Under the pieces are notes generated by a model, which saw only the letters and a program-made list of their open reading frames with translations, ran no database searches and was not told where the DNA came from. Source: Desulfatiglandales bacterium (lineage in GTDB: Bacteria; Desulfobacterota; DSM-4660; Desulfatiglandales; Desulfatiglandaceae). From it: DNA of 64,000 bases. The first letter of the stretch is position 1; every line of letters begins with the position of its first letter. Positions 1 through 64,000 of the stretch are shown here, one piece after another. The stretch lies in assembly GCA_963662465.1 (NCBI GenBank), contig OY759599.1, forward strand, positions 5,536,001-5,600,000, given 5' to 3'. The position numbers and the translations under genes were made by a program.

Positions 1-1233
1 CACCGCCAGGATGAGATCTCCGGGAAGTGCGTGAAGGCAATCATTGAGGGAAAGCCTGGTTTTGTCATCAAAGAATTTAGCCAGGGGCGATTGCCATTTA
101 TCTTCCGCGACCTTGATCCATGCCAATCCTTTTGCCCCATTGGCCGTTGCGGTCGTCGAAATCTCGTCCAGCGCCTTTCTCGAATAGGCGGCGGCGCCAT
201 TTTTGATCCGAATGGCCTTAACGATGCCCCCCGCGGCGATGACCCCTTTGAAGACCTTGAAATCCGATTTTTCGGCAATATCGGAGACGTTTATAAGTTC
301 CATTCCAAACCGCAAATCCGGTCGATCCGTGCCGAATCGATCCATGGCGTCCTGATAGGTCAGATGCGGAATCGGCGACGGGATTTCTTTGCCCATGATG
401 TTGCGGAACAGCTCACCCATCATGCCCTCAAAGATGTCCATGACGGCTTTTTCATCAACAAAAGCCATCTCCAGATCCACCTGGGTGAACTCCGGTTGCC
501 GGTCCGCCCGGAGGTCCTCGTCCCGAAAGCATCTGACGATTTGATAATACCGGTCAAAGCCTGATATCATCAGCAGTTGTTTGAAGAGCTGGGGAGATTG
601 GGGGAGGGCGTAAAACATCCCCGGATTGATTCGGCTCGGCACCAGATAATCCCTTGCCCCTTCCGGGGTGCTCTTGGTGAGACAGGGCGTTTCCACCTCG
701 ATAAAGCCCCGCTCATCCAGATATGCCCGGATAGAGGAGGCGATGGCATGACGTTTTCTGAAATTCTCAAAAATCCGGGGTCTGCGAAGCTCCAGATAAC
801 GGTATTTCAGCCGGAGGTTTTCAGAAGCATCCACGGCCCCATCCACCTGGAACGGCGGCGTTTCAGTTTGATTGAGGATTTTTACCGTCAGGGCCTTTAT
901 TTCAATTTGGCCCGTGGGAAGATCCCGGTTTTCCTGCCCTTCCAGCCTGGGAACCACGGTTCCCTTGACCGCCAGGACCCATTCATTTCGGAGAATATGC
1001 GCCTTTTCATGGGCGGCGGCATTGACCTGAGGGTCAAAAACCACCTGCGTAATACCTTCTCTGTCCCTCAAATCGATAAAAATGAGGTTTCCCAGGTCGC
1101 GTCTTCTGTTGACCCATCCCATGAGGATGACGTCCTGGTCCGCATGATGTTCTCTCAGGGCGCCGCAGTCGTGGGTTCGTTTCCAGTCTCCCAGTGAATC
1201 AATGGCTGCCGTTTCAGTCTGTTGGTCTTTCAT
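1..1233 (-). CDS. aspS: Aspartate--tRNA ligase (5' part; runs off window start)
   Basis: Not in ORF track. Manual minus-strand translation from ATG at 1233 gives MKDQQTETAAIDSLGDWKRTHDCGALR and later FYALPQSPQLFKQLLM, a conserved AspRS motif. Start overlaps hisS stop (ATGA). Confidence 0.95.
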   Translation of the reverse strand, partial: MKDQQTETAAIDSLGDWKRTHDCGALREHHADQDVILMGWVNRRRDLGNLIFIDLRDREGITQVVFDPQVNAAAHEKAHILRNEWVLAVKGTVVPRLEGQENRDLPTGQIEIKALTVKILNQTETPPFQVDGAVDASENLRLKYRYLELRRPRIFENFRKRHAIASSIRAYLDERGFIEVETPCLTKSTPEGARDYLVPSRINPGMFYALPQSPQLFKQLLMISGFDRYYQIVRCFRDEDLRADRQPEFTQVDLEMAFVDEKAVMDIFEGMMGELFRNIMGKEIPSPIPHLTYQDAMDRFGTDRPDLRFGMELINVSDIAEKSDFKVFKGVIAAGGIVKAIRIKNGAAAYSRKALDEISTTATANGAKGLAWIKVAEDKWQSPLAKFFDDKTRLSLNDCLHALPGDLILAV

Positions 1234-2489
1234 TTTTCAAAAATATCCTTTAAGGTGATTACCAGATTATCAAAATCAACCGCCGTTTGTTCCCGGGTGT
1301 TCATATTCCGCAGGATGGCTTTCTTCGTTCGGACTTCGTCGTCTCCTACCATCAGGACGTGTTGGGCGTCCAGGCGACCCGCCTTCTTCATTTGCGATTT
1401 CAAGCCTTTTCCGCTGTAATCCAGTTCGACCCAGAGGCCCAGTTTCCGTAAGGCAACCATCCATTGGAAGGTCAGTTGATCAACGTTTTCGCCGAGTGCG
1501 GCGATAAAAAGATCGGGTTTTCGGGGGACAAGCGGGTTTGACGCCTCCAGGAGAGCGACGATTCTCTCAATACCCACGGCAAATCCGATGGCAGGATGGT
1601 CGGGACCGCCGAGGGTCTTCACCAGGCCGTCGTACCGCCCTCCTCCGGCAACGGCATTCTGAGCCCCCAGATGCTCGGTCTGAATTTCAAAGGTGGTCCG
1701 GTTGTAGTAATCAAGCCCTCTGACCAGCTGATCGTTGACCGTAAACGGAATGTTTAATCCGTCAAGGTATTCCTTCAGGGATTCAAAGTGGCTTTGACAG
1801 CTCGGGCAAAGAAATGCGGGTATGGCGGGCGCCGCCTGGACAATGGTTTTGCAGGTTTCCACCTTGCAGTCGAAAACGCGCAACGGGTTTAATTGTGCCC
1901 TTTTTTGACAGTCCACACAAAGGGAAGAACCTTTGTCCGCCAAGTAGTCTTTGAGTTTTGCCTTAAACCCCGGTCGACAATCAGGGCATCCCAGCGAATT
2001 GATCTGCAGGCTGAGTTCCGTCAAGCCGATGGTCTCAAAAAGATACATGGCCAGAATAATGATTTCGGCGTCGCTTTTGGGGCCGGAATCGCCAAACAGT
2101 TCAACATCAATTTGATGAAACTGCCGAAACCGGCCTTTTTGCGGTCGTTCATGCCGAAACATGGGTCCGATGGCAAACAGTTTTTGTACGGGATATTGCT
2201 GATACAACCGGTGTTGAATATAGGCCCTGACCACCGATGCCGTGGCCTCGGGTCTCATGGTCAATCCCCGCCCTTTGACGTCCTCGAAAGAGTACATCTC
2301 CTTTGACACGATATCGGTTTCCTGGCCGATGCCGCGGCTGAAAAGCTCAGTTTTTTCAAGAATGGGGGTTTTAATTTCCTGGTATCCAAAGGCCTCAAAC
2401 AACCGCCTTGCCGCGGCTTCAATCGACTGCCACCGGACGGATTCTTCGGGAAGAATATCTTTAAACCCCTTTAGCGTTGTGAATTCCAA
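1230..2489 (-). CDS. hisS: Histidine--tRNA ligase
   Basis: Motifs RPEATASVVRA, FRHERPQKGRFRQFHQ, LVRGLDYY, GGGRYDGL; canonical hisS-aspS order. Confidence 0.97.
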   Translation of the reverse strand: MEFTTLKGFKDILPEESVRWQSIEAAARRLFEAFGYQEIKTPILEKTELFSRGIGQETDIVSKEMYSFEDVKGRGLTMRPEATASVVRAYIQHRLYQQYPVQKLFAIGPMFRHERPQKGRFRQFHQIDVELFGDSGPKSDAEIIILAMYLFETIGLTELSLQINSLGCPDCRPGFKAKLKDYLADKGSSLCVDCQKRAQLNPLRVFDCKVETCKTIVQAAPAIPAFLCPSCQSHFESLKEYLDGLNIPFTVNDQLVRGLDYYNRTTFEIQTEHLGAQNAVAGGGRYDGLVKTLGGPDHPAIGFAVGIERIVALLEASNPLVPRKPDLFIAALGENVDQLTFQWMVALRKLGLWVELDYSGKGLKSQMKKAGRLDAQHVLMVGDDEVRTKKAILRNMNTREQTAVDFDNLVITLKDIFEK

Positions 2490-2533
2490 TAATTACATGC
2501 TCCCTATGCGCTCTAAAAACGTTTTCTTCGTTC

Positions 2534-2770
2534 CTATTCGATGATGATCTTTTTAGCGACTTTCTTTTTTTTGGGCGCGCCTTTTTTTTCCAGGGTTTCT
2601 ATTTTTGAATCCACCAGGGTTTTGATGGCTTTCAGCAGTTCAATGCGAGATCGGTCCAGGTGTTCCATGAATTCCGGCGCATTCCGGGACAAATCTTCAA
2701 GACCCTGTAAAACCCTTCCAAGCGGGCATAATCCTTTGGCGTTGTCGGCCTGTGCTTCTTTTTTGCCCAT
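2534..2770 (-). CDS. Small hypothetical protein downstream of ArsA-family ATPase
   Basis: 78-aa ORF with AGGAG RBS, co-oriented between the ArsA-like gene and hisS. Confidence 0.7.
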   Translation of the reverse strand: MGKKEAQADNAKGLCPLGRVLQGLEDLSRNAPEFMEHLDRSRIELLKAIKTLVDSKIETLEKKGAPKKKKVAKKIIIE

Positions 2771-2782
2771 GACAAGCTCCTT

Positions 2783-3964
2783 TTATGAATCAAAATGAAT
2801 CCACAAATACTCCCCCTCAAGGGTGGCCTTAAGCGAGTTTAACGCCGCCACCTGCCGGGGAAGCATGACGTGTCGTTTGAAGCCGCCGATCCGAATCACC
2901 AATTCGTCTGCGATCTTATGTAACGCCACATCCTGTTTTTCAATGAAGGGCAGTTTCATTTTCAACTGGTATTTCCCGTTGATTTTGGCCAATTCATAGG
3001 GCTTACCCGTGAAAAATCGGTCCAGAGGATTCCTTTCGCCGTAAATTTGGTCTCCCAGGGCCTTAAGGCTGTCAAAGCCCAGAACCTCGCTCGTGGATAA
3101 ATTCACCGAAAAAAGAGGAACCGGTTGAAAAAAGCTTTGGGCTTCCCGAACATATCGTTTTTGACTTTCCTGCCAGTTCTGAAAAAAGGGCTCGTTGAGC
3201 GCGTCGGGCAAAACACGATTCATGATGACGGCGTCGATGCTCATTTTGTAAAGGGAAAAGTACATGAAGGCCCGCTGGGTTTCTTTCAAAACGATTTTTT
3301 CAGGGTTCGCAACCAGACGGACCGTGGTTATTTTCGGATCAGTGAGAAGCGCATCGACGCCCTTGAGCTTTTCAAACAGGCGCTCAATGGCGTTAAAGTA
3401 GTCTTCACCCGGCAGGGGTACATCATAGAAGCGTTTGGCCACGGGACGGGCATATTTGACGATGGTTTTCTCAAGCTTGAAAATTTTGTTGATGTACCAT
3501 TCCAGCGTTGTGGGAATACTGATAAAGCGGAGCGATTCACCGGTGGGTGCACAGTCCAGCAGAACCACGTCAAAGCGGTTGTTTTGGGCGTAGCGGTTGA
3601 TATGCAGGAGCAGGCTGATTTCTTCCATGCCCGGCAAAACGGCCAACTCTTCGGCGAGAATTTCATCGAGCCCGGTGGTGTTCAGGAGGGTTGAAAGGTA
3701 TTTATGAATGTCGCCCCAGTTTTTTTCAATCTCTTCCTGGATATCCAGCTCCTGGATCCACAAGTTGTCTCCCACCGGCGTCGGCTGACCCCTGTTTTTG
3801 GAGATCAGACTTTTATCCATGTCAAAGATATCCGATAGACTGTGGGCCACATCAAGACTCATGATGACGGTTTTGTTGCCGCGTTCCGCCGCTTTTATAC
3901 CCGTGGCGGCAGCCGCGCTGGTCTTTCCGACCCCGCCCTTGCCGGCAAAAAATATGATTCTCAT
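2783..3964 (-). CDS. ArsA/Get3-family ATPase with C-terminal HSP20-like domain
   Basis: GKGGVGKT deviant Walker A, DVAHSLSD, DCAPTG; C-terminal DELVIRIGGFKRHVMLP typical of the alpha-crystallin-like tail. Confidence 0.9.
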   Translation of the reverse strand: MRIIFFAGKGGVGKTSAAAATGIKAAERGNKTVIMSLDVAHSLSDIFDMDKSLISKNRGQPTPVGDNLWIQELDIQEEIEKNWGDIHKYLSTLLNTTGLDEILAEELAVLPGMEEISLLLHINRYAQNNRFDVVLLDCAPTGESLRFISIPTTLEWYINKIFKLEKTIVKYARPVAKRFYDVPLPGEDYFNAIERLFEKLKGVDALLTDPKITTVRLVANPEKIVLKETQRAFMYFSLYKMSIDAVIMNRVLPDALNEPFFQNWQESQKRYVREAQSFFQPVPLFSVNLSTSEVLGFDSLKALGDQIYGERNPLDRFFTGKPYELAKINGKYQLKMKLPFIEKQDVALHKIADELVIRIGGFKRHVMLPRQVAALNSLKATLEGEYLWIHFDS

Positions 3965-4988
3965 AGTGTATTATTTCTGAAAGCTGAATGTTGGAAATTT
4001 AAAGAGCATAACATAGCCATCATGATTTTTGAAGAAAAAGCGAATGCCAACCGGGAGGGGATACGAAAATAAAAATAAGAATAACAATGGTTGCGGTAGG
4101 AAGCAATGGGGTTAAAAGTTATTAACAATGAACTATTTCATAGGGTTGAAAGAAAAGGGATAGACGCCTGACTGTCATCAAAGACCATTACCATTTTCAA
4201 AGGAAAGCAGCCGACCGTAAATTAAAGCTTTCAAGTTTTACTATCCCCTTTTCTCTTCCTGGAAAATTATGTGATCTTCCCGATTTTAGAAAACCAAGGC
4301 AAATACCACAAATACGAATCCAAAAAGGCACAACATATTGATTGAGAAATTCCATATCTTGTTCATTTTTATCCCCCTTCAAATCTTTGTCGCCGTTTTA
4401 AGCCATGACCCAGCCGAGCGCCCGAATTGCTCTGTTTTAAAACCGAAATGCATTTTCCTGTATGTACAGCAAGGGATATGCCGAGTTTGTTTCTTAGATG
4501 CGGAATTCCAACATAAGATCTTGAAAATACATATGATTTATTCTTAGAATCTATAAAGGAAAGTGCAATGATCGTGTCTTGGGAAGGTTTTAATGGGAAA
4601 GGATGTTTTATGCTGAGACTTAGCCTGTTGCCTGAATCTCATAATGATACGGTAGATTCCAAAATCCCGGCCCTTGCGGAGTGTTGGTAATGTGTGATAA
4701 AATATGGGTAATGTTAGTGCCTTATCACCTGGTTTTCTGTCACAAAAAACAAGAAGTTAATTGACTGAAAAACCCAAAACCCATAACCCAAAACTGCGGC
4801 TTTGCCGCCTTAGATACTTGATGGCAAAAAAAACCGCACAACCACTGGTTGGCTTGAACAAGGGAGGAGCATCTAAGAACTGGAATGAAGATGTCTGATG
4901 GGTAATTGCAAGTGATAGGAACCACCTATGAGAAGATTGTTTTCCAATATTGTGGTAAGGTATGCCCAAAACATCGATTGGAGAGAAC

Positions 4989-5249
4989 ATGTCAAAGGAA
5001 ATTAGAGAAATCACGCACACTACAAAGCAGCAACTTGTCTTTGAGATAGAGCAATTACCGAATGTTTATCTTTTGGAGTTGCAAAGCTTTATTCAATATC
5101 TGAAATTTAAACAGGCAAATTCAGGCAATCTTTCGAGGGAAAAGGCAAGGCAACGCTCTGAACAAGATCCGATTCTTCAGGCAATTGGAACCATTGATAT
5201 TGAGCCTTTTTCTGAAACCATTGACGACACATTGTACGCGACGCTATGA
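4989..5249 (+). CDS. Putative antitoxin (DUF2281-like)
   Basis: EIEQLPNVYLLELQSFIQYLKFK pattern; stop overlaps the start of a PIN-like remnant. Confidence 0.55.
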   Translation: MSKEIREITHTTKQQLVFEIEQLPNVYLLELQSFIQYLKFKQANSGNLSREKARQRSEQDPILQAIGTIDIEPFSETIDDTLYATL

Positions 5250-5290
5250 ACGCTATCTTTATCGACACGTGGGGTTGGATCAATCTATGG
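5246..5290 (+). pseudogene. Truncated PIN/VapC toxin N-terminus
   Basis: MNAIFIDTWGW matches the PIN first-strand hhDT motif; the similarity stops after about 12 codons. Confidence 0.5.
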
Positions 5291-5405
5291 TGTAATTGTC
5301 TGCCCATAAAGTTATGGTCCTCCTGTCGTTTGATAGGTTTGGTATTCCTGAAAATTGTGGTGTTTAAGCATAAGCAGTGGCAAACACGGGTAAGGAAGAA
5401 ATTTA

Positions 5406-5560
5406 GGCTCATCGTGGATTCGCGTGAGATTTGGCTTCTGAGCCGATTGTAGGTGCGACTTTAGTCGCACATTAAGCCTACCCTGTGCGACTAAAGTCGC
5501 ACCTACAGCCCGAACCGAAACAATCCCAAAGCGCGATTTCACGTTAATCCGCTCGGAGAT
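5406..5560. mobile_element. Degenerate MITE with ends related to the ISL3 element at 23595-25337
   Basis: Left GGCTCATCGTGGATTCGCGTGA versus IS end GGCTCATCGCGGATTAACGTGA; TTTCACGTTAATCCGC (5537-5552) is identical to the other IS end. Confidence 0.6.
5448..5507. repeat. Inverted pair of GTAG-type REP palindromes (BIME-like)
   Basis: TGTAGGTGCGACTTTAGTCGCACA (5448-5471) and its exact reverse complement (5484-5507); each unit is itself palindromic. Confidence 0.85.
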
Positions 5561-5862
5561 CAATAAACAAAGAGATATTTGCGTTACACAATCGGACAAT
5601 TTTTTGGGCTGAACAAAAAGATCAAATGCTTGGCAAATTAACGGACACTGAAGAAGAACTTGATGACATAATGGTTCTTTCTCTCTTCGCCTCTTTCGAG
5701 CGGGAATTACGCGTCTTCATTCAGAATATTATCGGAAGCAAGCAACTTTCAACCCCCATCCAACCTAATGGAATTTAATTGGGAGGTAGCCTATTATCCC
5801 AATGCAGAAAATTCGTTCGTCGTTATTGGTTTTGAAACAGACCATAAATTGAGTAATCGAGA

Positions 5863-7464
5863 ATGACCGACCCAAGCATAAGATCAAGGAGCGATATTTT
5901 GAGCAAACCCAAAACAAAAATAACCACCCGAAGATGGCATCCGGAAGACATTCCGGAGATCATCGCGTGCAGCAGAGCCACTTACCATGATTATCCCGAA
6001 GAATACATATACACACAACGTTTGTATAAAATGCAGTTTGCCGCGTTTCCCCAGGGACAGTTTGTGGCCGTCCTCGGCGAAAAAATTATCGGTTACGCCA
6101 CCTCCATGATTGTCAGCATCGATGATGATTTCTGGTACGACGTGGACGAGCTGACAGGCGCCGGGACATTCAGCACGCACAACCCGGACGGCGACACCCT
6201 TTACGGCGCGGATATCGGCGTTCATCCGGACTATCAGCGCCGCGGCGTCGCCATGTTGCTCTATAAACGGCGGCTGAGCATTCTGAAACGGTACAATCTG
6301 AAACAAATGATTGCCTACGGAAGGATCCCCGGATACAAAAACCACGCGGGAAAAATGACCGCCGAGCAATATGTGGAAAAGGTGAAGAACGGCGACTTGC
6401 GCGATCCTGCCTTGAACACCCACCTGAAAGCAGGTTTTCAGGTCAAAAAGGTTCAACTGGATATCACCATCGACCGTTCCAGTTTGAATTACTCAACCTT
6501 CCTGACCATGCTCAACCCTGATTTTGATTTGGCCAAAAAAAAGATATCTTCGGCTGTCTTTCCAAAAATTCAGGCTCGAAGGGTCAGGGTATGCGCCGCC
6601 CAATACCAAATGCGGTCCATTCAGTCTTTTGAAGACCTTGAACGTTCGGTTGAATTTTTTGTAGATACAGCGGATTCCTATCACTGCCACTTCCTGCTGT
6701 TTCCGGAGTATTTCACTTATCAGCTGTTAAGTTTCAAGAGCCGGATGTCCATGAAGGAAGCCGCCGTGGAACTGGCCGGTTATGCGGATCGATATGTCGA
6801 CATGTTTAAGCGATTCGCGCAGAAATATAACATCTATATTGTCGGTGGCTCCCATCCAATACTGAGGGATGGAAAATGTTACAACAGTGCCCACCTGTTC
6901 ACGCCCACCGGCAATGTTTACACCCAGGACAAGCTCCATATTACACCGGCGGAGCGAAATGAAGGTGGAATCGAACCGGGGATGGCCTTACGAATTTTTC
7001 ACACCCCACTGGCCAGAATTGCAATCCAGGTATGCTATGATATCGAGTTTCCAGAGGTGTCTCGCCTGTTGACACTTGCCGGCGCGGAAATCATTTTCGT
7101 GCCTTTTTATGCCGAAGAAAAAAAAGCCTACTACCGTATCAGACACTGTGCCCAGGCCAGAGCAGTTGAAAACTTTATCTATGTGGTGATGACGGGAAGC
7201 GTCGGCAACATGCATACCCAATCCGGGTCTTTTTTGCACTACAGCCAGGCGGCCATCCTGACCCCCAGCGATTTTTCCTTCCCCGAAAAAGGGATAGAAG
7301 GAGAAGCCGATCCCAATGTGGAAGCGGTTGTGGTATCTGAACTTGCCCTTTCTTCACTATCGCAGCAACGGCATGTGGCAACGGTAAGACCGCTGCATGA
7401 CATGCGCCCGGATCTCTATGAACTCTTTCCAAAAAACAAAATTGAAATTGTCCGGGTCGAGTAA
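5863..7464 (+). CDS. Bifunctional GNAT acetyltransferase / carbon-nitrogen hydrolase (nitrilase family)
   Basis: GNAT motif VHPDYQRRGVA; nitrilase triad contexts LFPEY, QDKLH, VCYDIEFPE. Confidence 0.9.
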   Translation: MTDPSIRSRSDILSKPKTKITTRRWHPEDIPEIIACSRATYHDYPEEYIYTQRLYKMQFAAFPQGQFVAVLGEKIIGYATSMIVSIDDDFWYDVDELTGAGTFSTHNPDGDTLYGADIGVHPDYQRRGVAMLLYKRRLSILKRYNLKQMIAYGRIPGYKNHAGKMTAEQYVEKVKNGDLRDPALNTHLKAGFQVKKVQLDITIDRSSLNYSTFLTMLNPDFDLAKKKISSAVFPKIQARRVRVCAAQYQMRSIQSFEDLERSVEFFVDTADSYHCHFLLFPEYFTYQLLSFKSRMSMKEAAVELAGYADRYVDMFKRFAQKYNIYIVGGSHPILRDGKCYNSAHLFTPTGNVYTQDKLHITPAERNEGGIEPGMALRIFHTPLARIAIQVCYDIEFPEVSRLLTLAGAEIIFVPFYAEEKKAYYRIRHCAQARAVENFIYVVMTGSVGNMHTQSGSFLHYSQAAILTPSDFSFPEKGIEGEADPNVEAVVVSELALSSLSQQRHVATVRPLHDMRPDLYELFPKNKIEIVRVE

Positions 7465-7663
7465 GGCAAATTAAAAGGGAGTTCTTGATAGAACAACTTA
7501 AAACCGAAAATCTGAGACGACGGCTTTCCGCCTTAAGCAAAGATGGTCTGCACGAATTCCTCATACAACGCATAAATTTCATTGACAAAACCTTAAATCA
7601 AGCTTATTTCCGTAGCAGAATTCATCATTTTGATACTGATTGCCTCGACAATAGGAGGTTATA

Positions 7664-8071
7664 ATGGCCACGGTATCTTTAAGAATAGACCAGGACTTGG
7701 CGTTTCAAGCAGAGCGCGAGGCCAGGATTCAGAACAGATCAAAGACCAAACAGCTTGAGTACTGGGCAAGAATAGGCAAAGCCGTTTCATCTAAATTAAA
7801 TATTACAGATGCTTTTGCCGTGTCTCAAGGGATAAAAACGATCAAATTAGAGATAACCCCAGCTGTTCAATTGATTCCTATTGATTCAGACGTTATATTT
7901 AACGATCTTGAAAACGATAGGAGTAAAGGAGTTCTTGCTAAGAAGATAACATCAGCCAAGATATACTATGAGGCAAGCGTTGAACATCCTGGTTACCTTG
8001 ATCGAGTGAATTCCATCACCAAAAAAAGGCAGACGGGTTCGTTTGAACACGGTGAGTTTAAGGCGCTCTAA
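7664..8071 (+). CDS. ParD-like (RHH) antitoxin
   Basis: SLRIDQDL...NRSKTKQLEYWARIGK signature; coupled to the downstream P-loop protein. Confidence 0.75.
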   Translation: MATVSLRIDQDLAFQAEREARIQNRSKTKQLEYWARIGKAVSSKLNITDAFAVSQGIKTIKLEITPAVQLIPIDSDVIFNDLENDRSKGVLAKKITSAKIYYEASVEHPGYLDRVNSITKKRQTGSFEHGEFKAL

Positions 8072-8649
8072 TGGCTAGTCCAAAACAACTTTGGGTGTTA
8101 GCCGGCGGGAATGGCGCAGGAAAGTCTACATTCTACGATCTGTATCTTGCCGAATACGGCATAAAGTTTGTGAATGCGGATTTGATAGCTAAAGATATCG
8201 ATTCGGAAAATCCGGAAGGCTTAAGCTATTATGCCGCAACCGTGGCCGCTAAAATCAGAGAAGACTTGATCTCACAAGGTGTATCCTTCTGTTTTGAAAC
8301 GGTTTTCTCTCATGAATCAAAGATTGATTTTCTTGCCCAGGCAAAGGTTAATGGCTATAAGATCATCCTTGTATATATCCATTTATTTGATTCAAGCTTG
8401 AATGAAGCCAGAGTCAAACAGCGTGTCGCAGAGGGAGGGCATAGCGTCCCAACCGAAAAGATTCACTCTCGGATACCCCGAACCATGCAACTTATTAAAA
8501 CAGCTTTACCTATAGTCGATGAAGCGAGAATTTTAGATAATTCCTCTAAGGACGATCCATTTCAACAAATCATTGTGATGAAGTCTGGAAACTATGAAAC
8601 AAAAGCAGAATCTTTACCGGAGTGGGCAAAGGATCTGCTTCCCACCTGA
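8071..8649 (+). CDS. Zeta-toxin-like P-loop kinase/ATPase
   Basis: AGGNGAGKST, FVNADLIA, FETVFS, RVAEGGHSVP. Confidence 0.85.
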   Translation: MASPKQLWVLAGGNGAGKSTFYDLYLAEYGIKFVNADLIAKDIDSENPEGLSYYAATVAAKIREDLISQGVSFCFETVFSHESKIDFLAQAKVNGYKIILVYIHLFDSSLNEARVKQRVAEGGHSVPTEKIHSRIPRTMQLIKTALPIVDEARILDNSSKDDPFQQIIVMKSGNYETKAESLPEWAKDLLPT

Positions 8650-8774
8650 CGAAAACTCAACAAGGAATATGCTGACGAACACAAGCCGCAGGTGTTCGTA
8701 AGGGCTCACGAAGCGAATACGAGAGCCTTTGAAACGAGCATTCGCCAGCATATATTGGAATTCAAAGCTCGAAA

Positions 8775-9833
8775 TTAGTCAAAAATGGCCTGCACGAATT
8801 CTTCCGGATTAAAAACCCTGAGGTCCTCCACCTGTTCTCCAATGCCGATGAAACGGATGGGAATCCGGAGCTGGCTGGAAATGCCGATCACGATGCCGCC
8901 CTTTGCGGTGCCGTCCAATTTGGTGAGGATGATGCCCGTCAGCCCTAGTGTTTCTTGAAAGGCTTCCGCCTGTGAAATGGCGTTTTGTCCCGTTGTGGCA
9001 TCCAGAACAAGCCATACTTCGTGGGGGGCCCCCGAAAGCTTACGACCGATGACCCGGTGAATTTTCTGGAGTTCCTCCATGAGATTGATTTGGGTATGCA
9101 GCCTTCCGGCGGTGTCCACCAGGACCACATCGACTTTTCTGGCAATGGCCGCCGTTAAAGCGTCGAAGGCAACGGCGGACGGATCAGCGCCGGTCCCCTG
9201 CTTGATAACGGTGGCCCCCACCCGTTCTCCCCAGATGGTCAGTTGTTCAACGGCCGCGGCCCTGAAGGTGTCCGCCGCCACCAGCATGACGGTTTTTCCC
9301 TCGGACCTGAAACGGCTTGCCAGTTTGCCGATGGTGGTGGTTTTTCCAACCCCGTTTACGCCGGCCACCATGATCACCAGGGGGTCTTCGGGTTTTACAG
9401 GCCGATTTTCAGTGGGAGGATGATCCAATAACGCCAAGATATGGGTTCGCAACATTTCTCTCAGCTTGGTGGGGTCCTTCAGTTCTTTTTTCGTCACCTT
9501 CTCCTGAACGGCATCCAGCAAGCCCTGGGTGGTTGCCACGCCGATATCCGAGGTAAACAAAACCTCTTCCAGTTCCTCCATCAATTCTTCGGTAATTTCC
9601 TTCCTGCCCAAAAAAAGGCCGTCTATCCGGCCGGTGAAAGAGATCCTGGTTTTTGAAAGTCCGTGACGGAGCCGCTTAAAAACACCTTCCCGCGAGGTTT
9701 CGGGTTCGCCGACATTCGCTTCGACCACCTGAGCGTCGTGAGTTAATGAGGCGTCTTGCGGGGAATTTTTCGGCGCCTCTTTCGGGCTGTCCGCTTCATG
9801 GTTTTTGTTTTTTCTATTTTTGAAAATCGCCAT
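8775..9833 (-). CDS. ftsY: Signal recognition particle receptor FtsY
   Basis: GVNGVGKTTTIGKLA, DTFRAAA, DTAGR, TKLDGTAKGG; start moved to MAIFKNRK at 9833 to avoid the smc overlap. Confidence 0.96.
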   Translation of the reverse strand: MAIFKNRKNKNHEADSPKEAPKNSPQDASLTHDAQVVEANVGEPETSREGVFKRLRHGLSKTRISFTGRIDGLFLGRKEITEELMEELEEVLFTSDIGVATTQGLLDAVQEKVTKKELKDPTKLREMLRTHILALLDHPPTENRPVKPEDPLVIMVAGVNGVGKTTTIGKLASRFRSEGKTVMLVAADTFRAAAVEQLTIWGERVGATVIKQGTGADPSAVAFDALTAAIARKVDVVLVDTAGRLHTQINLMEELQKIHRVIGRKLSGAPHEVWLVLDATTGQNAISQAEAFQETLGLTGIILTKLDGTAKGGIVIGISSQLRIPIRFIGIGEQVEDLRVFNPEEFVQAIFD

Positions 9834-9895
9834 TTTCAATTGTTCCTTTTTTAAGTTTTCGAAATGATGGGTTTTTGGGTATAATTGTATATCTT

Positions 9896-12800
9896 TTAAT
9901 TGACGGAAATCCGATTCCGCAGATCTTGTATGTCCACGGATACGAGTTTTGAAACGCCTTTGTGTTCCATTGTGATGCCGAAAAGACAATCGGTAATGGC
10001 CATGGTTTTTCGACTGTGGGTAACCATGATGATCTGAGACTCCCTTTTTATCTTGGTCAGGAGATCGTTGAATCGATCAATATTGGCTTCGTCCAGGGGG
10101 GCATCCACTTCGTCCAGGAGGCAAAAAGGACTCGGTTTTATCATATAAATGGCAAAAATAAGCGCCATTGCCACCAGAGCTTTTTCACCGCCCGAAAGGA
10201 GGCCCATATGGCTCAGTCGCTTTCCGGGCGGTTGCACTTCCACCAGCACCCCGCTTTCCAGGGGTTTGTCTTTGTCCGTCAGCGTAAGTCCGGCCGTGCC
10301 GCCGCTGAAGAGGATGGGGAAGATCTCTTTGAGTTTTTGGTCCACCTCATGAAAAGTTTTGTTAAATTTTTCAAGGGACGTTCGGTTGATTTTTTTGATG
10401 GCGGCCCTTAAGGATTCTATGGCGTTCACCAGGTCTTGACGTTGTCCCAGGATAAAATCATGGCGATCCTTGAGCGCCTCATATTCCTTGATGGCCGTCA
10501 GGTTCACTTCTCCCATATTTTTCCGCACTTGTTTTTGTTTTTCAATGTTTTCCCTGGCGATCCGTTCGTCGAAATCATTGTACACGAACTGCTGATAAAT
10601 TTCCGTCATATCAAGGCCAAAATTTTCCTTGACCTTTTCCAGTAAACCGTTGATTTTGAAACGGATTTCCGACTGAGCCATTTGACTCCGGTTGATCTCT
10701 TCAGTGAGGCGATCCATATGGGCCTTCAGTTCCGCGGCCTTCTGTTCTTTTTCCCTGATGGCCTCCCTGAAGGCACGGTGATCCAGGTCCGCCCGGTTCA
10801 TGCCCGCTTCCGCCTGTTGCAATTGTTCATAGAGGTCTCGCAGGGCTTCTTTAAAGGCATTTTTTTTCTCGCTGCACGCTTGTTGCCGGCTTTCCCCGGC
10901 GCTCGTATCCTTCAAAATGGTCTCCAGCCTTTCCAGAGAATCGTCCAGATAGTTGTCGACCATGTCCATCTCACGGGATACGCCCCGTTGAGACTCCGCA
11001 CGGAGACGGCAATCCGCCTTGAGCTTTGAGGCTTTTTCACGGGAAAGCTCAAATTCCGCTTCCGCTTCTTTTAATTCCCGTTCTTTCCGTTCAAAATAGG
11101 CGGCTTCCCGCGCCTGTTTTTCCCGGCTTTCATGGAGTGCCGACTGTAGCTTTTCTAATTTTTCCCGCTGCTTGCTCTGATTCATCTCCTTTTGTTTGAG
11201 ATCATCCCGGATTTTCCGGGCAAGGTTTTCTGATTGGTCCAGTTCCTGGCCCAAACGAAACAGTATTTTATCAACATCGTTGATTTCATCCCGGCAGGAC
11301 CATTTTTCATCGGTCAACCGATGAACAGCGCCTTGATTTTCCTCCATTTCAGCTAAAATGTCTTCCAGTTGGAACCTCAGATCTTCAACCTTTCTTTTGT
11401 GTACGGCAACATCTTTTTTGAGCTCGACAATTTCCCTTTTTCTGGCCAAAAGACCCCTGGCGGTATGGGAAAGCCGGCCCCCCGTGATAATGCCCCGTCG
11501 ATCCACGACATCCCCGTCAGGGGTAACAAAACAGCGTGCGCTGCCATGTTTCCCGAAGGCGGCCAAAGCCGTTGGGATATCCTCGACCACGGCAGTGTTG
11601 TGCAACATGTCGTTTAGGAGCGGTGCGATTTCCTTTGATGTGGCAACAAAATTAAGCAGGGGCAAAAAATTTGCATCAATTTTGATGTTTTTTTCGGCAT
11701 ACAAGCGGTCGCCGATGGGGGCAAAACTGCCGATGCCCCTTGATTTCTCCTTGAGATACTGAACCGCGGCCGCAGCGTCGTCCGTTGTCATCATGACCAC
11801 ATATTGAAGCTTATCGGCCAGAACCGCTTCAACGGCCTTTTCATAGTGGGGATCCACCTGGATGAGATCCGCCAGAATACCCAGAACCCGACCCTGATTG
11901 CCCGGTGGAAAATCCCTGGCCTTCATGATGGTTCTGACCCCCGCTTTGTACCCTTCAAAATTTTCCGTGAGTCCTTCCAGGCTCGCCAGTCGGGACCGGC
12001 ACATGTTCAAATCAGCTTCAGCTGATGTCGCCTCGGCTTCAACACGTTTCTTGATGCTCGCCAGTTCACCCGCCTTTATTCCCGTTTCTTCAATAACGCT
12101 TTCTATCGCCAGAAGCTTGAGAGCGACAGCCTCCCGGACCTGGTTCTTTCTTTCGGAGGTTTTGAGAAGGGTTTCAAATCGCCGGGTGGTTTCCATCAGT
12201 TCATTTTCCAGCCGGGATCGACTGTCCGAAATCTGCGCCAATGCCTTGTTGAGATATCCCGTTTCATGACCCAGGCCGACCACCTGGGCTTCACTCGCGC
12301 TCATGTTTTTTCTTGCCTTTTCAAAATCCTCCCGAATTTCCTTGAACAGTCTTTTTCGCGTTTTGAGGCGTTCCTCCTCAAGGCGGGCTTCCGCCTCGAG
12401 GTCATCGGCTTCTCCTTGTAATTTAACCCTTTCCCGTTCCAGCTGATCCTTTTTGTTCTCCAGCGCCAAAACCCTGGTTTTGATTTCCCGTTGTTCTATT
12501 TCAAGGCGGGATCTTAATTGGGCAAGTGTTTTAATCTCCCCTTCGAGGGATTCCATGCCCGCCTCCATTTTTCCAACCCGGTCTCTACAGTCGGCATAGT
12601 CCTTGCGGCGGGCAAAGAGCGCTGCTTCCTTTTCCACGAGTTCCAGGTTCATGGCGGCAATCCCGGCCTCATGCCCGGACAGGGTTGCGGTCAAGTTGTT
12701 CTTTTCTGTTACAAAAGTGTCGGTGGAACGCATTTTCCCGTTGGCGTCCGCACGGAGACCGTCATAAATATTTCCGAAAAACCCCAATTCCAGATCTTGA

Positions 12801-13474
12801 ATTTTGCGGCTGAGGGCCTTGTATCGTTCGGCCCTGGCGGCCTGTCTTTTAAGGGATCGAATCTGCTTTTCGATTTCGCTCAAAATGTCGTTGACCCGTT
12901 GCAGATTGGTTTCGGTCAGTTCGATTTTTTTTTGGGATACCACCACTTTTTTTCGATATTTGGTAATCCCGGCAGCCTCCTCCAGCATGATGCGGGTTTC
13001 TTCGGGCCGCTGTTCAACGATGTTGCCGATCTGGCCCTGGCCGATAATGGAATAGGCTTTGTTTCCCAGGCCCGTATCCATGAAGACCTCCTGGATGTCC
13101 TTGAGCCTGCAGGAAATATTGTTGAGCAGGTATTCGCTTTCGCCGGATCGGTAAAGACGTCGGGTGATGGATAATTCCGAATGACCCGCAAATGCGGTTG
13201 GGATGTCGCCGGTTCCATTTTCGAAGAGGAGCGAGACTTCCGCCATTCCAAGGGGTTTGCTGTTGCCCGCGCCGTTGAAAATGACATCTTCCATTTTACG
13301 CCCCCGCAGTTGTTTCGGGCTCTGTTCCCCCATGCACCATCGAATGGCGTCAACCACATTGCTCTTGCCGCAGCCATTGGGGCCCACGACCCCACTGATG
13401 CCGGTTGGAAAGGTAATTTCCAGCCTTTCCAGAAAGGACTTGAAGCCGTGTATGGATATTTGCTTAATTCTCAT
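9896..13474 (-). CDS. smc: Chromosome segregation protein SMC
   Basis: GFKSF, GPNGCGKSN, long coiled coils with hinge, LSGGEK, LDEVDAPLD; start MRIKQI at 13474 has a GGAGG RBS. Confidence 0.97.
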   Translation of the reverse strand: MRIKQISIHGFKSFLERLEITFPTGISGVVGPNGCGKSNVVDAIRWCMGEQSPKQLRGRKMEDVIFNGAGNSKPLGMAEVSLLFENGTGDIPTAFAGHSELSITRRLYRSGESEYLLNNISCRLKDIQEVFMDTGLGNKAYSIIGQGQIGNIVEQRPEETRIMLEEAAGITKYRKKVVVSQKKIELTETNLQRVNDILSEIEKQIRSLKRQAARAERYKALSRKIQDLELGFFGNIYDGLRADANGKMRSTDTFVTEKNNLTATLSGHEAGIAAMNLELVEKEAALFARRKDYADCRDRVGKMEAGMESLEGEIKTLAQLRSRLEIEQREIKTRVLALENKKDQLERERVKLQGEADDLEAEARLEEERLKTRKRLFKEIREDFEKARKNMSASEAQVVGLGHETGYLNKALAQISDSRSRLENELMETTRRFETLLKTSERKNQVREAVALKLLAIESVIEETGIKAGELASIKKRVEAEATSAEADLNMCRSRLASLEGLTENFEGYKAGVRTIMKARDFPPGNQGRVLGILADLIQVDPHYEKAVEAVLADKLQYVVMMTTDDAAAAVQYLKEKSRGIGSFAPIGDRLYAEKNIKIDANFLPLLNFVATSKEIAPLLNDMLHNTAVVEDIPTALAAFGKHGSARCFVTPDGDVVDRRGIITGGRLSHTARGLLARKREIVELKKDVAVHKRKVEDLRFQLEDILAEMEENQGAVHRLTDEKWSCRDEINDVDKILFRLGQELDQSENLARKIRDDLKQKEMNQSKQREKLEKLQSALHESREKQAREAAYFERKERELKEAEAEFELSREKASKLKADCRLRAESQRGVSREMDMVDNYLDDSLERLETILKDTSAGESRQQACSEKKNAFKEALRDLYEQLQQAEAGMNRADLDHRAFREAIREKEQKAAELKAHMDRLTEEINRSQMAQSEIRFKINGLLEKVKENFGLDMTEIYQQFVYNDFDERIARENIEKQKQVRKNMGEVNLTAIKEYEALKDRHDFILGQRQDLVNAIESLRAAIKKINRTSLEKFNKTFHEVDQKLKEIFPILFSGGTAGLTLTDKDKPLESGVLVEVQPPGKRLSHMGLLSGGEKALVAMALIFAIYMIKPSPFCLLDEVDAPLDEANIDRFNDLLTKIKRESQIIMVTHSRKTMAITDCLFGITMEHKGVSKLVSVDIQDLRNRISVN

Positions 13475-13580
13475 CCCGACCTCCGCCATTCGGGTTTCCG
13501 AACCTTTTGGATGAGCGATTGGGGCCAAACGGCGATCAAAACGATTTCTACCATAATTTTAGGGGGTTGTAAATAAGAAA

Positions 13581-13625
13581 TACAATATCATGTGATGTAA
13601 AATTTTGAAATGTCAAGATATAGTG
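13581..13625. promoter_or_regulatory. Tandem NrdR-box-like sites in the smc/nitroreductase divergent region
   Basis: TACAATATCATGTG (13581) and GTCAAGATATAGTG (13612), starts 31 bp apart, resembling the NrdR consensus caCwAtATatwGtg. Confidence 0.5.
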
Positions 13626-13713
13626 CAGTTTTCCGTTTTTTGGAATGATGTTGACAACCTCTCCGTAAAATCTCTATTATCGGATGCCGGTATATTGAGG
13701 AGGAATAAAATTT

Positions 13714-14364
13714 ATGGAAATGATTAAAGCGATCAAAGAAAGACGAAGCACCCGCGCCTTCCTGGATCAAGCCGTGGATCAAGAGACCCTGGCATCGCTC
13801 ATTGATCTGGCCACGCAGGCGCCTTCGGCCATTAACCTTCAACCCTGGGAGTTGACGGTCGTGTCTGGAAAAGAGAGACAGCGATTGAGCCGGGTTCTGG
13901 TCAAGCGGATGAAGGAAAGAAACATCTCCTGTGGCCCGGGGGCAAAGAACCCGCTCTCCGACACCTTTATGGACAGGCAGCGGGGACTGTTGAACACCCT
14001 GATGCCCAATCTTCCTGAAAACACGGTGTTTCAGGATTTCATCAATGAGGGAAGTTGTAATTTTTACGGTGCTCCCACGGCCCTGATCATCAGCATCGAC
14101 CAGGTGTTTTCCAGCGCCCGGCTTACGGACATCGGCGTGCTGGTGGGCTATCTGGTTCTGGCCGCCCATGGCCTGGGGTTAGCGACCTGTCCCATCGGCC
14201 TGATTACGGCATTTGATGAGGACATCAAGGAGGAATTGAGCCTTTCGGACGAAAAACAAGTGGTTATCGGCGTTGCCGTGGGATATGCTGATCCTGAGGC
14301 GCCCATCAATCGCGGGCGGTCTGAAAGGGCGCCCCTTGGGGATGTTGTGAAGTGGCGGCAATAA
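13714..14364 (+). CDS. Nitroreductase family protein
   Basis: RRSTRAF, APSAINLQPW, GLATCPIG motifs. Confidence 0.92.
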   Translation: MEMIKAIKERRSTRAFLDQAVDQETLASLIDLATQAPSAINLQPWELTVVSGKERQRLSRVLVKRMKERNISCGPGAKNPLSDTFMDRQRGLLNTLMPNLPENTVFQDFINEGSCNFYGAPTALIISIDQVFSSARLTDIGVLVGYLVLAAHGLGLATCPIGLITAFDEDIKEELSLSDEKQVVIGVAVGYADPEAPINRGRSERAPLGDVVKWRQ

Positions 14365-15227
14365 ACCCGGACATTTCCCCATCCGAAAACACTTACGGCC
14401 GGGTGGGCGTGGCCTTTTCCTCGGGGTTTTTCGGTTTTTTTGCTCATGCGGGGTTCCTGGCGGCTCTTCGGGAGATGGGAATTGCGCCCGCGGCCTATGC
14501 GGGCGCCAGTTCCGGCGCCATCGTAGCGGCCATGGCCGCATCGGGAATGAGCAATGACGGCATCCGGAACCTTCTGTTCAACCTCCACAAGACCGATTTC
14601 TGGGATCCCGATCCCCTGCCCAGGGTACTGAAGAGCGCCTTGCGACTGTTCCGGGGAACTACCGGGTATCTCAAGGGGATGGGTTTTGCGCGCTTGCTTC
14701 AAAGACTCCCGGCAAAACGATTCGAGGAATGCCTGTACCCCTTGGCCATTTCAGCCGTGGATGTCACCCACAGGAAAGAAAAGATCTTTACCAAAGGCGA
14801 TCTCATCAAGGCCATTCAGGCTTCGGGATCAGTCCCCATGCTTTTCCAGGCCACGGAAATTGATGGTGCGCTCTATGTGGATGGGGGCATCAGCAGCAAG
14901 GCGCCGGTGGAAGCCCTGGCCGACCTCTGTGAGCTGGATAGAATCCTGGTCCATTTTGTTACCTCGGAAAACATCAAGAAGAAGGGCAACGGTTTCATGA
15001 AAAAACGGTTTACCCCCTGGCGAATGCAGCACATCGCCATCAATACCGCCCGCATGGCGGATTATGAACGGCAGAAACGGATCGTGACATTACGAGGCGT
15101 GGAGGTCATCGAAATCAACACTGGCGGACCCGCCATGGGGCCCAACAGTCTCAGTGCGGGGCAGGCTGTATACGAAGCCGCAAAAATCTCGGGTTTAAAG
15201 CATCTGGAGAAGGTGTTCTCTAAATAA
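14352..15227 (+). CDS. Patatin-like phospholipase
   Basis: GASSG nucleophile elbow and DGG motif. Confidence 0.88.
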   Translation: MAAINPDISPSENTYGRVGVAFSSGFFGFFAHAGFLAALREMGIAPAAYAGASSGAIVAAMAASGMSNDGIRNLLFNLHKTDFWDPDPLPRVLKSALRLFRGTTGYLKGMGFARLLQRLPAKRFEECLYPLAISAVDVTHRKEKIFTKGDLIKAIQASGSVPMLFQATEIDGALYVDGGISSKAPVEALADLCELDRILVHFVTSENIKKKGNGFMKKRFTPWRMQHIAINTARMADYERQKRIVTLRGVEVIEINTGGPAMGPNSLSAGQAVYEAAKISGLKHLEKVFSK

Positions 15228-15600
15228 CAGGACAACCTGATGAATTCGCCCCCACTCAAGCAAGCTTATGATTTTTCGCGCTCTCCTGATTGACCGGTTT
15301 AGAAATCGAAAGATCAATTCTACCAAGAGGTGGGCGTAGTAAGGCATTTTGCAACACATCTTCTAGGGGAAAAGGCGCCTGGAAAATTGCTGGGGCAAAC
15401 TTCCGACTTTTGGGAAGAGGTGAGTTTGAGAGCAGCGCTGGATGGCGTTCCTTCGCTTCAAGGGGTTGGAACATCCGGCGCTGATCGTTACTGATCTTCG
15501 ACTGCTCTCGAATCTATACGAAAAGCGGATGCATATTGCAGTATCCCGTGCATTGAGCCTCCTTCGAATTGTGGGTGTAGAAAGCGAGATTCGAAAAGAC
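15224..15600 (+). pseudogene. Four collinear fragments of a NERD-helicase paralogue of 59161-60801
   Basis: DNA matches: 15224-15243 to about 59295-59315; 15240-15327 to about 59424-59510; 15328-15445 to about 59980-60097; 15446-15600 to about 60622-60778. Confidence 0.9.
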
Positions 15601-15712
15601 AGAATCCCTAATAGCACATTTACAAGAGCCAGATCCAAAATGACATATCTGGGCCTCATAACCAAGTATGGGGGATATTGGATGTTCTCAACAGGATTCG
15701 CAAGCTCAATGA

Positions 15713-15829
15713 AAAGCGTTCGATAGCGAAGTGTTGCAGGAGTTCATTGAAAGGGCGCGAGGATTCTCTGGCCATATTGCGAAGCCGCTCATGTACCGAT
15801 ATGGAGATATTTTTGATTTTTCCGGCCAT
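15713..15829 (-). pseudogene. Truncated AbiEii-type nucleotidyltransferase toxin N-terminus
   Basis: MAGKIKNISISVHERLRNMARESSRPFNELLQHFAIERF starts at the AbiEi stop, then breaks off. Confidence 0.7.
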
Positions 15830-16455
15830 CATAGAATCGCTTCGAGATAGGGGCGGATAATTTTCTTGACCCTGCAGATCGATGCGTAGTGCATGAGGTC
15901 ATCTACTTTAAGGGGCATTCGCTCTCGATAAAAACGAACCGCTTCCACAGCCGTATCGAGACCGATCCTGTTACGGAACTTGAAACAGTCGGCAAGCGTT
16001 TTTTCAGGGTTGTAGATGCGAACCTTCACACCATCCAATTCATGAATTTCAATGCCTTCCGTGAAAGCCTCGCCGCTGAACCTGTAGGTCTTGATCGGCG
16101 GATGCTCCAGACGAGGTTCCTCAGTGCCACGAAGCAAAGCCACATGAATTTCGTGGGGAATCTGGGTGGTGAGTTCATGAAATGACAGTGCCGAAATCAG
16201 GCAGACAACACCCAGGGGGATTCGCGTCGCAACCGTCACCAAATCAGGATTTCCCAACGGATCGATATCCGCGAGGCGATACACCCCCCGGCTGACCATT
16301 TCGAGTCTTCCCTCATCCCGCATGGCATAAAGCGTACTCGGATGGATTCCCGAACGAAGCGCTTGTGATGTACGGAGGATTCCACCACATTCCTTGAAAG
16401 CAGCGGCTGCCCTATCGAATCGGGAGCCCAGTTTGGCGTTTTTCCGGATTTTCAC
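15829..16455 (-). CDS. Type IV TA antitoxin, AbiEi family transcriptional regulator
   Basis: N-terminal HTH (LEMVSRGVYRL), CLISALSFHELTTQIP, YNPEKTLADCFKFRNRIG. Confidence 0.88.
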   Translation of the reverse strand: MKIRKNAKLGSRFDRAAAAFKECGGILRTSQALRSGIHPSTLYAMRDEGRLEMVSRGVYRLADIDPLGNPDLVTVATRIPLGVVCLISALSFHELTTQIPHEIHVALLRGTEEPRLEHPPIKTYRFSGEAFTEGIEIHELDGVKVRIYNPEKTLADCFKFRNRIGLDTAVEAVRFYRERMPLKVDDLMHYASICRVKKIIRPYLEAIL

Positions 16456-16499
16456 GATATATATACCATCATTTATTGTTTTATGTTGGTATCTTTATC
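16456..16499. promoter_or_regulatory. Imperfect inverted repeat upstream of abiEi (likely autoregulatory operator)
   Basis: GATATATATACCATCAT (16456-16472) versus ATGTTGGTATCTTTATC (16483-16499), 14/17 complementary. Confidence 0.55.
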
Positions 16500-16600
16500 A
16501 AAATTGGTCTGTTTGTCAAGCGTGAAACAGGACTGAATCCTGAAATGGATCAAAGGTCTGAGTGAAAAAACAATCAGATTTTTCAAAAATATTTTTCACC

Positions 16601-16634
16601 TGTGACCGTATCTGTCAAAACCCCCTGTTAATAT
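16601..16634 (+). promoter_or_regulatory. WYL-box promoter copy 1
   Basis: TGTGAC-CGTATCT-GTCAAA, then TGt-TAATAT at 16629-16634. Confidence 0.75.
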
Positions 16635-16695
16635 ACCTGCCGGAAGAAGGTTTTTCACCGGCTGAATTATCCCGAACAGCAGGAATCTCACGAAG

Positions 16696-17343
16696 TATGA
16701 CAGTCCCCAATTCCATAGCAAAGAAAGAATGATGTCATCCAATCTTCGCGCCATGAAATCCGAACAGGTCAATTATTCCATCAGATCTTCGGGGGAATTC
16801 CGATCTGACCAGAGCGCTATATGGGATGGCATCGCTGAAAAAGCGACCAGGATGAGCGCTTCGTCTCCCACCGGCGCCATGGCGGCCATTTATGACAAAG
16901 AGAGACCTTCCATAGACGAGTATGTTCAACCATTCCACCTGATCGACTCTCAGATCGGTGCTGTTTTCATGATAAACGGCAAGGTTGCCGGTACGGATGC
17001 CTTCGGTAAACCGGGAACCTTTTCAAAGGTTTTCAAGAAGCTCCTTGAAAGCTACGCTCTCGATGCCATCGACTGGTATGATCCGCACCAGGAACAAAAA
17101 GCACTCAAAAGTGAAGTCACCAAATTCCAGAAAGCGGTACTTGCATCCCATGTTGAAAGTGGCCCGTCTGTTGGGCTAGGCGTTGACTTTCAGCTTGAAT
17201 CAAAGAAGGTCACCGGTTTCGCATTGGCACTTGCTGATCAGGTTTTACATATCTCCATTTTCGAAAGGACGAATGAAGGAAGAGGAAAAAATCAGGAATC
17301 TCGAATGAGACGTTTTTCGGACAGACGAAGAAACAGGGTATGA
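16696..17343 (+). pseudogene. 5'-deleted ARPP-1 (DUF6569) paralogue
   Basis: Homologous to 21642-22292. The 452 bp equivalent to 21193-21644 (RBS and N-terminal third) is missing, joined at a TAT microhomology. Confidence 0.88.
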
Positions 17344-17592
17344 GGAGATGCTTCCTCGTCAACCGCTTCGCTTTCTTTTGGCCGATGACCCGGGTGCCGG
17401 CAAAACCATCATGGCGGGGCTCTTGATCAAGGAGCTCATGGTTAGAGGTGATTTGGCCCGCTGTCTGATTGTATGTCCCGGAAACTTAGCCGAGCAATGG
17501 CAGGATGAACTCTACCGCCGTCTGCAACTCCGATTCAAAATCCTTACAAAAGATATGCTGGAAACCTCGGTTACGGGGAACGCTTTTCAGGA
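17342..17592 (+). pseudogene. SNF2-family helicase fragment (DUF499/DUF1156-operon type)
   Basis: [30 protein letters not shown]...[16 protein letters not shown]; motifs I/Ia only. Confidence 0.85.
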
Positions 17593-17925
17593 AACTTACT
17601 TGGGCTTTCCACACAGATGCCCATGAAGATTGTTTATCTCACCGATGGTCGATCCCGTACGGTGGAAATTGGAAAAAAGCAGATCATCCTGAAGCAGACC
17701 ACGCCGCGAAATATGGCAACGGCAGGCAAAATAAGCGGATTGCTTATTCAAGCCCTGAGACATTTGGGGCGACCCCATGTGGATGACGAGATTATTGCAC
17801 GGCTCAATCGACGGCTGAATGATGATGACAGAGAGCAGTTGCTGAAAGATGTCCGCTTTGCACCCGCCTGGATCGCTGACATCATGCGGCAGCTGGGCAA
17901 GGAAAAAGGAAACGAAACAGCGTGA
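17593..17925 (+). pseudogene. DUF6088/AbiEi-like antitoxin C-terminal fragment
   Basis: [22 protein letters not shown]...LIQALRHLG; no N-terminus. Confidence 0.75.
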
Positions 17926-18552
17926 ACAAATTTTTGTCTTTCTCCGAGGCGCGTAGGCGAACCGTCTGCGAGCAGGCCCAGAACAAACTTGGCCTGCCGC
18001 CGGCAACCATTGAAAAAGACTTCTGGGTCTGTTGGACGTTGAAAAAGTTGTTCACATTGCCGGAATGGGGTTCCAGACTCACGTTCAAGGGTGGAACTTC
18101 CCTTTCAAAAGGATGGGCACTGACTGTTTCCGCAATCACACATTACCATAAGAACGGTATCTCCCCATCGCACCTTTTGGGAAAAAGCCCTGTTGCTTCA
18201 TGAAGAGACTTTTCGACCACCGGAGAAGAAAAGAAAAGCGCGGATGGCGAGGCATTATTATGACTTATACCGTCTGATTAAAGCCGGCATCGGTGGTGAA
18301 GCCGCTGATGATCTCGAACTTTTTGAGCGGATTACCGCCCATCGCCAAGTCTATTTTCGCTTTATCTGGGTAGATTACAAAACCATGCACCCGGGTGATT
18401 TGAGGCTTGTACCGCCAGAAAAGGAGTTCGCACTCTGGAAATCGGATTATACGGCAATGAAAGACGAGATGCTTTTTGGAAAGCCGCCCGAATTTGAGGA
18501 GATGATTCAAACTGTCAAGGATTTTCAGGACGAGTTCAACGATATCATTTGA
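17922..18552 (+). pseudogene. AbiEii nucleotidyltransferase with central deletion
   Basis: N-part IEKDFWVCWTL...FKGGTSLSKGW, then in another frame SPHRTFWEKALLLHEE...RHYYDLY; the catalytic RxSEDxD region is absent. Confidence 0.85.
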
Positions 18553-18560
18553 TTGCTATC

Positions 18561-18785
18561 GACTTCCATTATGAACAAATGATTTTGGGACTTATAGAGG
18601 AATTTGGGCATGTGAAGCGGAAAGATGTGGATTAATTGCTGCTGGATAAACTGCCTGATGTGGTTACCCCGAAACAGAAAGTTAACAAAATCGGAAACTT
18701 GTTAGGCAAGCTCAGGGAAAGCGGAGCAATTGTCAACTCAGGAAGTCGGACAGCGCCGTTTTGGGAAATGGCTAAGAAAGGGTAG
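18561..18785 (+). pseudogene. C-terminal HTH remnant of an AlbA/RecG-C-type ATP-binding regulator
   Basis: DFHYEQMILGLIEEFGHVKRKDVD*LLLDKLPDVVTPKQKVNKIGNLLGKLRESGAIVNSGSRTAPFW, with one internal TAA. Confidence 0.6.
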
Positions 18786-18789
18786 AATT

Positions 18790-18839
18790 TTTAAGAAAGA
18801 TTTAAGAAAGATTTAAGAAAGGTTTAAGAAAGGTTTAAG
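18790..18839. repeat. 11-bp tandem repeat TTTAAGAAAGR x4.5
   Basis: Units start at 18790, 18801, 18812, 18823 and (partial) 18834; no spacers. Confidence 0.9.
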
Positions 18840-18849
18840 TTTGAGAATG

Positions 18850-19120
18850 TATGAAACATCCAACCGCCTGATCAGTAATGAAATCCAGAGGGGGCCATGT
18901 AGCAGCCGACCTGGCGGCCAGGCTGGGTAACAAAGTCGAGACTGCCCGTGAACTTTGTTACCGCTTCCACACCCTCTGCAAGCGCAAGAAGCGTGCGGCC
19001 GAGGCCCTTTTATATAACGGTCTGTTACAGAGCTGGCCGGAGATTGTGTGGCTGGCAGGGGAGCTCAAGGATGTGGGGATGAAGCAGGGGACCTGTTTGA
19101 AAATTAGTAGCAATGGGTAA
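18850..19120 (+). pseudogene. DUF1156 DNA methylase C-terminal fragment
   Basis: AADLAARLG...ARELCYRFHTLCKRKKRAAEALLYNGLLQSWPEI resembles the DUF1156 tail (LAYRLYxxCERK...AxxYNxLxxxWPxI). Confidence 0.7.
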
Positions 19121-19206
19121 TGCTTAGCGAAACCCGACCAAATATATTTCCTTTTCTAAATAAATGAGTGCAAAAACCACTCAATTGCATGGTATAATCA
19201 CGCAAA

Positions 19207-19550
19207 ATGGACACATTAAGTGAAATATTGTCTTCCCGTTCACGGGCTGCGATCTTCAAACTCCTTTTCAGTGGTACGGAAAGGGAGCTTCACATTCGCG
19301 AGATTCAACGTCGCTCCAGTCTAAATGACAGCACCATCCGGCAGGAGCTGAAAAAACTCGTCCGGTTGGATCTGGTTAAAGGGAGAAAAGACAGCAATCG
19401 GATTTATTATCGGGCCAACAGGGATCATCCTCTCTATCCGGATATTAGAAATCTGGCGGTCAAAACAAGCGGGATCGCCCACGTTCTGCGAAATGCGATG
19501 GTGGATAGACGGGTCCATGCGGCATTTGTGTTTGGGTCCATCGCCACCGG
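19207..19550 (+). pseudogene. wHTH + minimal nucleotidyltransferase antitoxin, truncated
   Basis: ArsR-like HTH followed by [11 protein letters not shown], broken before the SDxD motif; upstream inverted repeat TGAGTG...CACTCA (19164-19183). Confidence 0.75.
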
Positions 19551-19856
19551 TGGGCGCACCAGCAGACATTTTCCAGTGACGACGCCGACCGGTCGCTGGA
19601 CTCCATGATGCGTCTACTTTCTGCTGTTTCCGCACCCCAGGCAGACGAGATAGGGAAGATGAAGCAGGAACTCAGGCGCTTGATTTTCGACGAGCAGATG
19701 CGCCATGAGAAACGAAAAACCGCTGTAACCGCCATTGAAAGCTCTGCCACGGGCCATCTTAAACCCTGGCGCGAGGTGGTCACCCCGCACAAGGATGTGG
19801 CCAGCGGCCGTTATCAGCGGGCCGAGTTCGCGGCCGACCTCTGGCAGGTACATCTT
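19548..19856 (+). pseudogene. Swt1-HEPN/DUF499 AAA ATPase internal fragment
   Basis: [20 protein letters not shown]...[31 protein letters not shown]. Confidence 0.85.
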
Positions 19857-19883
19857 TTGATATTGGGCAGATGTAATTTATTG

Positions 19884-20927
19884 TCAACCGCGCTGCAAGG
19901 GACGATCTTGTGTTACGCCGTAGGGTCGATTATCTTCGCCGACGATGGGAGCGCCATACCGGCTGACCATCTTTTCCGCTTCTGCAAGGATCTCTTCTCG
20001 CAGAGATTCTGGTTCAAGGACCTCAGCCTTTGATCCCCAGGTCATGATCCAGAATCTGATTTCTTCGGTCCCCGCAACTTCAGCTTCAAAGATGATGGAA
20101 CCATCATTCTGAAGGTGGATCTTCTGTGATTCGTGCCAGATCTTTTCTTTGATATAACCCGAAACATCCGGATGAAACCATACCTTTATATATACGGGCT
20201 CTCCTTGATACACCCCGAAGCTTGAACCCGTAAACTTCTCAAGGCTGAAATCCTCGGGGATTTCGAAGGTTTCTTTTGTTTGATGGAGCATCTTGATGCG
20301 GTCAAGGGCGAATATCCTGACTTCTTTTCTCGTGTGGCATAAACCGATCAGATAAAAAGTCCCGTTGAAAAACCAGATCCGGTAGGGGTCCACCCGGCGC
20401 CGGGACTCTTTCCTCCGGCTCATCGTGTAATAGACAATTTCGATGGATTTCCGATTGACGGCGGCATCGTTGACCCGGTTCAAAATCCCCTTGAATTTGC
20501 CGTATTCCTTATATGGCTTTACGCCCAGGTGAAGGGTCTGCTCCACATTTTTCAGATATTTAATGGATTCCTTGGGCAGGGTCGTCTTGACCTTCTGAAA
20601 AAGCGACTCCAATGAGTCATAAAATGCGGTATCTTTGAAGACTTTGAGCATGTCCCTTCCGAAATAAAGGGCCATCAACTCGGTGAGGTTGAACGGAACA
20701 GGGATCTGGTGTTTCACCGTATCCAGCAGGGACCAGAGGTTTTTGCCCTCCACTTTTTCGGTGTAGATGGGAAAGCCGGCTACCTGCAGCGCTTCAAGGT
20801 CCCGATAAAGGGTCCGGGGATGGCATTCCAAATCCGTGGCCAGTTCAGCAGCCGATTTTCCCATTTTGGATGAAACCAGAATCTGAATGATCTGCCACTG
20901 TCTGCCTAACTGATCGCCCCTGGCCAT
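19884..20927 (-). CDS. HTH-WYL-WCX transcriptional regulator (PafB/PafC/DriD-like)
   Basis: [26 protein letters not shown] core RRVDPYRIW...FYLIGLC...[11 protein letters not shown] tail [18 protein letters not shown]. Confidence 0.93.
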
Positions 20928-21094
20928 GGATATCCTCCCTGAAATCCCTAATCTCTGGTTGGTGTCTGGAGAACATTTTTTAAAAGACTGAAAGATGTTT
21001 AAACAAAAAATACCGATTTTATCAACAAAATTAGCAATCTCATTACATTGAGTTTATGAAAAAAAACAAAATTTATTAAAAAAGATTCTCCAGT

Positions 21095-21128
21095 TGTGAC
21101 CGGATGTGTCAAAACCCTCTGCTAATAT
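21095..21128 (+). promoter_or_regulatory. WYL-box promoter copy 2
   Basis: TGTGAC-CGGATGT-GTCAAA, then TGc-TAATAT at 21123-21128; lies in the divergent region between the WYL regulator and ARPP-1. Confidence 0.8.
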
Positions 21129-21293
21129 ACCTGCCGGAAGAAGGTTTTTCACCGGCTGAATTATCCCGAACAGCAGGAATTTTACGAAGTATACAACTTG
21201 AAAAGGAGCTATTTGAAGGCGGTGGCACCATTGAAGGTGCTGATTGATTATGAATCTGATGAATTTAAAAGTGCAGGAAAGGAGGCAAACCAC

Positions 21294-22292
21294 ATGGATA
21301 CCGTTATCAATAATTATCTGGAACAGCTGAAAGTCGGCCGTAAACAATCCTATAAAAACCTTGCCCTTTACCCATTACTCTCAACATACAGCCTGGATTT
21401 GGAATACCTGCTGCTGGACGAGGCCCTGGGCGAAAACCTGATCGAGATCGTTGAAAAGGACAGTGACGGTTCCGTACCCGAACTGAGGGTCATGAACAAA
21501 TCCCCAAGAATGATTCTCATTCTGGACGGTGAAGAACTTGTGGGGGCTAAACAGAACCGGATTGTCAACACCACCATCCTGGTTCAGGGAAATGCCACGA
21601 TTGTCATCCCCGTGAGTTGTGTTGAGCATGGCAGGTGGTCTTATGACAGTCCCCAATTCCATAGCAAAGAAAGAATGATGTCATCCAATCTTCGCGCCAT
21701 GAAATCCGAACAGGTCAATTATTCCATCAGATCTTCGGGGGAATTCCGATCTGACCAGAGCGCTATATGGGATGGCATCGCTGAAAAAGCGACCAGGATG
21801 AGCGCTTCGTCTCCCACCGGCGCCATGGCGGCCATTTATGACAAAGAGAGACCCACTATCGAGGAATATGTGAAATCCTATAGTCTGATTGATTCGCAGG
21901 TAGGAGCCATCTTCATAATCAATGGCAAAGTGGCAGGATGGGATGCCTTTGGGAAACCGGGAACCTTTTCAAAGGTTTTCAAGAAGCTCCTTGAAAGCTA
22001 TGCTCTCGATGCCATCGACTGGTATGAACCGGACAAGGAACACAAGGCTCTCAAAAGCGAGGTTACCAAATTCCAGAAAGCAGCCCTAGCAGCCAGCACT
22101 GAAGGGCGACCGTCTGTGGGGTTGGGAACAGACTTCCGTATGGAATCCAAAAAAGTCACCGGCTTTGCCTTGGCCCTTGATGATCAGCTTCTCCACATCT
22201 CAATTTTTGCCAGGCCGGACAGCCAAAGCCGAGATACAGCTGATTCAAAAATTGAGAGGTTTTCGAGAAGAAGACGGAATCGAAGAGCATAG
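21294..22292 (+). CDS. ARPP-1 family (DUF6569) protein
   Basis: EKDSDGSVPELRVMN...LILDGEELVGAKQNRIVNTTILV...IPVSCVEHGRW...DQSAIW; start set at ATG 21294 after a GGAGG RBS. Confidence 0.82.
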   Translation: MDTVINNYLEQLKVGRKQSYKNLALYPLLSTYSLDLEYLLLDEALGENLIEIVEKDSDGSVPELRVMNKSPRMILILDGEELVGAKQNRIVNTTILVQGNATIVIPVSCVEHGRWSYDSPQFHSKERMMSSNLRAMKSEQVNYSIRSSGEFRSDQSAIWDGIAEKATRMSASSPTGAMAAIYDKERPTIEEYVKSYSLIDSQVGAIFIINGKVAGWDAFGKPGTFSKVFKKLLESYALDAIDWYEPDKEHKALKSEVTKFQKAALAASTEGRPSVGLGTDFRMESKKVTGFALALDDQLLHISIFARPDSQSRDTADSKIERFSRRRRNRRA

Positions 22293-23594
22293 GGAAAATG
22301 GTTCAGCAAATAAGCACGGAATAAGAAAGCTGGATTCCAGAATCAATGGGAAAGTAGTCAACAAAAAGCCCGAAAATCGGTCTTTTTATCAGTTTTAAAT
22401 TGACATATACAGTAGCTGGGTGTAGGCAACAATATAAAGAATTCGTGAACCAAATTTCTTCTTTGATTCAATGAAAAAAAGAGGATTAAGGATGGTTTAT
22501 ATCGCGCCAAAAAACCCCGTTACTCTTGAACAGATGGAGAGCGGGGTTCTGTATTTTTGCCCCGCTATCCATCTGAAAGGTGTTTACCAATATGCATAAT
22601 GTTGAAAACACGTTTGCCCCAGGTGCAAGAATTGTCGTTCGAGATGCGGAATGGTTAATTCGCAGGGTGGACAGGACGTCTACCGGCGGGCAATCATTGA
22701 CCGTCGTGGGCATATCGGAACTGGTCAAAGATAAAGAGGCCATATTTCTGAATGAAATTGATAAGAATATTGAAATCCTCGATCCTGCTGAAACCAAGCT
22801 GATACCGGATACGTCCAGTTCTTATCAGGCCTCCCTGCTCTATATGGAAAGCCTGCTTCGACAAACGCCGCCGACCGATGAAAAATTGTATATCGGTCAC
22901 CGGGCCGCCATGGATAACGTCCCGTACCAGCTTGACCCGGCTATTCAGGCGTTGCAGCAACCCCGGCAGCGCATATTGATTGCCGATGCGGTCGGTCTTG
23001 GAAAGACCCTGGCCTGCGGTATTCTGGTAAGCGAGTTGATTCGTCGCGGAAAAGGTAAACGAATTCTGGTGCTGGCGGTCAAGAGCATGCTGACCCAGTT
23101 CCAGAAAGAGATGTGGGCACGGTTCACGATTCCTCTTGTCCGGCTTGATTCCGTCGGCATTCAGCGTGTCCGCAACCGCATCCCCACCAACCACAATCCC
23201 TTTTACTATTATGACAAATCGATCATCTCCATCGACACCCTGAAGCAGGATGCCGAGTATCGAACCTATCTGGAGAATGCCTATTGGGACATCATTGTCA
23301 TTGATGAAGCCCATAATGTGGCTGAGAGGGGGAAAGGGTCCTCTCAAAGGGCAAAACTTGCCAAGCTCCTTTCCGGTCGTTCAGATACCTTGATTATGCT
23401 GTCAGCCACGCCCCATGACGGCAAGGCCAGAAGTTTTGCCAGCCTCATGAACATGCTTGATCCCACCGCCATTGCAAATCCTGATGATTATGGACCGGAA
23501 GATATCAAGGGTCTCTTTATCCGCCGATTTAAAAAGGATATCCAGTCCCAGGTACAAAACGCTTTCAAAGAAAGAGAAATCAGTAAGGCTTATT

Positions 23595-25337
23595 GGCTCA
23601 TCGCGGATTAACGTGAAAAATCGATATTTCGAACCAAAGATGTCAGATGTCAAAAGCTCCGCGTATTCCTACACTCTGCGTGAGAATGCGCTTTGGACGC
23701 TCTGCGTCCACTGGGATAAGGCAATGAAGAGCTAATACAAGATGGCTACCGACGCAAGGCAGGACAGTTTCTCATTTGTATGAACCTTGATTGACTTGAT
23801 GACTTGATTTTTTATTCATGCTGCCGGCATCATCAAGGTTCAGGCGCTTACCTTGTTGACTTGATTTACTTAGGCGCTTGTTATTATGAGCTCTTTTAAA
23901 CTGTTGACTTTTTTGACTTATCGCGGAGTAACGCGAAAACCCGCGAATTGTGCGAGCGCCCGAAGCCTGAAGTTTGCAAAATTCCTGTAACCGTAAGCCG
24001 AGCGTATCATCGTCCTCAGTCCATTATTGAGCCCCTCGACAAAACCATTTGTGATTCGTTCGGTAAAATAATTGAGGATCTCCTTTCTCCAGTTTTTGAA
24101 TGTAGCAACAAATTTGAGCAGGTATTTGTTGCCTGTTCGTTTTGCTTTTAGAACCCATGCGTCCAAAAAACGGGCTGCTTTTTCTCTGCAATGGATTTTC
24201 TCGAATATGGTGCGGAATTCTTCTTTAAGCAGGTACAAGGCGCGAAGATCAGGGCATGTTTTCAGTATGTTATCCAGATGTTCCGTCTCCTTTGGTGACA
24301 GTTCAGCCCGATTGCGTACAAGTATCCAGCGGCTGCCTTTGAGTAGTTTTTTCATTTCATCAGAGCTTTCTTTCTGATATTTTGTGCGCAGCTGGGTCAG
24401 GCGCGTATTCAATTGTTTCATGACATGGAATCGGTCAACTACCACCTTCGCATGGGGCAGCTTGCTGCGGGCTGCTTGATCATAGGGCGCCCACATGTCA
24501 ATGGAAACAAAACGGATAGATTTTTTCTCCATAGGACTCAAGGCTTCTATCCAATTTTCCAGGGTTTTTTTCTCCCTGTCAGGCAGGATAGCGAGTATGC
24601 ATTTCCTATCAATATCAGAGATCACGAGTACGAATTGCTTGTGACGCTTTTTGATGGAAAGCTCATCAATTCCTAAGCCCCTGACAGGATAGGTGGCCGT
24701 AGATATCCGTTTCATTGCCGCCCAAAAGTTGAAGATATCTTTTACTGTAGAGTGGCTTAGCCCTTCATGAACTGCAACAGCCTTGCGGGTGCTTGTAAGA
24801 CAGGCCTGATAAATATGCTGTTCGAAGGTTATGGATTGCCTGCGGTGGGAATCTACGAAGGGCAATTCTTCTACAAAAGTCCGACCACAATCTTCGCATT
24901 TGAAACGGCGAGAAAGAAAATGTAGGACAGTCTTTTTGCCCCACACATCCAAATGACGAATAGATCGAGTTTCTTCTTGATGAATTTTCGTTGAAAGTGA
25001 GCCGCAATGTGGACACAAGGCAACCTCCTCGCGATGGGTACACCAAAGATGCAGAACTTCGTGTTCTCCTTCGCGACGAAGTGCAAACATCTTTACCCCG
25101 ATGCTTGCAATGCCCAACAATTCGGTCAGAGTTTCATCCGCAACTTCTTTGAATTCTTGCAGGGTAATTCGCTTCACGGACTTCGCAGCATCCTTTATAT
25201 AGGATGTAAAACGGGGTAGCAGTTTCATGGAAAATCCTCCTAATGAGCTTTTTCCATCCTATTTATACCTATTGGGGGAGAAAGTTCTCAAAAAAATGAC
25301 AGGCGAAACATTTTTTCACGTTAATCCGCGTTGAGCC
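23595..25337 (-). mobile_element. Complete ISL3-family insertion sequence (1743 bp)
   Basis: Terminal IRs GGCTCATCGCGGATTAACGTGAAAAA / TTTTTCACGTTAATCCGCGTTGAGCC; 8-bp TSD GGCTTATT at 23587-23594 and 25338-25345. Confidence 0.96.
23918..25228 (-). CDS. ISL3 family transposase
   Basis: Zn finger CPHCG...CEDCG, LGIDE, SIDMW, VDRFHV, TNGFVEGLN...AYGYRNF. Confidence 0.95.
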   Translation of the reverse strand: MKLLPRFTSYIKDAAKSVKRITLQEFKEVADETLTELLGIASIGVKMFALRREGEHEVLHLWCTHREEVALCPHCGSLSTKIHQEETRSIRHLDVWGKKTVLHFLSRRFKCEDCGRTFVEELPFVDSHRRQSITFEQHIYQACLTSTRKAVAVHEGLSHSTVKDIFNFWAAMKRISTATYPVRGLGIDELSIKKRHKQFVLVISDIDRKCILAILPDREKKTLENWIEALSPMEKKSIRFVSIDMWAPYDQAARSKLPHAKVVVDRFHVMKQLNTRLTQLRTKYQKESSDEMKKLLKGSRWILVRNRAELSPKETEHLDNILKTCPDLRALYLLKEEFRTIFEKIHCREKAARFLDAWVLKAKRTGNKYLLKFVATFKNWRKEILNYFTERITNGFVEGLNNGLRTMIRSAYGYRNFANFRLRALAQFAGFRVTPR

Positions 25338-27181
25338 GGCTTATTGTGAAGCCACCCATGCCGAAGAGATGGCATTCGATGTTTTTGTGGATTTGAAGTT
25401 TGAGAGGCTGGACCAGAGAAGCGGCGCCGGGCAGCTTTTTAAGACAACGCTTGAAAAAGCATTGTTTTCAAGTCCGGCCGCCTGTTTAATGACCATCAAG
25501 AACAGGATCAATCGGCTTCAAAAAGATGATGATCCTGATGCTGAAAAGGATATTGCCCGACTTGAAGAACTGGCGGATCAAGTGGAACAGATCACTCCTG
25601 AACAGTTTTCCAAATACCAGAAACTGCTTTCGGTTGTTCGGGATCAAAATCACGGCTATGGATGGACCGGCAAAGACAAAAAGGACAGGCTTGTCATTTT
25701 CACGGAACGGATTGAAACTCTGCATTTCCTGCATGAGCATTTAAAAAGGGATCTCAAGCTCAAGGACAAAGAGGTGGAGATCCTGCACGGCTCCATGCCG
25801 GATGTGGACCAGCAACGGATTGTTGAGGATTTCGGCAAAGAGGAAGCCCCGGTTCGCCTTCTGATCGCCTCCGATGTGGCCTCCGAGGGCATTAACCTTC
25901 ATTATCTAAGCCACAGGCTTATCCATTTTGATATCCCCTGGTCCCTCATGGTCTTTCAACAGAGAAACGGCAGGATCGACCGATACGGCCAGGAACATAC
26001 TCCCTACATTTTTTATCTGGTCAGCCAGAGCCATAACCCAAAGATCAAGGGAGACATGCGAATTCTTGAACTGCTGATCCGAAAGGATGAAGAGGCGGTC
26101 AAGAATATTGGTGATCCTTCTGCGCTGATGGGGGTCTATGATATCGATGCGGAAGAAAAAATCACCGCGGATGCCATTGAATCCGGGAAAAGTGACAGTG
26201 AGTTTGAACAGGATTTGATGGAGAAGGCCAAAGAGACCTTTGATCCCCTTGCATTACTACTGGGCGGAGCGACATCTCCCAAAGTAAAAGAGGCCGAAAC
26301 CAAAACCAGGGATCTGCCCTCTCTTTATCCGGATGACTACCATTATCTGAAAGAGGCAATCATGTTTCTGAAGCAAACCCAAAAGCTTCAGACTGATTTT
26401 CCTGCCAATGAACAGCAAATCATTATTACAGCCAACAAAGATCTCAAACACCGGCTCAAATATGTTTTCCCCCGGGAAGTCTGGCCGGATGACGATACCT
26501 TCGTTCTTTCCGCCGACCGCCAGGTGATCCAGGATGAAATAAAACGCAGTCGCAAGGATGAAAACGCCTGGCCCCGTATTCATTATCTATGGCCGCACAA
26601 CCCGGTGCTGGAATGGATTAACGACAAGGTTGTCTCAGGTTTCGGCAGGCACGAGGCCCCTGTATTAACCCTTTCGGATAAACTTGGAACAGGAGAGACG
26701 GTCTTTATCCTCTCCGGACTCATCCCGAACAGAAAAAGCCACCCGCTGGTTCAACGCTGGTTCGGCGTGACTTTTAAAGATACTGCCTTTCAACAAATCG
26801 AAACGTTCGAGAAATTGCTTGCCCGAACTGGTTTAGGAAAAACTAAAATTCCAAACCGGACCGAAAACATTGACATTGAAGCGCTTCAAGAGCTTTTGCC
26901 AAAGGCTGTCCAGCAGGCCAGGGATTATATGAGCGAGGAACGGAAAGCCTTTGAAGAAATCATTAACAAAAAACTCAACGAGCAGCTTCGCGCACTTGAA
27001 CGTTTGAAGGGGAAGCAGTACCGGCAACTTGAATTGTTCTACACGGATCAGCGGCAGTTGAGCAAAAAGGAACAGCACAGGCGAGAGATTGATCGCAAAT
27101 TTGATGAATTTATCGAATGGGTCGAAGACACCATGACCACTGAGAATAATCCCTTTATTCAGGTTGTCTCTGTTCTGTTTG

Positions 27182-27720
27182 GGTAACCACGAAATACACG
27201 AAAAACACGAAAAAGGCAAAATGGATATTGTTTACAAGAATGAGAGTTATTTGATTATCGGGGCCTGCTTTGAAGTTTACAAAGAAAAGGGATGTGGGTT
27301 TCTTGAATCTGTTTATCAGGAGTGCCTTGAAATTGAATTGGGGTTACAAAAGATACCGTTTGTACCACAAAAAATGTTGAAGATTGAATACAAAGGAATC
27401 CCACTTAAGAGCCGTTATGTTCCTGATTTTGTTTGCTTCGACAAAATCATTTTAGAAATCAAAGCCGTGACCGCCCTGGCGGGTGAACATAAGGCGCAAG
27501 TTCATAATTATCTGAAAGCAACGGGGCATAAACTCGGCTTGTTGGTCAACTTTGGGCATTACCCAAAACTGGAATATCACCGCATTGTGAAATAGATGGG
27601 AACGATGGTAACCACGAAATACACGAATTACACGAAAAGACAAAAAGGGTATTGCTTACAAGAATGAACCAACTCTGAAGCAACTCTTCCTTTTCGTGTT
27701 TTTCGTGTCTTTCGTGGTTA
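27182..27720. repeat. CACGAA-rich repeats flanking the GxxExxY gene
   Basis: About 60-bp imperfect direct repeat GGTAACCACGAAATACACGAA...TACAAGAATGA at 27182 and 27607; inverted copy TTTTCGTGTTTTTCGTGTCTTTCGTGGTTA at about 27691-27720. Confidence 0.85.
27221..27595 (+). CDS. GxxExxY family PD-(D/E)XK protein
   Basis: GFLESVY motif, DFVCFDKIILEIKA, QVHNYLKATG, GLLVNFG. Confidence 0.92.
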   Translation: MDIVYKNESYLIIGACFEVYKEKGCGFLESVYQECLEIELGLQKIPFVPQKMLKIEYKGIPLKSRYVPDFVCFDKIILEIKAVTALAGEHKAQVHNYLKATGHKLGLLVNFGHYPKLEYHRIVK

Positions 27721-27745
27721 AAATATTGTAGCTGGAGAGCAGTAT

Positions 27746-30700
27746 ATGGCATTTGATATCACCGGCATCACCAACGAAAATGAATTCTACACCCATCATT
27801 ATCTTTCCGCCATTCTTGAAAATGATCTGAGAGACCTGTTCAAGGAATGGAACCGGAAAGCAGATGAAGAAGATATCCCGCAGCCATACAAGAACATACG
27901 CAGCTTGCGAAAAGAATATTTTGCTCTGCAGGATGCTCTGCAAAGGGAACGTAACATTGAAGACAGATTGGCATTACAGAGGGATTTCCAGGCGCAGCTA
28001 CTTTCGGCCCTTGGTTATGAACCATATTTCACGCTCGTCCTGTTGGATGACGGCGTCAGCATACCGTTGATTGGGGGCATCAATAAACCTGACGGTTCTC
28101 CCGAGTTGTGGATTCTTGAAGCTGCCGACGTGTTTGGGGAAGAACACGACCCTCTGGAAATGCAGCTATTAAAAGAGCAATATCCTGAGGACAGTGAAAT
28201 TCAGAAAATCCTGGATATTCCCCTGGAAGAGATCATCACCCGTCGGATATTTGGGCATTCCGAACCGCCTCGCTGGATAATCCTGCTCAACAGTACCCAG
28301 TTGTTGCTTCTGGACCGCACCAAGTGGCATGAAAAGAGGCTTTTGCGCTTTAATATCCGTGAAATTTTAGACCGGCGCGAGACCACCACCCTTCAGGCCA
28401 TGGCCGCCTTACTGCACCGGGATTCAATCTGTCCCAAAGACGGCATGCCCCTTCTGGACACCCTGGATGAGAACTCCCACAAACATGCTTTCGCGGTTTC
28501 CGAGGATCTGAAATATTCACTCAGAAAGGCCATAGAGCTTCTGGGGAATGAGGCGGTCTGGTTTCTCCGTGAAAAAGCCCACGAAAAAATCTATGGCCGG
28601 GACATGGCCGGGCAGCTCACCCGGGAATGCCTTCGTTATATGTACCGAATGCTCTTCCTTTTCTATATCGAAGCAAGGCCTGAGCTTGAATATCTCCCGG
28701 ACAAAAAATCAAAAGAGTACCACAAAGGATACAGCCTTGAGTCATTGCGTGAACTGGAGATGGTCCAACTTACCACGGATGAGTCAAAAAATGGCTTCTA
28801 TTTCCATGAGTCCATTAGTCTTCTGTTTGACCTTCTCTATAACGGTTTTCAGCCGGAGCAGGCGGATATGTTCGGCGTTCCGGATCATCATACTTTCCGC
28901 ATCGCACCGCTCAGGAGCCACCTGTTTGATCCCAAACAGACGCCACTGCTGAACAGAGTTAAACTCCGTAATTTTGTGATGCAGGAAATTATCGAGTTGA
29001 TGTCCCTTTCGAGACCCAAAAAAGGGAAGAAAAACCGGCGTGGACGCATCTCCTATGCCCAATTAGGGATCAACCAGTTGGGTGCAGTGTATGAAGCACT
29101 TCTTTCCTACCAGGGTTTTTTTGCTGAAACAGACCTTTACGAAGTCAAGAAGGCCGGGGAAAAGCACAATGTGCTCGAAACCGCCTACTTTGTGAAACCC
29201 GAGGATATCGAACAGTATACGGAGGATGAGCGGGTTTTTAATGATGATGGCACATTGGTGAAATACGAGAAAGGCACATTCATCTATCGCCTGGCCGGCC
29301 GGGACCGTGAAAAGTCGGCATCCTATTACACTCCCGAAGTGCTGACCCAGTGTCTTGTAAAATATGCGCTGAAAGAACTCCTCAAGGACAAAACCGCCGA
29401 TGAAATCCTTGAGTTGACGGTCTGTGAGCCCGCCATGGGGAGCGCCGCGTTTTTGAATGAAGCCGTCAATCAGCTGGCCAAGGCTTACCTGGATCGAAAG
29501 CAGAAAGAACTGGATCAGACCATCTCCCATGATGCTTACCCAAAAGAATTGCAGAAGGTGAAGATGTATATTGCCGACCGCAATGTTCACGGGGTGGATT
29601 TGAACCCGGTGGCCGTCGAACTGGCGGAAGTCTCTTTGTGGCTCAATACCATTTATGAAGGGGGATTTGTGCCTTGGTTCGGCATGCAGTTGGTCTGTGG
29701 TAATTCGCTGATTGGCGCCAGGCGGCAGGTGTTTCATGAAAACCTGCTCAAAAAGCAAAAAAAGACCGATCCCCTCTGGCTGGACGAGGTGCCGGAACGG
29801 GTGATGCCGGGTCAGAACCGGGAAAATGATACCGTGTACCACTTCCTGCTGCCGGATAAAGGTATGGCGGATTACAAGGATAAAGTCATCAAACAGATGG
29901 CAGTGGATGAAATCAAAACTATTAATGAATGGCGCAAGGAATTTACAAAGCCTTTTTCTAAAACTGAGATCTACCAGCTCAAAAAATTATCCGATGCTGT
30001 GGACAAACTTTGGCAGCGAAATGCAGAAATGCAACGGGATATTGATAACCGAACGACCGATCCGCTCCTTGTTTTCGGCCAGAAAGACCCTAAGCATAAA
30101 TGGCAGCCAACGACCACCGAATTCAAAGACCGAATTTTTCAGCAGGAAATGTTCTCCAAAAACGTGCGGAATTCGAGTCCATACAGACGGCTGAAACTGG
30201 TGATGGATTATTGGTGTGCTTTTTATTTTTGGCCAATTGAAAGGGCGGACTTACTGCCCAGCCGTGCTGAGTTTCTTTTTGATCTTACACTTGTTCTCGA
30301 TGGCAATCTTTTTGATGCGGATATTGATGAGAAGGGCCAGCAGCTTCTTTTCCCTGATACAAGGCCTTGAAAACAGATGTCTCTCAAAATGCTTGATGAG
30401 CTTGGATACGTGAATGTGGATAAGCTCTGCGAAAAAAACCAACGTTTAGGTTTGGTAAAGGAATTGGCCGAAAGATACCGGTATCTGCATTGGGAGCTTG
30501 ATTTCGCTGATTTATTTAGAAGAAAGGGCGGGTTTGATTTGGTATTGGGGAATCCTCCGTGGATTAAGGTGGCGTGGCGGGAAGGTGGAGTGTTGGCGGA
30601 TGCGGAACCGCAGTTCGTAATCAGAAAATACTCCGCCTCGAAGTTAAAGGAACTTCGGGAGGAGACCTTGGAGCGGATGAATTTAAGGAAACTTTATTTT

Positions 30701-32425
30701 AGCGAGTTTGAAGAGGCTGAAGGGACGCAGCATTTCTTGAATACCTACCAAAACTACCCTTTGCTCAAAGGAGTACAAACAAACCTTTACAAATGTTTTA
30801 TCACAAAGAACTGGGAAATATCATCATTTTCGGGGATAGTAGGAATATTTCATCAACCAGGATGTTTTGATGATCCAAAGGGTGGACATCTTCGCTCAGC
30901 ATTCGTCCAGCGATTGAACCTGCTTGCAAGGTTTAGAAATGAATTTCTCCTCTTCACAGCGATAAAACCAGAGCGTCTTTATTGTTTCACCATATCGTTT
31001 GGCCAAATTCAGGACAATGTTAATTTTAAAGTCATATCGAACCTATACCATCCAGTTACACTTGACAAGTCTTGGAGCCATGATGGTCAAGGTCCCATCC
31101 CTTTGGTAAAAACAGCAGAAGGGAAATGGATTCTTTCGGGACATAGGTCACGTATCATTGAAGTCGATGCAGGACTCCTTAGCTTGTTTTCAAAGCTTTA
31201 TGATTCAGCGAACTCATCATTTTTTGAGGCACGTCTTCCTGTGATACACTCTAGGGAGATATTATCTGTTCTAAAGAAATTTGCTGATGTGCCCCTACGT
31301 CTTCGTGATATACAAGGCAAGTATTTCTCTACAGTATGCTTTGATGAAACCTACGGTCAAAGAGATGGCACTATCAAGCGTGAAACTCGTTTTCCGAAAG
31401 ATCCTTCTGGATGGGTAGTTTCCGGTCCCCACTTCTATGTAGGAAACCCACTTTATAAAACGCCACGGGAAAAATGTCGTCTTAATACAGACTACGATGT
31501 GATCGATTTGACTCAAATTCCAGAAGAATACCTCCCTCGCACAAATTACATCCCAGGTTGTTCCCTTTCAGAATACGAACGTAGAATCCCCCGTTGGAAT
31601 GGTAAGTTAACTTCGGATGATTATCGGTTGGCATTCCGGGCTATGCTTGCTCCGACAGGCGAAAGAACTCTCATAAGTTGTTTAATACCTCCAAGAACGA
31701 CACATATTAACGGTGTTTATTCCTATCGGATGGAATCGAGGCTAGATTTGCTTACATTCGCAGCTCATGTATGTACTCTGCCATTCGATTTCTTCATCAA
31801 ATCTACTGGCAAGACGAATCTACACGAATTGCCCACATTGTTACCATTATTGCATACAGATTTTGATAAAATGCTATTTTCGCGTTTACTTCGCCTTAAC
31901 TGTCTCACTAAGCATTATGCAAGGTTATGGAACGAGCATTTTGACATTTCGTTTCAAGAAGACAGCTTCGCTAAAGAGGACCACCGGTTTCGTAGTTGGA
32001 AACATCTTACCCGAACTTGGCAAAGAACGTGTGCACTGAGAACCCCATGGGAACGCCGACAAGCTCTTGTAGAAATGGACGTTCTTTCCGCAATGGCACT
32101 TGGCATAACACTGCAAGAACTTAAGACGATATATAGGATTGAGTTTCGTGTAATGCGTCGCTACGAACACGACACTTATTACGATCAAAGAGGATTGATC
32201 GTCTTTACCTCAAACTCTAAAGGGCTTAATGGTATCGGACTCACTCGTAAGCAATTCGAGGAGATAAAATACATCGTTGCAGAAGAGAATCTTCCAAGTT
32301 GGGCTGTAGACCAAAATGGTATGACTTATTTACCCCCTTTTGACAATTGCGACCGTGAGAAGGATTACGAAATCGTTTGGCCAGAATTTGAGCGCCGCTT
32401 CAAAGAACAGGAAGGCAATTCATGA
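27746..32425 (+). pseudogene. Large N6-adenine DNA methyltransferase (Eco57I/DrmMI-like) split by one in-frame TGA
   Basis: SYYTPE and EPAMGSAAFL lie before the TGA at 30368-30370, GNPPW after it; both ORFs are in one frame (RP*KQMSLK). Confidence 0.88.
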
Positions 32426-32483
32426 AAAGACGATCAAATTTTCATATCCATTTCAAGTTTGTGGTAAGCTGCGTTGAATAAGG

Positions 32484-32747
32484 ATGTGCAAAAGCATGGG
32501 TTATAACAGTATGAATCAGTTGCACAAAAAAACGACGGAGCAAGAACGGAAGGAATTGGGGGACTTTGCTGCATCCGTTATTGTGCGTCGCGGCCTTGAA
32601 AACAGTCAGGTTGTGACGGACGACATTTTCGTTTGTGAACTTGTGGAGCTTGCGCTTCAGGGCGAGGCCTTCGACTGGCTTGAGCAGGAAGGAGAAGATT
32701 TTTACTCCATCAAAGACGGTGAGACGGCATCATGGGAAGACGCATAG
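32484..32747 (+). CDS. Putative antitoxin of a MazF/PemK pair
   Basis: Small acidic ORF ending AFDWLEQEGEDFYSIKDG, overlapping the start of a PemK-like remnant. Confidence 0.5.
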   Translation: MCKSMGYNSMNQLHKKTTEQERKELGDFAASVIVRRGLENSQVVTDDIFVCELVELALQGEAFDWLEQEGEDFYSIKDGETASWEDA

Positions 32748-33062
32748 CAAAGCGGGGCAGTGTTGTTATGGTAAGGTATCCTTTTACGGCCTTATCCGGC
32801 ACCAGAGTCCGGTCTGCCATCATCATTACCCCGGGCGAATTTCTGAAACGTAGGGTGCATACGAGGTTTCTGACGGACCCAGTTTTCGCGAGGGAATCAC
32901 TTGTTTTCAGGTTCATTTTGACCGCTAATGAGCTGGGCGAAAGGCGATTTCGGCATTTTTGAGCCAGTAAATGACCTCAAGCATCAGATTTGTCAGAAAC
33001 TGCGTATGCATCCGAAACGTATGGATAGGGAACTTGGACGGATAACATTACAAAAGCGATGA
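32732..33062 (+). pseudogene. MazF/PemK toxin remnant (MITE insertion plus internal deletion)
   Basis: KRGSVVMVRYPFTALSGTRVRSAIII is a PemK N-terminus; after MITE removal only MDRELGRITLQKR* follows. Confidence 0.7.
32853..33013. mobile_element. 161-bp MITE
   Basis: Imperfect 22-bp IRs GGGTGCATACGAGGTTTCTGAC / GTCAGAAACTGCGTATGCATCC; exact 8-bp TSD GAAACGTA at 32845-32852 and 33014-33021. Confidence 0.9.
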
Positions 33063-33073
33063 TGTTTGGTTTT

Positions 33074-33092
33074 GCATAATCGCTGGTTGGCA
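33074..33092 (+). other. Possible attI-like simple site at the head of the cassette array
   Basis: GCATAAT-N5-GTTGGCA; GTTGGCA nearly complements the first attC inverse core TGCTAAC. Confidence 0.35.
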
Positions 33093-33123
33093 TGAACGAA
33101 GGACTGGAAGGGAGCGGAGGAAA

Positions 33124-33558
33124 ATGGAATGGGTTTGGTCCTCACTTGCAGGCTTTGGCCTTGGGCTCGTAAGCTCACTTGTCGTCCTTGGGATCCAACG
33201 CGGGGCGGATGTGAGATCAGAACGTGAGTATGCGAGGAAGATCGCGCGAAGCCTTGTGTCTGAGATTGAGGAAGGGATTTCACGTGCAGATGGCTTGGTG
33301 CAGATGCTCCAAAATAACAAAGTCTCATTTTCGAGAATCTATACCGACCTTTGGAGGGCTACCAATCAAGAGCTTGCCTCGAAGCTGGAAGACCCGGAAG
33401 TGCTCGTCCTTCTGCATCGAATCTACTACAGATTCGACCTCGTGAACTTCAACTTTGAGCACGATCGCCCAGGTCCCGCTGCGGCCTTTGCAAAAGATTA
33501 TCTGGCTGAAATGAAGGCAAATCTTTCGAAACTCAAAGCCGTGATTGAGGGATGGTGA
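33124..33558 (+). CDS. Integron cassette ORF 1, hypothetical with N-terminal TM segment
   Basis: GGAGG RBS, hydrophobic N-terminus, followed by an attC. Confidence 0.75.
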   Translation: MEWVWSSLAGFGLGLVSSLVVLGIQRGADVRSEREYARKIARSLVSEIEEGISRADGLVQMLQNNKVSFSRIYTDLWRATNQELASKLEDPEVLVLLHRIYYRFDLVNFNFEHDRPGPAAAFAKDYLAEMKANLSKLKAVIEGW

Positions 33559-33588
33559 GACCATCCCATAGGCTGCCACGCACCGTCC

Positions 33589-33716
33589 TGCTAACCTGTC
33601 AGTTCAGGCGACACCCAGAGCCGGGCGTTTTTGAAATTTCGTTTTAAATTGAGAGTCATTATACATTTAATTAAGGTCAGTGGGAGCCCTGGCTGCTCCT
33701 GACCGAGGCGTTAGCC
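33589..33716 (+). other. attC site 1
   Basis: R'' TGCTAAC, L'' GTTCAGG, AT-rich loop, L' CCTGAC, R' GTTAGCC. Confidence 0.8.
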
Positions 33717-33735
33717 ACCTAGGGGGAGGCCCCCA

Positions 33736-34422
33736 ATGTCTTTGCTCAATGTCTTTTTCACGGCGTTTGGCGGTACGGCCGTTGCGTTGGTCGTTGTCGC
33801 ATATCTTGGGCGTAGTCTCATCAACCTTCAAGTGTCACGAGCCATCGAGAAGTACAAAGAAGAGCTTCAGCAAAAATCTGCAGTTCTCAAGGCTGAACTT
33901 TCGATCTACGCACATGAGCAAAGTATTGGTCTCTCGCGTTTGGATGGAGAGCGCTCTCAGGCAATCAAAGAGATCTATGCAGTTGCGAACAAATGGCAGG
34001 AAACCTTCCTTGAAATCACAAAACCAAATCAGCCAACGATGCTACCTGAGTTTCTACGGGAGCGCTACCGGCTCTTGGCTGAGGACCTCGTGACGGTAAG
34101 CGAAGAATTGTCAGTTCGCTGCAGAGACAATGCCATTTTCTTTCAGCCGGAAAGCTACAACATTATTGCTCGGTTTGGCAGAGGCGCGATGGAATTGAGC
34201 TGTTCGTTCTATGATAAGACCTTCGGTAAATTCGACATGTCCAAGGACCCGAAGTTCGAAGAACTCTCTAAATCGATTGAAAGGCAACGCACGGTTCTTT
34301 CCGATGCGCCCAAAGAGGATTTCGGAAAACTGCAGGCGTTGCTTTTGGACGAGTTTCGGAGGCTCATGAAAGCTATTCGACCAGAGACAACCATTCCATC
34401 GAGCGGACCACCTAAAAGCTAA
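33736..34422 (+). CDS. Integron cassette ORF 2, hypothetical membrane-anchored protein
   Basis: Begins 20 bp after the attC1 core with a GGAGG RBS; N-terminal TM segment then helical region. Confidence 0.78.
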   Translation: MSLLNVFFTAFGGTAVALVVVAYLGRSLINLQVSRAIEKYKEELQQKSAVLKAELSIYAHEQSIGLSRLDGERSQAIKEIYAVANKWQETFLEITKPNQPTMLPEFLRERYRLLAEDLVTVSEELSVRCRDNAIFFQPESYNIIARFGRGAMELSCSFYDKTFGKFDMSKDPKFEELSKSIERQRTVLSDAPKEDFGKLQALLLDEFRRLMKAIRPETTIPSSGPPKS

Positions 34423-34457
34423 CGGATTTAGACGTGCGATCATGACAAATGTTAGCT
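34385..34457 (+). other. attC site 2 (degenerate)
   Basis: AGACAAC-CATTC-CATCGAGCGGAC...GTGCGATCATG-ACAAAT-GTTAGCT. Confidence 0.65.
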
Positions 34458-34484
34458 GACCAGCATTGAAGAAAGAGAAGGCCT

Positions 34485-34901
34485 ATGACAACAATCAATA
34501 GCCAATATCCTCATGGAATGAAAGACAAAGAGATTGCCGAGGCAATTAAAGAATATTCTATAGAGATCCACAATTCAAAAGCAAATATCAATACTGTAAT
34601 GCAATTTTCTCCTTTAATACAGCTTGGGCAAATAGAATTACAAGGAAGGCAGACAAAACGAGTGACCACCCTTTCTATTGTCGTCAGCATTGTGTCGCTT
34701 TTGATTGCTGGATTAGCACTATATGTTTCGCTTTCTTCTTCAAGAGTAAGTTCTCAATGGGAAGAAAGTCAGATAAATTTATTAAGAGAACTAAAGATTG
34801 AAACAAGTAACATCTCTCAAAAACTGGAAGCCACCATAAAGGCCACAAAAAAAATATACAAACAAGAAAAGATTCTGCCAAGAGAATCATATCAATCATA
34901 G
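34485..34901 (+). CDS. Integron cassette ORF 3, AT-rich hypothetical with one TM segment
   Basis: Lies between attC2 and attC3; TM segment LSIVVSIVSLLIAGLALYVSL; lower GC than its neighbours. Confidence 0.75.
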   Translation: MTTINSQYPHGMKDKEIAEAIKEYSIEIHNSKANINTVMQFSPLIQLGQIELQGRQTKRVTTLSIVVSIVSLLIAGLALYVSLSSSRVSSQWEESQINLLRELKIETSNISQKLEATIKATKKIYKQEKILPRESYQS

Positions 34902-34926
34902 AGAAAATTGAGGATTCTGCATCTGC

Positions 34927-34986
34927 AGTTAAAAGGGCTAATTCAGTCGACGCAAAAAGCCGCGCGGCTGATTAGCGCCGTTGACT
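34927..34986 (+). other. attC site 3 (60 bp, mutated inverse core)
   Basis: AGTTAAA...GCTAATTCAGTCGACGC-AAAAAGCC-GCGCGGCTGATTAGC...GTTGACT hairpin with the typical extra-helical base. Confidence 0.75.
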
Positions 34987-35294
34987 TGCGAAGCAATGTC
35001 GTATAGTTTTGTGTATTCAAGTAGTTATATGTAGTACCCGGTATATTCCTCCCGGACCCTACGCAGGCATCCTGCCGTTGCGCTGACTTGCCCGCCAGTG
35101 CCTGCAACTGAGTTCGGAGCGAAAAATAGGCACTACTCAAATGGGCATGCATGTGCTTTAAGTGGAATTGGCCATGACAGGCGGGTGACGGGGTGCGAAG
35201 CCCCGCGGACAACGTACCGAATTGGGTTCAAATGGCGACATGAGAACCCATTCAGAATCCTCCCCGGTTAAGGGCTCGGGTCGGATAATATGGT

Positions 35295-35392
35295 GAAATT
35301 AATTGGCCAACAGGCTGTTGGCCAATTAACCGACCCGGACCAGGCTGATCTGATCGGGTAAATTACCGCTATTCACTGGGGTCACAACACCC
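35295..35392 (+). pseudogene. Fragment of a third yhcG/DUF1016 gene
   Basis: Translates LIGQQAVGQLTDPDQADLIG*ITAIHWGHN, matching the QQxVxxL linker and the IPWGHN motif of the gene at 35535. Confidence 0.7.
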
Positions 35393-35534
35393 AGGGGAAG
35401 ATGGAGACCGTGTATTCACTTGGTTTATTCTTAGAAAGTCAAAAGCCAAGTAAGGATTTTCCATAAGCTGGATGTCCGGTTTGCAGGGAGCTGAAGAAGA
35501 AACAAACGGGTGTGATTTTTGAAGAGGATTGGAA

Positions 35535-36719
35535 ATGAATTTTGATCTGGTTTTTTACAGCAGTCTCCTGGACGAGATCAAAGATCGAATCCGTCAGGCT
35601 CAGATAAAAGCGGCCTTCTCCGCTAATCTTGAAATGATACTGATGTACTGGGACATTGGAAGGATGATTCACCAACGGCAACAGATGGAAGGGTGGGGTG
35701 CCGGAATAATTCCCAGATTATCCAGGGATATTCGTAATGAACTTCCCGAGGTAAAGGGATTTTCTGAGCGGAATATCGGCTACATGGTTCGATTTTTTCG
35801 TGAGTATGGAGAGTCCCCAATTTTGCAACAGGCCGTTGCAAAATTGCCGGAATCATCCACCAAGGATGAAACATTTTTTCAGTCCGGGGAAAAGACCGCT
35901 CCAAAGGATAATCATCTAAAACTGCAACAGCACGTTGCAAAAATTCCCTGGGGACACAATATCTTGCTGATGGAGAAGGTCAAAGACCTTCCCATCCGCC
36001 TGTGGTACATACGGCAGACCATCGAACAAGGCTGGAGCCGGGACACGTTGGCAACAATGATCACAAAAAAGACTTATGAGCGGCACGGACAGTCTGTCAG
36101 CAATTTTTCAACCCGTCTTCCCTCTCCTCAGTCAGAGCTTGCAAGTCAGATGGTCAAGGATCCCTACCTTTTTGATTTTCTAACGCTTGAAGAACCTTTT
36201 CATGAGCGGGAGTTAGAGACGGGCCTGATCCGGCATCTGGAAAATTTTCTGCTGGAACTCGGGTCCGGATTTGCGTTTGTTGGGCGTCAGTATCATCTGG
36301 TAGTGAGTAACAAGGATTTTTATCTCGATCTTCTATTCTACCACCTTAAACTGCGCTGTTTTATCGTCATTGAACTGAAGAAAGGTGATTTTAAACCGGA
36401 GTACGCCGGCAAAATGAATTTTTATTGCTCGGTGGTGGACGATCAACTCAGGAATGACACTGATCTGTCCACCATCGGTCTGATTCTCTGCCAGACCAAG
36501 GATCGAATTCTGGCTGAATACGCGTTGCGCGACATTCACAAACCCATAGGCATTTCTGACTATGAGCTGACCCGTGCTTTGCCGGAAACTCTTAAGTCCA
36601 GTCTGCCGACAGTGGAAGAGATTGAGGCGGAATTGTCTCAAGAAGTCAGCGAATGGACGTCTTCAGAAAATGGGAATCATATAAAAAATACCGAAGGAGC
36701 TGATCCTAAAGCGGCATAG
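35535..36719 (+). CDS. YhcG/DUF1016 PD-(D/E)XK nuclease-domain protein
   Basis: YWDIGRMI, GFSERN, IPWGHN, KDPYLFDFL, FLLELGSGFAFVGRQ, DLLFYHLKLRCFIVIELK. Confidence 0.92.
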   Translation: MNFDLVFYSSLLDEIKDRIRQAQIKAAFSANLEMILMYWDIGRMIHQRQQMEGWGAGIIPRLSRDIRNELPEVKGFSERNIGYMVRFFREYGESPILQQAVAKLPESSTKDETFFQSGEKTAPKDNHLKLQQHVAKIPWGHNILLMEKVKDLPIRLWYIRQTIEQGWSRDTLATMITKKTYERHGQSVSNFSTRLPSPQSELASQMVKDPYLFDFLTLEEPFHERELETGLIRHLENFLLELGSGFAFVGRQYHLVVSNKDFYLDLLFYHLKLRCFIVIELKKGDFKPEYAGKMNFYCSVVDDQLRNDTDLSTIGLILCQTKDRILAEYALRDIHKPIGISDYELTRALPETLKSSLPTVEEIEAELSQEVSEWTSSENGNHIKNTEGADPKAA

Positions 36720-36835
36720 CCGCAGGTTTCAGTTGTCAGGGTGCAAGGGGCAGAATACGGGGTTCCTGCACCCTGCACCCTGGCAACTTTCTTGTTTTGT
36801 ATGTATTCGGGTCTCCCGGAATTTGAGGGCGTAAG

Positions 36836-38119
36836 ATGAAAGTCAAAAGGCTTGGGATTCATAATTTCAGACACTTCGTTGATCTGGAAATTGAATTTGA
36901 TGAACGACTGAATGTCTTTGTGGGTATCAATGGTGCGGGAAAGACCAGCATCCTTGATGTACTGGCGATAATGCTGTCCCGATTGATCGGAAGGATTCAA
37001 TCCTCGCAGGGGACCGGGCGTTTTTTTTCCGATGCGGATATCCATATGGGGGCATCAGAAACAGTCAATAATATTTCGATAACCTATAAAGGGATAAACG
37101 TTGATTGGAGTGTTACTAAAGCAAAACGAGGAAGACGAAAACAAACCATATCAAATCTAGGTCAAATCAAGAAAGTCGTGGAGATTGTTCAGCGTGAAAT
37201 TGAGAGAGATGATAAGACCAGCTTTCCCCTTGCTGTATATTATTCTGTAAATCGTGCTGTATTGGATATTCCATTACGTATTCGAACCCGGCATAAATTC
37301 GAGCAGCTTGACGCTTATAATCAGGCTTTGACGGGAGCCAGAAACGATTTCAGACTTTTTTTTGAGTGGTTCAGGGAACGTGAAGACCTTGAAAACCAAC
37401 TGAGACTAACGCCAGGCCAGGAGAACATTGAATATCGGGACCCTCAGTTGCAGGCTGTTCGCGATGCCATAGAAAGCATTGCCGGATTTTTGGATATCAG
37501 AATTTCTCGGAATCCATTGAGGATGGAGGTGAGTAAGGAAGAGAATGTATTGAATGTGGGGCAGTTGTCTGACGGCGAAAAATGTTCTCTGGCGCTTGCC
37601 GGTGATTTGGCGCGTCGTCTTGCAATCGCCAATCCGGGTATGGCTGAACCATTAAATGGAACAGGGGTTGTCCTGATCGATGAGATTGATCTGCATCTGC
37701 ATCCTGGATGGCAACAGGAGATTGTTCATAAGCTTCTGGGTACTTTTCCCAATTGCCAATTTATTGTCACAACCCACAGCCCTCAGATCCTCACCACCCT
37801 GCGCGCTGAAAACATCCGGATGCTTCTGCGGGATGAAAAAGGGGTCTGGCAGGCCGCCATTCCCAGTAGAAGTCCTCTGGCGCATGAGCCGGGTGATGTG
37901 TTGGCGTCGATCATGGATACCCACCCGAAACCGGAAATCGAGGGGGTGAGTCGTAAGCTGCGGGAATATGAAAGGCTTACGAGGGAAGGAAAAGCCAGGA
38001 CAGAGGAAGCTGAAAAGATAAAAAACGAACTTGAACAGAGAGGGTATCAATTTAACGAAGCGGATATCGCGCTGTTTAACTTCCTTTCCGAAAAAGCCAA
38101 AGGAGAGCGGCATGATTGA
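36836..38119 (+). CDS. ABC/AAA_21 ATPase (PtuA/Septu- or retron-effector-like)
   Basis: GINGAGKT, QLSDGEK, LIDEIDLHLHPGWQ, TTHSPQ. Confidence 0.88.
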   Translation: MKVKRLGIHNFRHFVDLEIEFDERLNVFVGINGAGKTSILDVLAIMLSRLIGRIQSSQGTGRFFSDADIHMGASETVNNISITYKGINVDWSVTKAKRGRRKQTISNLGQIKKVVEIVQREIERDDKTSFPLAVYYSVNRAVLDIPLRIRTRHKFEQLDAYNQALTGARNDFRLFFEWFREREDLENQLRLTPGQENIEYRDPQLQAVRDAIESIAGFLDIRISRNPLRMEVSKEENVLNVGQLSDGEKCSLALAGDLARRLAIANPGMAEPLNGTGVVLIDEIDLHLHPGWQQEIVHKLLGTFPNCQFIVTTHSPQILTTLRAENIRMLLRDEKGVWQAAIPSRSPLAHEPGDVLASIMDTHPKPEIEGVSRKLREYERLTREGKARTEEAEKIKNELEQRGYQFNEADIALFNFLSEKAKGERHD

Positions 38120-38267
38120 GCTAATGCACCAAACGGCGCCACCTTCATTGACCCGTTTTCAAAGCCGTAATCCAAATGGCTCATGGGGTGTTTTTCCCCC
38201 CGATGATGCAAATAAATTCATGCGGGACCAACTCTTTCGCCATGTTTTGGCGGAGCTGGCCGGTTAA
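38112..38267 (+). pseudogene. Truncated TIGR02646/PtuB-like HNH partner N-terminus
   Basis: MIELMHQTAPPSLTRFQSRNPNGSW overlaps the ATPase stop, as such partners do; no CxYCE/HNH motif follows. Confidence 0.55.
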
Positions 38268-38272
38268 CAAAA

Positions 38273-41200
38273 ATGATCCCATCCGTCCTGGCCCAACACG
38301 TTGAACAAGGTATTAAAGACTTCCTGCGCACCACCTTCCCGGTCACCACCCCTTTCTTTTTCAATATGCTGGAGAACTTTTTAAACGAACCCGGTAATGT
38401 CTTCAAAGGGCCGTATTTAGACATCCAACTCCCCTTTCAGCAAGACAAAGGCGGCGCAAACTATTTCCCGAACCTGCCCATGAAATTCCCTCCCTACCTC
38501 CACCAGATCAATGCCTTCGACCGGCTTTCCGGACTAACCCCGAAATCCACCATCATTGCCACGGGAACCGGTTCCGGAAAAACAGAGTGCTTCCTCTATC
38601 CTATTCTCGACCATTGTTACCAGCACAGGGGAGAACCCGGAATAAAGGCAATCCTCATCTACCCCATGAACGCCCTGGCCACGGACCAGGCGGGCAGGCT
38701 GGCAGAACTTATTTATAACAGCAAATTAAGGGGACGTGTCACAGCCGGTATTTATGTGGGTCAAAGGGAAAAAGAACCGCCCAAACTCATGAAGCCCGAT
38801 AAACTGATCTCAGACAAAGAAACCATGCGACTCTCCCCTCCGGATATCCTGCTGACCAACTACAAAATGCTCGATTATCTGCTGATCCGGCCCGATGATC
38901 GGCCCCTTTGGGACCACAACAACCCTGAAACCCTCCGATTCCTGGTTGTCGATGAACTCCATAACTTCGATGGAGCCCAAGGTTCCGATCTTGGCTGCCT
39001 GATTCGCCGCTTGAAGGCGAGACTTGCCTCACCGCCTGAACATCTTTGTTGTATCGGCACCTCCGCCACATTGGGAAGCGATGAGGAGCAAACGGAATTG
39101 CTCAGCTATGCATCAGCCGTGTTTGGCGACAAATTTCAAAAGGATTCGGTCATTTCCGAATTGCGGTTGAGTGCCGGCGAATTTCTGGGTGACAGCCTCA
39201 TATCCCATATTGATATTGTTCCTGAGAAAAAGGCGGCAGATCTCGATCCGGCGAATTCCAACGGATATGAGGAATATATCAAGGCGCAGTACAGGCTCTG
39301 GTTTGATGAAAAGATTAAGACCAATTTTGAAGATCCTGGCTGGCGGATTCAGCTTGGAGAGAAGCTCAAGGAACATCTTTTCTTTCAGAACCTGCTGAAG
39401 GTCTTGGGCGGCCGGATTTTCAGCTTTGATACCATATTTCTAAAACTTGAAAATATCACCAAAGGACTGAAAAGCAATAATGCCGCCTATAAAACAAATA
39501 TGCTGAACAGTTTGCTGGCCTTGGTCTCGGAAGCCCGCATTAAGGTCATCAGCAAAAAGGATAACGGCAAAGAAAGTGCCCATATCAGGCCTTTTTTAAA
39601 TGTAAGGCTCCAGATTTGGCTGCGTGAGCTGCGCCGCATGGTGGGTGAGGTATCCAAAGAGCCTCGGTTGCGGTTTGCCGATGACTTAAATGAGGAGCAG
39701 CTAAATACCCATCTGCCCCTGGTACATTGTCGGGAGTGCGGCAGCATGGGGTGGGCGGGGTTAAAGCTTGTCAGAAGCTCCGCCATTATGGGGGAATTAA
39801 AGAACTTCTATTACAGTTTTTTTAATCATGATCCCAAGGTGGTGTACCTGTTCCCGGAAGAGGAAGGGGTTCGGGATCAAGCCCAGAACGTGGGAATGTA
39901 TTATTTCTGCCCTCAGTGCCTGAATGTAACCACCAAACCGAACCCGGACCAATGCCCATCATGTGCCCATCCTGAATTGATTCTGGTTCATATGCCGGAC
40001 AGCAGAAGAAGACGCGGCGACCGGCAAATAAGCGTTAACGATTGCCCCTATTGCGACTCACAAAACAGCCTGACGCTTCTGGGGTCTCGGGCTGCAAGCC
40101 TGACCAGCGTCATGATCGTTCAGCTCTATTCTTCCACCTACAACAACGACAAAAAACTGCTGACATTTTCCGACAACGTTCAGGATGCCGCTCACCGGGC
40201 AGGGTTTTTCAATGGCCGAACCTTTCGGTTCAACTTCAGGACCGCATTGCAGAAAGTTGTTTCGTCGGTTGGTGATGGTTTGCAATTGTCAGCGCTTCAG
40301 CCTGTGTTTACCGATTACTGGCTCAAACAGTTCGATGAAAAAAAATACATTTCCACTTTTCTGGCTCCCAACATGGAATGGCTCCATGATTATGGGCATC
40401 TGAAAGAAACAGGTGTCTTACCCGGGGGCTCCACATTGCGCAAAGATGTGGATAGGCGCGTCGGATGGGAAATTATCAGTGAATACGGGTTTCGGGCCAG
40501 GATCGGCAGGACCCTGGAGAAGACCGGTTCTTCCGTTGCTTATGTTGATCCTGAGATTTTGGGCACGATGGTTCAGCGGTTGCTGGAGCCGATCCAAAAT
40601 GAGATCGGAGGGTTTGCGGCCCTTGATGAACGACGCCTTTCACGCTTCCTGCTGGGCTTCCTGGTCCATATCAAAAACCAGGGTGGCATATGGCAACCGG
40701 TCTTGAAATCTTACATTGAAGGGTTTGGGAATACCTATGTGCTGAACAAGACAAACTGGATGCCCAATTTCGGTCAATTTTCAAGGGCGCCAGCCTTTTT
40801 GACCACCCGAAGGGGAACCCGGTTTGATCAGTTGCACAGCGCTTCCACCACCCGCCGCACCTGGTATCTAAACTGGGCGGAAAAATGCTTTCTGGATCTC
40901 ACGCCCATGGTGGCAAATGCATCAAAGCCCCTGTACGAGCTGATATTGAAAATCCTGGTGGATGAAAAAGTCCTTGAAGAAAACCGGGTACGGGGCGATT
41001 GGGTGTGGGGGATTCGGCCGGAGGCCCTTCGCCTTTCCCCACGGGTTAAGCAGTTTCGTTGCGAAAGATGCGGCCATAACATATCGGTGGCTGAAGAGGA
41101 AAGCGCATATTTTGAAGACGCCCCCTGTCAGCGGTTTCATTGTTATGGAAAATACCGCCCCCAGGAAACCGGTGTTGATTATTATGGAAAGCTTTATGCC

Positions 41201-44200
41201 ACAGGCGATGTGGAACGGATATTCGCCAGGGAACATACGGGCCTGCTGAATCGCGATGATCGCCAGGAGCTGGAAGCCCAGTTCAAGGCGGAACCGTGGG
41301 AAAAAGAACCCTGGTTTCCAAACCTCCTGTCTTGCACGCCGACCCTTGAGATGGGAATTGATATCGGTAACCTGTCTTCACTGGTGTTGTGCTCCGTTCC
41401 GCCGGCCCAGACCAACTATTTACAGAGGACCGGAAGGTCGGGACGAAGGGACGGCAATGCCTTGAACATGACGGTGGCCAATGCCAGGCCCCATGATCTG
41501 TATTTTTTTGCTGAACCTGAGGAAATGCTGGCAGGCTTTGTGGACTCCCCCGGCATATTCTTGGACGCTTCCGCGGTTCTGGAACGACAGTTCACCGCAT
41601 TTTGTTTTGACCGCTGGGTTGCCGCCGATCATATCGCCCTGATTCCCAGAAAACTGGGCCAGGTGCTGAATAACCTGGAACCGGTTGACCGGAAGAAATT
41701 CCCGCACAATTTCATCCGCTATATTGAGACCCATCAGGCTGATTTATTAGATTCCTTTATCGGGCTGTTTCAAAGCAATGTGGGCCTAAGCCCCGAATCG
41801 GTCAAGAATCTTAAAACATTTGTTGAAGGAGACAAGGACTGGCAGGGGAGTCTCAGATACCGGATCATGAATGGGCTTCACAACCGCAAGAAGGAGAGAG
41901 ATTCCCTGCGTAAAAAAGTTCAGATCATGAATGGAAAAATCAATAAGAAAAAGAAAGGCCCTAAAGATAAGAACTTTGAAAAGGATCTGCGTGATCTGAG
42001 CATTGAAAAGTTTGCCCTTCAAGCTCTTGTAAAGAGCATCAGTGATCGCGATACCTATAACTTTTTCACCGATGAAGGGCTGCTTCCCAATTACGCCTTC
42101 CCTGAAGTGGGGGTGATGCTGAACTCCATCATATATCGCAAGAAATTGCAGGTTCAGGAGGGGGAAAGCAGTTATGATACCTGGAATTATGAGTATGAAA
42201 GGCCTGCCCGAAGCGCCATTGAGGAGCTGGCGCCGGCGAACACCTTTTATGCCGGTGGTCGCAGGGTAAAAGTAGACCAGGTGGATATGACCGTTTCAGA
42301 AGTCGAAACCTGGCGGTTTTGTAATAATTGTTCCCACAAGGAATTGATTGGAAAGGAAGAAGAAAAGAAAAGCTGCATCATGTGTGGCAGCCCCATGTGG
42401 TCCGATGAGGGACAGAAACGGTTGATGCTCAAGATGCGTCAGGTGTTTGCATCCACCTCCGACCAGAAAAGCCGTATCAGTGACGACAGCGACGACCGAG
42501 ATCCCACCTTTTATAACAAACAAATGCTGGTGGAATTTGATGACAAACAGGTCATGGAGGCTTTTAAAGTAGATGCTGATTTTCCATTCGGCTTTGATTT
42601 TCTTTCCAAGGTTGATTTTTGTGAAATAAACTTTGGCGAAAGAGATGAAATTGGCGATAAGATCACGATTGCCGGTGTGGAGACGCCCCGGAAGGGATTT
42701 AAGCTGTGCCGGGTATGCGGTAAAATTCAAGAAGATCGTAAAGAACCCGCTCATGCCTTTACCTGCACCGCACGGGACCAGGAGAGCGATAAGGACCTGA
42801 TCGACTGTATTTATCTCTACCGACAGTTCACCTCCGAAGCCATTCGCATCCTGCTCCCGGTGAGCATTATTGCCGAATCAGACAAAAAGCTGGAATCGTT
42901 TATCGCCGCAATGCAGTTGGGGCTCAAGAAGAAATTCAAAGGGAAGATCGACCATCTTCAAACCACCGTCCACGAAGAACCCCTGGCGGATTCTACATTC
43001 AAGCGAAAGTATCTGGTGCTTTACGACACGGTTCCAGGGGGAACCGGTTACCTTAAACAACTGATGCGTTCGGAAGACCCGTTAATGGAGGTCTTAAAAC
43101 TGGCCCTGGATACCCTTAAATCCTGCACATGCAACCAGCAGGAAGACAAGGACGGCTGCTATCGGTGCCTGTTTGCCTATCGAAACAGTTATAACATGCC
43201 AAAAACATCCAGGGATACGGCCATTGCGCTTTTTGCCGAAATATTGAGCTATCGTGAAAAGCTGATCAAGACGGATACCATCAAAAACATCTCCTTGAAT
43301 ACGCTCATTGAAAGCGAGCTGGAGGCCAGGTTTATAGGGGCTTTAAAGCGGTATAAATCCGATAAATTTTCGATCCTGCTCAAAAGTGATCTGGTGAATG
43401 GCAAACCCGGCTATTTTCTAAAAATCGGTGAACGCGCCTATTATATTGAGCCTCAGGTGAAATTGAATGAGCTGACCGGGGTGAGTGTTCCTTCCCGGGC
43501 GGATTTTGTGATTCGGCCCGCCCGTGTCAATGATCCTATGAAACCGATTGCCGTCTTTCTGGATGGTTTTACCTATCACCGGGATCGGGTGGGCGAGGAT
43601 ATGGCCCAGAGGATGGCCATTGCTCAGGGCGGCAAATATCATGTGTGGTCTTTAAGCTGGCACGACGTTGAAGATACGTTTACACCCCGGAAAGATTTTT
43701 ATGTGGATTTCCTTGACGCTGTGGGGCTTCCCGCCGGGGATAACTTCGATGCCCTTTTGACGGGGTACGGTTTGATCGACTTAAAAGGCCTGAATAAGCT
43801 GAACAGTTTCGCTTTACTGGTGGAATTTTTGCGGAAGCCTGAGGAGGATCGATGGCGTCTTTTTGTCTTCGTATTTTCTTTACTTCATGTAGATGGGGTG
43901 AAATTCTCCGAACAGAAAGCCATTGAAGAATGGACGTCAAAAATTGAAACCGATATGCCCGACGATATGGCTTCAAAGATCAAGGAAACAGATTGTCCCT
44001 GCCTTTATGGATACTACCGCGCAAAAAACCATGACGGTAATTTAGAGCTTCAGCAATATGTCGTGACGGAGCAGAAAGCCGTGATGCCACCAGGAGATGC
44101 CCTGGGGATCCGGTTTGGCTGCTGCCTGGAAGATGATGACGCCGACAAACAAGCCTCTGGGTATCAGGCTGTCTGGAATGGCTTTCTCAGGCTTTACAAC

Positions 44201-44623
44201 TTCTTTCAGTTCTTGCCTCATTCCTTCTTTGTATCAAGAGAAGGGCTCAAGAAAAAAGCGTATGACGCCATTAAGCTTTTCCATGCGGCTCCCACAAGTG
44301 GTGGACCGGAAGTCAACCCGGAAGATTCAAAATGGAATGAAATTTTGGAACTGACGGATGAAACCTTTCACGGTCTTCTGAATTTGCTCAAGAACAATGA
44401 CTGGCCCGTACCGGAAGCAGGATATGAATTGCAGCGCGGTAAAGGTGAAATAATTGGAACCGCTGAACTTGCCTGGGAGGAACTGAAAATCGCCTTTCTA
44501 TTGGAAGATGAACTTGGATTTGAAAGCCGATTTATAGATGCCCAATGGAAGGTTTTTTCGCTGATGGATGTGTTGAAAGATCCTGACAAATACCTACCCC
44601 TGAATAAAACGCAGGAGGATTAA
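38273..44623 (+). CDS. 2116-aa YprA/MrfA-like SF2 helicase with DUF1998 Zn domain and C-terminal Vsr-like nuclease
   Basis: PYLHQ, ATGTGSGKT, YPMNALATDQ, DELH, TSAT, TPTLEMGIDIG, QRTGRSGR; DUF1998 LYDTVPGGTGY...CTC...GCYRCL; tail EPQV...RADFVI...AVFLDGFTYH; many CxxC pairs. Confidence 0.92.
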   Translation: MIPSVLAQHVEQGIKDFLRTTFPVTTPFFFNMLENFLNEPGNVFKGPYLDIQLPFQQDKGGANYFPNLPMKFPPYLHQINAFDRLSGLTPKSTIIATGTGSGKTECFLYPILDHCYQHRGEPGIKAILIYPMNALATDQAGRLAELIYNSKLRGRVTAGIYVGQREKEPPKLMKPDKLISDKETMRLSPPDILLTNYKMLDYLLIRPDDRPLWDHNNPETLRFLVVDELHNFDGAQGSDLGCLIRRLKARLASPPEHLCCIGTSATLGSDEEQTELLSYASAVFGDKFQKDSVISELRLSAGEFLGDSLISHIDIVPEKKAADLDPANSNGYEEYIKAQYRLWFDEKIKTNFEDPGWRIQLGEKLKEHLFFQNLLKVLGGRIFSFDTIFLKLENITKGLKSNNAAYKTNMLNSLLALVSEARIKVISKKDNGKESAHIRPFLNVRLQIWLRELRRMVGEVSKEPRLRFADDLNEEQLNTHLPLVHCRECGSMGWAGLKLVRSSAIMGELKNFYYSFFNHDPKVVYLFPEEEGVRDQAQNVGMYYFCPQCLNVTTKPNPDQCPSCAHPELILVHMPDSRRRRGDRQISVNDCPYCDSQNSLTLLGSRAASLTSVMIVQLYSSTYNNDKKLLTFSDNVQDAAHRAGFFNGRTFRFNFRTALQKVVSSVGDGLQLSALQPVFTDYWLKQFDEKKYISTFLAPNMEWLHDYGHLKETGVLPGGSTLRKDVDRRVGWEIISEYGFRARIGRTLEKTGSSVAYVDPEILGTMVQRLLEPIQNEIGGFAALDERRLSRFLLGFLVHIKNQGGIWQPVLKSYIEGFGNTYVLNKTNWMPNFGQFSRAPAFLTTRRGTRFDQLHSASTTRRTWYLNWAEKCFLDLTPMVANASKPLYELILKILVDEKVLEENRVRGDWVWGIRPEALRLSPRVKQFRCERCGHNISVAEEESAYFEDAPCQRFHCYGKYRPQETGVDYYGKLYATGDVERIFAREHTGLLNRDDRQELEAQFKAEPWEKEPWFPNLLSCTPTLEMGIDIGNLSSLVLCSVPPAQTNYLQRTGRSGRRDGNALNMTVANARPHDLYFFAEPEEMLAGFVDSPGIFLDASAVLERQFTAFCFDRWVAADHIALIPRKLGQVLNNLEPVDRKKFPHNFIRYIETHQADLLDSFIGLFQSNVGLSPESVKNLKTFVEGDKDWQGSLRYRIMNGLHNRKKERDSLRKKVQIMNGKINKKKKGPKDKNFEKDLRDLSIEKFALQALVKSISDRDTYNFFTDEGLLPNYAFPEVGVMLNSIIYRKKLQVQEGESSYDTWNYEYERPARSAIEELAPANTFYAGGRRVKVDQVDMTVSEVETWRFCNNCSHKELIGKEEEKKSCIMCGSPMWSDEGQKRLMLKMRQVFASTSDQKSRISDDSDDRDPTFYNKQMLVEFDDKQVMEAFKVDADFPFGFDFLSKVDFCEINFGERDEIGDKITIAGVETPRKGFKLCRVCGKIQEDRKEPAHAFTCTARDQESDKDLIDCIYLYRQFTSEAIRILLPVSIIAESDKKLESFIAAMQLGLKKKFKGKIDHLQTTVHEEPLADSTFKRKYLVLYDTVPGGTGYLKQLMRSEDPLMEVLKLALDTLKSCTCNQQEDKDGCYRCLFAYRNSYNMPKTSRDTAIALFAEILSYREKLIKTDTIKNISLNTLIESELEARFIGALKRYKSDKFSILLKSDLVNGKPGYFLKIGERAYYIEPQVKLNELTGVSVPSRADFVIRPARVNDPMKPIAVFLDGFTYHRDRVGEDMAQRMAIAQGGKYHVWSLSWHDVEDTFTPRKDFYVDFLDAVGLPAGDNFDALLTGYGLIDLKGLNKLNSFALLVEFLRKPEEDRWRLFVFVFSLLHVDGVKFSEQKAIEEWTSKIETDMPDDMASKIKETDCPCLYGYYRAKNHDGNLELQQYVVTEQKAVMPPGDALGIRFGCCLEDDDADKQASGYQAVWNGFLRLYNFFQFLPHSFFVSREGLKKKAYDAIKLFHAAPTSGGPEVNPEDSKWNEILELTDETFHGLLNLLKNNDWPVPEAGYELQRGKGEIIGTAELAWEELKIAFLLEDELGFESRFIDAQWKVFSLMDVLKDPDKYLPLNKTQED

Positions 44624-44628
44624 ACGAA

Positions 44629-46779
44629 ATGGCTGCCATGAGTGGAGCAAAGGTTGCAATTGCATCGGAATTTTTAAATGCATTTGCCGGTATCCCTAAG
44701 AAACAACAGGGAAAGGTGCTTGAATTTATATCAATTTTTCGATCCAATCCCTTGGCCTCCAGTATCAATTATGAGAAAATTGCGACCTTTAAAGACCAGA
44801 CATTGCGATCTGTAAGAATCGATCACACCTATCGTGGGATTGTGAAAAAACCGGATACCGGAAATATCTTCCTGCTCCTGTGGGTGGATCATCATGATAA
44901 AGCCTATAAGTGGGCACGGAATAAGATATGCACAATCCATCCTGAAACTGGAAGCGTGCAGATATTTGATGTGAAGGATGTCCCGGCGGCGACTTCAGAC
45001 GTTTCGGTTCCAAGTGAAAAAAAAGACGAAAAAGGCCTCTATGACGGTATTCGCGACCGACAGCTTCTGCGTCTGGGCGTGCCTGAAGTATTACTGCCCC
45101 TGGTTCGTTCCATCAAAACAGAGGAAGAACTCGATCTCTCAGCCGAAAAACTGCCGCAGGAAGCTTATGAAGCTCTGTTCTTTCTGGCAGCCGGGGACAG
45201 CTTGGAAGAGGTTTTTCTGGAAATGGATAAATCAGAAGAACCGCAGAAAGTGGATACCAATGACTTTGAATCAGCGTTATCAAAACCTGACTCCAAACGT
45301 CGTTTCTTCGTTGCCGATGACGACCTGGAACTAGCCGGCATCTTGAATGCACCCCTTGAAAAGTGGCGGGTTTTCCTTCATCCCTCACAACGAAAGCTTG
45401 TTGAAAACAAATGGAATGGTCCTGTTCGGGTCCTGGGTGGTGCAGGCACCGGGAAAACGGTTGTGGCTATGCATCGAGCACAGTACCTGGCCCAACATGT
45501 TTTTAACAAGGAGAACGACCGTATCCTTTTTACAACATTTACCCGGAACCTGGCGGCTGATATCGGGGAAAACCTCTCGAAAATATGTCCTGACAAGGTG
45601 ATGCGCCGCATTGAAGTCGTTAATCTTGACCGATGGGTGTCTGATTTTCTGAATCGCAACGGGTATGCCTATAAAATTGATTATGGCGCACAAACAGGGG
45701 CTTTGTGGGAAAAGGCCCTTGATATGATGCCGACGGATCTTGCTTTTGATGAAATTTTCTACCGGGATGAATGGGAAAGGATCATTCAGCCTCAGGAAAT
45801 TGAGACGCTGCAAGCGTATTTCAAAGCTTCCAGATTGGGGCGGGGCGTCAGATTAAGCCGGAAAATGCGAAAGGAAGTGTGGCCTGTTTTTGAAGAGTAC
45901 CGGGTTTTGCTGAATGAACAGGGACTTAAAGAGGCCGATGACGCGAAGCGGGATGCCAGAAAGCTGCTTCAAGCCAAAGGGAATGTACTGCCTTACCGGG
46001 CTGTCATTGTCGATGAAGCCCAGGATATGGGACCCCAGGCGTTCAAACTCATCCGCCAGATGATACCCGAGGTTAATGTAGGAAATGATATCTTTATCGT
46101 AGGCGATGCGCACCAGCGAATTTACAGGCATAAGGTCGTATTAAGTCATTGCGGAATAAACATTCGGGGGCGCAGCCGAAAACTCCGTATCAATTACCGA
46201 ACAACCGATGAAACCAGAAGATGGGCCGTAAGTCTCCTGAAAGGGGTTCAGATAGACGATCTCGATGACGGAGTTGACGACCAGAAAGGATACAAATCAT
46301 TGCTTCATGGTGCTGAACCGGTAGTTAGGGATTTTGCTTCTTTTAATGAAGAAATCGATTTTATAACAGAATATCTCACGAAGATTGGAGATGAAGAAAA
46401 CCCACTGAATGGTGTGTGCCTGGTGGCCCGAACCAACCGATTGCTGAAACAATATGAAAGCGTACTGAACGAAAAAGGGATAGCCATATTCCGTATCCGA
46501 AGAAGTGATCCGGAAGATCGTGCGGCGCCAGGAATTCGGCTTGCAACAATGCATCGTGTAAAGGGGCTTGAATTCGACCGGGTGATTATTGCTGGAGTCA
46601 ACGACGGGGTTGTGCCTTTTGCGGGAATGGGTTCCGGTTCCTCAGACCCCGTGATCCAAATGGAATCAGAAGTGCATGAGCGGGCACTATTATATGTTTC
46701 TGCCACCAGGGCCAAGAGAGAGGTACTCGTGACCAGTTTTGGAAAACCGAGTCGGTTTTTGGGGGAAGATAGACTTTGA
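44629..46779 (+). CDS. UvrD-like SF1 helicase with N-terminal RelE-like domain
   Basis: GGAGTGKT, VDEAQD, GDAHQRIY, TMHRVKGLEF, LYVSATRA; N-terminus RSVRIDHTYRGIV...LLWVDHHDKAY. Confidence 0.88.
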   Translation: MAAMSGAKVAIASEFLNAFAGIPKKQQGKVLEFISIFRSNPLASSINYEKIATFKDQTLRSVRIDHTYRGIVKKPDTGNIFLLLWVDHHDKAYKWARNKICTIHPETGSVQIFDVKDVPAATSDVSVPSEKKDEKGLYDGIRDRQLLRLGVPEVLLPLVRSIKTEEELDLSAEKLPQEAYEALFFLAAGDSLEEVFLEMDKSEEPQKVDTNDFESALSKPDSKRRFFVADDDLELAGILNAPLEKWRVFLHPSQRKLVENKWNGPVRVLGGAGTGKTVVAMHRAQYLAQHVFNKENDRILFTTFTRNLAADIGENLSKICPDKVMRRIEVVNLDRWVSDFLNRNGYAYKIDYGAQTGALWEKALDMMPTDLAFDEIFYRDEWERIIQPQEIETLQAYFKASRLGRGVRLSRKMRKEVWPVFEEYRVLLNEQGLKEADDAKRDARKLLQAKGNVLPYRAVIVDEAQDMGPQAFKLIRQMIPEVNVGNDIFIVGDAHQRIYRHKVVLSHCGINIRGRSRKLRINYRTTDETRRWAVSLLKGVQIDDLDDGVDDQKGYKSLLHGAEPVVRDFASFNEEIDFITEYLTKIGDEENPLNGVCLVARTNRLLKQYESVLNEKGIAIFRIRRSDPEDRAAPGIRLATMHRVKGLEFDRVIIAGVNDGVVPFAGMGSGSSDPVIQMESEVHERALLYVSATRAKREVLVTSFGKPSRFLGEDRL

Positions 46780-46809
46780 TTTTTGACTTGAATTGATTAG
46801 GAGGATTTC

Positions 46810-47052
46810 ATGGGTGATTCGCCTCAAGATATGGCGCAAAGGTTATCAGAATACGTAAATGAACTGTATGAAGCTAGAACTTCTGGAGTATTTGAGCGAA
46901 GTGTTTTGCCAATAGATGTTCCAGAGATGAAGACTACTGCAAACTTTATTCTTCGAAAAATCAAAGAAAAGGACCGTGACCAGTATTCGGCTCTGCTTCA
47001 AAGCATTGGTGAAAATGAAGAACCTCTAGAAAAAGTGGCTGTGACACAATAG
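46810..47052 (+). CDS. Small hypothetical protein
   Basis: 80-aa ORF with a strong AGGAGG RBS in an operon-like position. Confidence 0.6.
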   Translation: MGDSPQDMAQRLSEYVNELYEARTSGVFERSVLPIDVPEMKTTANFILRKIKEKDRDQYSALLQSIGENEEPLEKVAVTQ

Positions 47053-47062
47053 GGGAGAAGAA

Positions 47063-48269
47063 ATGAAAATCCTCCACACATCAGACTGGCACTTAGGCCG
47101 CTCCCTTTACGGGAGGAAACGCTATGATGAGTTTTCTGCATTTCTGGATTGGCTGGCCCAAACCATTGAGAATGAAGGGATCGATGCACTGCTTGTGGCC
47201 GGTGATGTGTTTGATACCAGTACGCCCAGCAATCGGGCGCAGGAGCTCTACTTGCCGCCATGTTATTGTTATTTCAGGTAATCATGACTCCCCATCATTT
47301 CTGAATGCCCCCAAAGAACTGCTGCGGTCGCTGAATGTTTATGTGGTCGGTTCCATGACGGAAGCCTTGGAAGATGAAGTGATCGTTCTTCACAAAGATG
47401 AACAGCCGGAGGCAATTGTCTGTGCGGTGCCGTATTTGCGCGATAAGGATATCCGCACGGTCGAGCCCGGAGAAACCATTGACGACAAAAATGCCAAGCT
47501 GGTTGAGGGGCTTAAAAAACACTATGCGGATGTCTGTGACATTGCGGAGCAAAAACGTTTCGAATTTGAAAAAGATGAACATACAAATATTCCCATCGTT
47601 GCCATGGGGCACCTCTTTACTGTGGGCGGCAAGACCGTTGACGGAGACGGCGTCCGGGAGCTTTATGTAGGCTCATTGACCCATGTGGGTGACGATGTAT
47701 TCCCTACATCAATCGATTACCTCGCTCTTGGGCATCTGCACGTTCCTCAGGCCGTTGGCAGTGCAGAGCACATTCGCTATTGCGGTTCACCCATACCGAT
47801 GGGCTATGGCGAAGCGACTCAGGAAAAGAAGGTTGTTCTGATTGAGTTCAACTGTACTACTCCGAATATTCAGGAAGTTCCGGTGCCGTGTTTTCAGCAA
47901 TTAGCCCGCATTGTGGGGTCACTGGATGATATCCATTCAAAGGTCGCACAGCTGAAAAAGGAAGAAAGCCGGGCGTGGCTTGAGGTTGAATATACAGGTA
48001 GTGATATCATCGGCAACCTGTGGGACATACTCGATGAAGTTCTAGCCGACTCCGCCATGGAAATTCGGCGGATAAAAAATAGGCGGGTTATTGACCGAGT
48101 AATCAGTACCATTGCTGAAGATGAAACTCTGGATGATCTCGATGTTTGTGATGTTTTTACCCGCTGTCTGGATGCTTTTGATGTGGCTGATGAAGACCGG
48201 GAGGAGCTGTCGGCATCCTATAACGAAGTAATCAAGTCTCTCCATGAGGAAGACGTAAACGAGAAATAG
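47063..48269 (+). pseudogene. sbcD: SbcD nuclease, frameshifted by a short internal deletion
   Basis: HTSDWHLG and AGDVFD in one frame; CRHVIVISGNHDS, MGHLF and ALGHLH in another; junction near 47250 (QELY/CRH). Confidence 0.88.
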
Positions 48270-48280
48270 AGAGGCTGATT

Positions 48281-51200
48281 ATGAAGATACTTGAACTCAG
48301 ATTTAAAAACCTCAACTCCCTTTACGGTGAATGGGTCATTGATTTTACAGACCCGGAATATGTGGGCAATGGAATTTTTGCTCTGACCGGACCAACCGGT
48401 GCGGGTAAGTCGACCATTCTTGACGCCATCTGCCTTGCCTTGTACGGCTCAACACCCCGCCTTGGGAAAATCACCAAGAGCGGAAACGAAATCATGTCGC
48501 GCCAGACCGGTGAGTGTTATGCCGAGGTGTTATTTGAATCACAGACTGGTCACTTCCGTTGCCATTGGGAACAACGCCGCGCTCGAAAAAGAGCTGATGG
48601 TAATTTACAGGACCAGGAACATCAGATTGCGGATGCCGATACCGGCAAGCCTATCGAAACCAAAAAGAGTCTGGTCTCCAGGGTTATTGAAGAAAAAACA
48701 GGGATGGACTTTACCCGTTTTACCCGGTCCATTCTTCTGGCCCAGGGGGGCTTTGATACCTTCCTGAGGGCGGACGTTGAACAGAAATCAAAGATCCTGG
48801 AGCAGATAACCGGTACAGGGATTTATTCTGAAATTTCAAGGCGAGTTCACGAGCGCCAGCGTGAAGAACGGGAAAAGCTGAATCTGCTTGAAGCTAAAAT
48901 ATCAGGCATTGTGATTCTGGAGCCGGAACAGGAAACAGAAATTCAAAAGGAACTCGAGGCAAAGCAAAAAGAAGAAACAGACCTTGCCGGCAAGTCAACT
49001 GAAACGGGAAAAGGCATTACATGGTTGAAAGCCATTGACGGACTGAAAAAAGAAATCAGTAGCCTGTCAGAGGAGTCAGTTAAACTGCAGAGCAATATAG
49101 AAGCTTTCAAACCAGAACGTGGCAGACTTGACCTGGCAATAAAGGCAGCGGCACTGGATGGCTCCTTTGCAACGCTCACAGCAATCCGAAAACAGCAAGT
49201 GAATGATCATACGGCCCTGAAAACCGAGGAAGAGACTCTTCCTGGACTGGAATCCTCTGCCAAAGAACAGGATGAATCACTCAAGTTAGCTGAACAGCAG
49301 ACCATCAAAGCGAAAGAGGAACTGAAAACTGCTTCACCACTCATTCAGAAAGTTCGCTCCCTTGACCAAAAGCTCGCCGAGCAAAAAGAGGCTCTTTCGG
49401 AAGGCGAAGACAGCGTCAAAAAAGATGCAGGAAAAATTGATTCCAATAAACAGGTCAGATTTAAGGAGCTGGAAAAACGTACCAAGGCTGGAAAAAATCT
49501 GGAACTTGCGGAAGGCTATCTCAAGGTACATGCTCGGGATGAGTGGCTGATAAGTAATCTGGCTGGGATTGAAGAACAGCTGAGCCGTTTGCTCTCCAAA
49601 CAAAAAGAGATTGCTCAAAAAGAGCTCGATCGAAAGAAGGCTGACTCGGTTCTGGTGCAGGCGATAAAGAAACTCGATGATTGCACAAAGCGATGCGGGA
49701 CCCGGAAGCGGGAACTGGAGGACGCATCCAAAAATCTCGAGCAAGGTAAAGATGCTTTGAGAGAGTTGCTGGTTGATCGGTTTCTGCGTGAATACCGAGC
49801 AGAGAAGGAAACATTGCTTCGTGAAATGACCTTTCTGGCAAGGATTGCGGAGCTTGAGGACCACCGGGCGAAACTGGAAGATGGTAAACCCTGCCCACTC
49901 TGCGGGGCGGAAGAGCATCCCTTTGCGAGAGGGAATGTGCCTGTTCCTGATGAAACGGAAAAGAAGATTGAGGTACTCACAAAACTGATAAGGAAGGCTG
50001 AGGACCAAGAAACTGCCATCAAGAAACTTGAAAAAGCCGAGGTCTCTACCCGTAAGAATCTGACGGACAGTGAAAAACTGGAAACAACCGCAGCAAATGA
50101 TAAAATGGCCGCTGAAAAAACCCTTTCGGAGTTGAAGGATAGCTTGGGAAAAATCAGAGCTGTTTTTAAGGAATTGAAACAGGCTGTATCCGCCAAACTC
50201 CAGCCCCTCGGCATTACGGAAATTCCCGATGACGATGTTTCTTCACTGCTTGAATCACTCAGAAAACGCCTGAACGTATGGCAGGATCAAGTTAAGAAAA
50301 AAAATGAAATCGAAAACCGGATTGCGGACCTCGACAGCGAGATGAAGCGTCTGGATGCGGTCATAGAAACTCAAAGCAACTCTTTGAAAGAGAAACAGGA
50401 ACGGCTGGAGGCCCTGAAAAAGGAAAAGACTGCCGGAAGCGATGAACGGAAAGAATTGTATGGTGATAAAAAGCCCGACGATGAAGAGCTCCGCCTGAAC
50501 AAGGCTGTTGCCGATGCTGAGGAAGCAGAAAAGAAGGTCAGAACCCGGCACAGTGAGCTGCAGCAGAAATTGAACACCGCAAAGACTCATGTTGAATCCC
50601 TGAAAAAGCGCATTGACCAGCGAGATCCAGAACTGAAAAAATCGGAAACCGAATTTACAGCAGCGCTTGGACCTTTTGGTTTTATGGATGAAAAACAGTT
50701 TCTTGAAGCCAGACTTACAGCTGAACAGCGGGATGCTCTGTCTGCAAAAGCGAAGGAGCTGGACGACGGCCAAACAGATCTCAAGGCCAGACAAAAAGAC
50801 CGTGAAATGCGTTTGGCCACGGAAATTGCCAAAAAGGTTACGGACAAACCCCTTCAAGAACTGGAACCCCAATTCAAAGAGTATGAAGAATCTTTGAAAC
50901 AGCTGCAAAACACCATTGCTGGTTTTAAGCACAAGCTGAGTGAAAATACAGCTGCCAGAGAGCGGGTAAAGGAAAAGCAAATGGCCATAAAGGCTCAGAA
51001 AAAAGAATGCCACCGATGGGAAAAGCTGCACGGCCTGATCGGATCTGCGGATGGTAAGAAATACCGCAACTTTGCCCAGGGGCTGACCTTTGAGTTGATG
51101 GTGTCACATGCTAACCTTCAGCTGGAAAAGATGACCGACCGCTACCTGCTTATTCGTGATGATGAACAACCCTTGGAGTTGAACGTCGTAGATAACTATC

Positions 51201-51538
51201 AGGCCGGTGAAATCAGGTCGACCAAGAACCTGTCCGGTGGTGAAAGCTTCATTGTAAGTCTTACACTGGCGCTGGGACTTTCACGGATGGCCAGCCGAAA
51301 GGTTCGGGTGGATTCCCTGTTTCTTGATGAAGGTTTCGGCACCTTGGACGAAGAGTCCCTGGATGCCGCACTTGAAACTTTATCCAGCCTCCAACAGGAT
51401 GGCAAACTTATTGGAGTCATCTCCCATGTATCCGCAATGAAGGAAAGAATCAGCACTCAAATTACCATTAATCCTTTATCAGGTGGGAAAAGTACACTGG
51501 CCGGTCCGGGATGCATCAGAGTTGTTAATAGCAAATGA
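48281..51538 (+). CDS. sbcC: SbcC/Rad50-like ATPase
   Basis: GPTGAGKS, LAQGGF, zinc hook CPLCG, LSGGESF, LFLDEGFGTLD, ISHV. Confidence 0.94.
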   Translation: MKILELRFKNLNSLYGEWVIDFTDPEYVGNGIFALTGPTGAGKSTILDAICLALYGSTPRLGKITKSGNEIMSRQTGECYAEVLFESQTGHFRCHWEQRRARKRADGNLQDQEHQIADADTGKPIETKKSLVSRVIEEKTGMDFTRFTRSILLAQGGFDTFLRADVEQKSKILEQITGTGIYSEISRRVHERQREEREKLNLLEAKISGIVILEPEQETEIQKELEAKQKEETDLAGKSTETGKGITWLKAIDGLKKEISSLSEESVKLQSNIEAFKPERGRLDLAIKAAALDGSFATLTAIRKQQVNDHTALKTEEETLPGLESSAKEQDESLKLAEQQTIKAKEELKTASPLIQKVRSLDQKLAEQKEALSEGEDSVKKDAGKIDSNKQVRFKELEKRTKAGKNLELAEGYLKVHARDEWLISNLAGIEEQLSRLLSKQKEIAQKELDRKKADSVLVQAIKKLDDCTKRCGTRKRELEDASKNLEQGKDALRELLVDRFLREYRAEKETLLREMTFLARIAELEDHRAKLEDGKPCPLCGAEEHPFARGNVPVPDETEKKIEVLTKLIRKAEDQETAIKKLEKAEVSTRKNLTDSEKLETTAANDKMAAEKTLSELKDSLGKIRAVFKELKQAVSAKLQPLGITEIPDDDVSSLLESLRKRLNVWQDQVKKKNEIENRIADLDSEMKRLDAVIETQSNSLKEKQERLEALKKEKTAGSDERKELYGDKKPDDEELRLNKAVADAEEAEKKVRTRHSELQQKLNTAKTHVESLKKRIDQRDPELKKSETEFTAALGPFGFMDEKQFLEARLTAEQRDALSAKAKELDDGQTDLKARQKDREMRLATEIAKKVTDKPLQELEPQFKEYEESLKQLQNTIAGFKHKLSENTAARERVKEKQMAIKAQKKECHRWEKLHGLIGSADGKKYRNFAQGLTFELMVSHANLQLEKMTDRYLLIRDDEQPLELNVVDNYQAGEIRSTKNLSGGESFIVSLTLALGLSRMASRKVRVDSLFLDEGFGTLDEESLDAALETLSSLQQDGKLIGVISHVSAMKERISTQITINPLSGGKSTLAGPGCIRVVNSK

Positions 51539-51608
51539 CAGGGAATGAGGCAGAATGCATGAAGTACCTGGCTGGAAATGACTTAAATTTGAGCTGAAAC
51601 TTTCAAGA

Positions 51609-53375
51609 GTGGGGCTGGACAACCAGATTCTATTCCGTATGGACGAAGATCTTAAACTCGGAGATGTGCTGGACGGTAAATACCTGCTGGTGCGAAAACT
51701 TGGGGAGGGTGGATTTGGTTATGTCTATCTGGCCCAGGATACCCTGCTGAGCGAGCATTACGTTGCACTCAAATGCCTAAAAATCAATGATAGAGAAAAG
51801 GCGTCTTATTTCATCAGAGAAATGGACTTCCTCGCGACCCTCGCCGATCCTCATGTGGTGGGATTTTATCACCACTTCCAAAACAGGGACACTATTTTCC
51901 TGGTTATGGAATATTGTCCGGGCGGTTCTCTCCGCCGTCTATTGCAAACGGAAGGCAAGGTTAATCCGGAGAAAGCCACCGGTTGGGTCATTAAACTCTG
52001 CGACACACTCCAACGGGTACATGATCATGGCATCGTGCATCATGACCTGAAGCCGGAAAACCTCATTTTCAACCTTGATGGAACCCTCAAGATCGCGGAT
52101 TTTGGTGTCGCCAACACGAGGGGCGGCACTTATTCGTACATGTGCCCGGAACTCTTTCTCCCTGCCGAAAATGTCTCACGAACCGATGGGCGGGTGGATA
52201 TTTACGCGCTCGGCGTCACCCTGCTTGAATTGGTCACGGGGAAAAACCCCTTTTTCCATCTCTCCGAAGGCGACTTGCTCAACGCCAAAATACGCCTGGA
52301 TTTCGGTGACGTCCAATTACCCGAATGGCTCAAAGAAATCCTCCTCAAAGCGCTTCACCCAAAGCCCGAACTTCGCTTTCAAACCATGCGCGAATTCAAG
52401 GAAGCCATTGAATCGAGGCATGTTCCCTATGTCTTTGACCTTAAACGAATTCAGGCGCAGAAAGCAGCGCAGACTGCGGAATCGTATCTTTTAAGAAAGC
52501 GGTATCTCAAGGCCCTGAAGGTCAGCAATCAGGCGCTCAGCCAGGACCCCAATTGTGTTGGGGCTTTAATCACCGCTGGAAAATGCGAACTGCTCCTAAA
52601 AAGAGTTGAGCGCGCAGAGGCGTTTTTCGAGAAGGCGGTTAAACTCAATCCACGTGTAAACATACAGAAGCAACTTGGATGGATCTATCTGGAAAGGCAA
52701 CGTTTCCCCGAAGCCATATCCATGCTCTATGACCACCTTCAACGTGAAGCAGCCGATTACGAAGCCTACAATTTACTGGTAAAGGCGTTTTACGAAACAG
52801 GCCGGTATGAAGCAGCCATTGATCTGATAGAAATTATTCTGAAGGGCTACCGGGAAAACAACTGTTTTGAAAACAACCTCCTTCTTTGCTGCATTCTTTT
52901 CGGGAACTCTCCAGAGAGTTTGCCACTTTTTTGGGATAGAAAAAATCCATTTTTGATCTACAATTGGATTGTCTACAAAGAAAAACCCGCTGCCTGGGAT
53001 AGAGAAAACGGTAGACCCCTGAAGTCAAAGCTGATCTTTCAAGATTACAGGCATGGAAATGTCAGCAATCAGAAGCAAAATACGATCACCATCGAACAGG
53101 AAAATGGAGTAAGAAGTGAGTTTCAGAATCCCATCATCTGTTTGGGAAGAAATTCGGGAAATGATCTCGTTTCCAGCGAAATGAGTGTGAGTAGGCGGCA
53201 CTGCGTTATCATCAATTACCCAGAAGACGTTTGGCTGCACGATCTTGGCAGCACCCACGGCACCTACGTGGATGAACATCCTCTTGAGCAGCCCGCGTTT
53301 ATCGACCGGCGCTGCCGCCTTTCGATTGGGAACAGCGAATTAACGGTTTTGCCGAAGGAAGGGATATTGCTTTGA
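51609..53375 (+). CDS. Hanks-type Ser/Thr kinase with TPR repeats and C-terminal FHA domain
   Basis: LGEGGFG, VALK, HHDLKPEN, DFG; TPR-like helices; FHA GR...VSRRH...DLGSTHGT. The start may be ATG 51639. Confidence 0.9.
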   Translation: MGLDNQILFRMDEDLKLGDVLDGKYLLVRKLGEGGFGYVYLAQDTLLSEHYVALKCLKINDREKASYFIREMDFLATLADPHVVGFYHHFQNRDTIFLVMEYCPGGSLRRLLQTEGKVNPEKATGWVIKLCDTLQRVHDHGIVHHDLKPENLIFNLDGTLKIADFGVANTRGGTYSYMCPELFLPAENVSRTDGRVDIYALGVTLLELVTGKNPFFHLSEGDLLNAKIRLDFGDVQLPEWLKEILLKALHPKPELRFQTMREFKEAIESRHVPYVFDLKRIQAQKAAQTAESYLLRKRYLKALKVSNQALSQDPNCVGALITAGKCELLLKRVERAEAFFEKAVKLNPRVNIQKQLGWIYLERQRFPEAISMLYDHLQREAADYEAYNLLVKAFYETGRYEAAIDLIEIILKGYRENNCFENNLLLCCILFGNSPESLPLFWDRKNPFLIYNWIVYKEKPAAWDRENGRPLKSKLIFQDYRHGNVSNQKQNTITIEQENGVRSEFQNPIICLGRNSGNDLVSSEMSVSRRHCVIINYPEDVWLHDLGSTHGTYVDEHPLEQPAFIDRRCRLSIGNSELTVLPKEGILL

Positions 53376-53387
53376 GGGAGATGAATA

Positions 53388-53825
53388 ATGCCAAACCGAG
53401 TTGATTGTTTTCAGATGAGTTTATTTCAAAAAGATCCAAGGGATGTTGCAGATGAAATTGGACTGGATTGGTGGGCGGCAAAAAAACTCTATGACGACGC
53501 ATGGCTGAGTTTCGATCCTGAAACCAGTTTGATAAACAACTTTGGCATGGAAGCTGAGTTTGTTTTTCTGGGATCTTTGGTATCTGCCGGCTGCACACCG
53601 CGTATGCTGAATAGGTTATTGGACAAATTAGAGAAGCCTTATTGCTATGATATCCAAAAAATCTTTTATGATTGGTTTTCACAAACGTGGAAGGACCTGC
53701 CTTCTCAAGTGCCTTGCGAAGATACAGCTGAGAAAATCATTGGTGAATTTGAAACGCAAGGAGATATGGATTCCCTTCTGGAAATTCAAGAGATCATCGA
53801 GAAGCAAAAGAACAAGATCGGTTAA
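53388..53825 (+). CDS. Hypothetical protein co-transcribed with the kinase
   Basis: 145-aa acidic, Trp-rich ORF starting 12 bp after the kinase stop. Confidence 0.7.
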   Translation: MPNRVDCFQMSLFQKDPRDVADEIGLDWWAAKKLYDDAWLSFDPETSLINNFGMEAEFVFLGSLVSAGCTPRMLNRLLDKLEKPYCYDIQKIFYDWFSQTWKDLPSQVPCEDTAEKIIGEFETQGDMDSLLEIQEIIEKQKNKIG

Positions 53826-54004
53826 GAGAAATTGAAAGTTATGATGACGATAAGTTATACAAAGTTATTACGGATAGCAAAACGCAATATGCCCCTGCTA
53901 TCGCAGAACAGATTATAAAAAGTGAAAAAGATTTACCTCCAAAGGCCATTGCGCTGTTTGACAAGATATCCGCTATTTTGAAAATAGAGGAGGCTACCGC
54001 ATGA
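53822..54004 (+). pseudogene. C-terminal remnant of an OLD/GajA-like nuclease
   Basis: Startless 60-codon frame LREIESYDDDKLYKVITDSKTQYAPAIAEQII...LPPKAIALFDKI ending in an ATGA overlap with the helicase. Confidence 0.55.
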
Positions 54005-55839
54005 CAACCACAATTGAATTATCCGAAAAGCAGGAAAAAATTGTTTATGCTGAAAATGGCCCAATCTATGTAAAAGCTAGTGCCGGAAGTGGTAAAACAC
54101 GGGTTTTAACGGAAAGGGTGCGCCATTTACTGACTAAAACCAATAAAAAAGTTCTTGCTCTGACCTTTACTAATAAAGCGGGTGAGGAGATCAAGGAACG
54201 ATTAAATGATATCTCTGAAATAGAGAAGCGTGTTTTCGTGGGAACTTTTCATAGTTTTTGCCAGACCATGCTGGAAAATCACGGCAAATTGATTGGTCTG
54301 GTGAAAATGCCTCATATCTTTGAAGATGAAATAGACAGATTGGAATTGGTTGGGCAGGCGATAAATCAGACGCCATCCTATGCCGGAAAATACAAAACAC
54401 AGGATGAAAAAGAGAAAAAAGAATTCCGCTATCGTGTTTTGAATTTTGTTTCAGAAATGAAACGGAAGTTGATTGCCGACAATGAACTCGGGAAATATAC
54501 CGATGATGAAGATCTCGTGTTGGTGTATCAAAACTATCAGGATATTTTGCATGCCCAAAATGCAATAGACTTTGATGACTTACTGTTGCTCGCTTATAGT
54601 TTACTGGTGAATTATCTCAAAACAGCCGCTTTGTATCGCCGTAGTTTCTTTGCTATTTGCATCGATGAAGCACAGGACTTGAATCATGCTCAATATCAAT
54701 TTTTGCTTGCTTTGACGAATGGTGAATTTACCAATATCATGATGGTGGGTGATCCCAATCAATCCATTTACCACTTTAACGGGTCCTCCCCGGACTATAT
54801 GGATAAAGCGTTTGTTAATGACTTTAAGCCTGTTGTTGTGGAATTGAATGAAAATTTCCGTTCATCAAAAGCCGTATTGTCATCCGCAAAAAAAGTTGTC
54901 CCTGATGCGGAATATGTTGCGGAAACGGTTAAGGAGGGGATTTTTGAGATAAATGGTTTTAAAGACGAAGAAGCTGAATCGCAATGGGTTGTTGACAAAA
55001 TTAAGAAATTAATTGCTTTAAAAAAACATAAAGATATTGAAGGTAAAATTGCCTATGAAAAAATGGTGGTGCTTGCAAGAAACAAATACATCTTTAAACA
55101 ATTAGAGGCTCGATTAGAAGAGAATGATTTGCCGTATTACTACAAAATGACACCGGGTGCGGTTCAGTTTGAATCTGATTTAATGAAAATATTCGACCTT
55201 GCGTTAAGAGTAAGGTTAAATCCTCAAGATAGCCTGCATAAACAACGATTGTTAAGCCGTTTAAAAATAGAATCAACCGAAAATATGAGCCTGGAAGATG
55301 TGATTTCACAGGTATCGAATGATTTGAATAAAGCTCTCATCACACTGGTCATGGAATTAAGTGATGATGGAAGTAACCTGAAACAGGTGTTGGAAAAATT
55401 CAAGGGCAAACTGAGGATTGAAGATGAAAACGAAAAACATATGGTTATCAATGATATTGATGAATTTATTAAACACTGGCTTAATTACGCTAAGAAAACA
55501 GATAGCAAGTCACTGCATCAATTTAAAAATGCCATGGCTTTGGGACAAACGCATCCATTAGCACAACATTCCGGCATCACATTGAGTACGGTACACACGA
55601 TGAAAGGTCAGGAATTTGATATTGTCTTTGTTATTGGTATGGATCATGAGACTTTCCCTGATTATCGAGCTGTTCGAACCGGGGGTATTGAGATGACACA
55701 GGAAAAAAACAATCTGTATGTTGCTTTTACCCGCGCAAAACGCTTTTTGTATGTCACCTGGCCACAAAAAAGGAAGATGCCATGGAGCGATTATAAAACC
55801 CGGAGAATTTCACAATTTCTAGGAGTTTTCAAGGACTAA
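54001..55839 (+). CDS. UvrD/Rep helicase (GajB-like)
   Basis: ASAGSGKT, LTFTNKA, IDEAQD, GDPNQSIY, ENFRS, TVHTMKGQEF, LYVAFTRA; AT-rich. Confidence 0.88.
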   Translation: MTTTIELSEKQEKIVYAENGPIYVKASAGSGKTRVLTERVRHLLTKTNKKVLALTFTNKAGEEIKERLNDISEIEKRVFVGTFHSFCQTMLENHGKLIGLVKMPHIFEDEIDRLELVGQAINQTPSYAGKYKTQDEKEKKEFRYRVLNFVSEMKRKLIADNELGKYTDDEDLVLVYQNYQDILHAQNAIDFDDLLLLAYSLLVNYLKTAALYRRSFFAICIDEAQDLNHAQYQFLLALTNGEFTNIMMVGDPNQSIYHFNGSSPDYMDKAFVNDFKPVVVELNENFRSSKAVLSSAKKVVPDAEYVAETVKEGIFEINGFKDEEAESQWVVDKIKKLIALKKHKDIEGKIAYEKMVVLARNKYIFKQLEARLEENDLPYYYKMTPGAVQFESDLMKIFDLALRVRLNPQDSLHKQRLLSRLKIESTENMSLEDVISQVSNDLNKALITLVMELSDDGSNLKQVLEKFKGKLRIEDENEKHMVINDIDEFIKHWLNYAKKTDSKSLHQFKNAMALGQTHPLAQHSGITLSTVHTMKGQEFDIVFVIGMDHETFPDYRAVRTGGIEMTQEKNNLYVAFTRAKRFLYVTWPQKRKMPWSDYKTRRISQFLGVFKD

Positions 55840-55901
55840 AATGGTATTTTTCAAAAAACGCCAAATATGAAGAGTTAGGTTAAGAAAATGGGAGTTTCAG
55901 A

Positions 55902-57059
55902 ATGAAAAAGCCGTTTGTCTTTCAGAATCTCGTCGCGCTTTGTAGACTCACCCATGAGGGAGTGAGGGATCAGGCCGCCCGAACTGTGGATGGGTATCTG
56001 GTTGTTCGCAACTGGCTTTTCGGTTGGTATATGGTGGAGTATGAGCAGAGCGGTGCGGATCGGGCTCAGTATGGAACTGCCACCCTGAAACAGCTTTCTG
56101 AGGCTCTGAAAAGCAGTATCGGTCGCGGATTCTCTGTGGACTCCCTCGAACGTATGCGGCGATTTTACATGACCTACAAGTACTTTCTCCCACAATCGAC
56201 CATGTCCGAGACAGCGTCTCGGATTTTGGGTTGGGAGATTTCCGAGACAGCGTCTCGGATTTCTAAAAGACTGGCGGAAGGATCTCTTCCTTTTTCAGAA
56301 GTTGTGTGCGCTGAACTTCTCCAACAGATCAAGCTTAGTTGGTCCCACTACGTTGTGTTGCTCACCATCGACAATCCCGACGAACGCCGGTTCTACGAAA
56401 TCGAGGCGACTGAAAACAGATGGAGTGTCCGTGAATTTGAGCGTCAGCTCTCTAGTTCCCTCTATGAACGGCTGGCCCTGAGCCGGAACATGGAGGAGGT
56501 TCGACGCCTTTCAGAGGAGGGCTATGTGGTGGAAAAAGCCGCAGACCTCATCAAAAACCCCTTTGTTCTGGAGTTTCTCGGTCTAGCGGAAAAACCTGCT
56601 TACTCGGAAAACGAATTGGAATCGGCCATTATTGACCGGCTGGAGACTTTCCTGCTCGAACTCGGCAAGGGATTTCTCTTCGAGGCGCGCCAGAAGCGAT
56701 TTACGCTTGATAACGATCACTTTTATGTGGATCTGGTCTTCTACAACCGGCTGCTGCGTTGTTATGTGCTTATTGACCTCAAGCGCGATAAGCTGACCCA
56801 TCAGGATCTGGGCCAGATGCAGATGTACGTAAACTACTTCGACCGCCATGTAAAGCTGGAGGACGAACTTCCTACCGTTGGCATTGTACTCTGCCGTCGC
56901 AAGAGTGATGCATTGGTCGAACTCACCCTACCCAGAAATGCCAATATCTTTGCCTCGAAGTACCAGCTCTATCTCCCGTCGAAACAGGAACTAAAGGCGC
57001 AGGTGGAAAAAGTTCAGGCTGAAATGGAACAAGGGGCCGTGAGGCCTATGGAATATTAA
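55902..57059 (+). CDS. Second YhcG/DUF1016 protein
   Basis: LSWSHY, KNPFVLEFLG, FLLELGKGF, DLVFYNRLLRCYVLIDLK, GQMQMYVNY. Confidence 0.92.
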   Translation: MKKPFVFQNLVALCRLTHEGVRDQAARTVDGYLVVRNWLFGWYMVEYEQSGADRAQYGTATLKQLSEALKSSIGRGFSVDSLERMRRFYMTYKYFLPQSTMSETASRILGWEISETASRISKRLAEGSLPFSEVVCAELLQQIKLSWSHYVVLLTIDNPDERRFYEIEATENRWSVREFERQLSSSLYERLALSRNMEEVRRLSEEGYVVEKAADLIKNPFVLEFLGLAEKPAYSENELESAIIDRLETFLLELGKGFLFEARQKRFTLDNDHFYVDLVFYNRLLRCYVLIDLKRDKLTHQDLGQMQMYVNYFDRHVKLEDELPTVGIVLCRRKSDALVELTLPRNANIFASKYQLYLPSKQELKAQVEKVQAEMEQGAVRPMEY

Positions 57060-57283
57060 AAAGGGATGGGTTTCGGCAACGTAGTAGGGTCGGACAATGG
57101 TAAATGTTTGAGCAACCGTTCCAAAAGTTCAAAAATATCCTCATTTTCGGGTTTAGCGGCTGATGCAGATGCACGTGAATTATACTTCGACCGCTATGTA
57201 AAGCTGAAGAACACACTGCCCACTGAAGGACTGATTTAGAGAATGCCATTGTTTCAACCGATGGCGCGAATAAGGGTTAAACA

Positions 57284-58474
57284 ATGAAAATTGAATACCT
57301 GCGAATTAAAAATTTCAAGGCATTCCGTGATATTGAAATGAAATATATCCCCGGTTTCTGCGTCGTTGTCGGTGCAAATGGCACAGGGAAATCCACGTTG
57401 TTTGATGTGTTCGGGTTCTTAAAAGACTGTTTGACTTACAACGTAACGCGTGCCTTTCAAAGCCGTGGCGGTTTTAAAGAAGTTGTTTCCCGAGGGCATG
57501 AAACTGAAAATATTGTCATCGAGCTGCAATTCCGAATGCTCATAACAAATGCTGAACGATTGGTTACCTATCATATCGAAATTGGAACCAAAAAAGGACG
57601 TTCGGTGGTGGAGAGGGAAATCCTCAGTTACAAGCGCGGCGCATTCGGCTCGCCATATCACTTTCTGGATTTCAGGTTTGGAGAAGGCTATGCCATTACC
57701 AACGAAGAAGATTTTGACAAGACGGAAGAAGAACTCCAACGGGAAACCCAGAAACTGGATTCGGAAAATGTTCTGGCAATTAAAGGGCTGGGACAATTTG
57801 AGCGGTTCAAAGCCGCCAGCGCTTTTCGGCAGTTGATCGAAAACTGGTATGTTTCCGATTTTCATATTAATATGGCGCGCGGCAGCAAGGACGCGGCAGG
57901 CCTTGATGACCATCTTTCCGTCAGCGGCGACAATCTTCAATTGGTGGCCAACAATCTCTTTGAGAATTACCCCGATGTTTTTGAGGGGATTATCAAAAGA
58001 ATGACCGAACGTGTGCCGGGGGTCACTGAAATCAAACCCATATCAAGCCCTGACGGCAGGCTGCTCCTGGGTTTCAAGGATGGTTCATTCAAGGACCCGT
58101 TTATCGACAGATATGTCAGTGACGGCACTATCAAGATGTTTGCTTATCTTGTGCTGCTCAATGACCCTGACCTCCATTCGCTGCTGTGTGTGGAGGAACC
58201 GGAAAACCAGTTGTACCCGAAACTGCTTTGGGAGCTGGCCGAAGAGTTCCGTGATTATGCTGTTCGCGGCGGCCAGGTTTTTGTTTCCACCCATTCCCCG
58301 GATTTTTTAAATGCCACGGAGCTGGACGAGGTTTTCTGGCTGGTCAAGCGGGATGGGTTTGCCGACATTGTACGGGCGCGGGACAACGAGCAGGTTGCGT
58401 CATTCATGGCCGATGGGGATCAAATGGGGTATCTTTGGGATCATGGTTTTTTTGAGGGAGCGGATCCGGAATGA
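57284..58474 (+). CDS. AAA_21/ABC ATPase
   Basis: GANGTGKS, VSDGT, VEEPENQLYP, STHSP. Confidence 0.88.
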   Translation: MKIEYLRIKNFKAFRDIEMKYIPGFCVVVGANGTGKSTLFDVFGFLKDCLTYNVTRAFQSRGGFKEVVSRGHETENIVIELQFRMLITNAERLVTYHIEIGTKKGRSVVEREILSYKRGAFGSPYHFLDFRFGEGYAITNEEDFDKTEEELQRETQKLDSENVLAIKGLGQFERFKAASAFRQLIENWYVSDFHINMARGSKDAAGLDDHLSVSGDNLQLVANNLFENYPDVFEGIIKRMTERVPGVTEIKPISSPDGRLLLGFKDGSFKDPFIDRYVSDGTIKMFAYLVLLNDPDLHSLLCVEEPENQLYPKLLWELAEEFRDYAVRGGQVFVSTHSPDFLNATELDEVFWLVKRDGFADIVRARDNEQVASFMADGDQMGYLWDHGFFEGADPE

Positions 58475-59031
58475 GAACCATTGTTTTCGCCCTTGAGGAA
58501 CCGTCCGCCTAAGAGATGTTAAAAGGCATTCTGCCAAAATTGCTGCCCAGTGATATGGTGCCGCGATTTATGGTGTTTAAAGGGAAAAGTGATCTCGAAA
58601 AGCGACTCCCGGTTTATCTTCGGAACTGGAAAATTCCGTGTATCAAATTCGTTGTTATCCGGGATCAGGATTCAGCCGACTGTCAAGAGGTGAAAAGCAA
58701 ACTTCTTGAACTGTGCAGGAATGCAGGAAAGCAGGAAACGCTGGTTCGAGTGGCCTGCCACGAACTCGAAAGCTTCTATCTCGGTGATTTGTCGGCTGTT
58801 GAAAACGGACTGGGATTAAAAGGGCTTGCCCGAAAACAAAACTCAAGGAAGTTTCGCGATCCCGATCATCTTGCCAATCCAGCTCAAGAACTCAAGCGGT
58901 TAACAAGAGAAAAATACCAGAAAGTGTCGGGATCGCGGGCCATTGGCCCGCATCTGATGCTTGAAGGAAATCGTTCAAAAAGTTTTCGGGCGCTCATTTC
59001 AGGTTTGAAGCGCCTGTTGGAAAATGAATAA
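58471..59031 (+). pseudogene. DUF4276 (TOPRIM-like) partner with a nonsense codon
   Basis: MRTIVFALEEPSA*EMLKGILP: in-frame TAA at 58510-58512 separates the EE motif from the rest (RDQD, ELESFYLGD). Confidence 0.82.
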
Positions 59032-59160
59032 TGTAAATCCAAAATCCTGGGACGCCTTAATTTACCTTTGGGAGTATGTATTCCTGAATTGAGTAAGGTG
59101 TTCCCGGACTTGCCTTTAGGGAAAGCAAGATCTTCAGAAGTCAATTCGAGAGGAGGCAGC

Positions 59161-60801
59161 ATGATGAGTACGCTATGGCCGAAAGAACTGCCTCGACATA
59201 CAGATTCAGGGGCTGAAAAGAAGGTTTATGAGGCCCTGAAAACAGGGCTTCCCAAAGGTTGGCATGCCTGGCATTCCTTGCGGTTGCGAAGCCGCATAAC
59301 GGGGCAACCCGATGAGACGGATTTTGTTATTGCGGATCCTTCCAAACCATCGCTTCTCATCCTGGAAATCAAGGGAGGGCTCATCGAAGTCTCAGACGGG
59401 CATTGGCTTCAAAATGGCCATGTCATGGACTCTCCTCCACTCAATCAAGCTTATGATTTTCGCTCCCTCCTGATTGACCGGTTTAGGGATCGAAAGATCA
59501 ATCCTCCCAAAATGGGCTGCGCAGTATGTTTTCCAGATGTGATGTTTGAAGAAGGTCCTTCAGGAGACGATCTCAGGGGCGTGGTTATTGGAGAAAATGA
59601 ACTTCCCTATCTCGAAGACATTCTGCCGACCGTTATGGCGCAGGCTGTGCCAAATCCATGGTCCACGGGCAATAATAGATGGCTCCACACTCTTCATGAA
59701 TTTTGGGGCGAAACGTGGGTCCCGGATATATGCCTGGGGAGCCGGGTCCAGTTGGATGAGGAAAAGCGCCTTCAACTGGACCACCAGCAGGTACATATTA
59801 TGGAAAGCCTGGAACAAAACGATCGTTTGCTCATTCAGGGATCCGCCGGCACCGGAAAAACGCTTTTGGCCATGAACACGGCGCAGCGGGAATCGGATGA
59901 AGGGAAGCGGGTCTTGCTGCTTTGTTTTACCGAAGCCCTGGCGGCTTTTTTAAGAGAGTGTCTGAAGGATTCAAAGGTCGAGGTGGGCGCAGTAAGGCAT
60001 TTTGCAAAACATCTTCTGGGGGAAAAAGCGCCGAGAGAATTGCTGGGGCAAACTTCCGACTATTGGGAAGAGGTGAGTTTGAGGGCAGCGATGGATGCTG
60101 TTCCTCCGGAAAAAGAGCTTTGGGAAACCGTTATTGTGGACGAAGGCCAGGATTTCAGTGGAAACGATTGGGAGCTGGCCCGGGAATGTGTCCACCCGCA
60201 GGGAAAGCTCTGGGTTTTTGCGGATCAGGAACAGGCTTTCTGGCCCGATCGGGGATTGAGCAACGAAGCGATGCAGGGATTCATGAAATACAATCTCAAG
60301 AAGCCCTACCGGTGCCATCCGGCCATTCAACATCTGGATGAATGCTATTCAGGAATTTGCAATCCAGATCATCTATTGCTTCAAAGAAGCGTCAAAGAAG
60401 GCGTTATTCGAATCATCACCAGCTCCGAGACACGTTTGACCAAACAAATAGGCAAGGAGATCCATCGTCTTTTGAGCGGTGGCCTCAAACCCGATGATAT
60501 TGTGGTGTTGTCTCTTCGGGGCAGAGGTTCCAAAGAAGGCATTACCCACATGAAAGAAATAGCCGGCCACCCAGTATTTCTTGCTACCGATCCAGCGGCC
60601 GGGGAAAACATCATTTGCGACACGTTCCTTCGCTTTAAGGGGCTGGAACGTCCGGCGGTTATTGTTACCGATTTTCGGCTGGTCTCGGATCTTTATGAGA
60701 AGCGGATGCATATTGCCGTATCCCGTGCGCTGAGCCTCCTTCGAATTGTGGGTTTGGAAAGTGAGATTCGAAAAGATGAGCGACTTGCGGGGTTGATTTG
60801 A
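59161..60801 (+). CDS. NERD nuclease + SF1 helicase fusion
   Basis: SGAEKKVY...ETDFVI...LEIKGG; GSAGTGKT, VDEGQD, RFKGLE, IAVSRA; AGGAGG RBS before ATG 59161. Confidence 0.88.
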   Translation: MMSTLWPKELPRHTDSGAEKKVYEALKTGLPKGWHAWHSLRLRSRITGQPDETDFVIADPSKPSLLILEIKGGLIEVSDGHWLQNGHVMDSPPLNQAYDFRSLLIDRFRDRKINPPKMGCAVCFPDVMFEEGPSGDDLRGVVIGENELPYLEDILPTVMAQAVPNPWSTGNNRWLHTLHEFWGETWVPDICLGSRVQLDEEKRLQLDHQQVHIMESLEQNDRLLIQGSAGTGKTLLAMNTAQRESDEGKRVLLLCFTEALAAFLRECLKDSKVEVGAVRHFAKHLLGEKAPRELLGQTSDYWEEVSLRAAMDAVPPEKELWETVIVDEGQDFSGNDWELARECVHPQGKLWVFADQEQAFWPDRGLSNEAMQGFMKYNLKKPYRCHPAIQHLDECYSGICNPDHLLLQRSVKEGVIRIITSSETRLTKQIGKEIHRLLSGGLKPDDIVVLSLRGRGSKEGITHMKEIAGHPVFLATDPAAGENIICDTFLRFKGLERPAVIVTDFRLVSDLYEKRMHIAVSRALSLLRIVGLESEIRKDERLAGLI

Positions 60802-60858
60802 CTTGTCCATTTTTTGAAATCAAAAAAGTTGGCGTTTACTTCAAAAAAAATTACAGCT

Positions 60859-60892
60859 TGTGACCGGATATGTCAAACACCTGTGTTATGGT
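60859..60892 (+). promoter_or_regulatory. WYL-box promoter copy 3
   Basis: TGTGAC-CGGATAT-GTCAAA, then TGt-TATGGT at 60887-60892; same 11-bp gap after GTCA, in otherwise unrelated sequence. Confidence 0.75.
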
Positions 60893-60952
60893 TTCCCACA
60901 AGAAAGCTTGGAAGCTTTTGGAAATGGAACCATTTCTTATTGGGAGGGCAAA

Positions 60953-61270
60953 ATGGACTGGGATGATGAATTTGATGATGGGTATGATGAAATAGGCAAT
61001 TCATCACAGCGGCATGGGATCATACAGGATCAGGAAACCAACAGCGGTTTAGATCCAGTTAACATTACCAATCCATCCAGTGCATATTTTTTTCTAAGCG
61101 ATGATGCTCAGGATGAGATCAGCGGGGGAAAAGGGAAGAACATGAAATGCCGGTCCTGCGGCTATAGATTTACGGGTGAGTTCTATGAAAGTTGCCCGGA
61201 ATGTTACAGTGTCAATACCGAAGAACTCGAAAAAGAGAACGATGAGGTGTGGCGTGATGAAAATTTCTAA
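60953..61270 (+). CDS. Small acidic protein with C-terminal Zn ribbon
   Basis: GGAGG RBS; MDWDDEFDDGYDE...CRSCG...CPEC. Confidence 0.75.
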   Translation: MDWDDEFDDGYDEIGNSSQRHGIIQDQETNSGLDPVNITNPSSAYFFLSDDAQDEISGGKGKNMKCRSCGYRFTGEFYESCPECYSVNTEELEKENDEVWRDENF

Positions 61271-61336
61271 ATGAATTTTCTGACAATATATTCTCAAGCT
61301 GAAACTTGGTAACGAGACAGAAACAAAGAGGTTATT

Positions 61337-62071
61337 ATGAGAGAAAAATTTAGTATCCCTGGTTTCAAGCTAGACCTTACGCCTCCGCAGCATATTTTCG
61401 CCAAAGCTCTAAAAAAAAACGGGTTCAAATTTGATATGCTTAGAGGCAGCGCGGCTACAGTTAAATTAGTGAAGGAGCGCAAATATGGGTACATAAACAA
61501 TGATGTTACCCGGCATGGTGGAGTTGTCGGATTTACTTTTCCCCCTCAGTACATAGACGCATCTCCCTTCAGCACTGAGGAGAAAACAATAGAATGGTTT
61601 GTGTCGAAATATCCTGCCTCAAAAGAAAAGGTTAAAACGTACCGTATTTCTAAAGGCATTTACCTTTTCATTCTTGATGTTGATTTAGCCCTCAAGGTCT
61701 GTGGTGTGACCAGTAAAACAGCGATAAGAATTTCTGGTGAGAAGCTCAAAGGTGGTAACTATAAACAAGTCCAGGCTAAAAGTATCAAGTGTTTTCAAAA
61801 AAATGGTGAAGAAGAAGGGGGCGCCATTGTCGGATACCGTGAAGAAGATCTGGATAAAATGCATACCTATCATGATGCCATTAAGGATGTTTTTGGTGCA
61901 TTTGCTCTTTATCCTGGTGAAAAGACACTTGTATTTCCGCCTCACCGTTACAAAAGTCTCTCGCAGGGCGTGGGGGCAGTGGCACTCAAACCGGTTTCGG
62001 GCAACAAAGCAAGGCCTGAACATATAGAAATTCTGAAAAAAATCATCGATGCCTTTCTTGAAACGGCATGA
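61337..62071 (+). CDS. Hypothetical, probably chimeric; C-terminus resembles the DUF2357/McrC-like nuclease tail
   Basis: DLDKMHTYHDAI...AFALYPG...GVGAVALKP; the upstream catalytic D..DAK part is absent. Confidence 0.55.
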   Translation: MREKFSIPGFKLDLTPPQHIFAKALKKNGFKFDMLRGSAATVKLVKERKYGYINNDVTRHGGVVGFTFPPQYIDASPFSTEEKTIEWFVSKYPASKEKVKTYRISKGIYLFILDVDLALKVCGVTSKTAIRISGEKLKGGNYKQVQAKSIKCFQKNGEEEGGAIVGYREEDLDKMHTYHDAIKDVFGAFALYPGEKTLVFPPHRYKSLSQGVGAVALKPVSGNKARPEHIEILKKIIDAFLETA

Positions 62072-62907
62072 AACATCTCGGAATGTCCATGAAAACACGA
62101 AGACTCCTATCGAACACAACCTTTGCAGCCTTCGACATCGAAACCACAGGCCTTACACCGGTGGTGGACGGCATTGTCGAAATCGGTGCGGTGCGATTCT
62201 GTGGAAACCAAGTCATTGATACCTTTGATGAGATGGTAGATCCATTGCGGCCCATCTCCCCCGGCGCATCATCGGTCAACGGGATTACTGATGAAATGGT
62301 TCAGGGAAAGCCCACAATCGAAGAGGCGCTTCCGCGTTTCCTGGAATTCTTAGGTGATGCGGTACCGGTGGCCCATCATGCGCCTTTTGATGTGGGGTTT
62401 CTGGCCTATGAAATTTCAAGGCTGAATCTTGCGGTCCCAGATCAGCCGGTGCTGGACACCTGCGTGATCCCCAAAAGACTGTTCCCGCATGTGCGTCGTT
62501 ACAGCCTCGAAAACCTGGCCCGGTTTTTCAGCCTAAAATCCGAAACCTTTCACCGCGCCCTGGCCGACTCAATGGTGTGTATGAAAATATTGAACCGATG
62601 CGTGGCTGAAATGGGAGGACTTGAACGGGTATCCCTTTCGGAAATCTTTGAGATAAACGGCCCTTCCGTGAGCTTTTGCAGTGGCGGGATCGTTCTGGAT
62701 GCATCCTGTCATCCCCTGCAAGCGGCAATTGAAAACGGCAATGAAATAGAGATCACTTATCGTGATGCTCGGGGCGCCCTGTCTGCTCGAACCATTACGC
62801 CTCTTTCTTTGGGTGTTTCAAAGGGGGCGGTCATGATGGAGGCCTTCTGCCATTTACGAAAAGGAAAACGAAATTTTCGGTTGGATCGCATCGTGGAGAT
62901 TCGATGA
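62068..62907 (+). CDS. DEDDh 3'-5' exonuclease fused to a C-terminal WYL domain
   Basis: FDIETTG, HHAPFD, HRALAD; tail IEITYRD...RTITP...EAFCHLRKGKRNFRLDRI. Confidence 0.88.
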   Translation: MKHLGMSMKTRRLLSNTTFAAFDIETTGLTPVVDGIVEIGAVRFCGNQVIDTFDEMVDPLRPISPGASSVNGITDEMVQGKPTIEEALPRFLEFLGDAVPVAHHAPFDVGFLAYEISRLNLAVPDQPVLDTCVIPKRLFPHVRRYSLENLARFFSLKSETFHRALADSMVCMKILNRCVAEMGGLERVSLSEIFEINGPSVSFCSGGIVLDASCHPLQAAIENGNEIEITYRDARGALSARTITPLSLGVSKGAVMMEAFCHLRKGKRNFRLDRIVEIR

Positions 62908-64000
62908 TCAGAAAACAGAACGCCATCACCGGGAGCGTAATCTATTCCCACTTTCGGCATCTCTGCCCCTATCACACCTGGCTCCTTTTTAATGTGGGGT
63001 TTACGGAAGTAACGCCTGCCCCTTCAGATCGGCTGCTCATGGATACGAGCATTCGCCATGAAGATGAGGCCCTGAGATATTTCAAGAATCAACTGGGGGA
63101 TGAGTGTGTTGAAATCCCGGCTGTTGAGGGTCAAAACACCGAGCAGGATATGGCGCTCAGGGCCGAGAAAACGGTTGTGGCCATGCAGGAAGGGAAACAG
63201 GTTATTTACCACGGTATTCTGGCGCCCGACATGGCACTTCTTAAAAACACTCTCGGCCCGTTGCCTTACAACATTCCCATGCGGGGTGAAACGGATTTTC
63301 TCTTCAGGGTGGATACCGGAGAGAAGAGCAAATGGGGTCCGTTTCATTATGAAGTGGGCGATGCGAAGTCTTCACGGTCCTCAAAATTCTGCCAGCAGAT
63401 GCAGGTGACGTTCTACGCCTGGCTTCTTGCGCACATTCAAGGGGTTTCTGCCCAATGCGGCAGAATTTTAACCCGGCCCCTGGGTGTGGAAGAAATGTCT
63501 GCTCCTTTCAGAGAGGAACTTTTTCTGATTGATGACTACGTCTGGACGCTGAGAACCTTCCTCGAAGAAGAATTCAACGAAATCCTTCAAAAAAATGAAG
63601 AGATGTTTTTCTTTCATCCCAAAGGGGCCTGCGGCATATGCCCCTTTTACGACCGATGTATGGAAAGGGCTGTAGCCGGAAATGATCTTTCTCTTATTCC
63701 GGATATCCGAAAAATCCAGAAACGCCATCTCAACCGGGCAGGTATCATGGAAGTCGCATCTCTGGCCAATGCGGATGACGGTATTTTGAAAAAGGCCGCC
63801 AAAGCCACCGGTGTCACGTTAACCGGGTTCAACAAACTGAAATTGCAGGCAGTATCCCTCATGAGGGAGGAGCCCGTTTCCAGAGAGCTGTTTGCTTCGC
63901 CGAAGGAGGCTTGCCTGGCCATCACCCAGGGGGAACTGGATCTGCCCGGTCAAAAAGAAGGGATTATGTCCCTTGATTTTACGGACTCGGCACGGGTTCA
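62904..64000 (+). CDS. TM0106-family RecB-like nuclease (5' part; runs off window end)
   Basis: Not in ORF track. Manual translation from ATG 62904: MIRKQNAITGSVIY...CPY...RHEDE...GETDFLFRV...YEVGDAKSSRSSK...QVTFYAWLL. Confidence 0.8.
   Translation, partial: MIRKQNAITGSVIYSHFRHLCPYHTWLLFNVGFTEVTPAPSDRLLMDTSIRHEDEALRYFKNQLGDECVEIPAVEGQNTEQDMALRAEKTVVAMQEGKQVIYHGILAPDMALLKNTLGPLPYNIPMRGETDFLFRVDTGEKSKWGPFHYEVGDAKSSRSSKFCQQMQVTFYAWLLAHIQGVSAQCGRILTRPLGVEEMSAPFREELFLIDDYVWTLRTFLEEEFNEILQKNEEMFFFHPKGACGICPFYDRCMERAVAGNDLSLIPDIRKIQKRHLNRAGIMEVASLANADDGILKKAAKATGVTLTGFNKLKLQAVSLMREEPVSRELFASPKEACLAITQGELDLPGQKEGIMSLDFTDSARV

Follow-up and report, generated by a model that had tools for sequence, protein, structure and literature searches.

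The palindrome TGTGAC-N7-GTCAAA, which occurs three times in a stretch of DNA from a Desulfatiglandales bacterium, belongs to a conserved three-part promoter module, consisting of an A-tract, a GAC-N7-GWC operator over the -35 position and an extended -10 element, and this motif tracks one family of WYL genes. By analogy with known WYL activators, the module is likely bound by a homodimer of the HTH-WYL-WCX protein encoded on the same island, and this protein would activate defence operons at dispersed genomic locations.

The window, i.e., the whole stretch of DNA analyzed here, comprises 64,000 nucleotides (Table 1). All three copies of the palindrome that the original prediction had reported are exact, compared to a chance expectation of ~0.008 copies in the window. 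The claimed fixed distance of 11 bp between GTCA and a TAnnnT hexamer preceded by TGn holds at the three sites, and a good -35 is indeed absent: the hexamers located 16-18 bp upstream (e.g., CCGTAT, CCGGAT) are poor -35 matches. For mycobacterial PafBC the promoter consensus is TGTCGG-N10-TA-N3-T. The N7 spacer of the operator is also conserved (consensus KTGACCGKATCTGWCAAA), and a further conserved A-tract lies ~15-18 bp 5' of the palindrome. A -10 box at the exact offset (TAnnnT) was found in 94 of the 143 sites read, with the -10 being absent from the search pattern, and the -35 match is about 1 of 6; some sites precede unrelated genes or have no -10. The reverse of TGTCAA, TTGACA, was considered as the -35 of a divergent promoter, which was rejected because a reverse TAnnnT at 15-17 bp is present in 0 of 118 sites.

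Table 1. Promoter elements and genes in the window (positions are those of the whole stretch).
Feature	Position	Strand	Remarks
Upstream A-tract of site 1	16585..16589	+	sequence
Operator copy 1	16601..16619	+	duplicate of site 2 promoter; 34.1 bits
Extended -10 of site 1	16626..16634	+	TGT TAATAT; sequence
ARPP-1 copy, 5'-truncated	16696..17343	+	85% match over residues 117-309; DUF6088 and AbiEii fragments next
HTH-WYL-WCX regulator, 347 aa, predicted cognate activator	19884..20927	-	Pfam HTH_11, WYL, WCX
Conserved upstream A-tract of site 2	21078..21083	+	putatively UP-element-like
Operator copy 2, primary site	21095..21113	+	27.0 bits; divergent from WYL gene, faces ARPP-1
Extended -10 of site 2	21120..21128	+	TGC TAATAT; sequence; predicted TSS near 21135
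ARPP-1 gene, 332 aa	21294..22292	+	first behind site 2; Pfam PF20208 E 3e-98; start behind AAGGAGG
DrmD-like SNF2 helicase, PD-(D/E)XK gene, type IIG RM/DrmMI-like gene	22580..32425	+	downstream of site 2
Upstream A-tract of site 3	60843..60851	+	sequence
Operator copy 3	60859..60877	+	flanking DNA not related to that of sites 1 and 2
Extended -10 of site 3	60884..60892	+	TGT TATGGT; sequence
Small acidic protein, two CxxC motifs	60953..61270	+	first gene behind site 3
PD-(D/E)XK_7 fragment and DEDDh exonuclease-WYL fusion	61337..62907	+	downstream of site 3

Copies 1 and 2 share a duplicated leader (87.6% over 137 bp), and the ARPP-1 gene behind them is duplicated as well (85% over 566 bp); in the remnant behind copy 1 the first 116 codons and the ribosome-binding site are missing. 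Since these two copies are duplicates and copy 1 heads a remnant, the window holds two independent promoters and not three. As stated in the original prediction, copy 3 is located in unrelated DNA, but copies 1 and 2 represent a single duplication, and what was counted as three defence modules includes a truncated duplicate. Copy 3 is itself duplicated outside the window (site 3', G000:5609522). Downstream of site 2, the DrmD-like SNF2 helicase gene is split by an ISL3 element (23592-25337), and the genes between 22580 and 32425 are presumably co-transcribed from this site. The small acidic protein behind site 3 has no Pfam or PADLOC family, and genes for an RNase_H_2 nuclease and an AAA_12 helicase are next after position 62907, beyond the window.

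The plain duplication of sites 1/2 and 3/3', together with the truncated gene behind site 1 and a second, 5'-truncated WYL copy in the same genome, would fit a reading in which function is limited to the WYL-adjacent site and the remaining copies, carried along with mobile defence cargo, are leftovers that form no coordinated regulon. This is the least probable of the readings considered: sites in unrelated flanks have kept only the A-tract, the operator and the -10, and they head non-homologous systems, namely three different BREX loci, Cas3 and RM.

Thirteen high-scoring sites were detected in the genome itself and none in the reversed control. Sites are also present far outside the island, so that the regulon, which had been described as island-wide, is in fact spread genome-wide. 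An operator-only pattern, refined on some of the same loci, gave 273 hits versus 14 controls in 174 genomes of the order. The genomes compared in this analysis are related, so p-values are overstated. Eleven of the 14 hits in genome G052 are copies of one variant and probably an unrelated repeat, because the one copy read has no -10. A scan of viral sequences (IMG/VR) returned three matches; L145, the match that was inspected, proved to be a phage replication region that is unrelated. The RNA data consist of one metatranscriptome (share 0.08) available as contigs only, which cannot show transcription starts or levels.

To connect the motif with the regulator gene, we compared WYL homologue loci. 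A site with at most one mismatch lies within 1.2 kb upstream at 37 of 52 loci, versus 2 of 45 downstream stretches used as control, confirming enrichment of the motif near homologous WYL genes, and all 37 upstream sites are oriented away from the WYL gene. At 18 of these 37 sites ARPP-1 is absent nearby; therefore, the link is to WYL, and the possibility that the motif belongs to ARPP-1 was rejected. Distant WYL paralogues, whose recognition helices differ, showed no such site. Of 50 genomes that encode a close homologue, 41 have sites, compared to 49 of the 124 that do not, and nine of the 50 homologue-bearing genomes have no exact site. In other families, a full-length orthologue is encoded in 8 of 12 multi-site genomes versus 0 of 12 zero-site genomes. 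Genome G004 (same genus, seven contigs) contains neither sites nor the WYL gene.

Could the sites be read by another factor of the core genome, a transcription or sigma factor, with the WYL gene merely adjoining one of them? The 49 site-bearing genomes without a close homologue would speak for this, 17 of them carrying three or more sites; up to eight sites are present in G009, in which no WYL domain was found, and no WYL gene fragments were found in the well-assembled, site-bearing genomes G054 and G155. However, the 49 genomes are mostly fragmented MAGs, and gene remnants are present in about 13 of them, though only in these. The distribution is patchy and, in other families, goes along with the WYL orthologue; the motif is of the DriD/DdaA operator class, and no other regulator recurs in the site neighbourhoods, making such a factor very unlikely.

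The protein encoded at the WYL gene has the layout wHTH-linker-three-helix-bundle-WYL-WCX, with helices 81-96, 103-115 and 119-131 of the predicted structure (pTM 0.59) standing between wHTH and WYL. The HTH-WYL-WCX identity assigned in the original prediction was confirmed with Pfam, and two activators, DriD and PafBC, are its closest relatives by profile and structure. Both are also the best PDB hits; profile E-values are 3e-28 for PafBC, 3e-22 for DriD, 2e-6 for CapW and 1e-5 for BrxR, and a Foldseek search with the model returned DriD at ranks 1-7 (top hit 8tp8). Identity to DriD is about 22%. The recognition-helix residues R37/R41 of DriD correspond to R38/R42, of which R38 is invariant and R42 at least 90% conserved in 34 homologues. 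DriD residues Y168/S172/R178/Y192/R204 correspond to Y166/S170/R177/Y192/R204, all invariant or at least 90% conserved in the same set; departures in the ssDNA pocket are W206, which is F, and DriD R176, which aligns to S175. From the residues compared for RNAP contact (DriD G18, A20, R120-R122, P125), A20 stands opposite K21, and the basic R120-R122/P125 patch lies in an alignment gap at this identity of about 22%.

These contact residues, which are not evidently conserved, are one reason to consider that the same protein is a repressor released by ssDNA, similar to BrxR and CapW, its dimer blocking a -35-independent promoter made of the extended -10 and the A-tract. TGn and A-tract could support activator-independent initiation, and the targets include BREX, for which BrxR is proposed to repress via a site overlapping the -35 (PMC9122589); negative regulation is also assumed in PMC9503650. 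Nevertheless, sequence and fold both place the protein far nearer to DriD and PafBC than to BrxR and CapW, and the three-helix bundle is present. A repressor needs neither the invariant orientation nor a spacing that is constant to the base pair. Where the gene is absent, the -10 has decayed at a larger share of the sites (present at the offset in 42 of 75 sites, versus 52 of 68 where the gene is present). Repression by this protein is therefore unlikely.

The genes behind the sites are mostly defence genes (ARPP-1, Cas3, BREX, RM); helicase genes are also among them, and many sites precede genes without a Pfam family. Two BREX operons begin directly behind sites, a third lies 2.2 kb downstream of one, and none of the site-bearing BREX loci is adjoined by a WYL gene. 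None of the eight repair genes located in the genome itself (recA, uvrA, uvrB, gyrA, recN, radA, recJ, mutS) carries a site, a count that excludes lexA, ssb, ruvB, dnaG, recG and dinB, none of which the repair-gene signature scan located. Among relatives, a site is present at 0 of 5 recA loci and none scores above 11 bits at nine LexA-domain loci; LexA is kept in 5 of 5 relatives tested. Of the defence/repair regulon proposed originally, the defence part is borne out by the targets, but the repair half is largely unsupported because sites are missing at the eight core repair genes and at recA of five relatives. Replacement of the SOS response by the WYL system was likewise rejected, as core repair genes carry no site.

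The closest solved structure is that of DriD of Caulobacter crescentus (PMC9186387, PMC10853764, PMC13004042; PDB 8tp8, 9pfq), which shares the wHTH-3HB-WYL-WCX layout and activates the operon divergent from its own gene; here, too, a site adjoins the regulator gene and faces a divergent operon. In both cases there is a GAC-N7-GTC operator with a near-identical spacer (compared with a DriD site in PMC9186387, one of the 13 core nucleotides is different), placed over the -35 position with a poor -35 and at a fixed distance from the -10: from GTC to the hexamer it is 12 nt, and the same distance was read from the DriD promoter sequences given in the methods of PMC13004042. Base-reading arginines and most ssDNA-pocket residues are conserved. 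The DriD operator is CGAC-N7-GTCG, whereas the outer bases here are T/A rather than C/G, and Tyr41 replaces Glu40 where the outer base is T instead of C. In contrast to DriD, the sites have an additional conserved TGn and upstream A-tract, the RNAP-contact residues are not evidently conserved, the WYL gene is mobile and often broken, and the targets are defence systems instead of didA, recA, recJ, dnaG and bapE.

DdaA of Moraxellaceae is, by published description, also a WYL activator with a GWC-N7-GWC-type site (CGWCA-N5-TGWCG); it activates RM and CRISPR-Cas, and EMSA showed binding of the DdaA site by a homologue from Desulfobacterota (Geoalkalibacter) (PMC12392091, PMC13010146). The first WYL arginine is substituted in both proteins. 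DdaA is a global DNA damage response regulator (recA, uvrA, ssb, gyrA/B) that takes the place of SOS and is described as only rarely controlling other anti-phage systems (PMC12392091, PMC13010146), whereas here recA and other core repair genes have no site, BREX is a recurrent target and LexA is retained in the relatives tested. The original picture of defence-associated WYL proteins as repressors applies to BrxR and CapW but overlooked DdaA, a published activator of repair and defence genes.

PafBC and SiwR of Actinobacteria share the domain layout (PafBC, 6sj9, being the best profile hit) and activate promoters that have no -35; SiwR, which relies on R38/R42, controls an adjacent operon through a palindrome (PMC11804915, PMC10693628). 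PafBC is a heterodimer encoded by two adjacent genes and has a non-palindromic site, while here a single gene and a palindromic site are present. The palindrome, which the original prediction set beside the sites of both DriD and PafBC, resembles those of DriD and DdaA (homodimer type) and not that of PafBC. BrxR and CapW (PMC9122589; PDB 7t8k, 7tb5) are WYL proteins that regulate defence operons, BREX among them, and their site is close to the -35, but their similarity is much weaker and the protein falls outside the repressor clade in sequence and fold; moreover, the BrxR gene heads the operon it controls, whereas a single gene here seems to control many loci in trans. At site 2, the WYL-ARPP-1 pair corresponds to the WYL + ARPP two-gene neighbourhood of Iyer et al. 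(2022, PMC9503650), whose passages covered here give no operator and treat WYL factors in such systems as negative regulators. In the main texts of the literature covered, itself a partial selection, we found no account of this operator or of a WYL regulon in Desulfobacterota.

In the activator mechanism we favour, a homodimer of the island protein would bind the operator that covers the -35 position, and by analogy with DriD the G bases of each half-site would be read by two arginines of its recognition helix, R38 and R42. Following the same model, the WYL pocket would be occupied by a nucleic acid, probably ssDNA arising from phage attack or from damage, and the activated dimer would recruit sigma70 RNA polymerase to promoters without a -35, with transcription running away from the WYL gene. 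In this way, defence operons at distant loci would be turned on jointly, and core repair genes would stay outside the regulon.

WYL regulators linked to defence have mostly been described as repressors that act locally (BrxR, CapW), and WYL activators as DNA-damage regulators (DriD, PafBC, DdaA). If confirmed, the protein would represent an activator clade with an almost purely defensive, genome-spanning regulon including BREX activation; the surprise is limited because WYL activation of anti-phage genes has already been published for DdaA. More tentatively, the mobile, island-borne activator might be a dedicated immune master switch in Desulfobacterota, separate from SOS and repair, whose plug-in promoter module puts several BREX types, CRISPR-Cas3, RM, DISARM-like helicases and ADP-ribose reversal genes at distant loci under one ssDNA sensor; orphan promoters in genomes that have lost the gene might then mark dormant defences that are re-armed when the gene is re-acquired. 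An exact operator, a predicted cognate protein and residue-level predictions make the proposal directly testable, and the motif can be used as a marker for candidate defence genes in Desulfobacterota.

The original prediction had placed three copies of a 19-mer (TGTGAC-N7-GTCAAA) in the window; all were found, each with a TAnnnT hexamer 11 bp past GTCA and TGn ahead of the hexamer. By chance, the exact 19-mer is expected about 0.008 times in the window and about once in the 8.16-Mb genome (G000). Five genome copies were observed, all five with the extended -10 at the identical offset. The three sites are less independent of each other than had been implied: site 3 does lie in unrelated DNA, but sites 1 and 2 share a leader (137 bp, 87.6%), and each stands in front of a copy of one ARPP-1 gene, of which the copy behind site 1 lacks a ribosome-binding site and the first 116 codons. 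Site 3 itself is present in duplicate, 12.7 kb further on.

Using a scoring matrix trained on other genomes only, we detected 13 sites in G000 (at least 21.8 bits); the reversed genome contained none at 20 bits or above. The -10 score was positive in 13/13 sites, and TAnnnT was present in 11. The regulon had been described as island-wide; sites are indeed present in the island but not confined to it, since predicted sites occur genome-wide. BREX is represented in G000 by three or more distinct clusters (L133, L135, L136) that match different PADLOC subtypes.

Predicted sites and neighbouring features (window positions unless a genome handle is given)
Feature	Location	Remarks
Site 1	16601	truncated ARPP-1 copy behind it
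Site 2	21095	divergent from the WYL gene
Site 3	60859	
WYL gene	19884-20927 (-)	347 aa
Site	G000:2126559	directly before brxA, complete BREX cluster
Sites	G000:4219796 and 4220109	directly before brxA, second complete BREX cluster
Site	G000	2.2 kb before third brxA-B-C, behind DUF932 remnant
Two sites	G000	precede DUF4062-HTH genes
One site	G000	precedes gene for 654-aa unknown
Two sites	G000	no clear defence target
Hairpins	16640-16665 and 21134-21160	small, CCGG-closed; open leader of sites 1/2 at predicted transcription start
Second WYL gene copy (L140)	G000:C1:7798415-7799235	92% nt, 5'-truncated, no HTH, no site
Locus L221	G113:C1:3496200-3498053	site before a PHP-DNA polymerase III alpha gene
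Divergent operator pairs	G113:C1:3129721-3129810; G216 C23 and C44	back-to-back
Type IIG RM/DrmMI-like gene	27746-32425	split by in-frame stop, 30368-30370
ISL3 element	23592-25337	breaks DrmD-like SNF2 helicase; two near-identical copies elsewhere in genome
DEDDh exonuclease-WYL fusions	62068-62907 and G000:5610048-5610857	RNase_H_2 nuclease after each; AAA_12 helicase follows first copy
Dense defence block, no own site	36836-59031	PtuA-like ATPase, 2116-aa DruE-like helicase, UvrD, SbcCD, kinase-TPR-FHA, GajB-like helicase, HEC-01 pair

The stop in the type IIG gene may reflect either misassembly or strain variation, because three letters are missing there in contigs of two public runs. One contig of run X1 joins across the position of the ISL3 element. 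Both DEDDh-WYL copies lie behind operators; the first gene in each case encodes a small acidic protein with CxxC that belongs to no known family.

The repair half of the proposed defence/repair regulon is largely unsupported. No site was seen at the eight core repair genes located in G000 (recA, uvrA, uvrB, gyrA, recN, radA, recJ, mutS), where the best scores fell below zero, and none was present at the recA loci of five relatives; lacking a recA site, the set does not qualify as a DNA-damage regulon. LexA was found in 5/5 relatives; in G000, neither a family search nor tblastn with LexA from the same genus detected it. The clearest repair-type target observed is the polymerase gene at locus L221, behind a site with an intact -10.

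The window protein has the domains HTH_11-WYL-WCX. Among 71 related loci, nearly all titled Desulfobacterota or Deltaproteobacteria MAGs, the 52 whose 5' end is intact and for which upstream DNA is available were analyzed and 19 omitted. As predicted, the motif is enriched upstream of WYL homologues: allowing up to one mismatch, an operator was found no more than 1.2 kb away in 37/52 loci, compared to 2/45 usable downstream control stretches, with a pattern that excluded the -10 and was refined after some of the 52 loci had been seen. All 37 operators point away from the WYL gene, and they retain -12 T (36), -11 A (36) and -7 T (33). ARPP-1 is near 19 of them and was not found at 18; therefore, the site follows WYL, and a motif belonging to ARPP-1 was ruled out. 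Distant WYL paralogues with different recognition helices showed no site. Genus g80 (G161, G163-G166) has WYL homologues 65-70% close in genomes without the exact site, possibly reflecting an operator variant.

The operator-only pattern gave 273 matches in 90/174 genomes of the order (reversed pattern: 14) and occurred in 46/301 genomes sampled across the phylum. Of the 273, a subset of 143 distinct sites in 49 genomes was read. Among these, 94 carry TAnnnT at exactly the offset seen in the window; all others account for 0-2 each, except -5 (25) and +5 (9), which both reuse a conserved T. Over 118 sites with a -10, the positions 15-18 bp upstream (roughly -56 to -53 relative to the predicted start) are occupied by A in 73-77%, which would resemble an UP element. 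Pfam scans covered 81/94 downstream ORFs in one set and 88/119 plus 5 repeats in another; counted by locus, the families include ARPP-1 (13), Cas3 (10), Cas1 (1), BrxA/B (2), RM subunits (4), SNF2 or DEAD helicases (5) and IrrE-like peptidases (5), with one or two cases each of ADP-ribosylglycohydrolase, DUF4062, Fic, DUF499, DUF4007, Schlafen, RlaP and DNA polymerase III alpha. Unrelated enzymes or transporters account for about a dozen or more, and no family was assigned to roughly half of the ORFs. Divergent operator pairs suggest bidirectional regulated promoters.

Sites were present in 41/50 genomes that encode a close homologue, defined by 55% identity or more, versus 49/124 that do not; this and all other statistics ignore relatedness of genomes. 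In other families, a full-length orthologue was found in 8/12 multi-site genomes versus 0/12 zero-site genomes, the latter hand-picked from four of the same families; five of these orthologue loci duplicate training-set loci. Another factor could read the sites, as WYL gene fragments were seen in only about 13 of the 49 genomes that have sites but not the gene, and none in G054 (1 contig) or G155 (20 contigs); a family search found no WYL domain in four of five such genomes tested. Most of the 49 are fragmented MAGs, and we regard this reading as improbable. The -10 is kept at 52/68 sites in WYL-positive versus 42/75 in WYL-negative genomes, which fits decay after gene loss without proving it. 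That the sites are relics is the least probable reading.

The best single-sequence PDB match of the window protein is DriD (E 4e-15). Profile searches (34 sequences, 8 rows dropped) placed PafBC (3e-28) and DriD (3e-22) far ahead of the repressors CapW (2e-6) and BrxR (1e-5). DriD is also the best structural match of the predicted model (pLDDT 76, pTM 0.59), which contains the three-helix bundle. By alignment, most ssDNA-pocket residues of DriD are kept, and its RNAP contacts are not evidently conserved. The base-reading R37/R41 correspond to R38/R42; E40, which reads an outer C, is replaced by Y41, with T as outer base. Compared with site 1, one DriD operator has a single difference in 13 core bases (PMC9186387), and an xAxxxT hexamer, by our own reading the -10, begins 12 nt past GTC in DriD promoters as here (PMC13004042). 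DriD is described as activating the operon divergent from driD, an arrangement matched by site 2.

Owing to this likeness in sequence, fold, base-reading residues, operator core, hexamer spacing and divergent layout, a homodimer of the WYL protein would probably activate target promoters upon ligand binding. The WYL-ARPP pair was noted earlier, such factors being taken as negative regulators (PMC9503650); repression is unlikely here, and activation ranks ahead of it, of another factor and of relic sites, with binding, signal and direction of control all predicted. The mode of working would be like that of DriD and DdaA. DdaA activates RM and CRISPR-Cas, its control of other systems being called rare by the authors who described it (PMC12392091, PMC13010146). 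New here are the operator, a promoter built of three parts and a set of targets that spans the genome, consists almost entirely of defence genes, includes BREX and is predicted to be regulated by the WYL protein.
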